From NCBI GenBank assembly GCA_001643675.2, contig LSRY02000030.1:372001-436000 (forward strand): DNA of 64,000 nucleotides, in the 5' to 3' direction. Each line of letters begins with the position of its first letter. Within the stretch, counting starts at the first letter, position 1. The translations under genes were made by a program, and so were the position numbers. Shown here piece after piece: positions 1-64,000 of the stretch. The stretch comes from Monocercomonoides exilis PA203. Its lineage: Eukaryota; Protista; Preaxostyla. The notes under the pieces were generated by a model, which worked only from the letters and a program-made list of their open reading frames with translations, was not told where the DNA came from and made no database searches.

Positions 1-3000
1 ATATCCTTCTGTCCCAGCTTCCCATCTGCAAAACTTCCACCAGCATTCACACCCGATGGCAATGAAGAAGAAGAAGAAGAAGAGGAAGATGATGTTGATG
101 AAGTTGCCCCATTTCCCTGTGCCATAAAGAAAGCAGCCCCTGGCGCATGGCTAACAGACACAGCGCTTCTCGGCAGCTGTGCCGCAAACTCGTTCTGCCC
201 AATGCTCCCAATCTGCTTAAAAGTCAGCGAATCTGCTTTCTCCGGGTGATAGAATACATCTGCTGGCTTGTCAAACCATCTGTTTGGATCGTCCTCTTCT
301 CTCGAAGGAGTCGACCAGAACGGAACTGTCTTCACATGCTGTCTCATTCCGGACGAGACGAGTGTGAAGTCAGAAGAAGAAGAGCCAGAGACAAATGTGG
401 AGGCTGTGAGAGAAAGCGGAAGTTCATCGCCTGCTGCTGTTTTTAAGCCACTGCTTTCGGTTTCTTGTGCCACTCCCTCAGAACGTGAACGAGGCGTTCC
501 ACTGGGAAATGGAGAAGAAGACAAAGAAGGCGACTGTGAAGGGGAGAAAGTGGAGCGGAGAGAGGAAGGATGGCGGGTGAATGAAGACGAGGCTGCTCTT
601 CTGACAGCTGGCGGAGAAGCAGCAGGGTCGAAGCGAGAGGTTGCCAGAGGAGATGAAATGGGCGAGACAGAAGCAGAACGAGGCGAAAGTGCAGGCGAAG
701 AAAAGGGAGAGTTGTCAGAAAGAGATGGGGAGGCTGTTCCAGAGGCAGTGGGAGCAACAGCTGTGGCAGAACGAGGAGTGGAAGAAGAAGGAGAAGAAGA
801 GGCAGCAAGTCTGTCAGTTGATTGAGGTGAAGCAGAGCGTGACGTGATCAGCAGCTGCTGGTGCTCTGCTATTCTGCTGTATTCGCGCCGCAGCGACTCG
901 CTCAATGCCACCTGCGGATGCGATCTGCGTGGAGTAGAAGAGGCAGAAGAAGAAGCAGAAAAAGAGGCAGAAGCAGAAGCATTGGCATTGCCAGAACGGA
1001 ATGTGGAGAGCCCTCTTTCCGTGATCACTCCACGTGTTGTGCAGGCAGAGTCTGAAGTGTCATAAGCCGCATTTGCAGCACAAGAGGAGTGTGATGTTTC
1101 TCCCAGCGGAGGAAAAGAAGCAGATGCTGTGAATGTCTTGTGCACCGGCTCGTCTTTGTACATCACCAGCCCCACGGTCTGGTCAGGGCAGTAATCCAAG
1201 TCGTTTGTTAGAGGCTCTTCAGCACTTCTTCTCCCCGACATCGCTGAAAAGTCCACACCGCACAGAGTTCTACTCCTCCCGCTCAGATGATCGAGCACTT
1301 CTGTGCTCATTTCCCGCGCCTGCCTCTCTTCCTCCTCGGCTCTCTCCCTAATCATTCTCATGCTCCTCTCCTTTGCAGCTTCTTCTGTCTCTTCCGACAT
1401 GCCACTCCCTTCCTCGCTTTCTCTTTGCTTCTGCTTCTGCTTCTGAGTCTGCATCTGCTTCAGCTTCAGCACCATACTCCTCAGCTTCCCCGTCGGCAGT
1501 GCTGGAGACAGCAAATCTGTTGTCATCGTTCCTTTCGATTTTTCAAAGTCAACAGCTCCTTTCGGAGAAGTCCGCACCGCCCGCTCAGCTTCATCTGCGT
1601 TGAATCTTGCCTCGCTGGGCGTGTTCCACACCTCGACCTTCGGCACAATGCGCCACGACAGCCGAGGCGTCGCTAGCGTGCGGCTGAGGTCGGCGATCGT
1701 CTTGTTCTGCTTCTTCGACGACAGCAGAGAGAGGTCGTATTTGTAGATGGCGTCGCATCCTTCTCCTCCGCCGCCGCCGGCAGCGCTGGTGCCGCCTGTT
1801 CGTGTCAGCGCCATCGACGTGGCTGAGCGGCTCGACCGCTTCCTCTCTCTCATCTCGCTCACGCTGCGCATCGTCAGCAGCGTACCGTCCTTCAGCACAA
1901 CACCAGTAGAGGATAATGTGGAAGTTAAAGGAGAAGAAGAAGAAGATGATGATGATGGAGAAGATGATGATGAAATGCCAGCCAGAGGCAGATGGATGCC
2001 TTTGCCGCCCATCCTGCTCTTCCGGCTGGGGCTCCTCACAGGCTCCACTTTGTGCCCGTCTCTCGATGTTGTGCGTGACAGATCAATCACTCCACCGCCT
2101 CCACCTCCAACTCCTGTCAAGCTGCTACCGATGCCCCACTGCTGCGGCCCGTTGACTTCGTAGATGCGGTCGACGCTCACATCCTCCTTTTTGATGTTGG
2201 CCTCTTCTCTTCCCAAATTGCTGATGGGCAGCACTTTCCCAACCTGCGCACCCTGCAGCCCCGCTTCGCTGGTGTCGTGGGTGATGTAGAATTCCGTCTG
2301 GCACTCCGAAGGCACCGGCGCAATCCCGCCCCGCTTCGGACGCGCTGGCGATGTCGAACGAAAGAAAGAGGACATTTGCATGGCTGGGCTGGTTGAGCGC
2401 GTTGTGGAGGCGGATGTCGACAGAGGCTGAAATGTCCGGCTGCGGAATGTGTTGACAGAGTCTGGGCGTTTCGAGGGGCTAATGTTTTCAAGGACTTGAG
2501 TGCGATCTCTTGTTGATGATAATCGAGAAGAAAGTGCGATTCTATTTTGATGATTCTCTTGTTGTGCCCCTTCGGCTACAACCGCTCTTCGTGTGAATTT
2601 TTCAGAATCAATGGCTCCATATTGAGGATGATAATGTCCGACGTTGGGCACTTCCTTAGAAACTTTTTCTTCTGTTGGAAAAAGAGAAGGACGCTCTGGA
2701 GAAAGAAAAGAAGCTAAAAAAAGCAATACATTTTCTCAGAAAAAAGAATATATGAAGAAAAACTCAAACTTGTTTTCTTTTGTCTTAATGACTTTGCTCC
2801 TTTCATCTCTATTTAAAAAATTGAATGAATTTCCAAAAAGAAAAACATTTCGCAGCAAAACTTAACAATTCCATTTTTTGGATAGCCACCGCTTCATCAA
2901 TTGAGATTGATTTTGAATTCTTGCATTGATCGTCTTTAATAAAGAAAAAAAGAGTTGGATACAGATTTAAAATTCAATGAAATTATATTGTTGAAATTCA

Positions 3001-3257
3001 AATCAAACCAAATTTCATTTTGAAATTAAGAAATGATTTCATAATTGCATCTTTTGTTTTTCCATCTTGCTCTCGACCATTTTGAACTGTAATTTGAAAA
3101 AATATAAGAAATCAATATTAAACAATAAAAATGTACCTGGAGATGTGTAAGATTTTAAATTTTGCGATAGTAATTTTCCTTGATGACTAAACGATTCTGG
3201 TTCTTCGGGGATGGCGTATTGTTTGTTAGTTCCCAATGGAGATGAAATTACACTCAT
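1..3257 (-). CDS. Hypothetical Ser/Pro/Ala-rich low-complexity protein, multi-exon, 3' end runs off the window
   Basis: The minus frame was stop-free in the segments I translated between 1 and ~2713 (e.g. ...ANIKKEDVSVDRIYEVNGPQQWG..., ...SHAPGAAFFMAQGNGATSSTSSSS); it is missing from the ORF track, consistent with its stop lying outside the window. Short upstream exons are bounded by GT..AG introns (approx. 3257-3137, 3086-3009, 2934-2867, 2809-2770). Start MSVISSPLG at 3257. Confidence 0.7.
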
Positions 3258-3437
3258 CAAAAAAATATGTTATTTCATTGATCATCGATATATGTTTTCT
3301 ATTCCCTTTCTTGAATTTTCAACATATTGAATCAATTGCATACGTGATTGTTTGAAATTACACAATCTTCCCACTATAAAATTTTGCCTGTTATTTGTTG
3401 TTTATAATTCTTTCATTATTGTAAACGTTGAGAAATT

Positions 3438-5836
3438 ATGAAAGGAACCCAACTAATTTTCTTTCTTTTTTTGATATTTGAAATGTACTTATCTGTTGAA
3501 ACTGGTATTATTTTGTTGTTTTTTTTATTGTTTTTTTCACTTTTTATTCACATATAGAGTTACTTACAGATGTATATGTTTGCGATTCAAATGGAATAAA
3601 TGATGAAGCTTGTGGAACAATTTCAAAACCATGTCAAACTGTTGAATATGCTGTTAATAGATTGATTTATTCTGATGAAGAAAATAAGCAGATGAGGACG
3701 ATTTATGTTTCTGAAAAAAGTCAAATACGAAGACACTGCAAACTTTCACGATGTAAATTAAAATTAGCTTCTCCATCATCTTCTTCAATTACTTATTTAT
3801 ATTTCAATTTATCATCCGAAATTCAATCACTCCCCTGCATTGTTAATGAAGATTGTTTGTACATTGAGGATATTCACTTCAATTTTCCGTTAGACTTCAC
3901 TTGCGTCCCTTCTGTTATTTGTAGCTCTTCTGGAAACTTATCAATATTCGATTCTTCAATATCCATTTCATCAAATACTAATGGCGAACAATTATTCAAA
4001 AATAAGTTTATCGAAGTTAGATCTGGTGCAATAAATATTACTCGTTTCGCTGTTTCTTTAATGTCTATTGAAAATGTGCTTTTTATGATATCTACATCAG
4101 CTTCGTCTGTCCTTTTCTCAGAACTCAATGTTTCAAATTTATCGATAAATTCATCCGCTTTAATCCGTTTTTTTGCAGAGAGCGAACAAAGTCAATCTTT
4201 TGTTGTTTATTTTCGAAACAGCGAATTTGTAAATATTACAGGCGTTCTATCGAAAGAATCAAATGAATACAAGCCAGTTTTAGGGAAATTTGATGAATGT
4301 CATGTTCAATTATCTTCCATTTTGATTGAGAGATGTACTTGGAACGAAAAAGAAGAGTTATTAGGCTGTTTAATGGCATTTAATAAATGTTCTGTTGTTA
4401 TGAATAACACGAAGATTGTTGGAGAATTAGCACAAGGGAGTCTTATTGAAGAAGAAAATTCTCTTCAAATATTTCAAAAAGCTGAAGATGCACAAGAGAA
4501 TTCTATTTGCACGTGGAACACCTCTTTACTGCGTTTTACTGACTCTAATGTTTCAATCACTTCATCTGCTTTCACTTCATCATCAATTACGCCGCTGTAT
4601 TTTTCCGGAGGAATTCAAGAGCTGAATCACACAGAATTCAGTAACAATCGCGATCCTTATTGGGAAACGAGCGGATATCCTTCTGCGCGCCATAATGTCA
4701 TTTGCAAGAATAATGGAAAGCTCACAATAAATGATATGAAGCAAACAGACAAGGCAAATAGTACAAGGAAAATTGGCTTATGGATTGATGGTGAAAACTG
4801 TTCCATAGACGGAATCGATTTTTCTGAAAGAATGTTTGTGAAGTTTAATCCATTTCTGAAGGCTGCCGCTTTATCATTGACTGATGGAAAGAAAAAGACT
4901 CATCAAAGAAGTTCTGCACTTATGAAAGTTTCGAATTCTCAAATATCTCAAAAAAATGAACTCGCACAAAAGAAAAGTCAAATGATTCCGGGGAAACAAT
5001 TTCAAGAGGCAGTGTCGGAGCAAGATGCAGAGCCAGAGGTGATGGCCAAAGGAACTATTCGTATTGAAGGGCTTGAGCTGCTTCCTTGCCACATTTCATT
5101 GGAGCTTCTTCGAGTGGACAATCACACACAAACATACAGAAAGCCTTTTCAATTCGATTCATCAATGAATGAATCGTTTGCGACTGTGAGTGATGTTCCT
5201 CTTCTGCTGTTTGAAGATTCATTTGATGAAGGCGGAAAGAAAAGGAAGAAGAATGGGCCAAAATGGTTTGTGTGCGTGGCTATTGAAATTAGTCCAACTG
5301 TGAAAGGAGAAGAGGCTCAACTCTTGCAAATGGGTGATTCAAATAGTGAGCGAGATTATTCGTTTTCTTCCACTTCGATGCTATCTGCTTCGATTCCATC
5401 ACTTCAGAGCAAATATTCACCTTTCTTTAAGCACGATTTATTAAGCAGCAGGTTAATCAGGTCAAACACAATAGAACTTAATATATCTGTTCTTTTCACC
5501 GACGATTCTGATTCTGGAAAGAAGAAGAAGCATCCTTTAACGGCCTCCAATTTGTTGGCTGTGTGTATTGTGACTGCGAGTATAATGACTGTTGGAATTG
5601 TATCTGTTGCTTGTTTGTTGCACAAAAATCACAAAAAGAAGAAAATAGCTGCTTTTACCAAAGATGTTGAAGAAGAGAATGAAAATGCCACGTTGGATGA
5701 AGAGAATATGCATGGCATTGCTTCAAATCACAGCAATAAGAGTAAAAAAGTGAAATCGATTGAAGTTGATCAGAAAGACAAAAAGAAGGCAAAGTATGTT
5801 CTATTAGAAGAGGAAGAAGCCACAGCCGAAAAATAG
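3438..5836 (+). CDS. Type-I membrane protein of the giant Cys/Gly-rich beta-helix family, single module, no kinase (gene D)
   Basis: Exon 1 3438-~3504 encodes the signal peptide MKGTQLIFFLFLIFEMYLSVET. A short GT..AG intron ends ~3558, and exon 2 begins ELLTDVYVCDSNGINDEACGTISKPCQTVEYA. Shares family motifs SICTWNTSLL, GYPSARHNVIC, LWIDGENC and LLPC with A/B/C. C-terminal TM LLAVCIVTASIMTVGIVSVACLL is followed by a Lys-rich tail; TAG stop. Confidence 0.8.
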
Positions 5837-6423
5837 ATGAAACAAAACATAATAAAAAAGAATTAGGAATCCTTTGTTTGCAAGTATAGTTGATCGTTGA
5901 ATAAGCATCTATCTTGTATTTGACATTAAAATACCTTTTTGATGAAAGTTTTGCTTATAAAGCATCATTTTTTCCTAGAAATAAAAATGTGTATTGTTTT
6001 TCTTTTCTTTCTTTGTTTTTCACTTTTGAGAGTAATTGCAGTTTTGTTTTTTGCATTCTTTTCTTTGTTTGTGATTGTTTATTAGCTCTCAAACTTGATT
6101 AGATTTCATGTTCAATTTTTTCACAAATAAATTTAAACAAAATTTAGCTAAAAGTTTAGGAGAAAAAAATAAATATTAAAAAAAAAGAAATAAATTACAG
6201 CATATATTACATGACGCTAAAAATAATATCAAAAGTGTTTATAAATTTTATGTTTTTTCCAACCACGAAAAGCAAAAAACAAATCTCTAACAACAAGCAA
6301 TATATCAATAATAATCTAATGTTCGATTTCTTTTCCTTCATTTATAACACTTATAAGAACTTGACCAAGAGCAGAAACACTGCAAAGAGAAAATATTAAA
6401 AATATGTGCATAAATACGAATTG

Positions 6424-7242
6424 TTACGCAACTTTTTGTTGAATAAAAAGGTTGCGCAGATACATTATTTCTATTATAGATAAAGCAATAATAATACAAA
6501 TTGAACTTATTGAAAATGATCGAATACGACGTAGATTTTTAACTGGTTGAGAAAGAAGAAAGTAATATCAAAATTGTTATATAAAAAATAAGAATCATAC
6601 CTGACGCGTTAAATGTGGTCTGTTGTTTTCCCTTTATCTGTTTTATCTGATCGTAAACTTCTTGAGTTACAATGTTCAATCCATTAGCATTTTCAATCAA
6701 TGAAATATAAGAACCTTCATATTGTTCTCTCTTCAATGATTAATTTTAAATAAATCAATGAATTTTAATTTTTGTTCAAAAAACAATTATTTTTTCTGAA
6801 AACCTTTTCGAAAAGCATAGCTTCAGCTCCATGCTTAATGGAAATATTGATTCTAATAGGGTTTGTTGATGTAATGTTGTTTTGTGCACGATAAGAAGAT
6901 GATTCCGAAACGCAAAAAGTGTAATCTCCAACTTTTTTCGTTGTGAAAGTCCATGAACCAAAAGTCACATTATAACGTCCAAGAATATATTTATTTTCTG
7001 GTCCTAATATCTTAAATAAACGAAAGAATATATAAATTTTATATCACAAAATAACACTTTGCGCAAATCATGCATACAGAAAAATCAAAATTTCCATCAG
7101 ATTTTGAAAATTGACTTATCTTGACTTTAACAATCTGATCATTCAACAGATATTCGCTAAAGCATCTTAAGTCTGCATGGTTCACATCAATAACAATGCA
7201 ACTTATGATATAACTTAAATAAACAAAACATAAAAAACGCAT
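6424..7242 (-). CDS. p24/emp24/gp25L (TMED) family cargo receptor, GOLD domain
   Basis: Four exons (7242-7078, 7010-6804, 6730-6601, 6542-6424) joined by GT..AG introns. Signal peptide, RCFSEY and GDYTFC GOLD cysteine motifs, coiled coil, TM and typical tail YLRNLFIQQKVA*. Confidence 0.85.
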
Positions 7243-7505
7243 GAAAAGCGCACTTTTTGTTATGGTACATTATTTATTATTGATCATGGAAAAAATAAAA
7301 TATCAATGATTATAATAAAATTTAAATACTGTATTGTTGTGAAACAGTTAATTTTTTATTCGTCAGATTATATTTTTTTTTTTTTTTTGGGTTATTCTTT
7401 TTGAAAAGTCGTAAATGTTTTATTTTCTGAAAAATAAAAATATCATATTTTGCGAAATATTTTGTTAACAAATATCAAACTTCACCAATATGTTATCTAT
7501 AACTT

Positions 7506-7891
7506 GATACAGTTATCGCATAAAATACAGGACATCGCACAAAATACCGGACAAGATCGATTTCACAATAACTGCAAGATGAAAAATTCTGTAAAATTTC
7601 CTCAAAATATATCTCATCAGTACAAACTCATTTGATAAACGAGGCTTAATGAATAGCTTCATTTGTGCTCAGAAAAAAATAATTATTAAAATCTCGGAGA
7701 AATAGGATTTTGAGTTTTTCCGAGATTTCAAGAAATATTTTTTCTGAGCACAAATGAAACTATTTTGAAAGTTTTGGATATCAATTGAGTTTGCATTGAT
7801 GAGATATATTTTGAGGAAAATTGTCAGAATTATTTCTCTTGCAGTTATTGAGAAATCGATCTTGTCCTGTATTTAATGCGATATCTGTACA
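7506..7891. repeat. Imperfect ~385-bp foldback palindrome centred at ~7708
   Basis: Nested inverted matches: ATCTCGGA (7691) / TCCGAGAT (7719); TTCATTTGTGCTCAGAAAAAAATA / TATTTTTTCTGAGCACAAATGAA; GACAAGATCGATTTCACAATAACTGCAAGA / TCTTGCAGTTATTGAGAAATCGATCTTGTC. Confidence 0.85.
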
Positions 7892-8034
7892 CCATTGTTA
7901 AGGTTTTGTTTTCATAACAGCAAAATTTGGTCTATGTGAACATAAATTTGATCGGAATATGAAATTTTTATTTTATTTGAAAATTAAACGTTTGCGACTT
8001 TTCAAAAAGAATTTCCCATGTGGAAAGTCTCGAT

Positions 8035-8135
8035 TATCAATTGAGTTTGTATTGATGAGACATATTTTGAGGAAAATTGTCAGAATTATTCCTCTTGCAG
8101 TTATTGTGAAATCGATCTTGTCCGGTATTTTATGC
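8035..8135. repeat. Third copy of the foldback arm (direct repeat of ~7779-7880)
   Basis: TATCAATTGAGTTTG(C/T)ATTGATGAGA(T/C)ATATTTTGAGGAAAATTGTCAGAATTATT(T/C)CTCTTGCAGTTATTG(A/T)GAAATCGATCTTGTCC is present at both sites. Confidence 0.85.
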
Positions 8136-8414
8136 ACAAACTGCATACACTTTTTCTAACATTCCATTTATGAAATATTATAAATGAAAACAATAGAAAA
8201 TGTGACTATTTGAAATTATAAATTCAATTTAACATCTGAAAATCGTAAAAAAAGTGAAAAATTTTTGAATAGATATTAAATACCATAATTATTATAACAA
8301 TTTTGTGTGCAAAATATGGAAATTTTGGTTATAAGCTGCAAAGTATTTAACTTTAGCATTTTCATTGAAAAAATATGTATTTTTCATTGATTTTTTGAGA
8401 TCAAAAAACAAAAT

Positions 8415-8601
8415 GAAAATGGGTTCATTTTTTGACATACGAGGAATATCACAAAACTTTATGTAATGATTTCAACGATGCCTGTTTACAGATGTGAAAG
8501 TCATATTTTTTTCAAAATCTGAGAAAGATTTATAAAGTTATTAGTGAAACAATCTTTTCATTCTTTGTGCAAAAAAAGCTGAAAAGTCTATATTTTCCTT
8601 C
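8415..8601. repeat. Solo diverged copy of the arm of the 43.5-44.2 kb palindrome
   Basis: CATTTTTTGACAT..TGATTTCAA(C/T)GATG(C/A)CTGTTT..CAGAT..GAAA..AAATCTGAGAAAG..GAAAAGTCT aligns collinearly with 44020-44185 and with the reverse complement of 43525-43705. Confidence 0.7.
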
Positions 8602-8868
8602 ATATGGGTGATTATTTTTGTAATTATAACTTTTTTCGGTGTGTTGTTTTTTCAAAGACAGTTTATCGTTTGGAAAAAATTTTGTATTCAAATTGAAAAA
8701 TAAAAACAACTGTTGAAAAAACAGATGTTTTTACTCAAATAAAGATGAAGATGTCTATTAAAGAACTTTTCTAACTTTTCAATGAACTTTTCTTGAAATT
8801 CAAGTGGAAATTTCGAACAGAAATCTTTCGAATGAAAAAATTTGATTTCAAAAATAATTACCAAATAT
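8602..8868. mobile_element. MITE-like element copy 1 (~267 bp, TIR-bounded)
   Basis: Left end ATATGGGTGATTATTTTTG, right end CAAAAATAATTACCAAATAT. No coding capacity; collinear internal similarity to 9161-9427. Confidence 0.65.
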
Positions 8869-9160
8869 TCATTTTTTAATCTTTCATATTGTTATTTTCA
8901 CATTTATGAAACATATTTCATTTTTAAAATAGGTATCTTTCCAAAGAAGTTTAATATTTTAAGAATTAACACTCTGAAAATTAAAATATGACTTCATAAA
9001 TTGTCACCCATGCACAAAAAATTAAACTACATAATAAATGACACAATATTTTTTGAGATTTCATTCAATTTTGGATGTTTTTTTCTCGGTTCTCAGTGTT
9101 TGAAATAATTGAAACGAAAATGGATTTAAGCAATGATATATTGTTAATCTGAGAAAACAT

Positions 9161-9427
9161 ATATGTGTGATTATTTTTGAAATCATTCATTTTTTCGGGG
9201 TGTTGATTTTTCAAAGATTGTTGATTTTTTGAAAGTTATTTTTAATAAAAAAAGGAAAAAAAGCATAATAATTGTTTTTATATGCAAACATTTTAGTTCA
9301 ATCAAAGATTAAAATGATTATATGAAGCCTTATTACTTTTCAATTTTTTTTTACTGATATTCAAGAAATAATTTCACACCTAAATTTTTGAATGAAAAAA
9401 TATGATTTCTAAAATAATCACCCATAT
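9161..9427. mobile_element. MITE-like element copy 2 (~267 bp)
   Basis: Left end ATATGTGTGATTATTTTTGAAATCAT, right end ATGATTTCTAAAATAATCACCCATAT (inverted repeat). Same length as copy 1 and same internal motifs (TTTTTCGGxGTGTTG..TTTTTCAAAGA, AAAGAT, ACTTTTCAAT, ATTCAAG). Confidence 0.7.
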
Positions 9428-9934
9428 AAAAGAAATAACTATTTTAATCATTATCATTCATTATCTTGACTTTTTAAAACATATTTTTGTAAAATCAAAA
9501 CTTGTTTGATTAACGATGAAATGGTTCAGTTTTCATAAAAAAAAACCATCAATAATAAAATTAAACGTGATAACATATCTTTTGCAGTGTATTTTATGCA
9601 ATGAAATATGAAATGTGAAAGTTCCAAATATATCCGTTCACACAGAAATGTTATTACAACTGATATTGTTGATATTCAATGTGATTATATCTTATTTTTG
9701 ACTGAACAATACTTTCTATTTTTCTCTCCATTTTTTTTTTTTGAATTATCAAAAGAAATGTTTGATTTATTATTCCAATATTAAAAAAAGTTTAGAATAA
9801 AATATTGTTTTTTTCCATAAAGAAAAAATTACGTACCATATTGATTTTTAAGCAATAAGAATCAATTTCCCATATTAAAAAGTGCGAATTCTGAAAGCTA
9901 ATTATTTCGTTATTTTAATTGAAGCGAAACGAAA

Positions 9935-12900
9935 ATGCTGTCAGTGATGAGGATATTTGCTTTTTGCATTTATTTGCTACATGTGAATCTTATTGCTACA
10001 AAAGAAGACTTAAAGTGGATTGGAGTAAACATGAAAGAAGAAAAAGATTTCGAAATGAATGGTAATCTTATTCAGACCTACAAAATATTTTCAAATGATG
10101 GCTTTATGAATTATGAAGAAGATGGTGGAAGATTGATGGAAAAAACTAAAAAAAACGAAGTTCATGGAAGTATTTTTCAGAAAAATGAAGAAAAAAGCAA
10201 AGAAGAATTTGGAGGAGAAATTGGTATTTTGAAAAATGTGAATATTCAACAATTCAGCGAAATTGAGGGTTGCTTAGAATGCTTCAATTCATCAATCATG
10301 GAAATGAAACTGTTGATGAGAGAAAAAGGATCAAAAAGAATACTTATTGCAAAAAGAGGAAGCATTCTTTCAATGAGAGAGTGCATTCTTTTTGAAGGGC
10401 AACATTTATCTCCTTTTGAGTTAGAAGGGAGTTTTGGATCATTTGTGAACATTTCAATTCAGCAAAATGTTGAAGGTTTGAATATATTTTCTCCTCTTTT
10501 CACTTCTGAACAATTTAACAATGATATTTCAAAGTCTTCCATTATTTCGTTGAGTGAATCACATTTCTCGTCTTTTTGTGTTTCTTCTCCCCCCTTTCTG
10601 TCATCACCATCCATTCATCTTGTTTCCCTTTTTCATCTGAAATTTTTCAACATTTCATCAGCACCTGATACGTGCTCATCTCCAACCACAACATCAACCC
10701 AAACCACATGTCTTATGAATAGCTGCTCATTTTCTTCTGTTTTTGATGTGTATGATGGTGGGATTGTCACTTCCCTCAACAATCCATTGGCTTCCTTATC
10801 TGTTTCAAATACCTCATTCGTTTGGTGTTGTCGGACAAGAAATGTGAAATGCGAAGGAACTTCGGAGGTTTCGTTGAAACCAGACAGACAGAACGAAACA
10901 ACTGATGGAGCGAATGCATTTATTTGGTGCGAGTGGAACGGATCGAAGACAACAGGAACGAATGATTCGTGGATGGATATCACTTCAAATGGAGGAGCTA
11001 TTTGCATGTTTGAAAAATTAAACGCTATTGTTTCAATTGAACATTGTTTTTTCAATGATTGTTATGCAAATTATGATGGAGGAGGAATCATGTGTGCAAA
11101 TGTTTCTTCCATTCAGATAGCTAATAACACGTTCAATTCTTGTAATTCGAAAAGAAATGCTGGTGGAGGAATTTGCATTTATTCAATTTCATCATGCGTT
11201 CGGATCAGCGGATGTTATTTCGAAAATTGCAAAGCAAATAATTATGGAGGAGGATTATGCATTGATAATTTCAATACTTCAGGAACAATTTGTGTTGGAA
11301 CAGAAAATGGAGAAGTTAAGAGTGCATGCATATTTGATTGCAGTTTCACAACATGTTCAGTCACACACAATGGAGGCGGAGGCTTGTTTTGTCGAAAAGT
11401 GCCAGAACAATTCAAAATTAAGAGCATTCAGTTTATCTCATGTTCAGCATTTAGAGAGGGAGGAGGATTATGTTTGCATCCAAATCGAGCAACAGCACCT
11501 GATAATAAATTATATTGCTTCTTCTTATTATTTCATGAATGCAGTTACAGGGATGCAACTTATCCACGTGGAAATGATGCAATATATTACGACAATAACA
11601 ATTTGTACTTTGATTCTGGAAATCCATTCTATGAATGTTACACAACGAATGCAGATGATAAGAGGATCTGCTTTGCGTACAACTACTCGAATGCAGGTGC
11701 CTGGACATTTGATCAAACATCAAAAAAGGATTGGCTGAAAGACAAGACGATATATGTTTCAGTGAATGGGAGTGACGGATATGAGCTATGCGGGTCAAAT
11801 GAATCAAATCCATGTCTGACAGCGAAGAAAGCGTTTGAGATGTGTGAAGTGCAGATTAGCTTGGCAATCACACTGATGGAAGGGAATCACATAAGCGAGG
11901 CAACAACAATTGAGATTGGAGAGAAGAAGATTTCAGTCATTGGGAAAGGGAAAGATAAGAGTTCGATTGGAACACGAACCCTTTCATCAGCAAGAGCATT
12001 GTTCAGTGTCACCACAGGACACTTGGGAATGAGTCACTTGAAAGTTGATTGCAACTCAACAGCAGGAACTTCTCCGAGTGTGGTTGTGGTGTCTGACGGG
12101 AGTGGGTCACTCTCATTGGAAGATGTTTTGATCACCACGAGCAAAACAGGAGACTATGTGATATCATCATCAGTGTTTGTGGTGCCGCTGTCGCAGCTGT
12201 CGATGGTTGGTGTGGAGATCAAGGATATGAACATTTCTCAACCATTGTTCTCTGAGCCGGATCTATCTTCTTCTTCATTTTCTTCTTCTTCCCTTTTTTT
12301 GACAGCCACTTCATCTGGAGAGAGCACGCTGGCGAACTTAACAGTGAGGAATGTGAAGTTGACTGAAGGAGATGGGGTGGTTGTGGCAAAGAGTGTGGCA
12401 GAAGGGGAGACATTTGTTGTTCAGAATGCGACAATCGAGGATTGTGTGTGTGAGAATGGCAGTGGAGGAGGGATCAAGGTTGAGTTGGAAACAGATAAAA
12501 GCAAGCTCCAGGTTGAAGCAACAACAACAATCAAGAGATGCACAAGTGGCAAATATGGGGGAGGGATGATGCTGTATCTGGCTGACAACTCATTTGACTT
12601 CTCGATTGTATCAGTTGACTTTTCAGGGTGTTCTGCCTCATTGGGAGGGAATTATGTGTTTGTGAATGGGAGCGATTCAGCGAGCTGGGGAATAAGCTCC
12701 TCAACGCTGAATGTCCAGCATGATGAATCAAAATACAATGAGCTGGTGGGATATGATCGGAGTGACACAACAATGGGGCTGTTCCCACTGAATGTGTTTC
12801 TGGACAGATATCCAAGTGTAGCACATGTGGGGAAGGGGAAGGATGGGCTAGGTGGATACGACTCGTGGTTCTGTGGGTTTGATTATTATCCGTGTGCCAC

Positions 12901-15900
12901 CATCACGCATGCAGCGCAGGTGAGATGTGCAGACACAAACAAGAAGATCGAATTGGATTCGGGATTTGAGCTTGCTGAGGCAGTTGGAATGACAGATGGC
13001 CATGAATGGGAGATTTCATGTGCCACAAAAGGGATGGAGGTTGGTGTGAAAGCACCAGAGAATTTTGAGTCATCTTGTATGATTGAGGTTCAGAGCAAAT
13101 GTTCAATGAGAAACATCAAGTTCAGTATTCCATCTGCTCTGTCTGGTGCATCATCATCATCTCTGATCTCATCCAACTCCACACTCCTCACACTCACTGA
13201 CTGTTCTGTTGCTTGTTCCTCTGAGAATTCCATTGGATATTGTTTTGTGAATGTGATTGGAGGAAAAGTGAAAGTGGAGGGATTGGTGATCACAGAGACC
13301 TTGAGATTTGGAGAACATTCGCTGATTGAGTTTGGTGAAGGGGTGGAATCAGTTGTGTTTTGTGGGTGTGAGGTGAACAACATTGAGAAGAGAAGTGGAG
13401 ATGGGGGATGGGTGAGTGGAGTGGTTGGAGCAGAAAGAGGTGAGGGGAAGAATGGGATAATTGTGATTGAGACGTGTGCTGTTAAGAGGTGCAGGTGTGC
13501 ATGTGGAAGAGGAGGAGGGATGAGTGTTGTTGTGAAGGGGGAAGGGGGCGTTGTTGTGAATGGGAGTTGTGTGATTGATGGGTGTGAGGCGAAGGGTTCA
13601 GAGGAGAGTTCAGATGGGAGAAGTGAAGGGAGAGGTGGAGGGATGATGATTTTGATGGAGAGCAGGGATGGTTCAATGAAAATGGAATCTGGAAGAGAGG
13701 GTTTGTTTGGGGAGAATAACAAAGCTCAATTTGGGAAGGATGTGTTTGTTGAATGTGGTGGAGGAGTGTTGTTGGAGTGGAAAGTGAATGGGAGCTCATT
13801 TTCATTTTTTGATTTTGGTGTGATTCCAACAGATGTGTTGAAGTTGTGTGGGAGTGAGGATGGGAGAGAAGGGGAAGTGATTCCGCTGTTTGTGTATTTG
13901 TGTTCAATGGGAACAAAGCTGAGAGTTGATGGGAGAGGAGAGAGGGCACTGGATCAGAGCCATTGTGGGTTTGAGGAGTTTGGGTGTTTGACAATTGACT
14001 ATTGTGTTGGGAAGAGAGCAAGCAGCAATGTGAATGAAATCGAAGTTATCTCAGAATCATGGATAAAGAATGAGATGAAAGTGATTTCATTTGATTTGAG
14101 TGTTTCAGGGAAAGAAGAAGGGATGAAGGTGTTTGTGAGAGATGAAGGATCAATGAATCAAAACTGGATGATCGAGTGCACAAAATCATTTGAGATGGGT
14201 TATTTGTCATTTGTGCTGAATGAAGAAATGAATGGGAGGAGAAGTGGATTTATTTACTCATCATCATCATCATCAACCATCACAATCAGGAGTTGTTCAG
14301 TCACATTTGGAAATGATGAAATGATTGGATACAATGTGATATGTGTTGAGGGAGGAGGGCTGACTGTGAATGGATTTGTGATGGAAGTGGGAGTGAGAAT
14401 GAATGGGAAATCGCCTATTGTTGTTTCGAATGGAGTTGAATTGGAGATGAATGACAGCCGAATGAGTGGAGTGGAAGTTGTTGGTGGGAGTGGAGGAGGA
14501 GGATGTTTGAATGTGGAGATGGGAGTGAATGGGAATGTGAATGTTGAAGGATGCAATTTGTCATCAGCGTGTTCAGGGGGGAGTGGGATGAAAGGGGGAG
14601 GGATGAAGATATCAGTGGGGAAGGGAGGGAGGTTGGAAATGAAAGGAGTGAAATATTCAGGGTGTGAAGTGCCAAGAGAGGATGTTGAGGAGGGAGAGAG
14701 AGGAATGGGAGGAGGGATGTTTGCTGAACTTGCCAATCAAATGGGAACATTTGTGATGGAAGGGATGGAATTTGAGGGATGCAATGCGTGGAAAGGGAAG
14801 AATGTGTTTGTTTCGGGATGGGATCTGAGAGAGATTGTGAATGAGGAGCACTTCAAATGGGAGATGAGTTCAGAGGAGTTGGGATCATTGGATGAGCTGT
14901 GTGGATGGGAGAGAGCAAGCACAGATGAGGGATATGTGATTCCACTGGTTGTGTATTTGTGGAGGAACTGGAGTGGGGATGGGTTTGTTTCTCGAGAGAA
15001 AGGAGGAGACTTCAGTGGGTGTGGGTATTCAGAAGCACCATGCTCATCGATTGACCACTTGATATCACTTCGATATCCGACACTTGGAGAAAGGGAGACA
15101 CATATTGCCATTGTGGGATCTGGGTTGCTGAGCCATTCCATATCATTTTCATCATCAATTTCAGAGTCACCAAAAGTGGTGATTGAAGGGACAAAGAAAG
15201 GGACAGGGGTGACGATCAGTGATGAAGATGAGAATGGTTTGTCTGATGATGGTTCAATGATCTCCTCGAATGTGAGTCTGTCATTTGTGAATGTGTCATT
15301 CACCAAGCCATCCATCACAACCCATCATGAAGTGTTGATTGAATCATCTGGAACAAACACATTATTGTCTGTCTCTGACTGCTCATTTGGCCCAGGGAAG
15401 GGGGTGGCAGAAAGTTTTGGATACTGCTTGATGAGAGTGAATGGGGGAAGTGTATTTATTGAAAAGTGTTCGTTGAGTTTGATTTCAGAGTTGAAAGGGT
15501 TGATTGCGTTCAGTCCAAGTGCACATGAGGTGACACTTCAGAATGTGAACATCTCATTTGCTGATGTGACAGAAAGAAGCTTGATTTCGATGATGGAAGA
15601 GGATAACCAGATGAATGGGGAACAGAAGGTATTTTCAAATGGGAGCAAACCAGTTTTGAGGGTTGTTGGGTGTTCATTTGCGAACATCACGAATGAAAGG
15701 ACTGGAGCGAGTGTTGTTGATGTGGGATCATTTGAGGATGGGGTGGAGTGTGTGATGGATGAGTGTTCGATGTCGAGTTGCAAGAGTGGTTTGAGTGATG
15801 AAGGAGGGGGGATGAGAGTGGTGCTGAAGAGTGGGGAGTCGGTGTTAAAAGTGAATGGCAGCTCGTTTTCGATTTGCAAATGCTCGAGTGAAACAGGGTG

Positions 15901-18900
15901 TGGAGGAGGGCTGTTCATTGATGGGTCAGACCCACGTGCGAATTATGGAAATGAAAGTCCGATTCCGCCTCTGAATTTCAAGATTGTGAACATCCTGTTT
16001 GTGATGAATGAGGCACATGTGGGGAAAGACATATTTGTCAGATGCCACTCGATTGCTCACCAGATCAACGAAACACTGTTTGCGCTGAACTACAACCAGG
16101 AGTCACTGAACTCGAACAACTCGATCTGTGGGAGGGATGGTTGGAGCGAGGGAGATGTTGATCTGATCCCGCTGATCACATTCTATTATTCGGCACAGGT
16201 GTTTGTGAGTGGGAGAGGGAGTGATGGGAGGGGATGTGGGGCACAGAGCAACCCATGTGCGAGCATCGACTGTGGGGTTGAGCACATCCAAGAAGGGGTG
16301 ATGAATGGGATTCTGATTGATGGAGAAGGGTTTGTAAGGAAGGAGTGTGTGATTGGAGATCTGGTTGTGAATTCATGGAAAAAGACACAGGGGATTGTTC
16401 GGCTGAACTGCAAGATTGAGAAATCAGGTGAGAAGGATTGTGTGATGGAGTTTGTGAATGAATGTTCAGTGGAGAGGTGCTCATTCCAGTTTGAAGATGG
16501 ATTTGAGTCAACTCACAATTGTCTCATGAAAGTGAAGAATGGAATGACGAAAATACAAGAATGTGAATTCTTCTCTTCTCCAACAACAACAGTTGAGTTT
16601 ATGAAGTTGAACAGTTCAATTGTGAGTGTGGAAAGTGGAGAGCTGAAGATACTTGATTCAACATTCAGGGATATTCATTCAACAAGATCGGTGCTTTCAT
16701 TTTGTGAAGAATCAGAAGTGACAATTGATGAAGCAAGAATATCGAATATCGAATGTGAGGGAGATGTTGTGAGTGTTGGAGGGAAAGTGAAAGTGGAGAT
16801 GAAAGAGATGGAAGTTGAGAATGTGACTGTGATGTCAAAGGGGTGTGTGATTGGGATGGAAGATGCTGAGCAAGGTGTGAGTGTGGTGAACAGCTCATTT
16901 GGAATGTGTATGAATTCAGTTGATAAGGGAAGCATGATGCAGATCAGGAATTCCAAAAATGTGAGGATTGAGGCATGTGTGTTTGATGGAGAAATAAAAG
17001 ATGAAATAGTCAATGAAGAAAACAATAGAAAAGAAGGATTATGCAAATGGAATGGGTCATTAGTTGGCGTTGAGAAGAGCATAGTTGAGATGAGGGAAAC
17101 AACAATCAGAAATAGCAAGGGAGGTGGGCTGTGGGTGAGTGGAGGGAATGTGAAGATTGAGAAAGGAGAGTTTGAGAACAATAATCCATCGATTGAGGGA
17201 TATCCATCAGCTCGAAGGAATGCGATTTGTGAAGGGAATGGGGAGTTGAATGTTGTGAGTGTGAAAGGTGGAGATGGATGGAAGGACAACTCATCATTGT
17301 GGATATTGGATGAGGGATGCGAATTGGGAGGGATAGCAACTGAAAGAGGATCATCATTTTTCATCCCCATTTTGGAAGAGGTGAAGAATGTTTCTCAGCC
17401 AAATGGGGATGTGGAGTTGATGATTGTGGGAAAGTTGTTACTGCCATGTGATTCGTCGGTGAAGATGAGCATGAAAAATGGGGATGAAGAGGAGATTGTG
17501 AGAAAGGGGATTGAAGAAGAAGGGTTTGTGTCAGAGAATGAGATTCACTCAGTTATTTCATGTTCGGAATGGGAGAAAGTGAGAGAAGAGACAGAAGTGA
17601 GTGTGTGGATTGTGTTTGGAAAAGCAGACTCTCCTTCATCAACAGAGCGATTTATTGTGAAGAACAAGAGTGAAAGTGTTGGAAAAGAAGATGAAAAACT
17701 TGTTAAAGGAGAGAAAGAAGGAAAGTCTCATTGGTTGCTGATTGTTATAATCATGGCAGTTATTCTATTAATTGTTCTGATTGGATTTATTTTGTTTGTT
17801 GTCAGATGGAGTAAGCAAAAGAGAAGAACAAAGGAATTGGAAGAGATTGTGAATGACACGGTGAGAAAAGATCCAAAGCTGATTGAGATGACAACAATGG
17901 AGATGTCTCCAGAGGAGCAGTGGAGGAGAGCCGAGAAGGAGGCAGAGAAGAAGAATGAAGAGAAAATGAAGAAGAGGGTTTATGAGAAAAGCTTGGGACA
18001 TTCAGAGTCTTCAGAGCATCTTCTATCTGAGAGTGGCTCAACCGAATATATTTTGGGGAGAGATTCAGACAAAATACCTCAATGGATGCTGGAGAAAGTG
18101 GATGAGAAAGAAGAAGAGGAAACAAGAAAGAGAACACCATCACCATCAATTTCATCAACTTCAACAACAGATTCAGATTCAACATTTGTTCGATCGGAGA
18201 GTCTGTGTCCCGCCACCTCGTCGATGTCCAATCTGGTGGATGCAATGGCCTGTTCATCACCACATGAGAAGCTGATTGTGGATCTGAGGGATTCACTGTT
18301 CATGTTGTTGCATGGAAGAAATAAAACAAAGGAGATGGCGATTGGCACTCTGCAGGAGAGGGAGCAGACAGCTGCTCAGATCCTGTTCTGGGTGGCCAAT
18401 CTGGCACTCCACTCGTTTGATGAGATGGAAAATGGATTATCTTCCCTCTCCACTCTGAGTCCTCACATTGTACTGTTTTCTGAGCACATGGTGATCTGCA
18501 TCGTGATGCACTCTGACTTCTCGTCTGATGATGATTCAGACTCATCCTCCATCTCTTCATCAACAGTTGTGACATCTGCCAGTGATGATGATGATAGTGA
18601 TTCTCTGCCCTCGTCTGCCTTTGAGGATGATGAATACAACAGAAAAGAGTGTTTGAGGTGGATGGCACCAGAGCTACTGACAAACAAGAAGATGGGAGCA
18701 ACGAAGGAGTCGGTGGTATTCTCGATTGGGATGATGCTGTGGGAGTGCTTGACTCTGGAGATCCCGTTTGGAGAGTATGAAGGGGAAGTGGCTGGGCAGA
18801 AGATTGTGAATGGGGAGAGGCCGGATTTGTCAGTTGTGAAAAGTTTCACGATGAAAGGGATAATTGGGAAATGTATTGAAGAAAGTGCAGAAGAGCGGAC

Positions 18901-19048
18901 GGGGCTGGGGGATGTGAAGAGGGGGCTGACACAGTGTCTGCCAGCAGGGTCGCTGATCTTCACGATGACAGATGCGATGGACTATGTTGGAGAGTCATGT
19001 GCCGATGGAGGAAGCGAGTGTTTGGTGTCGAACACAGGAACAGAATGA
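9935..19048 (+). CDS. Giant receptor-like type-I membrane protein with beta-helix-like ectodomain and TKL-like pseudokinase (gene A, 3037 aa, intronless)
   Basis: Single 3037-aa ORF with an N-terminal hydrophobic signal, GG(G/A)(I/L/M) and FxxC/FxxN repeats and five V-x-x-G-x-D...CG...(P)C cap motifs. TM HWLLIVIIMAVILLIVLIGFILFVVRW+KQKRR is followed by kinase C-lobe motifs LRWMAPE, VFSIGMMLWECLTLEIPF and GERP. Confidence 0.9.
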   Translation: MLSVMRIFAFCIYLLHVNLIATKEDLKWIGVNMKEEKDFEMNGNLIQTYKIFSNDGFMNYEEDGGRLMEKTKKNEVHGSIFQKNEEKSKEEFGGEIGILKNVNIQQFSEIEGCLECFNSSIMEMKLLMREKGSKRILIAKRGSILSMRECILFEGQHLSPFELEGSFGSFVNISIQQNVEGLNIFSPLFTSEQFNNDISKSSIISLSESHFSSFCVSSPPFLSSPSIHLVSLFHLKFFNISSAPDTCSSPTTTSTQTTCLMNSCSFSSVFDVYDGGIVTSLNNPLASLSVSNTSFVWCCRTRNVKCEGTSEVSLKPDRQNETTDGANAFIWCEWNGSKTTGTNDSWMDITSNGGAICMFEKLNAIVSIEHCFFNDCYANYDGGGIMCANVSSIQIANNTFNSCNSKRNAGGGICIYSISSCVRISGCYFENCKANNYGGGLCIDNFNTSGTICVGTENGEVKSACIFDCSFTTCSVTHNGGGGLFCRKVPEQFKIKSIQFISCSAFREGGGLCLHPNRATAPDNKLYCFFLLFHECSYRDATYPRGNDAIYYDNNNLYFDSGNPFYECYTTNADDKRICFAYNYSNAGAWTFDQTSKKDWLKDKTIYVSVNGSDGYELCGSNESNPCLTAKKAFEMCEVQISLAITLMEGNHISEATTIEIGEKKISVIGKGKDKSSIGTRTLSSARALFSVTTGHLGMSHLKVDCNSTAGTSPSVVVVSDGSGSLSLEDVLITTSKTGDYVISSSVFVVPLSQLSMVGVEIKDMNISQPLFSEPDLSSSSFSSSSLFLTATSSGESTLANLTVRNVKLTEGDGVVVAKSVAEGETFVVQNATIEDCVCENGSGGGIKVELETDKSKLQVEATTTIKRCTSGKYGGGMMLYLADNSFDFSIVSVDFSGCSASLGGNYVFVNGSDSASWGISSSTLNVQHDESKYNELVGYDRSDTTMGLFPLNVFLDRYPSVAHVGKGKDGLGGYDSWFCGFDYYPCATITHAAQVRCADTNKKIELDSGFELAEAVGMTDGHEWEISCATKGMEVGVKAPENFESSCMIEVQSKCSMRNIKFSIPSALSGASSSSLISSNSTLLTLTDCSVACSSENSIGYCFVNVIGGKVKVEGLVITETLRFGEHSLIEFGEGVESVVFCGCEVNNIEKRSGDGGWVSGVVGAERGEGKNGIIVIETCAVKRCRCACGRGGGMSVVVKGEGGVVVNGSCVIDGCEAKGSEESSDGRSEGRGGGMMILMESRDGSMKMESGREGLFGENNKAQFGKDVFVECGGGVLLEWKVNGSSFSFFDFGVIPTDVLKLCGSEDGREGEVIPLFVYLCSMGTKLRVDGRGERALDQSHCGFEEFGCLTIDYCVGKRASSNVNEIEVISESWIKNEMKVISFDLSVSGKEEGMKVFVRDEGSMNQNWMIECTKSFEMGYLSFVLNEEMNGRRSGFIYSSSSSSTITIRSCSVTFGNDEMIGYNVICVEGGGLTVNGFVMEVGVRMNGKSPIVVSNGVELEMNDSRMSGVEVVGGSGGGGCLNVEMGVNGNVNVEGCNLSSACSGGSGMKGGGMKISVGKGGRLEMKGVKYSGCEVPREDVEEGERGMGGGMFAELANQMGTFVMEGMEFEGCNAWKGKNVFVSGWDLREIVNEEHFKWEMSSEELGSLDELCGWERASTDEGYVIPLVVYLWRNWSGDGFVSREKGGDFSGCGYSEAPCSSIDHLISLRYPTLGERETHIAIVGSGLLSHSISFSSSISESPKVVIEGTKKGTGVTISDEDENGLSDDGSMISSNVSLSFVNVSFTKPSITTHHEVLIESSGTNTLLSVSDCSFGPGKGVAESFGYCLMRVNGGSVFIEKCSLSLISELKGLIAFSPSAHEVTLQNVNISFADVTERSLISMMEEDNQMNGEQKVFSNGSKPVLRVVGCSFANITNERTGASVVDVGSFEDGVECVMDECSMSSCKSGLSDEGGGMRVVLKSGESVLKVNGSSFSICKCSSETGCGGGLFIDGSDPRANYGNESPIPPLNFKIVNILFVMNEAHVGKDIFVRCHSIAHQINETLFALNYNQESLNSNNSICGRDGWSEGDVDLIPLITFYYSAQVFVSGRGSDGRGCGAQSNPCASIDCGVEHIQEGVMNGILIDGEGFVRKECVIGDLVVNSWKKTQGIVRLNCKIEKSGEKDCVMEFVNECSVERCSFQFEDGFESTHNCLMKVKNGMTKIQECEFFSSPTTTVEFMKLNSSIVSVESGELKILDSTFRDIHSTRSVLSFCEESEVTIDEARISNIECEGDVVSVGGKVKVEMKEMEVENVTVMSKGCVIGMEDAEQGVSVVNSSFGMCMNSVDKGSMMQIRNSKNVRIEACVFDGEIKDEIVNEENNRKEGLCKWNGSLVGVEKSIVEMRETTIRNSKGGGLWVSGGNVKIEKGEFENNNPSIEGYPSARRNAICEGNGELNVVSVKGGDGWKDNSSLWILDEGCELGGIATERGSSFFIPILEEVKNVSQPNGDVELMIVGKLLLPCDSSVKMSMKNGDEEEIVRKGIEEEGFVSENEIHSVISCSEWEKVREETEVSVWIVFGKADSPSSTERFIVKNKSESVGKEDEKLVKGEKEGKSHWLLIVIIMAVILLIVLIGFILFVVRWSKQKRRTKELEEIVNDTVRKDPKLIEMTTMEMSPEEQWRRAEKEAEKKNEEKMKKRVYEKSLGHSESSEHLLSESGSTEYILGRDSDKIPQWMLEKVDEKEEEETRKRTPSPSISSTSTTDSDSTFVRSESLCPATSSMSNLVDAMACSSPHEKLIVDLRDSLFMLLHGRNKTKEMAIGTLQEREQTAAQILFWVANLALHSFDEMENGLSSLSTLSPHIVLFSEHMVICIVMHSDFSSDDDSDSSSISSSTVVTSASDDDDSDSLPSSAFEDDEYNRKECLRWMAPELLTNKKMGATKESVVFSIGMMLWECLTLEIPFGEYEGEVAGQKIVNGERPDLSVVKSFTMKGIIGKCIEESAEERTGLGDVKRGLTQCLPAGSLIFTMTDAMDYVGESCADGGSECLVSNTGTE

Positions 19049-22000
19049 AATTTGGGGAAGAGAGGGGATGAGGATGCTGATTGAGATGAATTGGATGAAA
19101 TGGGTGGATGAGTCTTGAAGCAGGGGGCTAATGTGAGTGTGCGTGGGGATGGGGTAAGGGAAGGAGAAAGGGAAGGAGATTGGGAAGGGGATGTGGGTGT
19201 GCAAAGTGGAGTGTGACGTTGCTGTCGCAGCGTGTTGAACTTTGCAAGAGGGAGCCGAACAGAAAGTGAAGGGCATGAGAGTGATGGGCAGGAAAAAGTT
19301 CAGTATCTGGAAATGTGCTTTATTCTGCAAGTGGAGAGAATCGGATGATCATTTCATTGATTGATTGATTGTGTGTGTATATTTTTCTTGTTTTTTTGTG
19401 TTTCATGTTTTATTTGAGAATTTTATTTTTTAACATTTTGTGTTTGGTTTGAGAGAAATACTCAGAATTGAATGGAGCAATTTTATTTTGAGAAATGAAT
19501 TTAATGAATATGTGTGAAAAGGTGACTTAATTCAATAAATAATTTTTTTTTAATATTCTGTATATGAAAATTTCAACTTTTTGAAAATGTTATTATTAAC
19601 CATTTTAATTAAACAAAAAATTGAAAAAAAAGGTTTTAAACTTATATTTAAATTATATCGAATTAAAATTAAATTCGTTTTTTATTAAGAGTCTTTGAAT
19701 GAATATGAAAAACAAAAAATGCTTCATTAATAATCCTATCTAGATAATTATTTTGATGTCTTGATAATATACACGTTACACATTCTTTTATTGTTCAGAT
19801 ATTATTCGGTTATGCGAATGTTTGCGCTTATCAATTCCACTTCCTAAGAAAAAAAGATAAGATAAGATAAGATTCAAATAAACTCAACTTTGTTTAACCT
19901 TCCAAGTTCAAGGCAAACTTTTTCTCCTATTTGTATATTTAATCACAAAAGAGATTGACTTCCATTCAATTCTGAGTATTTCTCTCAAACCAAACACAAA
20001 ATGTTAAAAAATAAAATTCTCAAATAAAACATGAAACACAAAAAAACAAGAAAAATATACACACACAATCAATCAATCAATGAAATGATCATCCGATTCT
20101 CTCCACTTGCAGAATAAAGCACATTTCCAGATACTGAACTTTTTCCTGCCCATCACTCTCATGCCCTTCACTTTCTGTTCGGCTCCCTCTTGCAAAGTTC
20201 AACACGCTGCGACAGCAACGTCACACTCCACTTTGCACACCCACATCCCCTTCCCAATCTCCTTCCCTTTCTCCTTCCCTTACCCCATCCCCACGCACAC
20301 TCACATTAGCCCCCTGCTTCAAGACTCATCCACCCATTTCATCCAATTCATCTCAATCAGCATCCTCATCCCCTCTCTTCCCCAAATTTCATTCTGTTCC
20401 TGTGTTCGACACCAAACACTCGCTTCCTCCATCGGCACATGACTCTCCAACATAGTCCATCGCATCTGTCATCGTGAAGATCAGCGACCCTGCTGGCAGA
20501 CACTGTGTCAGCCCCCTCTTCACATCCCCCAGCCCCGTCCGCTCTTCTGCACTTTCTTCAATACATTTCCCAATTATCCCTTTCATCGTGAAACTTTTCA
20601 CAACTGACAAATCCGGCCTCTCCCCATTCACAATCTTCTGCCCAGCCACTTCCCCTTCATACTCTCCAAACGGGATCTCCAGAGTCAAGCACTCCCACAG
20701 CATCATCCCAATCGAGAATACCACCGACTCCTTCGTTGCTCCCATCTTCTTGTTTGTCAGTAGCTCTGGTGCCATCCACCTCAAACACTCTTTTCTGTTG
20801 TATTCATCATCCTCAAAGGCAGACGAGGGCAGAGAATCACTATCATCATCATCACTGGCAGATGTCACAACTGTTGATGAAGAGATGGAGGATGAGTCTG
20901 AATCATCATCAGACGAGAAGTCAGAGTGCATCACGATGCAGATCACCATGTGCTCAGAAAACAGTACAATGTGAGGACTCAGAGTGGAGAGGGAAGATAA
21001 TCCATTTTCCATCTCATCAAACGAGTGGAGTGCCAGATTGGCCACCCAGAACAGGATCTGAGCAGCTGTCTGCTCCCTCTCCTGCAGAGTGCCAATCGCC
21101 ATCTCCTTTGTTTTATTTCTTCCATGCAACAACATGAACAGTGAATCCCTCAGATCCACAATCAGCTTCTCATGTGGTGATGAACAGGCCATTGCATCCA
21201 CCAGATTGGACATCGACGAGGTGGCGGGACACAGACTCTCCGATCGAACAAATGTTGAATCTGAATCTGTTGTTGAAGTTGATGAAATTGATGGTGATGG
21301 TGTTCTCTTTCTTGTTTCCTCTTCTTCTTTCTCATCCACTTTCTCCAGCATCCATTGAGGTATTTTGTCTGAATCTCTCCCCAAAATATATTCGGTTGAG
21401 CCACTCTCAGATAGAAGATGCTCTGAAGACTCTGAATGTCCCAAGCTTTTCTCATAAACCCTCTTCTTCATTTTCTCTTCATTCTTCTTCTCTGCCTCCT
21501 TCTCGGCTCTCCTCCACTGCTCCTCTGGAGACATCTCCATTGTTGTCATCTCAATCAGCTTTGGATCTTTTCTCACCGTGTCATTCACAATCTCTTCCAA
21601 TTCCTTTGTTCTTCTCTTTTGCTTACTCCATCTGACAACAAACAAAATAAATCCAATCAGAACAATTAATAGAATAACTGCCATGATTATAACAATCAGC
21701 AACCAATGAGACTTTCCTTCTTTCTCTCCTTTAACAAGTTTTTCATCTTCTTTTCCAACACTTTCACTCTTGTTCTTCACAATAAATCGCTCTGTTGATG
21801 AAGGAGAGTCTGCTTTTCCAAACACAATCCACACACTCACTTCTGTCTCTTCTCTCACTTTCTCCCATTCCGAACATGAAATAACTGAGTGAATCTCATT
21901 CTCTGACACAAACCCTTCTTCTTCAATCCCCTTTCTCACAATCTCCTCTTCATCCCCATTTTTCATGCTCATCTTCACCGACGAATCACATGGCAGTAAC

Positions 22001-25000
22001 AACTTTCCCACAATCATCAACTCCACATCCCCATTTGGCTGAGAAACATTCTTCACCTCTTCCAAAATGGGGATGAAAAATGATGATCCTCTTTCAGTTG
22101 CTATCCCTCCCAATTCGCATCCCTCATCCAATATCCACAATGATGAGTTGTCCTTCCATCCATCTCCACCTTTCACACTCACAACATTCAACTCCCCATT
22201 CCCTTCACAAATCGCATTCCTTCGAGCTGATGGATATCCCTCAATCGATGGATTATTGTTCTCAAACTCTCCTTTCTCAATCTTCACATTCCCTCCACTC
22301 ACCCACAGCCCACCTCCCTTGCTATTTCTGATTGTTGTTTCCCTCATCTCAACTATGCTCTTCTCAACGCCAACTAATGACCCATTCCATTTGCATAATC
22401 CTTCTTTTCTATTGTTTTCTTCATTGACTATTTCATCTTTTATTTCTCCATCAAACACACATGCCTCAATCCTCACATTTTTGGAATTCCTGATCTGCAT
22501 CATGCTTCCCTTATCAACTGAATTCATACACATTCCAAATGAGCTGTTCACCACACTCACACCTTGCTCAGCATCTTCCATCCCAATCACACACCCCTTT
22601 GACATCACAGTCACATTCTCAACTTCCATCTCTTTCATCTCCACTTTCACTTTCCCTCCAACACTCACAACATCTCCCTCACATTCGATATTCGATATTC
22701 TTGCTTCATCAATTGTCACTTCTGATTCTTCACAAAATGAAAGCACCGATCTTGTTGAATGAATATCCCTGAATGTTGAATCAAGTATCTTCAGCTCTCC
22801 ACTTTCCACACTCACAATTGAACTGTTCAACTTCATAAACTCAACTGTTGTTGTTGGAGAAGAGAAGAATTCACATTCTTGTATTTTCGTCATTCCATTC
22901 TTCACTTTCATGAGACAATTGTGAGTTGACTCAAATCCATCTTCAAACTGGAATGAGCACCTCTCCACTGAACATTCATTCACAAACTCCATCACACAAT
23001 CCTTCTCACCTGATTTCTCAATCTTGCAGTTCAGCCGAACAATCCCCTGTGTCTTTTTCCATGAATTCACAACCAGATCTCCAATCACACACTCCTTCCT
23101 TACAAACCCTTCTCCATCAATCAGAATCCCATTCATCACCCCTTCTTGGATGTGCTCAACCCCACAGTCGATGCTCGCACATGGGTTGCTCTGTGCCCCA
23201 CATCCCCTCCCATCACTCCCTCTCCCACTCACAAACACCTGTGCCGAATAATAGAATGTGATCAGCGGGATCAGATCAACATCTCCCTCGCTCCAACCAT
23301 CCCTCCCACAGATCGAGTTGTTCGAGTTCAGTGACTCCTGGTTGTAGTTCAGCGCAAACAGTGTTTCGTTGATCTGGTGAGCAATCGAGTGGCATCTGAC
23401 AAATATGTCTTTCCCCACATGTGCCTCATTCATCACAAACAGGATGTTCACAATCTTGAAATTCAGAGGCGGAATCGGACTTTCATTTCCATAATTCGCA
23501 CGTGGGTCTGACCCATCAATGAACAGCCCTCCTCCACACCCTGTTTCACTCGAGCATTTGCAAATCGAAAACGAGCTGCCATTCACTTTTAACACCGACT
23601 CCCCACTCTTCAGCACCACTCTCATCCCCCCTCCTTCATCACTCAAACCACTCTTGCAACTCGACATCGAACACTCATCCATCACACACTCCACCCCATC
23701 CTCAAATGATCCCACATCAACAACACTCGCTCCAGTCCTTTCATTCGTGATGTTCGCAAATGAACACCCAACAACCCTCAAAACTGGTTTGCTCCCATTT
23801 GAAAATACCTTCTGTTCCCCATTCATCTGGTTATCCTCTTCCATCATCGAAATCAAGCTTCTTTCTATCACATCAGCAAATGAGATGTTCACATTCTGAA
23901 GTGTCACCTCGTGTGCACTTGGACTGAACGCAATCAACCCTTTCAACTCTGAAATCAAACTCAACGAACACTTTTCAATAAATACACTTCCCCCATTCAC
24001 TCTCATCAAGCAGTATCCAAAACTTTCTGCCACCCCCTTCCCTGGGCCAAATGAGCAGTCAGAGACAGACAATAATGTGTTTGTTCCAGATGATTCAATC
24101 AACACTTCATGATGGGTTGTGATGGATGGCTTGGTGAATGACACATTCACAAATGACAGACTCACATTCGAGGAGATCATTGAACCATCATCAGACAAAC
24201 CATTCTCATCTTCATCACTGATCGTCACCCCTGTCCCTTTCTTTGTCCCTTCAATCACCACTTTTGGTGACTCTGAAATTGATGATGAAAATGATATGGA
24301 ATGGCTCAGCAACCCAGATCCCACAATGGCAATATGTGTCTCCCTTTCTCCAAGTGTCGGATATCGAAGTGATATCAAGTGGTCAATCGATGAGCATGGT
24401 GCTTCTGAATACCCACACCCACTGAAGTCTCCTCCTTTCTCTCGAGAAACAAACCCATCCCCACTCCAGTTCCTCCACAAATACACAACCAGTGGAATCA
24501 CATATCCCTCATCTGTGCTTGCTCTCTCCCATCCACACAGCTCATCCAATGATCCCAACTCCTCTGAACTCATCTCCCATTTGAAGTGCTCCTCATTCAC
24601 AATCTCTCTCAGATCCCATCCCGAAACAAACACATTCTTCCCTTTCCACGCATTGCATCCCTCAAATTCCATCCCTTCCATCACAAATGTTCCCATTTGA
24701 TTGGCAAGTTCAGCAAACATCCCTCCTCCCATTCCTCTCTCTCCCTCCTCAACATCCTCTCTTGGCACTTCACACCCTGAATATTTCACTCCTTTCATTT
24801 CCAACCTCCCTCCCTTCCCCACTGATATCTTCATCCCTCCCCCTTTCATCCCACTCCCCCCTGAACACGCTGATGACAAATTGCATCCTTCAACATTCAC
24901 ATTCCCATTCACTCCCATCTCCACATTCAAACATCCTCCTCCTCCACTCCCACCAACAACTTCCACTCCACTCATTCGGCTGTCATTCATCTCCAATTCA

Positions 25001-27423
25001 ACTCCATTCGAAACAACAATAGGCGATTTCCCATTCATTCTCACTCCCACTTCCATCACAAATCCATTCACAGTCAGCCCTCCTCCCTCAACACATATCA
25101 CATTGTATCCAATCATTTCATCATTTCTAAATGTGACTGAACAACTCCTGATTGTGATGGTTGATGATGATGATGATGAGTAAATAAATCCACTTCTCCT
25201 CCCATTCATTTCTTCATTCAGCACAAATGACAAATAACCCATCTCAAATGATTTTGTGCACTCGATCATCCAGTTTTGATTCATTGATCCTTCATCTCTC
25301 ACAAACACCTTCATCCCTTCTTCTTTCCCTGAAACACTCAAATCAAATGAAATCACTTTCATCTCATTCTTTATCCATGATTCTGAGATAACTTCGATTT
25401 CATTCACATTGCTGCTTGCTCTCTTCCCAACACAATAGTCAATTGTCAAACACCCAAACTCCTCAAACCCACAATGGCTCTGATCCAGTGCCCTCTCTCC
25501 TCTCCCATCAACTCTCAGCTTTGTTCCCATTGAACACAAATACACAAACAGCGGAATCACTTCCCCTTCTCTCCCATCCTCACTCCCACACAACTTCAAC
25601 ACATCTGTTGGAATCACACCAAAATCAAAAAATGAAAATGAGCTCCCATTCACTTTCCACTCCAACAACACTCCTCCACCACATTCAACAAACACATCCT
25701 TCCCAAATTGAGCTTTGTTATTCTCCCCAAACAAACCCTCTCTTCCAGATTCCATTTTCATTGAACCATCCCTGCTCTCCATCAAAATCATCATCCCTCC
25801 ACCTCTCCCTTCACTTCTCCCATCTGAACTCTCCTCTGAACCCTTCGCCTCACACCCATCAATCACACAACTCCCATTCACAACAACACTCCCTTCCCCC
25901 TTCACAACAACACTCATCCCTCCTCCTCTTCCACATGCACACCTGCACCTCTTAACAGCACACGTCTCAATCACAATTATCCCATTCTTCCCCTCACCTC
26001 TTTCTGCTCCAACCACTCCACTCACCCATCCCCCATCTCCACTTCTCTTCTCAATGTTGTTCACCTCACACCCACAAAACACAACTGATTCCACCCCTTC
26101 ACCAAACTCAATCAGCGAATGTTCTCCAAATCTCAAGGTCTCTGTGATCACCAATCCCTCCACTTTCACTTTTCCTCCAATCACATTCACAAAACAATAT
26201 CCAATGGAATTCTCAGAGGAACAAGCAACAGAACAGTCAGTGAGTGTGAGGAGTGTGGAGTTGGATGAGATCAGAGATGATGATGATGCACCAGACAGAG
26301 CAGATGGAATACTGAACTTGATGTTTCTCATTGAACATTTGCTCTGAACCTCAATCATACAAGATGACTCAAAATTCTCTGGTGCTTTCACACCAACCTC
26401 CATCCCTTTTGTGGCACATGAAATCTCCCATTCATGGCCATCTGTCATTCCAACTGCCTCAGCAAGCTCAAATCCCGAATCCAATTCGATCTTCTTGTTT
26501 GTGTCTGCACATCTCACCTGCGCTGCATGCGTGATGGTGGCACACGGATAATAATCAAACCCACAGAACCACGAGTCGTATCCACCTAGCCCATCCTTCC
26601 CCTTCCCCACATGTGCTACACTTGGATATCTGTCCAGAAACACATTCAGTGGGAACAGCCCCATTGTTGTGTCACTCCGATCATATCCCACCAGCTCATT
26701 GTATTTTGATTCATCATGCTGGACATTCAGCGTTGAGGAGCTTATTCCCCAGCTCGCTGAATCGCTCCCATTCACAAACACATAATTCCCTCCCAATGAG
26801 GCAGAACACCCTGAAAAGTCAACTGATACAATCGAGAAGTCAAATGAGTTGTCAGCCAGATACAGCATCATCCCTCCCCCATATTTGCCACTTGTGCATC
26901 TCTTGATTGTTGTTGTTGCTTCAACCTGGAGCTTGCTTTTATCTGTTTCCAACTCAACCTTGATCCCTCCTCCACTGCCATTCTCACACACACAATCCTC
27001 GATTGTCGCATTCTGAACAACAAATGTCTCCCCTTCTGCCACACTCTTTGCCACAACCACCCCATCTCCTTCAGTCAACTTCACATTCCTCACTGTTAAG
27101 TTCGCCAGCGTGCTCTCTCCAGATGAAGTGGCTGTCAAAAAAAGGGAAGAAGAAGAAAATGAAGAAGAAGATAGATCCGGCTCAGAGAACAATGGTTGAG
27201 AAATGTTCATATCCTTGATCTCCACACCAACCATCGACAGCTGCGACAGCGGCACCACAAACACTGATGATGATATCACATAGTCTCCTGTTTTGCTCGT
27301 GGTGATCAAAACATCTTCCAATGAGAGTGACCCACTCCCGTCAGACACCACAACCACACTCGGAGAAGTTCCTGCTGTTGAGTTGCAATCAACTTTCAAG
27401 TGACTCATTCCCAAGTGTCCTGT
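12014..27423. repeat. Giant inverted repeat: arms 12014-19476 and 19961-27423 (7463 bp each), 484-bp spacer
   Basis: Mirror coordinates sum to 39437 throughout (stops 19048/20389; inner ends 19476/19961; outer ends 12014/27423). The antisense ORFs in the track are duplicated with identical or nearly identical translations. Confidence 0.97.
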
Positions 27424-29466
27424 TGACACACTGAACAGCGCTCCAGTTGATGAAAGAAATTTCATTTCAATTACACTCTTCTCTTTGCCTCTCCCAATGA
27501 CCGAAATCTTCTTTTCTCTTATTTCGATAGTTGTAATCTCGCTTTGATGAATTCCTTCCAATAGCACAATTCTGTATGAACAATTTCTGAAACTTTTCTC
27601 AACTGAATGCAAGAGTGTGTGGCATGGTAGACTTTCCTCCAATCCGCAAATATCTTCATTATCATTGCCTTTGACACCAATGAAGCACGGATTGGTATGA
27701 ATCCCTTTCGAAAGCCATTCATCGGGATAATTCCAGGTTCCATTGAAGTATGTAACACGAAACTGTTTGGTGTTTGTTGAAAATGACTCAACAAACGGAG
27801 TTTGAGAAAGTCGCTTTGAATCGGGATCATAAAAATAAGAATCGTGACCCTTGCATTCATCAATTTCAACAGTTCTTGCACAGCATTCATGAAACATACA
27901 GAACCATATCAAACTTGGATTCTGATCATGAAACTCAAATTGTTCCATTGTTATTGCTCCTCCCGCTTTATCTCCAATGCATCTCAAAAAATTGCAGGAT
28001 CTGACAGAAAATCCTTTTGGCGAATAGTCAATTCTTTATGCTCCGCCCCACCCTGTCCCTGCATCATTGTTATCAAAGTTGCAATCCACTATTGTTCCAG
28101 AATTCTCATCACTTCCGTGACTAATGTTGAAATCATAGATGAAAAGGCAAGCTCCATGCTTTTCGCAACAACAATTATGAAATTGAGACTCAAAAATTTG
28201 AAAATAACAAATTGTTTTGTTGACGAATATTGCTCCTCCATCAATTTTTCCTATTTTGCATTCATTGAAATAACTTTTATCAACAATAAGACCTGTAATG
28301 TTGTTTATATAAATAGCTCCTCCTTGAGATTCATTTCCTGTGCATTTGTCGAAAATACAATTTGAAATGTTCAGAGATGCTTGCGGCTGATCGTGCAAAT
28401 ATATTGCTGCTCCGTTTGTGGCATTGCAGCCGCTCCACTCGCAGCTCTCAAATGTGTGTGACCCATTTCCAAGCACTTGTCTACCTATTTGTTTCCTTCC
28501 TTCATTTTCTGTGAAGTGCAGACGATTGCATTTTAAAAATGAATTATTCACAAAAAGCAGCGAAGCCAGTGGGAAATACATAGAATCCACAACTCCCCCA
28601 TAAATCACATCCTCAGCGAATACAAATGAGCAACTATCAATTTTTGTGAAACAGTCATTCTCAGATCCTCTAAATAATTTTGTTGGTGAAGCTTTGGTGA
28701 TGTTTGAGAAAGCGCACTTGAATAACATGATGCTCGATAAAGGCCCGTTGCACAAAAATGGTATTGGTGAAAGCAACACAGACGAAAATGTTGAGTGGCT
28801 TATTTACACTGCTCTGGACTCATTGACAGAAATATCATTCAGCGAAAAGACAAGTGAATGGAAAAGGGGTGTTGGCCCTTCGATAATGAGCGATATATTC
28901 ACAAAACTTGCTGAGCCCGTATGCAGTTCGATCGGAGATCTCTTTGATTCGGCTGCATGACAAATCTCACAGTTTTCAAAAGATAAACCAGAGCGCTCAC
29001 AAATTGATACTGCTGCCTCTCCTCCAGTTGAATTCAGCTGAAGAGATAACAGCAAAAGTGTAGAATTTTGAATAAAAAAATGGCTGATGGCGCGGCTTCT
29101 TGTGCAAGTGGAATCCAATAACCCATTTTGTAACGAAATTATATCTTTTTGCTTCACATTTAGTGGGTAATGTCTTTTCGCATTATTTCTGATATCAAAT
29201 CCACAAGTCAATTTAAAAACATTCATGGGCATCACCTTTTTCTCCTCTCCTCCTTCCTTATATTTTGTGTGCCAATCACATCTTATTTCATTTCTGAGCA
29301 AATATTGTAGGTTCTTGGACCTCATCATGTTTCCCTTTTCTGCTCTTGTTTCTGCTTTTTCATTTTTATCTCCCGCAAACTGCTCCTGATCGACATTTGT
29401 ACAACAAGTCACAATCGAAGCAATCAAAATGACAAATGTCAACACTTTTTGTGTGTTCTCGTTCAT
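20389..29466 (-). pseudogene. Paralogue B of the giant receptor pseudokinase; full-length frame interrupted by two in-frame TAA codons (28804-28806, 28036-28038)
   Basis: ORFs 28804-29520, 28036-28779 and 20389-27987 are all in one frame. ATG at 29466 starts the signal peptide MNENTQKVLTFVILIASIVTCC. The frame reads ...ESRAV*ISHSTFSS... and ...TGWGGA*RIDYSPKGF...; total length (~3025 codons) matches gene A. Confidence 0.75.
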
Positions 29467-31852
29467 TCTGCAAAGGGAAGAAACTTCTTCTTTTCTCTCA
29501 GGAATCCTTTTTTCCTTCAAAATGGGAGTTTTTGATCAATTCAATTATTCTTTTGGGAATGAAACAGATCTCAAAATGGTCTTTATTCCAAGTAACACAA
29601 TAAATTGGATATTTGATTTTTCATAAATTATCGCAACTCAGGCTGAAGAGATAAGCATACTCCAAATCCTTCGCATTATCAACATCAGTTTTCAACAACG
29701 AAGCTCAAAAAAGACAAATTAAAATGAAAAGAATCATATATGCTTGACTTAATAGAATATATACATGAATCTGCTCACTTGCTGTATTGAATGGGGTTCT
29801 TCAACTGAAACGAACGAATAAAAAAAGTGAGTATATTAATCAAATGGCATTGTGTTTATAAAACAAGACTTTTTCAGTTGAAATGCCGCAAACCAATTGA
29901 AAATACATCGTAATCACGAGGAGACAGAATATTTGGAGCTGATCCTGATGCAGTGAAAATACCGATGACAGGAAGAATCGCAGAATTAATGAAAAACGTA
30001 AGAAAGAGTGTGATTTTTAAGTTCTCATTCTTCTTCCTAATATGTGAAGTGCAACATGAGACCGATTCCAATTTCTTCGCTTTTCTGAAGCTGAAAATAG
30101 TATTTTTGATTTCAATATTTGTCCCTTAAGTATTTCCTCAAACACTTAAGTTTGAGTTTCTGAGGCTTCATGCACTTGTGAGAATCAAATGTTTTGTGAC
30201 AATTTCAAGAAATTCTTTCGATAGATGTCCTTGTTTCTGTATTTCTGGCATATCCCCTGTTTCAGCAGGAATTGCATCTCAAAAGATTTTTCATTGATCT
30301 GAGCCTATCAAAGAAACAAACTCCGCTTTTGTTATGTTGCATTTATTGTGTATTTTGAGGTTCTTGTGGAAGGTTCTGCTTGTGGAAGTGGAAGCTATTG
30401 GAAAATAAAAGCTATTTTTGTTTGTTTATTGTTCCGCACGAAAGAAAGGGGAATTCTGGTGATTGAGGCTGGTCAAAAATGCACAGACATGTGAATGGAA
30501 TGTTTTCAAAAGAGTATCTTTTTTGATATATTTTTCTTTCTTTCTTTTTCTTATTTTTGAACGCAAATTCTTTATCAGAAACGAGCATAAAGCATTGGAT
30601 GTCTGATGTTGTATTGAAGAAGATGTTCGTGTAAGCATGTTTTCCGATTTAGCAGACAAATGCGAGCAAATAACATATTTTTATTAAATTCAGTTCTATT
30701 CTTTGTGATATAAATCAGTTTTTGAAGATCAAAACAATTCACAACAATTACTGAAGAAGAAAGCGATTTGCCTGATTTTTTTATTGATTTTCTTTGAATA
30801 TGTTAATATCTTTGAATAAAAGATTATCTTGCTTTTGAGCGATTGCTTTGTTGAGGATGTTTCCATTTGTCAGTCTCATTTCATATTCTTCAGTCAAGTA
30901 GTTTGACAGCAACTGAGTTTCTTCAACAGAAGATGCTTCAATATTTTGATTGCCTTTGTAAACAAATACAGCTTTAACACATATTCTATTGGTGGTGATT
31001 GAAAAGAGCTGACAGATGAGCCAGCCAATCTGTCTTTTAATAGATAAACTACTTCAAATAGAAAACAATCTTTGTGGTTCAAAAAAATAAATCTGGCACC
31101 GTGAAGCAATTTCATTGCTGGGCGGAATGGAAGCGAATTGCATGTTTTGCGGAAAAACATATAAAGAAAAAAGGATGAAATTTGTGTTCATTGTGCAGAC
31201 AAAGATTGCTTGCATTGTTTGCAAAAGTGCTTTTAAAGAATGCAGCGTGAACAAAAATGGACAAAATATCCTAAATACGAGAACATTCACTTTGATAATG
31301 GAGCATCAATTATTCGGTTCATTGTTTTGCATTTTCTCCTTTGTTTTGAAGTTAGTTTTCAGTTTCTTAGTGGTAACAATTTTCAAAACAAAACATCCAA
31401 TGAAAAAGTTGATGATGAGTGTTCAATTGAATGAGATGAAAAGTTATAAAATCAAACTTTTTGAAGGCATTTAAATCTAAAAAATTAACTCAAAGACAAA
31501 ATTGCAAAAGATATGATACTTATACCTTGTTGCAAAATTTCAAAAAATCTATTCAAAAAAGAAAAAATATGCATTGAATCTACAAAATGGGAAAAAAAAT
31601 GTTGAAAATAACATTATACTCCATATAATGTACAATTATCAAAAAATAATAAAGTTGGAAATTATTTATTGCAAATAAATAGTTAATTATATCTTGGAAT
31701 CGTCATTTCGACGCAAGATATTCATTGGTTTTTTTTTTAAAAAAATTAAAGAAAGCTTTAAAAAGCTTAAATTTTACTAAAAATATTTTCATCTCGAAAG
31801 AATGAAAATGTCACTAGAAGAATGAATAATTGAATGTTCCCTTCATTCTGCT

Positions 31853-34800
31853 CTATGCACCGTTCAAGCTCTGGATAAGCGCGTTGAAAGCAGAGTCGGG
31901 GTTGGCGAGGAGGTTTGCAGGAGAGTCCATCTCCTGCACCTGTCCCTGGTTCATCACCAAAATTCTGTCACTGTTCATGATTGTGTTCAGCCTGTGCGCA
32001 ATCACAATCACCGTCTGCTTCGAAAACACTCGCCGAATCGTGTTCTGGATCTTCGCATCTGTCTCCACATCCACATTTGCTGTGGCCTCGTCCATAATCA
32101 CAATCTTGCACTTGTTCAGCATCGCCCGCCCGAAGCAGATCAGTTGCCTCTGTCCAGCACTGAAGTTCGATCCACCCTCTGCCATTTGTGTGTCCAGCCC
32201 ATACTCCAGCCCTGCCACAATGTCCTTCATCTCAATCAGCTCCAGCACCTCCCAGATCTCATCGTCGCTGCACTTGCTCCCAATGTCCAGGTTGTATCGG
32301 AGTGTTCCTGTGAACAAAGTGGGATCTTGTGGAATGATCGCAATCGATCTCCGCACTCTCCCCAGATTCACCTTTGAGATGTCTACTCCATCAATCAGCA
32401 CCCGCCCGCTGTTCGGCACCTCGTTGGGGTCTGCTTCAATCGGAAATCCAGTGTTCACATCAATCATCGTTGGCTGCAGCGACGGATCCAACTCAACCAG
32501 TCTGAACAGAGCAAACAGCAAAGACGACTTTCCAGCGCCTGTCCGCCCGCACACTCCGATCTTCTCTCCTGCCTTCAGCGAGAACGACACATCCCGCAGC
32601 ACAAACGGCAGCCCCGGTCGATATCTGAAAGTGACATGGTCATATTCCACTTTCCCTTCCTCTGGCCACTCTTTCGGTGGGTCAATTGCTCCTTCTTTCT
32701 TTGTGTGATCTTTTTCTTGTGGCAGCTGAGATGAGTAGAATTTGATACGCTGATATCCAGTCATTCGAGAGTCTAACTCCACATTCTGTTGCACAATAAA
32801 CTGTCCCAACATACAGAATGTCATCCCTGATGAGATTGCCACACCCAACTTCGCAGGCTCCATGTAGAACCATCCCAGCAAAATAATACCAACCATCAGA
32901 ATTGTTGAAAGCAGCGATGAAAACATTGTTGCCCACTTCTGTCCTTCTCTGAACAGAACAAATCGCACATTCCATTCATCATTCAGTGCATAAAACCGTT
33001 GCCTCCAAGTCTCCTCCAGATGATACGACCGAATAGTTGAAAGACCAGCCCCTGTGACCGTCTCTCCAAAAAGTGACAGAACAGGAGATCGAGACATTGC
33101 CTCCAACCTCTGAAGATTTCTCGAAGCATTCGAGTAGATTTGCAGGATGATGTAATACACAACAAGAGCTGGAAGTCCAATCGCCAGGAAGAACACTGTA
33201 TCCACAGCCACAATCACCACTTGCCCAATCAAACCAAGCCACATTGAGATCACCTGAAGCAGCTGTGACATCAACTGAAGATCAACCTGTGGGACATCAC
33301 CTGTAAATCTGTTCAGGATTCGTCCCATGGGAGTGGTATCGAAGAAAGATGATGGACAGTGCATCACGTTCTGCAAAAGTTGGTTGTGGATGAGTGTATT
33401 AGCCCTCACGGACATTGGTCCCATAAATATTGCTCGAATAATCAGCAGCACAAGCACTCCCAACGCTAAGAACCCGTAGATGCCTATCTTCCACTCATAT
33501 GAGATTGAAGGATATTGAGTTGCTGTTCCAATCACACCAATCCAATATGACGCCATTGACATTCCAGCATCTGCTATAATCATCAGAAGCAAAAACGGCA
33601 CAATTGCCCATCCAGGAAGCAGAGAAAGGAAGTATTGCACATAAACCTTCAATGGCACAGAACCAGTCTCCTGTTCCTCTTCTGTCATCATGTGCTTTCC
33701 AGCCTCGGATCCTTCTTCGTTCTCCTCTCCTTTGCTCCCTGCCTTTCCACGTGCCATCTCCTCTCTCTTCTTCTTCGACATCATCGCTGCTTTCCCTCCC
33801 TTCTTATGATGATGATGGTGGTGATGGTGATGCCCATCTTTGCCTTCGCCATTCTCCTCTTCATCATCGTCTTCATCGCTGTGGCTCGATCGGATGATGT
33901 ACTCGCTGAAGTCGATTCCTTGATCCCTCAGCTCCTTCTCTGTTCCTTGTGCTGCTATTCTTCCTCCGCCAAGCAAGACGATGTTGTCTGCTCTGTCCAG
34001 AAACTGCAGCTGGTTCGTCATCAGCAGCACCGTCTTCCCTCTGTTCTTCAAAGTTCCAATGATGCACTCATCAAACAGATACCGTCCCACATGTGCATCC
34101 ACAGCCGAAAGAGGATCATCCAGGATGTAAATGTCTCTGTCTGAATACACTGCCCTTGCCAGTTGAATACGCGCTTTCTGCCCACCACTCAGATTCACTC
34201 CTTTCTCTCCAATTTCTGTCTGATCTCCTGCTGCCAGAAGCTTCAGATCGTTCTCAAGTGCACACACACGAATTGTCTCATTGTATTTCTCCTGCTCATA
34301 TGGACAACCAAATGTGATGTTTCCTCTCACTGTGTTGTTGTTGATCCAAGCTGTCTGAGCACAGTATGATACCTGTCCATCAACCTCCACTTTTCCACAC
34401 ACTTTCTCAGCATCTTCAATGATCGCTGCTCCCAGCGATGACTTCCCTGAACCCACACCACCGACAACCATTGTCAGTGTGCCTTTCTTCATCACCAGGT
34501 TCACATCCCGCAAAACAGGTTCGTTGCGGTTAGAACCTGAAGGTGTTGCAGAAGGCGAGGGAGAAGGAGAAGGAGAAGCCGAAAATGGTGTTCGTGAAAA
34601 GACAGAGTGAGCTAAAGTTGGTGTTGCAGTTGGAGAAGGAGAAGGAGAAGGAGAAGGAGATGAAACTCCATCGATAGGCGCAGTTGTCGGTGTTGGTGCA
34701 AACACAGACAATTCCTGTTGTTTTGGTGCTTCTGCTGGTGTGCTTGTCGACGCTTCCGTCGGAGCCTGCGTAGAATCAGCTTGTTCGGAAGAAACTTGTT

Positions 34801-37387
34801 TTGGTGTCGTATCAGCAGGCGGGGGAGCATTAGCAGGACCTTCAGCAGCTGTATCTGTGAAGACTGAGGCAGACGATGAAGCTGATGCAGATTGATTGGG
34901 AGATTGAACATCCATTTCCTGTGTGGATGTTGACTGGGTATTTGTTGCAGTGGGATAGGAAGAAGTGGCTGATAATGAAGATGATGAAGACGAGGATGAG
35001 GATGATGAAGATTCTTCTGCTGATTGCATCTTTTGTGCATTTTGAGCCATTTCTTTTTCTTTCATTTTTTCTTCTTTCATTCTTTGTGCATCCCTCTTTT
35101 TCTTCTCTGCTAATTTCTTCTTTATCTCTTCCTTTTCCGACATTGAAAGTGGAATTTCTGGAGGTTCTCCCCATTTAAATGTGCCGTTTTCAATCAGCAA
35201 GGCAATTTCTGGGTCATTTGGCTTGTCTCGCTTTTCTATTTTCAGTTCAGGTAGAATGAGAAAGTCCCGAATTCTCGTAACAGACACATTGATGAACCCA
35301 ACACCCTGGAAAACCATGGGCAACATAGTTGTTGGTTGTGTCATCATTACCAAAAAGCCTAAATTCGCCATTACAGAAACAGTAAACATGTCTTGTGTGA
35401 TATTGTTAGTAAAGATGTAAACAGAGAATGTAGCAAGATTGACCAACTGAGGCGTCACACGCATCAAAGAGTTAATCAATCCCATGAAGATAGACACTGT
35501 TCTCACTGCTTCTACTTGTTTCTTTCTGGGTTCATTAATCTTTGTTATGAATGCTTCTTCCAATCCAGTGTATTTGACAACTCTCATTCCTTGAAGGGTC
35601 TCGTTGGTGATCTTTGTTCGAGCGTCGTTAAGGTTAAGATATCTCTTCATTCTGGTCATCATGACTGTGACGCATATTAACTATGTAAAAATACGAGGGA
35701 AAAAAGCACAAATATTAGAAACATTTTAAAAACATTTAAATTATCATTAATAAATCTTTTGATAAACAATAAAATCAAATGTCGCAAACGTTAAACGGAA
35801 GGAGAGCCACAACAACAGCCAGTGCAATGAGTGTGGAAGCACCGAAATCCGCAATCAAGAAGCCAAATGGTACAAAGATCTGGAATGGGAGGAAAAACAT
35901 CAACACGAACAATGGCATCATTTCAGCCACGTTTCGTGCATCAGCAGAAATGAGTGTAAGAAGCCTTCCTGTGTCAATGTTGCTCTGTGCTGTGATGTTC
36001 AATAGAAGTGTCTTGTCGTAGATGGCGCCTGTAAATGCTGCACGAACTTGAGCAGCAAAGTGGTAAAATAATCGAAAACCACATCCGTCAAGCAGCGCAT
36101 GCAAGAAAGGGCACAACATCAGAATAATTCCCGATGCATACGGAAAAGTGTTCGACCCCATCATTCCGTTTGTTGAATCATATATTCCTTTCAATGTCAC
36201 TGCCTTTAAAACCTCTTTCATCAAAATTGGCTGAACCAAATGAAATCCAACACTAAATTTTCATTTGGACACCCATGAAATTGCATAAAATGATTTTTTT
36301 AGAAAGCAAAAAGGAGAAACGGAAAATGTTTGTCAAAATTAAAAAAGAAAAGAAAGAATTGTAATAAATTAACCAATCATTCAAAATGAAAATTGCCTGC
36401 ATACGCCAATATTTGCAATATAACGCCAAAAACAACTTCTGGAGTGATTATAGATTTTATGACAGTCCATGCAAGTGGTGGAGGCCTTATTTTTTTCATT
36501 GTATAGCTGGGGTAAAAGTATGTATGAAAATTACAGAATTAAAGTCAAATAATGTTTAAAAATGGAGCAAACTCTGGATTTTCAGCTTTCTTTTGCTCTT
36601 CTTCAGCCTTTTCTTTCATATATTTTGCATAAAGTGGAGTCCATTTTGCAATAAATTTATCAGAAACTGTAGAGGTTTTATCCTTTTTTTGAACCTCGAA
36701 AATGTCGTCATCTGTAAGAGGCTTTATTCTGCACACGAGTGGGAAGAAGAAGCAAAAGAAGAAGTTACAAAGGCAAAAGTGACTCTCTTCAAGATTTTTA
36801 GGTCTTTTGAATTCTTTTGGCTTAACTTCGGAATTTGCGACTTTAAGTTGTTTATTTTCAACCTCATTTGATTTCATTTCTTCTTTCTTTTCAATGATTT
36901 CTTTGCTTTTCGTGTGTTCTTCCTTTTCTGTTTCTTCTTTATTTTCTGTTTTTTCTTTATTTTCCGTTTCTTCTTTATTTTCCGTTTCTTCTTTGCTTTC
37001 CATAACCTCTTTGCTTTCCATAACCTCTTTGCTTTCGGCTTCCTCTTTGTTTTCAGACTCCTCTTTGCTTTCCATGACTTCTTTGCTTTCTGCTTCCTCT
37101 TTGCTTTCCATAGCCTCTTTATTTTCAGTTTCTTCATTGTTTTCCATAGCTTCTTTGTTATCTATGGCTTCTTTGTTTTCTGCTTCCTCTTTGCTTTCTG
37201 ATTCCGCTTTGCTTTCAGATTCCTCTTTGCTTTCCGTAACTTCATTATTTTCCATGGTTTCGGACTTTTCAATTTCGACGTTCTTTTCTTCGTTTTGTAA
37301 ATTAGATTCAGGTACTTCATTATTTTGGCTCGAATCAGATTGCTGCGTGTCACTGGAAGTTTCTGCTGATAAGCTATCCTCTGACAT
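31853..37387 (-). CDS. ABC transporter subfamily C (MRP-like), full transporter without TMD0
   Basis: Exons 37387-36573, 36506-36405, 36252-35790 and 35680-31853 (GT..AG). NBD1 GGVGSGKSS / LSGGQKARIQLARAVY / ILDDPLSAVD; NBD2 GRTGAGKSS / FSAGQRQL / IMDEATA. TMD motifs FFDTTPMGRILNRF and LQRLEAMSRSP. Confidence 0.93.
36932..37255 (-). repeat. Coding 18-bp tandem repeat (~18 units, xE(S/N)KE(E/A/V) hexapeptide) in the ABCC N-terminus
   Basis: Translation MENNEV TESKEE SESKAE SESKEE AENKEA ... MESKEV MESKEE TENKEE TENKEK TENKEE. Confidence 0.9.
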
Positions 37388-37979
37388 ATTGAATGTTAAA
37401 CGCAAGAAAATAGCTTTGAAAAAAGCATCCCATATTTAATTATAACAAATATTTCCGATCTCGGAAAATATTTCAATATCCGAATTATGAGAATTTCGGA
37501 AAAATGGAAAAAAACATTTATAAATTTTTTCAATTTGAAATCAAACAATTACAATGATTTCTGAATGTTTGCAATTTCTATGCATAATTTTTTAAACAAT
37601 TCTCCGGAGAGAATTTTGATATGAATTATGTTCCATTTTTGTATTAAATTATGCACTTATTAACAATAATTCACAAAAAAGAAAAGAAAAGAAAAAGAAG
37701 AACTTACCTTGATTTTTGTTGAACAAAAATGAATATTTTTTCTATTAAAGCTTTCATCATCCTGCACGATAGGAAATTCTTTAAAACTCAACAATCAAAA
37801 ATTTTCATCAAATAATAAAAATTTAATCAATTTTATTGATAAAAAATGACTTCTATATTTTATGGAAATGGGAAATATTAATATGAACTATTTTATTTGA
37901 ATCGTTTTTAAGAAAAAAATTAATTGTTTAATATAAAACACATAAAAAATTTTTTTAACAAGAAAAACGAAAACACTTC

Positions 37980-40304
37980 TTATGTTACTGTGTTTTTCTT
38001 TTTCTTTGTCTTCATTTTTTTAGACTGTGATGATTGCTGTTGCTGTTGTTCTCTTGAAGGTGGTTGAGGTGATTTGTGTTGAGGTGGAGAAGGAGAAGAC
38101 GTATCAGTGGAAGAAGTGGCAGAAGAAGAAGAAGAAGAAGAAGAAGAAAAAGAAGAAAGAGGAGGGAAAGCAGACGGAGCGAAAATCGCACTGAAAACTG
38201 ATTCAGAATTGGAAAGATGCTCTTTCGGTTGGAGAGGAGATGTGGCACGAAGGGAAGAAGAATCAGCAAGAGAAGAAGAGGAGGAAGAAGAAGATGATGA
38301 TGATGAACTTCCAGAAGTGGTAAAATAAAACGATTGAGGTTGATCAGACCTCGTTGCAGCAGAAGAAGAAGATGATGATGATGATGATGATGATGAGGCT
38401 GAGGCAGAAGTCATTCCCAGCTGCGATGGTGAAGGCGAAGGCGATGAAGAAGAAAGTGATGATGACGTCAAAGAATCACGAGCATAATTGTCATTATTAT
38501 TATTATAAGCATCACTTTTAATATTGCTATTAATACTGCTATTAATATTGCTATTGCTATTAAAATGCTCCTTTCCCCCTTGGCTTTTCTCTCCTTTCAT
38601 CGTCACACACATTTCTACCCCGTCCATCACAATCTGCGCAGACGCCGCGCTTTCTGCCTCTTCCGGCGACGCAAACTCGATTTCTGCTGTTGCCCCTTCT
38701 CTTTTCGCGCCTTCTTTTGCATTTCGATCAGAAGCTGTGTCAGAATTAGAGTAAACATCTGCGTCTGTGCCAGCATCGATGTCGATGCAGAGCACATGGC
38801 CAAATTGAGAAAAGACAGAAACGAGATTCTTCTGGGTGAAGACAAGGGGAGGAGAGGGAGATGATGATGAAGGGGAAGAAGAAGAAGAAGTCAATTTATT
38901 CTTGTGCTGCTTCTTTGTATCTGCTGCACGTGAAGGCAAAGTCTGCTGTTTAGACAGAATCTGCCTCACACAGACAGTTCTGAGCAGAGAGGGTGTTTTG
39001 ATCAGCATCGGAATGATTGGAGCAGGCGACTGCACGCGAGATGAGGGAAGAGAGGAAGCAGGAGGGGATGAATAAATTCTTTGTGAGGCTGATGAAACCT
39101 GAGCGAAAGAACGAGAAGAGGAGGAAGAAGAGGAAGATGTTTGTGATTGTGATGAAAGAAATGAAGGAGAAGCGGCTTTTAAAGAAGATGACTGTGACGA
39201 GTCCGAAGAAGATGAATATGTAAAAGAATCACTTGGAGGTGCCAGAGATGGATTACTTTTTGCTTTATGAGGGGAAGGTGCTGATGGATATTTTGATTGC
39301 GTCGCATATGAATTTGGAGAAGAAGATGACGACGAGGGATATGATTGAGGCTGTTGAGCCACGTTGAATGAAGAAGATTGAGCATACAAAGCAGTATTTG
39401 TGGGAAGGCTTGTTGCAGTTGAAGAAAGCAATGGCATTTTTGATGGAGAAACTGAAGTTGGATTCTTTTTATGCAAAGTTGAAGCGCTTTCTTTTTGAGA
39501 AGGTGAAGCTTGCTGAAAAGCATAAGAGGCATTAAATCGAATGGATTTATCTGTATCGCAAGGAGAAGGAAGAAGAGGTGAAAGAGATGATGGAATTAAT
39601 GAATGATTCATTTGCGGGTGAGAAGAAAGAAGAGGTGCAGATGAAGTAGTTGCCATTAAATGTTCTGATTGAATGGGACGAATATACTCACTTGACAAAG
39701 GCTGTTCGTGCAGCAGTGGAGACTGATACAACAACGGTTTTGAAGATTGCTGAGTTCGCGAAAATGATGTAAGCTGTGCTGAATTTGAAGTCAATTTCTT
39801 CATTTCCTCTGATAAATCTTGTGAATGGCTTTTTCTATTAAATATGTCATAGTCATCCGTCTGATAAAGGTGAAGAACTTCTTGAATTATAAAGTAATTT
39901 GTAGGATTTGAATCCTGAGGTCGAAGAATGAATAATTGGGTAAATCTGGTTGGATTTGATCCCTGAACAATTCGATTTCCATCAATACAAACTGAGATGT
40001 CTCCATCAACAACAAAAACCTTAAAATAATCCAATGAAACATTCACCTTTTTCAATTGTCTTGCCCAATTCGTTATTTCTGAAATTCCATGCAATCGAGT
40101 TATCTCATTTGTTTGAAAGATAACCACATCTGCATATTCATCATAAAAGCATGGAAGAGAACCGGTTGCAAATTCAATAACCGTTAAATAGTTTGCTAAA
40201 AATGATGTTCCAATTTCTTGAACAGATATCTCGTGTGAACCTTGAGCTCTTTCAAAAAAAAAAAGTAAATAAAAGTATGCAGCAATTAAGATTTTGGTAT
40301 TCAA
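37980..40304 (-). CDS. NTF2-like + RRM protein (G3BP/Bre5/Nxt3-like); exact 5' end uncertain, probably an upstream exon
   Basis: N-terminal NTF2 fold signature (IGTSFLANY...FYDE...HGISEI...RFTQLFIL...YFIIQEVLHL), a long Ser/Pro-rich linker and a split RRM (TVCVRQI...LVSVFSQFGHVLCIDI...AEIEFASPEEAESA). A polypyrimidine-AG acceptor near 40250 suggests an intron at the 5' end. Confidence 0.75.
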   Translation of the reverse strand: MNTKILIAAYFYLLFFFERAQGSHEISVQEIGTSFLANYLTVIEFATGSLPCFYDEYADVVIFQTNEITRLHGISEITNWARQLKKVNVSLDYFKVFVVDGDISVCIDGNRIVQGSNPTRFTQLFILRPQDSNPTNYFIIQEVLHLYQTDDYDIFNRKSHSQDLSEEMKKLTSNSAQLTSFSRTQQSSKPLLYQSPLLHEQPLSSEYIRPIQSEHLMATTSSAPLLSSHPQMNHSLIPSSLSPLLPSPCDTDKSIRFNASYAFQQASPSQKESASTLHKKNPTSVSPSKMPLLSSTATSLPTNTALYAQSSSFNVAQQPQSYPSSSSSSPNSYATQSKYPSAPSPHKAKSNPSLAPPSDSFTYSSSSDSSQSSSLKAASPSFLSSQSQTSSSSSSSSRSFAQVSSASQRIYSSPPASSLPSSRVQSPAPIIPMLIKTPSLLRTVCVRQILSKQQTLPSRAADTKKQHKNKLTSSSSSPSSSSPSPPLVFTQKNLVSVFSQFGHVLCIDIDAGTDADVYSNSDTASDRNAKEGAKREGATAEIEFASPEEAESAASAQIVMDGVEMCVTMKGEKSQGGKEHFNSNSNINSSINSNIKSDAYNNNNDNYARDSLTSSSLSSSSPSPSPSQLGMTSASASSSSSSSSSSSSAATRSDQPQSFYFTTSGSSSSSSSSSSSSSLADSSSLRATSPLQPKEHLSNSESVFSAIFAPSAFPPLSSFSSSSSSSSSATSSTDTSSPSPPQHKSPQPPSREQQQQQSSQSKKMKTKKKKNTVT

Positions 40305-40586
40305 ATATCAGTGAGATATTTAGATAATATAATTATATAATAATTAGCATGCTTCAAACATCATATAAAATTGTAGTGATTTTATTAAAAAAAAAAGAAA
40401 TTGATCTTTCTTGAGGAGTGCCTTAAACAATTTATTGGATATATATAAATCTCAGAAATGATGGCTTTTTATTAAAAATAAAATTATTTTCAATTAGAAC
40501 GAAATTAAATTATGACTGATAAGTTTTATATCTTCAGAAATTTCTAATCGAAAATACGAAAAAAGGGCACCTTCCTGATTTTGGAG

Positions 40587-42533
40587 ATGAATTCACACGA
40601 GTTAAACGTAAAGCTTGTTGAAGAAGGGCCCGACGAACCATTTATTGAATTAGAAAATATTCATAAAACATATTTGCTTGGCGTTGAGGGAGTTGCTGCA
40701 CTTCGGTTTGGCAAACTTTTTATTCAATTTGAAGATTGTGAAATAATATGTTTTTATTAATGATACTTGATATTTAGGGGAGTTGACTTAACCATCAAAA
40801 GAGGGGAATTTGTGATGATTTGCGGAACATCTGGAGGAGGGTTCGTCATTTTTCCTCTCTCAAAGTCAAAATTTTTTTCATTTATCTTTTAGAAAGAGCA
40901 CAATGTTGAATATCATGGGAACGATTGACAAGCCAACAAAGGGCCGTGTTAGTCTTTGTGGGACAAGTTTGTATTTTCTGTAAAACAAATTTTTTTATAA
41001 ATTCAACTTATATTTTGTTTCTTTAGAAATTACTCCAAGGACAACGGATGATGAACTAGCAAAAATAAGACTGGAACATTTGTATGATACTTTTTTTTTA
41101 ATTGAAATGTTTCACAATGGTAAATATTGGGGTTTTTTTTATAAAGAGGTTTTGTTTTTCAAACTTTCAATCTTCTATCTTCCATGACTGCACTCGAAAA
41201 TGTGGAGCTTCCTCTTACGTTCAGAGGGTTAGGACCAGCTAAAAGAAAGGAGCTTGCAAAGTCCCTTCTGGAAAGTGTTCAGATGGGTGATCGTTTGGAT
41301 CATTTTCCGAATATGCTTTCTGGAGGAGAACAGCAGCGTGTGACTATTGCACGTGCTTTGGCAAACAGTCCAGAACTTCTTCTTCTTGACGAGCCAACAG
41401 GAGATTTGGATACGCTTAATACAAACAACGTTATGCGTATTCTTCTCGATTTGAACAAAAAAGGCATAACCATGGTGATGGTCACTCACGATATGAATCT
41501 CATCAACTTTGGGTCTCGTGTGATTTTTATGAGAGACGGAAAGATTGCATCGAATCGCGAGATTACTGCAAAGGAAAGGCAGGAAAAAATAGAAGAACTG
41601 GAAGAGCAGTTGAAATTGGGCAGGGACGGCAGGAAAGAAAAGCTCAAGAAAGAGAAGAGAGGAAGGAGAAAAACCGTGTCAACAGTGAAGCAAATAGAGG
41701 CAGAGGCAGAAGATCTCAAAATGGCTGGCAACAGTTCTGCGACTGGAGATGGAGCCAAAATCGAAGAGGGGCTGGAGAAGAAAGATGAGCAGCTCAAATC
41801 GGATGCTGATAAGACTTCGTCTGAAGGCAAAAATGGTGCTAATTCTGGAGAAAGCAATGCAATCGCGCCTGCATCTTCGTCCGTTGATGCGGGCAAATCG
41901 CAGCTCAATTTTTCGATTAATTCAGAGCCAGGGAGCGAGACAGAGACAGAGTCTGGATCCGAAACGGAGGCCAACACGCTTATTGCCGTTGATTCAACCG
42001 CTGTGTCTGGGTCTGTTTCCTCTTCGTCTCAGAGTGCAAATGAAGGAATGCAAAAGATGTCGCCCTTGTCGCAGCCGCCTGTCACGACGCACTTGCACCG
42101 CAGGCAGATCCCCCGCCACTCAGCTGTGAGGTATCCGGGTGATTATGACCCAGTGTTCTTCACAGATCCCAGGCTGGGAACAGAGAAAGGGTATGAGATT
42201 AGATGGAACAAGAAAACGAAGTCGATTGAAAAGAGAGACGGATTAGACGATAATCCGTACTCAAACATTCGAGAAGACGTCAAAGTGGATTCCGCGAAGA
42301 ACAAGAAAACTGACAAAATGTCTGGCAAAATGCTTGCTGAGTCGCTGGGGAAAATTGTTTACTCTGAATGCGAAGTGCTGGAGAAAGACAGTGAATTAAT
42401 TCGGAAGCAAAGGGAGCAGGTTGAACGGGATGATGCTTTCGAAGAGGCTGTCATGGCATTAAAGAAAAATGAAGCAGCTTCGGCTTCTTCTTCCTCTTCT
42501 TCTTCTAATTCGTTTCTGTCTGAATATACATAA
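40587..42533 (+). CDS. Stand-alone ABC ATPase of the LolD/MacB/FtsE type with a long low-complexity C-terminal tail
   Basis: Exons 40587-40705, 40778-40840, 40893-40966, 41027-41081 and 41147-42533 give [82 protein letters not shown] and MVTHD. No TM segments. Confidence 0.9.
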
Positions 42534-43448
42534 GTAATTTGTTATGTTTAGATTTCATTAATTAGGAGAAGATTGTTTGATTGAATGCAGTTTTAAAAGC
42601 GATTGAGAAGACTGAAAAATATATTTTTGTTTACCACTTGAATTGTATTTTGTGGGATTTTGTGATGCTTTTTTATTATTTTTTATTATTATTATTACAA
42701 TTTTAAAAAAAAATAATTAACTTTTTCAGCTTTTTTATTTGAGACTGTATGATGTTTTTGTTAACTTTATATCTTGTTTTTTATTATTGTTTTTTTAAGA
42801 AAAAGATTATCCGTAATATTAATTTTATGAATTTTATATTTTATTGCTTTTGTTTTGATGCAGCTATAAGCTGGTTATCAATATTCATTCAGTAACGTTT
42901 ATGCTTTAAAAGAGTAAATTTTTTTTATTCTCCACTTTCTTCTTATTCATGATTGAAAAATTTTTTCTGGTGCTGAAAGATTTAAAGTTGTACAACATCT
43001 TATTGTAATTGTTCTAATCGTCTTGTTCAAAAAATGTCTTTCAGAGATAGTTTGTCAATTATGCATTGCTTATAAATGCTGCGTCATTAACAGTTTATTC
43101 TGAAATTTCTTTGTTGCAACTTAATTTAGATAAAGAATCTCTTGCAATTTTATTGTCAAAAGTTTAATTTTGAGATTTTTTTCCTTTTAATTTTCTTTTT
43201 TAAATGTTATTTTTAATCATTTCTTTCATTCATTTCTGCCGAGCCAAAACAAGCAATACCTTTGGATGAACTCTTAATGAAGTTTCGAATTTTTTTTATT
43301 TTAGAATTTCAGCTTTTTCGTATTTTGAGGAAATTATATAAATAAAGGTACAATTTCTGATCCTTTTTGAAATTACACTTTCGTTGGAGTTTTGATCAAA
43401 AAATCAATCTCAATGGGATTCGTGTCAAAATATGTTTTTGCGATAGCA

Positions 43449-43731
43449 AAATGGGTGATTATTTTTGAAATCATAACTGTTTACTAGGTGTTTATGATTG
43501 TGTCAATACGTTGTCATTTGCAATATGGGGGAAAATATGGACTTTCAAGCTATTTTTGCACATGGAATTGAAAAATTGCTTAATTTATAGCTTTATTTTG
43601 TTTTCTCAGAATTCAAAACAGTTTTGATTTTCATATCCTTAAACAATCATCATTGAAATCAAAACGGAAAGTTTTCCAACATTTCACGAATTTCAAAAAA
43701 TGGACCCATTTTTATTGTGTTTTTGAAATTG

Positions 43732-43768
<37 letters not shown>

Positions 43769-44539
43769 AAAAGTTCCTTTGGTTTTATTTTCTAATAAAA
43801 TAAAAACTTCATTTTCCGATCAAAGTTCTGTTCCCACTCATCAAATTTCGCTGAAATGAAAACAAATTCTAGACAATGTTTATATTTCTATTTTGGTGAA
43901 GTTTCGTGAGTGGGAACAGAACTTTGATCGAAATGAAATTTTTATTTTATTAGAAAATAAAACCAAAGGAACTTTTCAAAAAAAAAAAGCAATTTCAAAA
44001 AACGCAATAAACATGGTTCCATTTTTTGACATTCGTGAAATGTTGGAAAACTTTCCGTTTTGATTTCAATGATGACTGTTTTCAGATTTGAAAATCAAAT
44101 TTATTTTGAAATCTGAGAAAGCGGAAAAAAGTGATGAGTGAATCAATTTTTTCAAACTTTGTTCATAAAAAGCAAGAAAGTCTGTATCCCCTCCCCCCTC
44201 ATTTATTATATGCATTGCATCTGTATGTTGCAAATATATCTTGGACTTCAAAATCACATAGAAGGACTTCGAATCCATTATCAATGACATTGGATTCATA
44301 TTTTTTTAAAAAACTCAATGTCATCATCGATTTATTGTAAGAAATGATATGATATGGGAGATAACTTATTGTTAACATATTGCATCATGCAAATTTTACT
44401 GTTCATTAATTTTAACTTAAATGCAAACTTGTTGTGTTGAATCTTGTCTTTTTATTCGAAATTGTTTTTCAAAGACAATCAACCCAAGAGAAAACAGCAC
44501 TCAGAAAAAAGTTATGACAACGAAAATAATCGCCTATAT
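43449..44539. mobile_element. Expanded MITE-family copy (reverse orientation) enclosing a foldback palindrome
   Basis: Ends ATGGGTGATTATTTTTGAAATCATAAC (43451) and GTTATGACAACGAAAATAATCGCCTATAT (to 44539) are inverted with respect to each other and match the TIRs of 8602-8868 and 9161-9427. Confidence 0.55.
43525..44200. repeat. ~680-bp foldback palindrome centred at ~43873
   Basis: Near-perfect inner arms ~43640-43840 / 43907-44085 (e.g. CGATCAAAGTTCTGTTCCCACTCA / TGAGTGGGAACAGAACTTTGATCG; poly-T vs poly-A of different length), with more diverged outer arms. Confidence 0.9.
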
Positions 44540-44960
44540 CGAAATGAATCACTAATATATTTTATAACAAGAAAGAAAGAATAAATTAATGAAAATGCTT
44601 TGTTGCAATTATTATGGAACTGAAAAAGAAGAAAATGAAAAAAGCAAACAGTCAGAAACAATAAAGTTATTCAATAGATAAATTTTTCTTTCGAATTTTT
44701 CTTTTTCAGTGTCTTTGTTACTGTTATTATCAAATTCAAAACATGCGTTTGTTACGAAAAAAGAGATGTTAAAAAGTGAACCTAATTAATAATGTATTGA
44801 CAAGTTTCCTTTAGGTGAATAATTAGTGTTCATCCTTTAAATGCAATAAATAGAAACTAATTATATTTCTTGCTCTTTTCGTTAACTCAAGCTTTCAAAA
44901 AATCAAATACCCAAACCTCATACTCCCATAATAATTTCTTAATTTTGTCAAATCTTATTT

Positions 44961-47246
44961 ATGCAAGAAAGTCGGGAGGCATGCTACGATTCAAAAGAGC
45001 CTTTTAGAGGTTGAGCGACTTAATTTTATTTCCTTTTTCATGTGAAGTGGTTGCATTTTCGTTGTTGAAGAATTCGTCTGCAAGTTGTCGCAGCAAGAGA
45101 ATGTTTCTTTCGCTCAACTTTCCGAAATGCAGCAAATGCTGACGTCAAACCCATCGAGCCAATTCGCTGATCTATTTGATGTTGCGACATGGAATGCGCT
45201 CATGTCTTTCCGCTGCAAAGACTGCGCGGATGAAACTGGATTGTATCTCGAAATTATCAGCACCATGCTTGCTCGGATGATTGATCCTTCGTCTGACGAG
45301 TTGGCTCCTTTGCTTCCGCGCCATTACACGTTTGGGCATTTGGAGCGATTTATTCCAGATGTGCGGCACAGATTCCCCTTTTCTGAGAAGATTATTTCGA
45401 TGAGCTCGATATTGTGGTGCCTGATTCATTATCCGACCGGCGGAGCAGATGCCAGCCTGCTGCCTTATGCACACGCCATTATTGATTTACTTGGGCCAGA
45501 CTCATTTTGCAGAAATTCACCTGATTATGTTGTTTTGAGTCTTCAGGCTTTGTATTGTGTGACAACAGTCGATGGTTTGCCATATCCAAATATATTTTTA
45601 TTTTTTTTTATTTGACAATTTCATTATTCATGTTATCATTCAATTGTTTGCATCTTTGATTTTTCTGTTGAGCCTGCCGCAGCATTATTTTGCCTCTTGG
45701 AGCAGCACGTTCTGTTTGCAATTGCATTTTGCATCCAGCTTATCCTGTTATTCTTTGGAGTCTGCGTGTTCTTTCGCAGCCAGCCATGCGAAACGAGGAT
45801 GTTGCCAGAGAGTTGGTTGAGTTGAATTTTGTTGACATGCTCATGAAGATGCTGTGCAGCTTGCAATGGAGCGATGCTGGCAGCTGCAATTCATCCAAAA
45901 GCGAGGAAGAAGAGAAAATGGAGCCACATTCATTGGAGAGCATGGATACAGCGTTGAATACTGCTTGTTGTTCTGGGGGCCCAAGAAAATCGAGATCATC
46001 GGGCGTTTCATATCCAGTGATGTCCTCTGGTGAGCATCAGGTCTCATCATTTTCGAAGTTTTCTGTGAGTGAAAAAGAGAAGCTGGCCTCTCTGGGGTTG
46101 TTTGTGGCAGCGCGGTTGGCTTACAACTCGAGCGAGTTTGCTGATGAGCTGGTCAAACGAAGGATGAAAGAGAAGTCTGTTGTTGACATGATATTTGATT
46201 GCTTGGAATATGAAGGAGTTTGCATTGAAACTGATGATGAGAGTTCATCTTCATCATCATCATCGTCATCATCATCTTCTTCTTCTTCAAACATTTCAAG
46301 CATTTCAAACATTCACATCAACTCCCTGTTTCTTCTTCGAAACATATTTTACAGCTGCTCTGCTCGACAACTCTCGTTTCTGCTGGAGTCGTGCTTGTCT
46401 GTTTGCGAGAAGACAAAAACACACAGCGAAAATGCAGAAGATGGAAAGGAGGAGGAGGAGGAGGAGGAGGAGGAGGAGGAGGAGGAGGAGTGCAACGAAG
46501 GCAGAATTGGAGAGAAAGAAGAACCAGAGGGGATTGAGAAGGAGAGTCGTGCAGACAGAGAAAAGAAGGGAAAGGAGAAGATGCAGAAAAGAAGGATGGC
46601 TGGACAGGCGCCTGCAGAAGGTGTGGTTGGGAGGATGATAAAGAGGCTGGGGAGACTGAAAGACACGGGAGTGCAGATGATGCTGTGGGCAATAGAGACA
46701 GCCATTGTCAGAGAATGTGAAAACAAAGAGAAAGAGGAGAAAGCGAAGGAGAAAAGGGATGATGGTAAAACAGAGAAGGAATGCAAAGAAGAAGAAGAAG
46801 AAGAAGAAGTTGAAGCACACACAGAAAACGAAGAAAGAGGAGCATCTGCAACAGGAATTGGGCTGGCGGAAATGGAAAGGAGGAAGAGTGTTCTGAGAGA
46901 GGAATTGGCTGAGATTCAAAAAAAGGAAAGAGAAAGCAAACACGACGAAAAACCAGGATCTTCGCAGCATTCTCCTCACTTGCAATCAGCCAGAGGAACT
47001 GTGATGCGAACCTCTGAGGCAAACAAGCATTGTTCGAGTTCTCCAACTTCAGCATCTTCATTGGCATTCTCTCCTGCTTCATCAGCATCTTTGCGTTGCG
47101 ATGAGCAGGGAAAAGTTCTGAACACGATGGAGGAAGAGGGAATGGAAGACATTTTTGTGGCGTTTCTCGTTCATTCGGACGATGTTGCGCTGAAGAGTGT
47201 TTCGAATTCGCTGGAAATGTTCAACAGATGGCTGAAGCATGCTTGA
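44961..47246 (+). CDS. Hypothetical protein, predicted helical (ARM-like) with poly-Ser and poly-Glu insertions
   Basis: Exons ~44961-45009, 45071-45574 and 45673-47246 join in frame via GT..AG introns, linking ORFs 45085-45615 and 45690-47246. Amphipathic helical segments; (GAG)n at ~46448-46490; ends NTMEEEGMEDIFVAFL...KHA*. Confidence 0.7.
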
Positions 47247-49919
47247 ATGAAGAGAAAAGAGAAGCGATAAACATTCGCAGCAACGAACTCCATTCAAAAC
47301 GATATTATCCACATATTTCTTTCTTTCTTTTTTGAGAGAAACACAACATTCTGTTTTTGAGAAAAGTTGTTTGTTTCAGGAATTTATTTGCGAACTCTTG
47401 TTTGATGAATTTTTTCTTTTCCAATTTCTTTTTTGCTTTTTCATTTGCCAAACTTTAAGTTATTTGCAATTAATGTTTTATCTGTAGAATTTAAATTGAA
47501 AATTCATGTTGTTTGAAGGAATAATTATTCAAGCCCACAATAATTATTGAGCAATCGTTTTTTCTTTTTTTGAAAGTAATTCATCGACAACGGAAGAAGG
47601 CTTCTCGTTTAGTCCTTGGGTGCGACTAAAACATTTCTATCTGGCTTATGACAATCTTTGCTTGAGGTGCATGTTCCTACTTGTGTGGAAGAGGAAATCG
47701 ATTGTTATTTCATGGTCAAGCAAAGATACAGTCGAGCTATGATTGTAAAAGCAGACGAGAAAAATACCAGATATGTTTGTGGGTGTATTACCGCATGGTG
47801 CATTTCTGCAAAATACATCCGTATCAAAGTCTGTGCTGTTTCTTATTAATTATTTATCGATTGAATGCTGTCAAAATAGGTGAAGAAAAGTCATGTCACA
47901 CGCATGCCCAAAGAAAACTGAATCATTTTAAGCCAATTTGTTATATTCTGCTCTCTGCGACAGTTTGAATTCCAATCCATGACTTGAAGGCAACACGTTT
48001 TATTCGTTATCTGATGAGAATTGCAGAAAGCCATCTCCTTCAATGATTCAAAACGAATTGTTTTTCTCTGTCTGAATGCATGCAGTTTGATTATGCGCTT
48101 CTGCGATTTTAATGTTATCTGCTGTGCCTGAAAGGTGTTTTTGAAGAATAAAATGAAATTATCAAATTCCAGCAGTTGCTGTGTCGAAACTATTCATGCA
48201 TTATCACCTTTTTTTGAAGATTTGCAAACACCCGAGGAAGCAATCAGCAAATTATTTTGAAGCAGAGAAGTCAAAAGAAAAGAAGATGAGAAATGGTGTT
48301 CAGGGGAATTGGATTTTCAAGCGAAACATCAGAATTATTTCACAACCTCCGCTTCAACATGGAGACAAATACCGGAAGATGTCTGATAGCCTCGAACACA
48401 TCCATTTTCGGAGGATGCATGGAAATATGTGATTGAGTTGGATATGCTTGATAAAGTGCTGCATGGCAATGGTTAAAAGAGAATGCGGATTTTTAACTTT
48501 TTGAAAGTTAGAGGATGAGAAAAAGTGAATCATGCTAAATATTCTCTGGGGAAAAAAAAAGAGCAACAGAAAGGCATGTTAATTGGAGAAAATTCCGAGG
48601 ATACCAGAAATTGAGGTTTGTATCTTTCATTTGGATTCTGCATGTCTTTATTTATTTTGATCTGAAACCTTGTTGATGCCAGGTTCAAATTCAGAAAAGC
48701 GAAACATCACTGTATTTTGAAAAGAAGAGAATGGGTCTCTCTCTTTTTTTTTTTTTGAAGGACAGATTGTTCAACAGATAATCATGCTGAAGAGAAGAAG
48801 ATAATTGCTGAAAGAGAAATCGGCTGTGGGGATACAAGAAGCTCACTGAAAAGGGTATGAAATATTCGTGAAATTATTTGAGCTATTTTGAGGCTTTTGT
48901 GCTTCATTCAAAATTCGAATATTTGATTGAACAGTTCATTGACGACAGAAGGATTACCAATGAAGAATATGGAAGAGTGTGCTGTTTTCTGTTTCATAAT
49001 TTTTGAGTGAATTTATTTTTCTTTAGAGTTTTTCCTTTTTCCTTTTGTTATTTAAAACATTTGCTGGAAAATGACCAAATCCATTTTTGAATTAATCTTT
49101 GCTTGGATAATTCATGGCTTATTGTTTTCATTGTTTATCTTGTTGTCACGCTCTGAGCACAGCTTTGTTTAATGTTTACGACACCAAATATCTTTCTCTT
49201 TTGTTTGACGATTTTGGAATTCCTGAAAATGAAAAAGCCAAGTCAGCTCAAAGAGCTTCAAACAATTTCAAAAAAGCAGAAGAACCGATTATTTTTCCTC
49301 CTGTTTCTATTCCTGTTCCGATTCGCATCCACGCACATCATTTGAAAGAAATGATTCAAATCCAAAAAATACTTCAGAAGATACCGCCTTCATATCTCCA
49401 TTGGATTTATTTGGTGCCAAGGATTTGAGAAAGCGAAGATCAAACAATTTCAATTTTCCGAGTTTGTGATTCAACAGGCTTTTTGATTTTTTGCTCTTTG
49501 CTTCAAACAGATGATTTGGAAACATTTTTTATTATTGTTCAGGATGATGTTCTTTCTGATGCGCACTTGTTTTGAATGAGGTGCTGATTTCCTTTCATTC
49601 TCTAAAAAAGCAAGATAAGCTGCCCCTTAAACTCTCTCGCAACTCGTTCTCTTGAATGATTTCCAGTGAAATTGGAAATAGCAAACAATGAATTACTCCT
49701 ATTTAAATAATTCATTTTGTGTTTTCAAAACAAATTATCAAAGTTCTTCATTTTTTTCATTTTTAATTTTTGATCTTGGTTTTTTATTGTTATGGTTTGA
49801 TCGATTTGTTCGATTTTTTTGAAGTTGTTATTTCCAGGACCAGCTCGCTGCTCGTCTTCCAAACAGCAACAATTTGATAGAGAAATTGTCTGAGAATCCA
49901 TATTAATCAGAAAGAACAT

Positions 49920-52900
49920 ATGGGCGGAAGCTATTTCTCGTTTTGTTTGATTACATTAATTTTCATCCTGGATTGGTCGGTTCAGCTGGATTTTGATGAA
50001 ACAACCGCAAGACAAGTTTCATGCATTCATGGGTACTCCTGCCGTTCACTTTCTCAACTGGGTGATGAGAATATTGCCTGCAACAAAAAAGATAGCGCAA
50101 TTTCAAGATTGTTTCACAAAAGACAATATTCCTCAGCTCAAAGACATTGCAGCATTCAGTTTCACTTGGATTTGGTCAATGCGTCTCTTTCGGCCTCTGA
50201 AGTGATTTTTCTTCAAAACACATCGACGCTCATGCAAATCGACAAGTTCAGCATTGTTTATTTGTCTGGCTGCACCTTCATTCAGAAAGGAAGAAATGCT
50301 ATTTCAACAGTTCATTCAAGTTTTGGCAAAGTGTTATTTTCAAATATTTCAGCAAATAACGAGCACTGCCAAGGATTGCTGACTCCTCTGACAACTTCGC
50401 CCAGTTCAGACAATTCGTTTTCTCCCGATGGATTCGTTGGCGTGACAAAATCAAGCTTTTGCAGTGTTTCTCTTCGTTGCAGGCCGTTCATTGCTTGTTC
50501 AGCGATGCATCAAATCAGCTTATCGTCTTCGATTCTTTGCAACATATCGACAACTCAAGCAGGAACCGGGGTTCAAACAAATGAAAATGGGCCTCAGTGT
50601 ATCAGCACGATTTATTCTTGCGTTTTCGAGACAGTCAGCGGTGTTTACACAAATGGAATCGCGCCAGGCGTGGAAGGACTTGGGCTTGAGTTGTTCAACA
50701 ACACACATCAAAAATGCAAAAACGAAATGACAAAGGGGGTGCGCAGAACAGAAGCGATTGACACCACCATATCATATGAGGAATTTGCAAATATGACAAC
50801 CCCAATACCAGAAGGAAAAATTGGTATACATGGAAATGAACCAGATATTTGTGGAAGTTGTATATTAATGTTCAATAATATTAATGCATCATTAAAAATA
50901 TCTCATTCAACTTTTTGTAACTGTTCTGCTTCATATATTGGTGGAGCATTATCAACCTATCTTATTGGATCTTTGATTATTTCGAATTGTTCATTCAACA
51001 ATTGCAAATCAGCTTCATTTGGTGGAGCTGTTTTTGCAAGAGCAATTCGGCAATGCTACTCTTTTTCTGATTCAGAAATAGATAATTGTGCATCAGGTAC
51101 TGGAGGAGGAATAGTTGTTTATGATGGAGTTCAACAAAATACAGATTGTGTTGAAGCGTCTGAAGATGGCAAAAAATTCATGTGCCACAACAGCAGTTTT
51201 ATCGTTAGCTCAACAGCAAATTATGGAGGCGGCATTTCTTTATTTGGTTCAGTTACAGAAATGTTTCTCATGAAAAGTTGTTTTTTCTCATGTTGTACTG
51301 CCAAGAACAATGCAAAGGGGGGAGGGATATATGTGAAAATTGACAATCATAGAACAACAGATCCGAAAATATTTTTCTTTTGTTTTTTTGCAAATAACAT
51401 GGCAGGAACAGAGACCGGAGGAAAAGATGTATTTTTGAACGATACAAATGGAAAATGTGTGAATGAATCTCCGTTTGTGTGGTCATGCACGCTCACTGAT
51501 GGAGGATCGCAACTCATTCATTGCAATGCAAGCTGCCATGCGAATGATGAATGGCTGCCGTATGGGGTCAGCTCAAGGATTGTGGAGGAAGAGAATGGGG
51601 AAGACAGTGATTTGTGCGGATGCTTTTCGAACGAAGTGTGCCAGACAATGAAGCATGCGATAGAAAACAGCATGACGACTCAGAGCTGCGCAATCACAAT
51701 GCTTTCTCATGTGCACACATTGTTTGCAACTGATGGGGTGGCAGTGAACTCGAAGAAAGCAGTTGTGAGAGGGGAAGGTGAGGAGTCGACATCTCTTGAA
51801 GTCAGCCAGATCGATGCGATGCGAAGTCTTTTTGAAGTGACAAGTGGCTCACTGACAGTGGAGTTGCTCCACATTGCTTTTGCCTCTGATCCAAAGTCAT
51901 CTCTTGCGAGAGTGAGCGAAAATGAAGGAGAATTGATTCTGACGAGCTTGGAAATCGATTCTGGAAGCGAGTCATTGGGAAGAGAGTTTGAGAGTCCGCT
52001 GGTGGTGATGGCTGGAGGTCATTTGATTGTGTCTGACAGCAAAATCAGATTCTTCAAGCTCACTGAATGTTCGCTGCTGACCATGCCAGTTGGATCGTAT
52101 GTCCAGATGAGCAATACGACGATTGCAAATATCACGCGGAGTCAGGGAAGTGGGAGTGTGTTGGAGCACACTTTTGGGGAAAGAGAATGGCTTCGGATGG
52201 ATGGATGCATTGTTGAGAACTGCAGAAGCAAGGATGATGGAGGATGCTTCAAGATCGATGTTGGTGAAGAGAATGGGATTGAGCTTCGGAATTCGAGTGC
52301 AACAAATTGTGCGTGCTCGACTGAAAACGGAAAGGGGGGATGGCTGTGTGCAGGAACAGTCAAACTGAGCACTCAGATGGTGATTGGCGGAATGAAGTTT
52401 TCAGGCTGTGAAGGGTGGAAAGGGAAGTGCGTGTTTGTGGAAGCGCCAGAGCTTGCAAGGATTGTCAGCAAAGCCTCGTTCAACTTCAGCATTGATGGGA
52501 TGAGTGATGAAGATCTGATGGGATATGAAGGAGGGAACCGAGGATTTGATGTGTGCTTGTGGGTGTATTTTGTCGATGTTGTGTCGCCTGGGTATGTTGG
52601 AGGAGGCACAGCGCATGATTTCTCAGGATGTGGGGTTGAGAGATATCCATGCAGCACAATAAGCAAATTGGTGAATGTGAGGCATCGTGGAATTCCGAAG
52701 GCAATTGTTATCTGCGCTCCATTTGAATGTACAGAGCCAGTGGCAATGAACACAGATGAATGGGATGTCAGAAGCGAGACGAATGAGAGTTTTATCGATA
52801 TTGGGTTTGGTGGAGATGCTTCTTCGGAAGGACTGATTGAGACGAGTGTGAGATGCAGTTTCAGAGACATTTCATTTGAAGCAGTTGCAAAGCGTGAAGA

Positions 52901-55900
52901 TTCGCACACAAGTGTGTTCATATGTGCTGATAGCGCGTTGACGCTGACACGCATTTCTGTGAAGGCCAAGGAAGAAGGGGGAGAATTGAACTATGGGGTG
53001 GTGTTTGGAAAGAAAGGAGTGATCTGCATCTCTTCTTTTTCGATCAAAAATGTTCAATTCGCTTCAGCAGCAATGTTTGGTGTCAGTGGGGAGAATGCTC
53101 ATTGCCGGGTGGAAGGCATTTCATGCTTGGAGTGCAGTGTGAGTGGAGAAAGAAATTTGATAGAAATTGGCGAAGGGGCATGCTTCTCGATGAACGATTC
53201 GAGCATTGGAACAGAGACGATTATTGAAAACAGCGGAATAGCAGTTGAGGAAGGAAAAGAGGTGGAAATGAGAAATGTCTCAGTGAAGGGTATTCGCAGG
53301 AGGAAAGGAGATGGAGGAGGATTGCGAGCGAGAAGCCACAACAACGTGATGCCATCCTCATCGATCATTGTTGATAGCTGCAGCTTTGAGGAATGCGAGG
53401 TGAATGAGGGAGGCAAAGGAGGTGGGGGGATGTGGATATCTGCTGGACCACCTTCAGTTGTGAGAGTTAGTTCATGCTCATTTCTTTCATGCACAGCCCC
53501 ATTTGATGAGTCAGTGGGATTTGGTGGAGGGATTTTCTTTTCTTTGACAAGTCCGACAACAGACTATGTGATAAGTGGGCCAATCTTTACAGCAGATCAG
53601 AAGAACCGTGCGAGATATGGAACGGACTTGTTTGTGGAGTCAGAGAAACTGGGTGTCAGCACAACGAATACAACGCTTCCCTTTTTGAAAGACATGCCTC
53701 TTGATGATGTGAATTCGATGTGTGGGTATGATGGGGATGACAAGACGAATGTGATTTCTCTGTTGTATTTTATCTTCGATGTGGGGGATACCATTCACGT
53801 CTCTTCTGCAGCAGGGCTGGATGTTGCACCGTGTGGGTTTGCTGCATATCCGTGCAAAACAATTCAGAAATCTCTCCAGCGGCAGGAAGGGAGTTCCAAG
53901 AGCATGATGCTTCATGGTGATTATGAATTGTTGGAAGATGTGCTGCTGTGTGAGGAGGGAAGAGTTGAAATGAAAGGAACAGAAGGAAGGAGCATTGTGA
54001 ATGTGAAAGGAGGCGATACAGCATCAGTGGGGGTTATCACATTGGCAGAAAGTGAAGGAGTGGAGTCAATGATTGCGTTGCTCTCATTCAGGGTTGGAGG
54101 GAGTGTAAAGCAGCACATAACCTTGATGTCACAAGAATCAGCTGGGAGTCTTCGAGTGAGTTTATGTGATTTTGCCCAACAGCCAGGAGAAGCAATTGTT
54201 GGCTATTCGCTGTTGAGGTGCATGAATGGGCAAGTGGAGATGAAGAGTGTGGAGATCAGAAGTGTTCGATTCAGCATGTCGCAGATCATCATATGCGAGC
54301 AGAATGCGATTGCTTTGTTGGAGAACGTTTCTGTGCAAAACACATCAACCACATCATCTGATGGGCTTGTCAAACTGGGTTCGATGTCTGTGGCAATGTC
54401 AATGAAGCGTTGCACATTTGAATCCCAAGCAGAGAAGTTGAGCTGTGTTGTTGTGAGATGTGAAAGCGCAAAGACTGTTGAGCTGGAGAATTGCACATTT
54501 AGCAACTATTCTGAGCACAATGGAAATGGAAGTGCAGTTGAATGCAAAGTGAGGGCAGGGAGCAGGGTGATGATTGTGGGAGGGAAGGCAAGCCATTGCG
54601 GATGCATTGGAGGATTTGGAGGAGGGATATTTGCACATGTGGAAATGGATGGGAAGTTTGGAGTTGGGAATTCGAGTGAAGAGATCACAGAGATGGCAAA
54701 TTGCCGAGCCGAAGCACAATCTCGAAGAGGAGGATTTGGAGGAGGGATAAGTGTGAGTGTGGATGAAGGATTCAGCTTATTTGCGATTGAGAATGTGGGC
54801 TTTTCTGAGTGCTCGGCATCGCAAAATGGGAAGAATGTATTTGTTGAGGCGTGGAATCTGAGCAAAGCAGTGACTGTGCAGACGTTGAATTTTGGATTTA
54901 ATACGGCAGTTGGAAGTGCAGATTTGGGTGAGTTGTGTGGGTTTGAGAACGAAAATGCGTTGTGTCCAATTCCTCTGGCGTTGTTTTTCAGAAAATTTTC
55001 TGGGCGGTGCTATGTGGGAGGAGGTGGAGTGGACTATCGGTTATGTGGGTATCAGGACTATCCATGCCAGACAATAGGATATGCAGGGGCTTCAAAATTC
55101 AACTCATCCGCAGCCAGCATTATTTTGCAGTCGACATTCACATTCAGAGACCAACTTCTGTTTGACTCACAGGATTATGAGATATTTGGGGAAGAAAATG
55201 CCACGATGATGAATGTGGCTGGTGGAGAGGGTGAGAAGGAAGAAGGGCTCATCGAGGTGAGGCGAACAGTTGGGGTTGGGCAAATCACTTTCAGGCATCC
55301 AGCATCGTTGGGATCAAATCGAAGCAGCCTGATGCTGTGTGATGGAGGAACGCTGAATGTTGTTGACTGCTCATGTGAGCTCAACTCAGGATCAGGGCTG
55401 GACTGTTCGTTCAGCTATTTTGTGTGCAAAGGAGGGCAATTGGGGATTGAGCGGTTTGAAACGAAGAATATCAAATTTGGCTTTGTTCCTTTGATGGTTG
55501 TTCGCAAAAGCGAGAGCATCGAAGCAAGAGTGTTGATGAGAAGTGTGAGCTTGGAGAATGTGTCAACGAAAAGCGAAGCAGGCGTTGTTGAAGTTGATGG
55601 TGCAGATAAGTTTGAGATGAATAATTGTTCAGCGAGTGCATCGACATGTGAGAGCTGTTCACTTGTTTCTGTTGCGAGGGTGAAAACGATGATGATGGGA
55701 AACAGCACAATGAGTGACTTTCAGCGGACAAATGGGTTTGGAGGAGTTGTTGTTGCGGTTGTGGAAGAAGGCGAAAAGACGATGATTGAAAAGTGCACGT
55801 TTGAAGGATGCAGCATTGAGGCAGCAAATATGAAAGGGGGTGTTGGTTATGTGAGTGTTGGAGGGGGAGGTGAAGTTGTGTTTGACTCAAACACCATCAG

Positions 55901-58900
55901 CAACAACAGTGTGGATGGAGAAACGGGGTTTGGAGGAGGGTTGCATGTTGAGCTGGAAGCAAGTGAGGTGAAATACTCATTCAAAAAAGATGAGTTTGAA
56001 GGGAACGAGGCAAAGAAGGGGAAGCATCTTTATCTGATCTGCCCATTGCCAAGGGAGACTGTTGATCCGTTGAGATTTGATTCTTCGTTCAGGGAAGACA
56101 TGAGAAATGAAGATGTGTGGGTGAAGAGCGGAGGCGATGGTCCAGCGGTGGATGAGACACTGAAGAAATATCTGTTTGCATCGAGTGAGGAGATAATGTT
56201 TGTGGACGATGCAACGGGGGATGATCGGGAAACGTGTGGAACAGTACTGTATCCGTGCAAGACTGTGGACGATGGGTTTTTGAAGATGAAGAGCAACCAG
56301 ACCACGATCCACGTTGTTGGGGCAGCTGTGCTTGGAGGAAGAATAGATCGAAATGGGACATCGCTCACTGTGCGAGGAGCAGCAGAGACATCCACGATTG
56401 ATGTTGAAGATGGAGGATGCATTGTTCTGAAAAAAGGAAAAGGAACAACAACACTCACATTGAGTTCGCTGAGAGTTATTCTCCCGGGCAGAGCAACAGA
56501 ACAATCGCTTGTGGCTGTGAGTGTGGGAAGGATGACGATTCGGGACTCGAATGTGGAAGGGAAAGAGGCGAATGGAAAAGAAACAGACATGTGGGTTGGG
56601 ATTGCCGAAGGAGGGGAGATGCAACTGGTGAATGTGAGTGTGAAGGATGTTGTGGAAAGGGGGAAGAAGGGAGTGGTTCTGATGAAGGGAGGGGAGCTGT
56701 ATTGTGAAGCGTTGAAATTGAAGGAGATCTCAGCAGATGGAGAGGGGCTTATATGGGTGGGAGAGGATGCAGATGCATCGTTGAATCACTTTGCAGCAGA
56801 AAATTGCGAAGTGGGCAGTGGCTCGATTGTTTGCTTGAAAGGGGTGGGGGGGATGTGTTCTGTGAGTGAAAGCAGATTTGAGAACTGTTCGAAACTTCAT
56901 GGAGATGGAGGAGCAATTTGGTGTGAGATTGGAAAAGGAAAGATGACGATGAATGGAACAGTGTTTGATTCGTGCTCAGTCGATGCTTTGAATGGCTATG
57001 GAGGAGCAGTGTATATGAAGGATGTTGGAAACACGAATCATGACTTTGTGTTTTCAGATCTGAACTTCATGGGAAATGGTGCCTTTGTGGGGAAAGATAT
57101 GTTTGTGATGGCGAACAGTCTGAATGAATCGATTGCTCCATCAAAATTCATTTTTGAGTATTTTGACGATGTGGGCAGTGTGATTGCAGATCTGAAGGGG
57201 ATGGATGCAGACTTGTTCAGTGGTGAGCCGATTGATCTTTTGCTGCTTTTGAAGGAAGCTCAACTGAGCACTGTTCACATCTCTTCTGAGGGAATGGACA
57301 TTCTGGGATGTGGAATGGAAGAGCATCCGTGCGCCTCTTTTTGGCGAGCATATAGAAATCTGAATGCATTGGAGAGAAACAGAAATGTTGTTGTTTATGA
57401 ATCGACAATGGTTGACAATCATTTTGACGTTTCATCGTTGTGTGTGAAGTCAAAGCAAGACGACCAATATGCAATGGTTGCGATGAAAGAAAACATCACA
57501 GAAACAAAGGATGAATGGATATTCTTGAATGAAGAGGAAGCACGGTTCGAGAGGATAATGCTCGCTGTTCCATCGCGTTTCAGCAGCAACATCGAGACTC
57601 TGATACTGTCGAGACCAGAAAGTGGGAGCATGACCTTGCTGAGCTGTTCATTTGGAAGCATCAACTCCACCAACAATCCAGTGGAGTTCAACCTGATTCG
57701 ATCTGAAAGTGGGCTGGTGTCTGTTGATGGGTGCTCAGTTGACATCCGTTTGTTTGCAAGAGTTCCATTTGAGTTTCATTCGTCAGTGAGTTTGAATGGA
57801 TTGAATGCGACAAATATTCAAGTGTCTTCGAGCACAACAGGAGGAGCCATGCATGTTGTTCTGATGAGCAGAGAAATGTTCAATGTTAACAGAACAAATG
57901 TTGTGAACTGCAGCTGCTCCACAACTTTGGGGAGAGGTGGAGGACTGTATGTGGACTGCTCACAGTCACAGGCTGACACACCTATTAGCTTCTGTGAAGG
58001 AGTTGCAATACAAAAGAATGAAGCGTTTATTGGTTCGGATTTGTTTGTTGCTTCATTTGATTTGAACAAGACTGTCACCCCAACAACCCTTATGTTTTCA
58101 TTTGATGATGCGAAACACTCGCCAACGATGTTTTGTGGAAGTGACAAAGAGCACACCGACACGGATCTTTTCCGCTTTTTGGAGGGGTTCAGAAATGCAA
58201 AGGTGTTTGTATCTTCAAATGGTTACGATGTGATGAGGTGTGGAAGCGAAGAAGATCCGTGCCAGACTTTGTGGAAAGGAATGGGGCAGATTGAAACAGG
58301 GTCTGAGCAGAAAAAACTTTTGATTGATGGTTCGATAGAAATGGCAAACAGATACGACTTTTCAAACTTTGTGTTTGAGCCTCCGTGTGATGCTGTTGAG
58401 GAGCACAAGCGATCGGTGCTGCAGATTGTTAACCATCATGATGGAGAAGAAATATTGGGGATGAATGAAAGGAATATTTCTTTCAACAAGATAGACATGG
58501 AAGTTTTCGAAGATGTCTGGAACAGGGCTGGAGGAGTGTTTGTGAGCGAAAATGGAGTGCTTTCGTTCAGTGATTGCTCACTCAAGTCAATTGTCAGTGC
58601 AGAAAAGCAGATAGAAATATGTTTTGTTCAACTCAAGAGTGGAGTGCTTGATGCAGAAAAGTTGATCATTGAAAGCATGAGAATGAAGCAATCGATTGTT
58701 ATGATTGAAGTGGGAAGCAATGCATATCTCAAAGATATTGAAGTGAAGTCCTGCATGCTTGTGGAAGGGTGTGTTGTTCAGATCGTTCACAAAGTGGCAG
58801 AGACGAAAAATGGAGATGGCTCCGTGATTGAAGTGAATGGAAGTGTGTTTGGGTCAATAACAAGAAGCGGGATGGGATCAAGTGTGCTGGAAAGTGGGGA

Positions 58901-61900
58901 TAACTGCGAGGTGTTGATGAAAGCAAACAACAGTGTTTTCGAGCTTTGCCGATCGAGCGAGTCAAGAAGAGGAGGGGTGATGTGCTTTGAGCTGAACAAC
59001 GAAGGTTCGTTTGTGATGAGCAATTCGAAGGTGATGCAGTGTGGGTGTTCGACAGAAAGCGGGCGAGGGGGTGGCATGTATTTGAGTTCGCATCTGAGTG
59101 GCAAGCTTTTATTTCTATTCCAGGGGATGAAATTTGAAGGAAATGTGGCAGAGACAGGGAAGGATATTTTTGTTGAGTGCACGAACATATCGGAACAGGT
59201 TAACGAAAGCCAGTTCCGAATGGATTTGCGGGAGGGGGTCTTCAACAGGATTGGGGCGATCTATGGGATTGATCTGCTCCACTCTGAGCCAGTGGATCTG
59301 ATCTCGTTCATCACAGTTTATCAATCGTCGATCATATTTGTGAATGGGAAGGATGGAAAAGGGAGAAACGACCGGCAGTGCGGGAGCTCTCGCGAGCCGT
59401 GCATGAGCATTGGATATGGATTTGACCATCTGGTGTTTGAGGATATTGTGCTGTTGGTGATCGATGGAGAGGGTGTTATTGAGAAAGAGCTGGATCTGGA
59501 TGAGATCAGTGTTCAATCTCGCTCGAGAAGCACATCCAAGATATCCTTTGACGCAAGAATAAGCGCATCACGCGAGTATCTTCTTCAAACAAAGGAACAT
59601 GTGGAGCTTTCTTATTTGGAGTTCTTGTATCCATCCAGAGGCGCATTCTGCCACAACGCTTTTCTCTGCTCGTCCAGCGGCTCGATCGTGATATCTTCGT
59701 GTATCTTTCACTCAGATGATGATGCTGGATCGTGTTCAATTTCAGAAGTGATGAGATTGGCAAACTGCAATTGCACAGTTGAGCACTGCAGCATAGAGAA
59801 CATCATTTGTGAGAAAATATGTCAGTGCGAAAATGCAGAAGTGAGCATAAGTGATCTTCGATTGAATCATATTGACACAAAGAGTTGCTTTTGTTTCAGC
59901 GGAGATCAGCCAAATTCTGTTCTGATAAAGGAATTGGTAGTTGAGAATACTGTTTGCAGAGGAAACATGCTTTTATTTTGCGATGATTCATATGCAGAGA
60001 GCGGACAATTCATTCAAGAAAATATTGTTTTATCGCTGTGTCGATTCAAAAACATTTCAATGGAAGGGTCAAATGGATCTGTTTTGATGATGAACTCACA
60101 CTCTCACACTTTCAGCATGGCAAATTGTTCGTTTTCAGAATGCCGAACGAGTGTCGAAAAGGGGGCACTTGCCACATTTTCTGGTGTATCATCGGTCTTA
60201 ATTGATTCGTGTGTTTTTGAAGGGCAGACAATGACAAATTGCAACGAATTGGCTTCATCAAGAGAGATTTGTCACTGGAACGGATCATTGGTGGATATGT
60301 GCAACAGTTCAGGAACTTTTGAAGACACAACGATTTCGAAAGGCAATTTTGGAGGAATGACGATATTTGGAGGGGATGTGACGATAAGTGAAAGTGAGTT
60401 TGTGCTCAACAACCCCTCTATTGAGGGATATCCATCAGCTCGAAGGAATGTGATTTGTGAAGGGAATGGGGAGTTGGATGTTGTGAGTGTGAAAGGGGGA
60501 GATGGAATGTTGCCAAATACATCATTGTGGATATTGGATGAGAGATGCGAATTGGGAGGGATAGCAACTGAAAGAGGATCATCATTTTTCATCCCCATTT
60601 TGGAAGAGGTGAAGAACACAACACAGCCAAATGGGGATGTGGAGTTGATGATTGTGGGAAAGCTGCTTCTGCCATGTGATTTGTCGGTGAAGATGAGCAT
60701 GAAAAATGGGGATGAAGAGGAGATTGTGAGAAAGGGGATTGAAGAAGAAGGGTTTGTGTCAGAGAATGAGATTCACGCATTCATTTCATGTTCAGAACTG
60801 GAGAAAGTGAGAGAAGAGACAGAAGTGAGTGTGTGGATTGTGTTTGGAAAAGCTGATTCCCTTTCATCAACAGAGCCATATATCCTGAAGAACAGGAGTG
60901 AAAGTGCTGGAAAAGGAGATGAAAAACTTGTTAAAGGAGAGAAAGAAGGAAAGTCTCATTGGTTGTTGATTGTTATTGTGCTTGTTGTGATATTATCGAT
61001 TATTCTTGTTATTGCTGTTGTTCTGGCTGTTCGGTGGAGAAAGCAAAAGAGAAGAACGAAGGAATTAGAAGAGATTGTGAATGATACAGTGAGGAAGGAT
61101 CCGAAGGCATTCGAGATGGTGACGATGGAGATGTCTCCAGAGGAGCAGTGGAGGAGAGCAGAGAGGGAGGCAGAAAAGAAGAATGAAGAAAGGATAAAGA
61201 AAAGAATATATGAGACGAATATGGAACATTCAGAGTCATCAGAGCATCTTCTGTCAGAGAGCGGATCAACTGAATACATATTGGGAAGAGGCTCAGACAA
61301 GATTCCTCAATGGATGTTGGAGAAAGTTGATGAGAATGAGGAGGAAGAAGAGACAAGAAAGAGAATACCATCACCATCGATCTCATCCACTTCAACAACT
61401 GATTCAGACTCAACTTTTGTTCGATCAGAGAGTCTGTGTCCAACCACCTCATCGATGTCGAATCTGGTGGATGCGATGGCCTGCTCGTCTCCTCATGAGA
61501 AGCTGATTGTGGACTTGAGGGATTCACTGTTCATGTTGTTGCATGGGCTGAACAAGACAAAGGAGATGGCGATTGGGACTCTGCAGGAGAGGGAGCAGAC
61601 AGCTGCTCAGATCCTGTTCTGGGTGGCCAATCTCGCACTCCACTCCTTTGATGAGATGGAAAATGGATTATCTTCTCTTTCCACTCTGAGCCCTCATATT
61701 GTTCTATTTTCTGAGCACATGGTGATCTGCATTGTGATGCACTCCGACTTCTCATCTGATGATGATTCAGACTCATCATCCATATCTTCATCAACTGTTG
61801 TGACATCTGCCAGTGATGATGATAGCGAATACTCTCTTCCTTCATCAGCGTTTGAGGATGATGAATACAACAGAAAAGAGTGTTTGAGGTGGATGGCGCC

Positions 61901-62318
61901 AGAGCTACTGACAAACAAGAAGATGGGAGCAACGAAGGAGTCGGTGGTATTCTCGATTGGGATGATGCTGTGGGAGTGCTTGACTCTGGAGATCCCGTTT
62001 GGAGAGTATGAAGGGGAAGTGGCTGGGCAGAAGATTGTGAATGGGGAGAGGCCAGGGATGGGAGAGGCGGAGCAGTCGAGCTATCTGGGGCTGGTGAAGA
62101 AGTGTGTGTCGCAGGATTGGAGAGAGCGGGGGAGCCTGAATGAGTTGAAGAGAGAGTTCATCCAGCGGTTTCCGGCAGGATCGTTGATAATGACGATGAC
62201 AGATGCGCTGTGCTGCTATTCGGCAGATGGGAACAAGAAGGAGCCCTCTTGTGGAAGTGGGAACGGAAACGGAGAAGGAACAGAAGGAAGCAGTCGGATT
62301 GTTCTTCTTGTGCAGTGA
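49920..62318 (+). CDS. Giant receptor-like type-I membrane protein with TKL-like pseudokinase (gene C, 4132 aa, intronless)
   Basis: Single ORF with a signal peptide, eight CG...(P)C-capped ectodomain modules and TM HWLLIVIVLVVILSIILVIAVVLAVRW. The cytoplasmic region is nearly identical to A/B, including LRWMAPE and LWECLTLEIPF. Confidence 0.9.
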   Translation: MGGSYFSFCLITLIFILDWSVQLDFDETTARQVSCIHGYSCRSLSQLGDENIACNKKDSAISRLFHKRQYSSAQRHCSIQFHLDLVNASLSASEVIFLQNTSTLMQIDKFSIVYLSGCTFIQKGRNAISTVHSSFGKVLFSNISANNEHCQGLLTPLTTSPSSDNSFSPDGFVGVTKSSFCSVSLRCRPFIACSAMHQISLSSSILCNISTTQAGTGVQTNENGPQCISTIYSCVFETVSGVYTNGIAPGVEGLGLELFNNTHQKCKNEMTKGVRRTEAIDTTISYEEFANMTTPIPEGKIGIHGNEPDICGSCILMFNNINASLKISHSTFCNCSASYIGGALSTYLIGSLIISNCSFNNCKSASFGGAVFARAIRQCYSFSDSEIDNCASGTGGGIVVYDGVQQNTDCVEASEDGKKFMCHNSSFIVSSTANYGGGISLFGSVTEMFLMKSCFFSCCTAKNNAKGGGIYVKIDNHRTTDPKIFFFCFFANNMAGTETGGKDVFLNDTNGKCVNESPFVWSCTLTDGGSQLIHCNASCHANDEWLPYGVSSRIVEEENGEDSDLCGCFSNEVCQTMKHAIENSMTTQSCAITMLSHVHTLFATDGVAVNSKKAVVRGEGEESTSLEVSQIDAMRSLFEVTSGSLTVELLHIAFASDPKSSLARVSENEGELILTSLEIDSGSESLGREFESPLVVMAGGHLIVSDSKIRFFKLTECSLLTMPVGSYVQMSNTTIANITRSQGSGSVLEHTFGEREWLRMDGCIVENCRSKDDGGCFKIDVGEENGIELRNSSATNCACSTENGKGGWLCAGTVKLSTQMVIGGMKFSGCEGWKGKCVFVEAPELARIVSKASFNFSIDGMSDEDLMGYEGGNRGFDVCLWVYFVDVVSPGYVGGGTAHDFSGCGVERYPCSTISKLVNVRHRGIPKAIVICAPFECTEPVAMNTDEWDVRSETNESFIDIGFGGDASSEGLIETSVRCSFRDISFEAVAKREDSHTSVFICADSALTLTRISVKAKEEGGELNYGVVFGKKGVICISSFSIKNVQFASAAMFGVSGENAHCRVEGISCLECSVSGERNLIEIGEGACFSMNDSSIGTETIIENSGIAVEEGKEVEMRNVSVKGIRRRKGDGGGLRARSHNNVMPSSSIIVDSCSFEECEVNEGGKGGGGMWISAGPPSVVRVSSCSFLSCTAPFDESVGFGGGIFFSLTSPTTDYVISGPIFTADQKNRARYGTDLFVESEKLGVSTTNTTLPFLKDMPLDDVNSMCGYDGDDKTNVISLLYFIFDVGDTIHVSSAAGLDVAPCGFAAYPCKTIQKSLQRQEGSSKSMMLHGDYELLEDVLLCEEGRVEMKGTEGRSIVNVKGGDTASVGVITLAESEGVESMIALLSFRVGGSVKQHITLMSQESAGSLRVSLCDFAQQPGEAIVGYSLLRCMNGQVEMKSVEIRSVRFSMSQIIICEQNAIALLENVSVQNTSTTSSDGLVKLGSMSVAMSMKRCTFESQAEKLSCVVVRCESAKTVELENCTFSNYSEHNGNGSAVECKVRAGSRVMIVGGKASHCGCIGGFGGGIFAHVEMDGKFGVGNSSEEITEMANCRAEAQSRRGGFGGGISVSVDEGFSLFAIENVGFSECSASQNGKNVFVEAWNLSKAVTVQTLNFGFNTAVGSADLGELCGFENENALCPIPLALFFRKFSGRCYVGGGGVDYRLCGYQDYPCQTIGYAGASKFNSSAASIILQSTFTFRDQLLFDSQDYEIFGEENATMMNVAGGEGEKEEGLIEVRRTVGVGQITFRHPASLGSNRSSLMLCDGGTLNVVDCSCELNSGSGLDCSFSYFVCKGGQLGIERFETKNIKFGFVPLMVVRKSESIEARVLMRSVSLENVSTKSEAGVVEVDGADKFEMNNCSASASTCESCSLVSVARVKTMMMGNSTMSDFQRTNGFGGVVVAVVEEGEKTMIEKCTFEGCSIEAANMKGGVGYVSVGGGGEVVFDSNTISNNSVDGETGFGGGLHVELEASEVKYSFKKDEFEGNEAKKGKHLYLICPLPRETVDPLRFDSSFREDMRNEDVWVKSGGDGPAVDETLKKYLFASSEEIMFVDDATGDDRETCGTVLYPCKTVDDGFLKMKSNQTTIHVVGAAVLGGRIDRNGTSLTVRGAAETSTIDVEDGGCIVLKKGKGTTTLTLSSLRVILPGRATEQSLVAVSVGRMTIRDSNVEGKEANGKETDMWVGIAEGGEMQLVNVSVKDVVERGKKGVVLMKGGELYCEALKLKEISADGEGLIWVGEDADASLNHFAAENCEVGSGSIVCLKGVGGMCSVSESRFENCSKLHGDGGAIWCEIGKGKMTMNGTVFDSCSVDALNGYGGAVYMKDVGNTNHDFVFSDLNFMGNGAFVGKDMFVMANSLNESIAPSKFIFEYFDDVGSVIADLKGMDADLFSGEPIDLLLLLKEAQLSTVHISSEGMDILGCGMEEHPCASFWRAYRNLNALERNRNVVVYESTMVDNHFDVSSLCVKSKQDDQYAMVAMKENITETKDEWIFLNEEEARFERIMLAVPSRFSSNIETLILSRPESGSMTLLSCSFGSINSTNNPVEFNLIRSESGLVSVDGCSVDIRLFARVPFEFHSSVSLNGLNATNIQVSSSTTGGAMHVVLMSREMFNVNRTNVVNCSCSTTLGRGGGLYVDCSQSQADTPISFCEGVAIQKNEAFIGSDLFVASFDLNKTVTPTTLMFSFDDAKHSPTMFCGSDKEHTDTDLFRFLEGFRNAKVFVSSNGYDVMRCGSEEDPCQTLWKGMGQIETGSEQKKLLIDGSIEMANRYDFSNFVFEPPCDAVEEHKRSVLQIVNHHDGEEILGMNERNISFNKIDMEVFEDVWNRAGGVFVSENGVLSFSDCSLKSIVSAEKQIEICFVQLKSGVLDAEKLIIESMRMKQSIVMIEVGSNAYLKDIEVKSCMLVEGCVVQIVHKVAETKNGDGSVIEVNGSVFGSITRSGMGSSVLESGDNCEVLMKANNSVFELCRSSESRRGGVMCFELNNEGSFVMSNSKVMQCGCSTESGRGGGMYLSSHLSGKLLFLFQGMKFEGNVAETGKDIFVECTNISEQVNESQFRMDLREGVFNRIGAIYGIDLLHSEPVDLISFITVYQSSIIFVNGKDGKGRNDRQCGSSREPCMSIGYGFDHLVFEDIVLLVIDGEGVIEKELDLDEISVQSRSRSTSKISFDARISASREYLLQTKEHVELSYLEFLYPSRGAFCHNAFLCSSSGSIVISSCIFHSDDDAGSCSISEVMRLANCNCTVEHCSIENIICEKICQCENAEVSISDLRLNHIDTKSCFCFSGDQPNSVLIKELVVENTVCRGNMLLFCDDSYAESGQFIQENIVLSLCRFKNISMEGSNGSVLMMNSHSHTFSMANCSFSECRTSVEKGALATFSGVSSVLIDSCVFEGQTMTNCNELASSREICHWNGSLVDMCNSSGTFEDTTISKGNFGGMTIFGGDVTISESEFVLNNPSIEGYPSARRNVICEGNGELDVVSVKGGDGMLPNTSLWILDERCELGGIATERGSSFFIPILEEVKNTTQPNGDVELMIVGKLLLPCDLSVKMSMKNGDEEEIVRKGIEEEGFVSENEIHAFISCSELEKVREETEVSVWIVFGKADSLSSTEPYILKNRSESAGKGDEKLVKGEKEGKSHWLLIVIVLVVILSIILVIAVVLAVRWRKQKRRTKELEEIVNDTVRKDPKAFEMVTMEMSPEEQWRRAEREAEKKNEERIKKRIYETNMEHSESSEHLLSESGSTEYILGRGSDKIPQWMLEKVDENEEEEETRKRIPSPSISSTSTTDSDSTFVRSESLCPTTSSMSNLVDAMACSSPHEKLIVDLRDSLFMLLHGLNKTKEMAIGTLQEREQTAAQILFWVANLALHSFDEMENGLSSLSTLSPHIVLFSEHMVICIVMHSDFSSDDDSDSSSISSSTVVTSASDDDSEYSLPSSAFEDDEYNRKECLRWMAPELLTNKKMGATKESVVFSIGMMLWECLTLEIPFGEYEGEVAGQKIVNGERPGMGEAEQSSYLGLVKKCVSQDWRERGSLNELKREFIQRFPAGSLIMTMTDALCCYSADGNKKEPSCGSGNGNGEGTEGSSRIVLLVQ

Positions 62319-62494
62319 TCAAGAGAAGATGGCGAGCCATGCAGTGTATTTTATAAACAGAAAAAAAAATTGGACAAGTGATATTGTTGTTGTTGCTTGA
62401 GAGTGCTGTTGTGTCTTTTTGAATTTTTTTAAGCTGATTTTCAATTCTATGAGTTTTTGTTTTTTATTCAAAATTCTTGTTTATATGCTTATGT

Positions 62495-62554
62495 GTATGT
62501 TTATATGTATGTTTATATGTATGTTTATATGTATGTTTATATGTATGTTTATAT
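62495..62554. repeat. 12-bp minisatellite (GTATGTTTATAT)x5 downstream of gene C
   Basis: Five perfect tandem units read directly, with degenerate flanks. Confidence 0.9.
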
Positions 62555-64000
62555 GTGTGTTAGTGTAGTGATAGTTGGCTGTGTTTGGGATAAAAGTCTT
62601 TGTGTCTTATGTTTTGCTTGTTCCCCATCATCACTTCAGTTTGTTTCCTTTTCTTTTCAATGAATATTCGGAAAGAAGAATATGGAGTGTATTTTATAAA
62701 TCGGATCAGGCGGACAATGCACGCAGCTCCATTGGCAAGGCAACAACGAAGCCGAAGAATGCTCAACAATTTGCAGAATGACAAAGACAGGCAATGAAGT
62801 TAACAAACGAAGAGAAAGTTGTCTTAAGCAACAGAAAATGGATCTTCTTTGAAGTGAGCTGAATATGTTCCGACTGAAAAAAAAAATAGTTTTTCAAAAA
62901 CAAATAATTGACGTACAGATTTTCCAGAAATTGTATCAATCATTTTATTTTTCAAATGGAAAATTATTATCTATAAACAATTTTTTAGGCAACAGCAGAA
63001 CTGAACAAACAGATTATTAAAAATCTTATTGCGGAGCAGGACACATTGATGAACCAATTGCAACAACACTTCCACTCTGAACTGAAATGTTATTATCCCT
63101 CTGTAATTGTTGCACTCACCTCCATCCCCCTTTCTTCTTTCTCTTCTTTTCCATTTTCAACCAGTCCTGACAAAAATAAAGATTCGGAAAATTTGAAAGT
63201 CATTTCATCATTTTTCTCAGTTTTTTTGTTCAAGGATTTTCTCAAAATTATATGTTTCTCGCAATAGTTAGAAATAATTAATGAATCCCTTCTTATACAA
63301 ATAATGAAAGATGAGCATAATTCAGATTAACCAAATGTTTGTTCAGAATGGAACAAATAAGGTTTCAGTTATTCAGTTGATGATTGGAATCATTGGCATT
63401 GGAAATTCTTCGATATCTTCATTTCTTTTGCAACAAGGAATTGAAATATTATTCAACTTTCCAAATAAAATCATACGCTTGAATTTGGTTTTTTCTGTGA
63501 ATTTACTGAGTTCTTGAGAATAAACCTCAGCAAATATTCAATGTGGAAATATTTCCTATTCAATAGGGTGATTTCAAACCCCGAATATTTATTTCCAAAT
63601 AAATTAGTTTTATCAATGCACTATTCATATTTTATTAATTGTTTTGAGTATATAAAGAAAAGTCAAAGATAATATATATTCCTGTTATTGTGTGATGAAA
63701 AAAAATATTTTTTCAACAATTTGTGTCGAAGAAAACAAACGTTGAATTATTTTGAAGAATTGACACACATCTGTGAAATATTTGAAAATTGTTTTTTTAA
63801 ATTTTTGTCTGATAAATTTTAATATAGTGTGGTTTTTTTATACGGACATTTTTTTATCCGGACAAAAATTTTTATTATGAATCACTTCTTCCCGCTTTCT
63901 GGATATTTTATCATAATTTTGATATATAAGGAAAAGTCAACAGTCAGATATTTTGATCATTTAACTTTACTTAATCTCTGATGGGGGTAGATGGGGGTGT

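Follow-up and report, generated by a model that had tools for sequence, protein, structure and literature searches.

Receptor-type genes in the window

We examined a 64-kb window (C26:372001-436000) of the Monocercomonoides exilis ONT assembly (PMC8767320), and genome searches covered 82,301,135 bases in 101 contigs. Three of its genes, A, B and C, are large paralogues that are intronless, as predicted, judging from their open reading frames, and their protein matches carry MONOS tags. Gene A (9935-19048, + strand) encodes an intact protein of 3037 amino acids, supported by the reading frame, an exact protein in NCBI, hydropathy, module motifs and fold; it belongs to a subfamily of about 30 receptor-pseudokinases (the A subfamily), with a predicted signal peptide, tandem beta-helix modules, one transmembrane (TM) helix and a half-kinase. 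Gene C (49920-62318, + strand) is an intact frame of 4132 amino acids with eight Cys-capped module motifs. Gene B (20389-29466, − strand) is a chimeric pseudogene interrupted by two in-frame TAA stops (codons 221 and 477), and its annotation consists only of MONOS_16066, a 2339-aa model that begins downstream of both stops. The fourth, kinase-less relative of the original prediction, gene D (3438-5836, + strand), is indeed a relative, but a distant one (21-23% amino acid identity): it has one module, a predicted signal peptide, a weaker TM helix and a Lys-rich tail. Its main exon served as the search query, and its two exons, separated by a single 53-bp intron (3505-3557), were joined for the frame check. 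The genetic code is standard, with internal TAA and TAG absent from A, C and the neighbouring genes, and the neighbours ending in TAA or TAG.

Other features of the window include a non-coding dispersed repeat at 7373-9495, possibly a non-autonomous element, with a second copy near 43.7-44.2 kb (43738-44187) and internal copies of about 110 bp in direct and inverted orientation (7537-7647, 7767-7879, 8023-8135). A spliced gene for an ABCC/MRP-type ABC transporter (31853-37435, − strand) carries an acidic N-terminal repeat rich in Glu and Lys (36860-37290) as well as inserts rich in Ser, Pro and His. It is followed by a G3BP-like gene, recognised by eye (37980-40307, − strand; NTF2-like N-terminus, RRM-like domain, Ser-rich linkers), and by a LolD/MacB-type ABC ATPase (41145-42533, + strand) with bacterial-like motifs and a long low-complexity C-terminal extension.

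Predicted protein architecture

Proteins of the A/B/C type are built from a hydrophobic N-terminus, several modules, each opening with a Cys-Gly-x-Pro-Cys cap, a single membrane helix and a cytoplasmic tail of about 410 residues. Modules 1-2 of A were modelled as a pair of right-handed beta-helices (mean pLDDT 71, with a poorly predicted leader part; mostly 70-93 in the first beta-helix). The best PDB matches of these modules were PL6 lyases, tailspikes and antigen 43, with low TM-scores, and the Atlas neighbours of the A head were Preaxostyla clusters and Chlam_PMP/Beta_helix/DUF1565 proteins. The TM helix of A (17720-17815, + strand; residues ~2596-2627) varies among paralogues and has counterparts in B, C and 55 of 62 representatives. 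Sequence and fold models together predict a type-I receptor architecture with a beta-helix (pectin-lyase/Pmp-like) ectodomain, that is, a signal peptide, modules and a single TM helix. The TM segment itself forms a small second divergence peak (median identities 71% in DNA and 53% in amino acids) between the homogenised stalk and the conserved juxtamembrane region.

The tail of A contains a degenerate TKL-type half-kinase (18240-18935, + strand) in which the C-lobe helices and the APE motif are kept, the N-lobe is unrecognisable and the activation segment bears a Ser/Asp-rich insert. It matches PF07714 above the Pfam cut-off, at positions 161-255 only (its last third). HMM matches were to the TKL kinases ZAK, TAK1, TNNI3K and ILK (E ~1e-7), and Foldseek gave weak matches to IGF1R/IR/BRAF/BTK (E ~1e-3) from a low-confidence cytoplasmic model (pLDDT 45) that recovers the kinase C-lobe helices after a disordered region. 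HRD, DFG and VAxK were found in none of the 62 representative tails, a GxGxxG string in 2 and APE in all 62. Because the three catalytic motifs are missing from every representative, we classify the tail by its motifs as a TKL-derived pseudokinase and reject an active TKL or TK kinase (VAIK, HRD and DFG all lacking). The earlier claim of a conserved pseudokinase tail on a large type-I protein family thus agrees with what motifs, Pfam and fold models predict. A membrane-anchored half-kinase of similar kind occurs in Blattamonas nauphoetae (BLNAU_17738). The same type of dead half-kinase is also seen in a 1792-aa membrane protein that lacks Cys-capped modules and comes from a Logan contig (P0236), possibly of another oxymonad.

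The A/B palindrome and the chimeric gene B

Genes A and B lie tail to tail, and 12014-19476 differs from 27423-19961 by 5 mismatches in 7,463 bp. The left palindrome arm (12014-19476, + strand) comprises the body, TM helix and tail of A, and the right arm (19961-27423, − strand) those of B; in both, near-identity runs 428 bp past the stop codon into the 3' flank. The spacer between them (19477-19960) is 484 bp long, AT-rich and non-palindromic, and its B-side part prolongs a native 3' flank that is common to the paralogues on contig C21. Since this native flank reaches farther on the B side, a simple transfer from A to B is improbable.

The abrupt switch to near-identity at 12014/27423 is exact and in frame, as originally predicted. 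It marks the end of the latest homogenisation tract; the real junction of head and body in B falls about 125-140 bp upstream of it, around 27548-27560, where the conserved start of module 2 is located. From there outwards, the head of B and about 1.8 kb of upstream DNA (27548-31221, − strand) are foreign to the A subfamily: in the genome search, this stretch of about 3.7 kb was 78-80% identical only to loci on contigs C60 and C63, which we infer to be MONOS_8232 and MONOS_5693 from two matches each at ~80%. As protein, the B head is 57-82% identical to MONOS_5693 and MONOS_8232. The ectodomain body of B is near 100% identical to that of A and 16-34% identical to that of MONOS_5693, and the ectodomain bodies of MONOS_5693 and MONOS_8232 are about 6-40% identical to that of B. 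By these sequence comparisons B is a true chimera, with MONOS_5693-type upstream DNA and head on an A-type body. The linker of about 125 bp between the junction and the palindrome (27424-27547, − strand) is A-subfamily-type DNA, up to 85% identical to other paralogues, and is not A's own; it is what remains of an older junction where module 2 starts. The head/body join therefore came first, and homogenisation with A, up to 27423, followed recently. The 20% divergence of the B head from its nearest relatives likewise dates the head swap as old.

The stop-interrupted head that had been noted in one copy is that of B, with in-frame TAA at 28806-28804 (codon 221) and 28038-28036 (codon 477). A non-standard code with TAA and TAG read as Gln was considered for these stops and rejected, given the absence of internal TAA/TAG from A, C and the neighbours and the use of both as terminators. 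Both stops occur without differences in short-read contigs, the second in those of runs X1 and X3 (one sample) and the first in an X1 contig among the matches listed. Short-read contigs of both runs span the foreign-head join (27488-27910), and such contigs cover most of the B head without differences and at single-copy depth, apart from two small gaps in one X1 contig; fragmentation keeps them from bridging 27423 or the palindrome arms. In the earlier 454 assembly, the MONOS_16066 model begins just after the junction and has two of B's three private residues. RNA contigs on the body come from many different paralogues, and RNA pieces on the B head derive, among the matches listed, from relatives.

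Gene C and its inverted partner

Gene C belongs to a distinct subfamily of three genes on C26 that are 95-97% identical including the head. Its ectodomain is 21-25% identical to A's throughout, and at 60368 it switches to an A-subfamily-type stalk, TM helix and tail (60368-62888, + strand). This switch is common to all three members of the subfamily. From 60368, C is 88.8% identical to A over 1,690 bp, so that the near-identity between C and A that had been proposed from about 60420/17192 does not hold, and its A-type stretch is 83-89% identical to all A-type paralogues, the ordinary family level. The exact match of C is to its inverted tail-to-tail partner just beyond the window, L001 (C26:444310-454309), with zero mismatches from 60551 to at least 62888. 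Conversion of C from A was accordingly rejected. A constant body, as first described for A, B and C, is thus a property of the A subfamily of about 30 members but does not extend to the ectodomain of C.

Gene conversion among 22 paralogues

The body of A has about 30 relatives at 88-93% identity; almost all of them lie on contigs C26 and C21, and their matches share one starting point. We analysed 22 genes (A, B and 20 of these relatives), of which 10 are broken copies. Among them we found 88 identical runs of at least 150 bp. When trees of the head, four body segments and the tail were compared across segments, 29 of 30 comparisons were rejected by the AU test; head and tail trees conflict, and the paralogues are mosaics with incongruent segment trees, as had been predicted. 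Four-gamete incompatibility in the body was 0.30 for sites within 20 bp of each other and rose to 0.49 for those more than 100 bp apart (permutation p = 0.003). Identical tracts, tree conflict and incompatibility rising with distance are the marks of concerted evolution by interlocus gene conversion, which operates in this family.

Near-identical DNA is accounted for by local inverted gene pairs. The inverted pair L012/L016 is near-identical from A-coordinate 11886 and the inverted pair L007/L009 from about A-coordinate 10599, and in both pairs the front ends differ, as they also do in C/L001. Tract ends therefore vary by pair (12014, 11886 and ~10599 in A-coordinates, 60551 in C), so that neither a fixed recombination site nor an expression locus is evident, and a fixed switch site or shared recombination boundary was rejected.

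Divergence of the head and selection

The divergence island of the A subfamily is the first beta-helix (10850-11750 in A, + strand). Its median DNA identity is 65%, and it reaches at least 85% in 4 of 208 non-palindromic pairs, compared with 91% and all 208 pairs (>85%) for the body, a contrast that is inflated by our having gathered the paralogues by body similarity. As a partial control for this choice, the best full-head relatives in the whole genome were 75% (A) and 80% (B) identical. In the pairs L010/L019 and L001/L017, leaders are 92-97% and bodies 91-94% identical, and the first beta-helix 65-68%. The hyper-divergent N-terminal head of the original prediction is in this sense confirmed within the A subfamily; it is not universal, because the heads of the C subfamily are 95% identical.

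Across 13 near-complete genes, dS was highest in the head (0.8-1.25), lowest in the ectodomain body (0.14-0.28) and intermediate in most of the tail (0.55-0.8). The cytoplasmic region, which had been described as near-identical, is so within palindromes, but elsewhere, at this dS, it is conserved as protein only. The ratio dN/dS was about 0.3 in head and body alike and 0.05-0.15 in the tail core (juxtamembrane and proximal pseudokinase region). In the M1a/M2a comparison, M2a was favoured in the head and also in the body control, both of which recombine; since the body control was significant too, the site model is uninformative about positive selection specific to the head. The suggested region-by-region dN/dS analysis gave the head no distinct signal. 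Four-fold sites have a lower GC content in the head (0.22-0.32) than in the body (0.43-0.51), as more frequent conversion of the body could produce. The receptor bodies (12000-18000 and 51000-62000) also show a strong G-over-C skew on their coding strand (0.3-0.5), not seen in the heads, which parallels the difference in GC at four-fold sites.

In other duplicated genes, a 'peak of divergence' between homogenised flanks marks selection against conversion (PMC3924837). Such a peak can also persist once a region has become too diverged for conversion. Selection possibly keeps the heads of the A subfamily different. With neighbours that are 91% alike outside one domain and 35% diverged within it, the family offers a clean natural test of conversion versus selection.

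Proposed mechanism and alternative explanations

We consider it probable that these genes form a birth-and-death family of type-I receptors reshuffled by unprogrammed homologous recombination at three scales, with selection on the head and a scaffold function of the tail as its putative components. The three scales (short tracts, arm-to-arm copying and exchange between subfamilies) are each shown by sequence comparison. Through short ectopic conversion tracts (~100-900 bp), ectodomain bodies within the A subfamily stay ~91% alike and are mosaic throughout. Long arm-to-arm copying makes inverted neighbours near-identical over kilobases and stops at the head, where homology drops. Rare ectopic exchange at conserved module-start or stalk motifs joins heads, modules and tails across subfamilies, and B and C are its products. 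The first beta-helix may escape homogenisation through selection for differing, probably glycan-binding, surfaces, through identity below the threshold for conversion, or through both. The conserved juxtamembrane region and half-kinase would act as a non-catalytic scaffold linking binding to signalling or uptake. Surface display, binding of glycans or bacteria by the tip module and the scaffold role of the tail are putative. The recombination process itself is of an already known kind.

A more far-reaching version is conceivable but rather doubtful. Under it, about a tenth of the genome would be a repertoire for recognition: selection would preserve differences between the tip beta-helices of the receptors (e.g., for bacterial surface glycans), recombination at module-start motifs would actively make new combinations of head, stalk and tail, expression would be variegated between cells and signalling by all members would pass through the conserved dead half-kinase, amounting to an immune-like or prey-recognition system in an amitochondriate commensal.

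An unlikely alternative is that the pattern is a largely neutral by-product of a repeat-prone genome that makes inverted duplications and converts similar DNA, the heads having drifted past the homology threshold and their diversity being unselected. The equal dN/dS of head and body, the nearly one-half of sampled copies that are broken, the inclusion of non-coding 3' flank in the homogenised arms and the existence of other gene types in inverted identical pairs (the short head-type genes on C53, C71 and C80) are all as this explanation would have it. It fits less well with purifying selection everywhere (dN/dS ~0.3, and 0.05-0.15 in the tail core), with the retention of open frames of 9-12 kb in many copies, with a divergence island that coincides with one structural domain and has homogenised DNA on both sides, and with the similar combination of TM helix and dead half-kinase in Blattamonas.

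The original prediction had drawn an analogy to trypanosome VSG, Borrelia vlsE and chicken Ig genes, which share with the M. exilis family a variable N-terminal part, a conserved C-terminal part and many broken copies. Those systems have a dedicated expression locus and directional conversion from donor to acceptor within a cell lineage, and VSG expression is monoallelic. None of these features is seen in M. exilis: the dispersion of numerous intact copies, each with a leader of its own, speaks against a dedicated expression locus, and the recombination boundary is not fixed. We regard it as quite improbable that programmed or somatic diversification of this kind, with few expression loci fed by silent or broken donors and one member per cell, is at work here. 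The 10 broken copies among 22, the modular make-up of head and body, and the position of two of the four tract ends in palindromes (12014, 11886) within 130 bp of each other at the start of module 2 would suit it; yet tract ends vary among pairs, intact members are spread genome-wide, and RNA contigs on the body stem from many paralogues (weak evidence, as the culture was bulk). Furthermore, the B head, at 20% from its nearest relatives, reflects an old swap whose product is a pseudogene, and no alternative join of the B head was seen among the matches listed in the DNA runs, whose contigs drop rare variants. As a mechanism the analogy is not supported: no single expression site is evident, no somatic mosaics were found in the assembled contigs of bulk runs, there is no shared recombination site, inverted pairs explain the near-identity, and the head has no distinct dN/dS.

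It is highly improbable that the arms and chimeras are products of ONT fold-back reads, collapsed repeats or polishing. The perfect kilobase-long arms do come from an ONT assembly with a read N50 of 8.9 kb (PMC8767320), and the short-read contigs do not reach across 27423 or the arms. Against an artefact, the spacer is non-palindromic, the heads differ, the junction is in frame and the differences are scattered, short-read contigs contain the B head with both stops and its join to family-type DNA, the 454-assembly model beginning just after the junction carries two B private residues, and collapse cannot yield short-tract mosaicism among dispersed copies. The collapse or mis-assembly that had been raised as a concern is thus not what we find.

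Family size and comparison with known families

The preferred reading of an unprogrammed, recombining receptor family applies to a very large set of genes. A 33-nt degenerate tail motif had 842 exact matches in the genome, compared with 0 for the reversed control. Clustered at 50% identity, proteins with this tail fall into about 70 groups; they are 416-4070 aa long and carry 0-7 module caps. Relatives are annotated as 'putative Protein tyrosine and serine/threonine kinase' or as uncharacterized. Open frames of 9-12 kb are intact in many copies, and the intact members, with their own leaders, are dispersed over the genome. A-type heads occur on bodies of 1676-4273 aa, and among 120 such proteins modules are missing, replaced or hybrid.

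The family is most likely the published TKL expansion of M. exilis (PMC6759080), given the same genome, the same Pfam family (PF07714) and many paralogues in both. The accessible passages of that publication count 332 tyrosine kinases, 320 of them TKL, as the largest gene family, compared with 842 loci here from one tail motif; those passages make no mention of a beta-helix ectodomain, a membrane anchor, loss of catalytic motifs, palindromic pairs or shuffling. The M. exilis kinase family is also described as overlapping 'unclassified repeats' (PMC8767320). The repertoire is therefore not undescribed, as had been suggested, since the family is already published as the largest of M. exilis; what stands of that suggestion concerns the architecture and the shuffling, of which we found no description in the searchable literature. 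A literature search for oxymonad receptor or surface families gave nothing specific. At least 842 loci of 8-9 kb would amount to roughly 7 Mb (an estimate) and probably make up some of the 'unclassified repeats' in this genome. The largest gene family of M. exilis would then have to be reread as giant beta-helix membrane proteins with a dead half-kinase, not as signalling enzymes. If the heads bind differing bacterial glycans, they would make up a recognition repertoire of a protist, with a bearing on feeding or symbiosis in oxymonads.

Transmembrane kinases of Entamoeba histolytica have a Cys-rich ectodomain instead of a beta-helix and generally keep their kinase motifs. They form a far smaller family than that of M. 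exilis but are likewise gut-protist receptor kinases; in EhTMKB1, 35 members are at least 95% identical, and few copies are full-length (PMC2880585). DGF-1 of Trypanosoma cruzi resembles the M. exilis family in its hundreds of very large genes and pseudogenes, its pectin-lyase-fold ectodomain and its reticulate evolution via recombination or gene conversion (PMC9967923); DGF-1 differs in having 8-9 C-terminal TM helices and no kinase, and the likeness between the two is one of features. MHC genes, plant R genes and opsins also combine concerted evolution with a local divergence peak, possible donors among pseudogenes and novel haplotypes by exchange (PMC3924837), and concerted evolution of paired copies is shared with palindromes that undergo arm-to-arm conversion. 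Compared with the MHC, R-gene and opsin families, that of M. exilis is much larger and shuffles whole modules, and selection at its divergence peak is putative.

Inverted pairs elsewhere in the genome

Contigs C53, C71 and C80 (e.g., C53:344876-351475) carry short genes with A-type heads in tail-to-tail pairs that have identical scores and lie 3-5 kb apart. These genes seem too short for the long body and constitute a second palindromic family. Close pairs of the tail motif numbered 4 among the first 100 matches, compared with about 1.2 expected. On contig C1 there are three tail-to-tail pairs (2293/7547, 75592/80821 and 189562/194793) with nearly equal motif spacing (5229-5254 bp), which suggests joint duplication of both members of a pair.

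Follow-up and report, generated by a model that had tools for sequence, protein, structure and literature searches.

A near-identical gene palindrome in Monocercomonoides exilis and its probable origin by gene conversion between inverted paralogues

In primates, the arms of sex-chromosome palindromes stay alike through gene conversion between them (e.g., Rozen et al. 2003). [quoted passage not shown] 2010, PMC2996952). The authors preferred duplication as the explanation, and the term "gene conversion" occurs zero times in their text (PMC2996952). In yeast, inverted duplications were found to form after double-strand breaks by a fold-back (hairpin-primed) mechanism (PMC10622511). The "protein tyrosine kinase"/TKL family of M. 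exilis, to which the present genes belong, was described in PMC6759080 and PMC8767320; concerted evolution of the family via inverted pairs is mentioned in neither genome paper, and "palindrom" and "inverted" have 0 occurrences each in PMC8767320.

The window analysed here is a stretch of 64,000 nucleotides of M. exilis PA203 (contig LSRY02000030.1, positions 372,001 to 436,000), and all positions below are numbered from its first letter unless another contig is named. A repeat search followed by base-by-base comparison of one arm with the reverse complement of the other delimited two arms of 7463 bp each (Table 1), which are identical at 7458/7463 positions (99.93%), far above chance level, with no indels and five mismatches, all of them transitions. 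Silent and non-coding sites share in the near-perfect identity; with the last base of the gene A stop codon at 19048, each arm includes 428 bp of non-coding 3′ sequence. The arms are separated by an asymmetric spacer of 484 bp with 21.9% GC (19477–19960), and the two open reading frames lie 1.34 kb apart. Beyond the outer arm edge, similarity continues without gaps for another 137 bp, to 11877/27560. The tail-to-tail palindrome, the shared 428 bp and the sharp end at the AT-rich spacer had all been proposed from the letters of the sequence, and the comparison reproduced each of them exactly. The five differences listed at that time, by a count presented as incomplete, turned out to be the full set, and the accompanying amino-acid changes (G/S, G/R and T/I) are visible in the translations of genes A and B.

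Table 1. Coordinates of the palindrome, its genes and related features. Positions refer to the window, except for the last row, in which the contig is named.
Feature	Position	Strand	Description	Basis
Gene A	9935..19048	+	intact 3037-codon ORF	translation, profile match, homologue alignment
Outer shoulder of A	11877..12013	+	patch 11969–12013 strongly diverged from every copy compared	
Arm A	12014..19476	+	3′ 77% of gene A plus 428 bp 3′ non-coding DNA	repeat search, base comparison
Five differing sites	13547..15570	+		arm comparison and alignment with other family copies
Left spacer	19477..19765	.	AT-rich, single-copy in genome (matches itself only), not self-complementary	
Right spacer	19766..19960	-	gene B's own old 3′ far flank; poly(A) motif	
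Arm B	19961..27423	-		repeat search, base comparison; short-read contig over inner junction
Gene B	20389..29466	-	chimeric, head-disabled partner of gene A	translation, family alignment
Outer shoulder of B	27424..27560	-	un-homogenised A-type body, 73% identical to A 11877–12013	
Head of B and about 1.5 kb upstream	27548..30999	-	other subfamily, 79–80% identical to loci on contigs C60 and C63	
Sister palindromes, same family	C21:841134-861941; C80:1311000-1333454; C53:343353-353000; C71:115000-124597			

Genes A and B encode giant surface-receptor-like membrane proteins of the "protein tyrosine kinase"/TKL family, the largest family of M. exilis, with 554 homologues in this species. The predicted protein of gene A starts with a signal-peptide-like N-terminus, followed by an ectodomain of about 2590 aa built of GGG/GGA repeats (beta-helix-like), a single transmembrane segment and a cytoplasmic tail that bears only the C-lobe of a kinase domain. 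This C-lobe matches PF07714 with an E-value of 6.8e-09 over profile positions 161–255 of 258. The protein is 81% identical to M. exilis MONOS_9664 over 99% of its length, and an exact-protein look-up returned no record of it in other assemblies. At the DNA level, gene A is 85–86% identical to copies on contig C21, starting at window position 9893.

Gene B has a different history. Its reading frame is open across 20389–27987, and its head contains in-frame TAA codons at 28036–28038 and 28804–28806. Both lie in frame within aligned coding motifs, which rules out introns that would mask them. In the public annotation, B is a 2339-aa model whose start codon is the ATG at 27408, within arm B. The head joins the A-type body in frame at a short conserved motif (27548–27560), and its dN/dS against the C63 head is about 0.31. 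Gene B is a chimera older than the arm identity, with a C60/C63-type head on a body and 3′ flank of the A/C21 type.

An identity of this degree could be produced by the assembly itself, either from a single copy or from diverged paralogues that were made identical by Canu correction and Pilon. The assembly is ONT-based and went through ten rounds of Pilon, multi-copy regions were polished unevenly according to its authors, and copies of this family number hundreds at 85–90% identity. In addition, contig depth at the five differing sites is dominated by paralogues, and given this depth the contigs provide no confirmation of the five variants, which could be allelic variants or polishing leftovers. 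However, the locus lies in the middle of its contig (380–400 kb into 1.2 Mb), its two heads and its outer flanking genes differ, and the spacer consists of unique genomic DNA in which no adapter-like sequence was found. A 387-nt contig from an independent 2016 short-read run covers 19849–20236 with zero differences and thereby links the spacer to 276 nt of arm B. The spacer is further tiled by 2022 contigs (19513–19989), and the A-side junction at 19476/19477 has depth coverage only, with no bridging contig among those listed. A divergence of 10–25% is moreover beyond what polishing could remove, and the sister palindromes display divergence gradients of the substitution type. An artefact of assembly or polishing is therefore quite improbable. 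The differing heads and flanks, the unique spacer and the bridging contig make a fold-back artefact unlikely, and an ONT fold-back read in particular was rejected because the spacer is asymmetric, the heads differ and a short-read contig crosses the junction of spacer and arm B. The palindrome looks real as assembled. Isomers with a flipped spacer share identical local junctions and are distinguishable only by reads longer than about 4–7.5 kb.

The spacer also bears on mobile elements. Its self-complementarity score equals that of shuffled sequences, and a MITE or another hairpin-forming multi-copy element at the centre was ruled out because the spacer is single-copy and not self-complementary. 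A DNA transposon (Merlin) whose giant terminal inverted repeats form the arms is scarcely credible: a transposase cannot fit into 484 bp, the outer edges are not element termini but lie in frame within homologous coding sequence, and the gene tails point inwards, running into family-type 3′ flank. A Merlin element with long terminal repeats was rejected on the lack of room for a transposase and on the absence of other copies of the spacer.

The evidence on the origin of the identity comes from the two ends of the arms. Beyond both ends, B retains diverged collinear family sequence: outwards, 137 bp that are 73% identical to A, and inwards, about 195 bp of 3′ far flank that are about 72% identical to the C21 copies. 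The inner piece is the right part of the spacer; it runs collinear with C21-subfamily 3′ flanking sequence, and nothing on the A side corresponds to it. The family-type 3′ flank of gene A ends at 19476, the same point as arm A. On the outer side, the last 45 bp of the shoulder of B are 91–93% identical to the C21 copies (41–42/45), and this identity falls to 34/46 across the edge. Over the same stretch, A is 64–67% identical to the C21 copies (29–30/45), then 34/46, and thus stays level. A switch of ancestry in B at the outer edge, with A level, is the signature of a recipient. Together with the diverged sequence of B at both ends, this switch points to gene conversion between old inverted paralogues.

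The principal alternative is a recent de novo inverted duplication, in which a broken end folded back or switched template, one arm was copied backwards, and the product was resolved by recombination inside a paralogous gene, with no earlier inverted pair at the site. The family homology of A stops at the arm end, as it would at a novel junction, the ancestry of arm B is contiguous with its far flank, short-spacer palindromes are frequent in the M. exilis genome, and in yeast there is a precedent for fold-back inverted duplications resolved in dispersed repeats (PMC10622511). However, neither arm is novel at both ends, since the outer continuation of A is ancestral, as is the inner one of B. 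Homology extends through the 137-bp shoulders in spite of 27% divergence, and diverged, collinear, in-frame shoulders argue against a new duplication into naive DNA, which leaves none. The ancestry switch of B at the outer edge also counts against a de novo duplication, and the spacer is neither hairpin-forming nor a repeated element. Overall, a de novo origin is rather unlikely.

We consider it likely, if well short of assured, that the locus is a real pair of old inverted paralogues whose arms were homogenised by a recent non-reciprocal exchange, probably from A to B. The arm identity would then probably be the product of recent gene conversion of A into B, a direction that is read from one 45-bp window. 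From the structure, its boundaries and the shoulders, we infer a repair mechanism and its timing as follows. Gene B would already have been chimeric before the exchange, its C60/C63-type head having been fused long ago to a body of the A/C21 type. A homologous, non-reciprocal exchange of recent date, perhaps one of several, may then have overwritten all pairable sequence between the copies, with a tract from the diverged patch of gene A (11969–12013), which forms the outer edge of the identity, to the end of the family-type 3′ flank of A at 19476. Heterology at both ends would block branch migration or heteroduplex extension and so produce the two sharp tract edges. The inner edge is the point at which A loses family homology, and a fold-back junction would predict the same. 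Since the exchange, about five point differences would have arisen, each private to one arm.

These differences lie at arm A positions 13547, 13549, 14309, 15526 and 15570. Alignment with other family copies places the derived state in A at 13547 and 13549 (one codon) and in B at 14309 and 15526, and it is ambiguous at 15570. The private alleles occur in no third copy in the genome, which rules out micro-conversion from a third party as their source; private alleles on both arms without such a donor fit mutation after homogenisation. Their location within 2 kb is only weakly unusual, with an order-statistic estimate of p about 0.02 for five sites or about 0.06 for four events, and no conclusion is drawn from it.

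The original prediction had described the conversion as very recent or ongoing. Recent non-reciprocal copying, as opposed to a plain new duplication, is supported by the diverged collinear ends of B; for ongoing conversion, the sister palindromes provide a suggestion only. When other convergent pairs of the family were sampled, all seven (7/7) proved to be palindromes with short asymmetric spacers. The sister palindromes share the architecture of the present locus, i.e., convergent family genes around an asymmetric AT-rich spacer of about 84–840 bp, with arms that are 95.9–99.8% identical. The nearest relative of A and B is the pair on C21, in which one partner likewise has a different head; its mismatches per kb are 0 over the inner 5 kb, then 4–12, then 249. 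Such graded arm identity suggests that conversion is ongoing in the family. Palindromes of this type are common in the M. exilis genome and of a known kind.

The sequence was also expected, in the original prediction, to yield a multi-kb hairpin dsRNA upon read-through. At least four loci with a Piwi domain (Argonaute-like) are present in the genome, so that silencing is conceivable in principle, and read-through of the spacer would make a hairpin RNA geometrically possible. However, two RNA runs gave no contigs across 18882–20010, i.e., the 3′ UTR and spacer, and for both genes canonical poly(A) motifs first occur within the spacer, before the partner arm (at 19534–19542 downstream of A and at 19787–19792 downstream of B), so that the predicted 3′ ends of A and B lie about 190 nt apart and do not overlap. 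The expectation of a long hairpin thus found no support in these data. That the palindrome is kept as a source of hairpin RNA that silences the family by RNAi is compatible with any origin, but very improbable, as the disabled head of gene B and the number of similar palindromes fit a by-product of repair. There is also only a slight chance that an intact gene beside a head-dead partner is a selected oxymonad arrangement, in which the silent arm might act as a protected template for repair or diversification of the expressed gene, or as the antisense half of a hairpin. RNAi-based control has been proposed for Giardia VSPs, and the antisense-hairpin reading resembles it; if true, this reading would imply control over which family members are expressed.

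Under the preferred explanation, gene conversion, the locus is a clean natural example of long-tract (at least 7.5 kb) conversion between inverted paralogues, in which both tract ends are explicable by loss of pairing and a disabled gene copy was refreshed from its working neighbour. Taken as a single locus, it holds no surprise for a specialist. Together with the sampled palindromes, it suggests concerted evolution of the largest M. exilis gene family via inverted pairs, which, if true, affects how the 46% "repeat" fraction of the genome, the family copy number and the family phylogeny are read.

In comparison with known systems, the fold-back duplications of yeast resemble the M. exilis locus in that the spacer is short and the outer end was resolved within homologous repeats, but under the fold-back model one arm should be entirely original and the other entirely new, and short inverted repeats should bound the spacer, neither of which is seen here (PMC10622511). 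The analogy that the original prediction drew with Y-chromosome palindromes is a fair one. The primate palindromes are likewise gene-bearing, with arms at least 99.9% identical, a short unique spacer and sharp edges, and their identity also reaches silent and non-coding sites. However, primate arms are between 9 kb and 1.45 Mb long and contain complete testis genes, whereas the M. exilis arms end inside genes, and conversion in primates was demonstrated by cross-species comparison, whereas the evidence in M. exilis comes from one genome. The VSP pairs of Giardia belong to an unrelated protein family, are identical over whole open reading frames and lie 2.2–3.8 kb apart, in contrast to M. exilis, in which sharing is confined to the 3′ 77% and the heads come from different subfamilies, one of them disabled (PMC2996952). 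Nevertheless, both are found in metamonads, in a large surface-protein family and in tail-to-tail orientation (in Giardia also head-to-head), and in both the flanking identity ends abruptly past the stop codon, after 318–559 bp in the tail-to-tail pairs of Giardia and after 428 bp in M. exilis (PMC2996952).

A repeat search of the window returned a single inverted pair (11877-19476 / 19961-27560), its arms lying 484 nt apart. A base-by-base walk from the spacer encountered five mismatches out to 12014/27423 (A positions 15570, 15526, 14309, 13549 and 13547), all of which are transitions, with 0 indels; going outward, dense mismatches start at 12013/27424. The coordinates, 7463-bp arms, spacer length and count of five differences in the original prediction were all reproduced exactly by these two procedures, and the three amino-acid changes between the arms were seen in both translations.

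A fold-back read artefact would predict mirror symmetry to the centre and identical flanks. However, the spacer consists of genomic DNA and is asymmetric, the heads (the 5′ gene parts outside the arms) and the neighbouring genes differ between the two sides, and the locus lies mid-contig. A 387-nt Logan contig from a 2016 run spans 19849-20236, from spacer into arm B, with 0 differences, and Logan contigs from a 2022 run tile 19513-19989; the A-side spacer junction is covered by depth only. The palindrome adjoins two ABC genes (see table), showing that the B side is flanked by ordinary single-copy-type genes.

The edges of the identity tract bear on its origin. At the outer edge, collinearity and reading frame are preserved between A and B for 137 bp past the tract, at just 73% identity. 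Compared with the copies on C21, another contig of this genome, the 45 bp immediately outside the tract match at 41-42/45 in B and 29-30/45 in A, whereas the 46 bp immediately inside match at 34/46 in both. The ancestry of B thus switches at this edge while that of A is constant, suggesting that B was probably the recipient of the copied tract (A to B), as judged from this 45-bp stretch. At the inner edge, the family-type 3′ flank persists in B for ~195 bp (19960 to 19766) at ~72% identity, and in A all family homology is gone within ~23 bp of 19476; the remainder of the spacer (19477-19765) is single-copy, and the spacer lacks self-complementarity. Old homologous sequence therefore lies on both sides of the tract in B, which argues against a new copy having been inserted into unrelated DNA and indicates homologous overwrite of an existing paralogue. 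The tract is the entire interval where A and B could pair, as would arise if heteroduplex extension or branch migration halted at heterology.

At the five differing sites, the derived state is in A at 13547 and 13549 (one codon) and in B at 14309 and 15526, and 15570 is ambiguous. These alleles are carried by no other copy in the genome (82.3 Mb in 101 contigs searched), and the differences fit mutations after homogenisation. Allelic variation or polishing noise is another possible source; the ONT assembly (PMC8767320) went through Canu, Nanopolish and ten rounds of Pilon, and contig depth at these sites is dominated by paralogues.

Gene A matches the C21 copies at 85-86% DNA identity over its full length, starting at 9893. 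Gene B matches them solely from 27560 to 19786. Its head plus 1.5 kb upstream (27548-30999) instead shares 79-80% identity with two loci, on C60 and C63, that are otherwise unrelated at the DNA level in their bodies. The switch keeps the reading frame and falls at 27548-27560, in a short motif that both subfamilies have conserved, joining a C60/C63-type head to an A/C21-type body. This junction is an older recombinational head-swap, the source of the hybrid gene. In-frame TAA codons lie in the B head at 28804-28806 and 28036-28038, both within aligned coding motifs, and the public gene model (2339 aa) begins at ATG 27408, within the arm. The head has dN/dS ~0.31 against C63, suggesting that it was a working gene through most of its history.

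Features of the locus and its relatives (C numbers denote contigs of the same genome, the window being C26:372001-436000; unprefixed coordinates are window positions)
Feature	Location	Strand	Remark
Gene A	9935-19048	+	3037-codon ORF without interruption
Third giant family member	49920-62318	+	4132-codon ORF
ABC-transporter gene	31853-35662	-
ABC ATPase fragment	41184-42533	+
Quasi-palindrome	7388-8018
Quasi-palindrome	43540-44182
Palindrome of closest A/B relatives	C21:841134-861941		20.9 kb; spacer ~95 bp
Palindrome of family genes	C53:343000-352999
Palindrome of family genes	C53:382000-391999
Palindrome of family genes	C80:1311000-1334999
Palindrome of family genes	C80:1428000-1437999
Palindrome of family genes	C80:1596000-1605999
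Palindrome of family genes	C71:115000-124999
Convergent family pair	C26:832647-846444
Piwi-domain locus	C28:121800-122711
Piwi-domain locus	C47:1987965-1989062
Piwi-domain locus	C47:1301934-1303028
Piwi-domain locus	C8:157110-157766

Seven further convergent family pairs, picked for equal scores on opposite strands, are palindromes in 7/7 cases, with asymmetric spacers of ~84-840 bp and arms 95.9-99.8% identical. In the C21 palindrome one gene is full-length, and its partner has a different head from the position corresponding to window 10559 onward. Arm mismatches there number 0 per kb over the innermost 5 kb, 4-12 per kb (~1%) between 5 and 9 kb, and 249 per kb (~25%) farther out. The six on C53, C80 and C71 have arms 97.8-99.8% identical and spacers of ~84-420 bp, also asymmetric; most continue past the compared stretch, and for these the tabulated coordinates are not full sizes. 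Their arm differences include many indels, possibly from uneven polishing. Another convergent pair on the window's own contig scores 94% versus 91% to the query over one 121-bp probe, and its arms therefore appear diverged. The third member's tail (60368-62053) is 88.8% identical, inverted, to that of gene B (20615-22297). Two quasi-palindromes of ~640 bp each, self-complementary at 74-77%, may be fold-back elements.

All protein homologues found (554/554) are from M. exilis. The genes are assigned to the "protein tyrosine kinase"/TKL family, the largest in this species, which overlaps the "unclassified repeats" of its genome (PMC6759080, PMC8767320). Gene A begins with a signal-like N-terminus, followed by a GGG/GGA-repeat ectodomain and a single membrane span; its tail matches the kinase profile in the C-lobe only, a match also seen in the third member. 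Pfam Beta_helix is present in some homologues.

The proposal that read-through hairpin dsRNA silences the family found no support. No RNA contigs cover 18882-20010 in two metatranscriptome runs. Neither M. exilis poly(A) motif (AAUAAA, AAAUAA) occurs in the 428-bp arm flank; the first plus-strand occurrence is at 19534 and the first minus-strand one at 19792, placing the predicted 3′ ends ~190 nt apart, non-overlapping. Given four Piwi-domain (Argonaute-like) loci in the genome, the hairpin-RNA proposal is possible in principle; the text of the 2019 genome paper contains neither Argonaute nor Dicer (PMC6759080).

The palindrome has no demonstrated function beyond concerted evolution. Its mechanistic analogue is the primate sex-chromosome palindromes. 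Palindromes and inverted repeats are not mentioned in the M. exilis genome paper (PMC8767320). The nearest published analogue is in Giardia, where 14 VSP gene pairs are inverted and identical, and their flanks cease to be identical at an abrupt point 139-729 bp away from the ORFs (PMC2996952). The A/B locus belongs to this known kind (inverted identical pairs, or palindromes) and is a well-bounded example, one of many in the genome.
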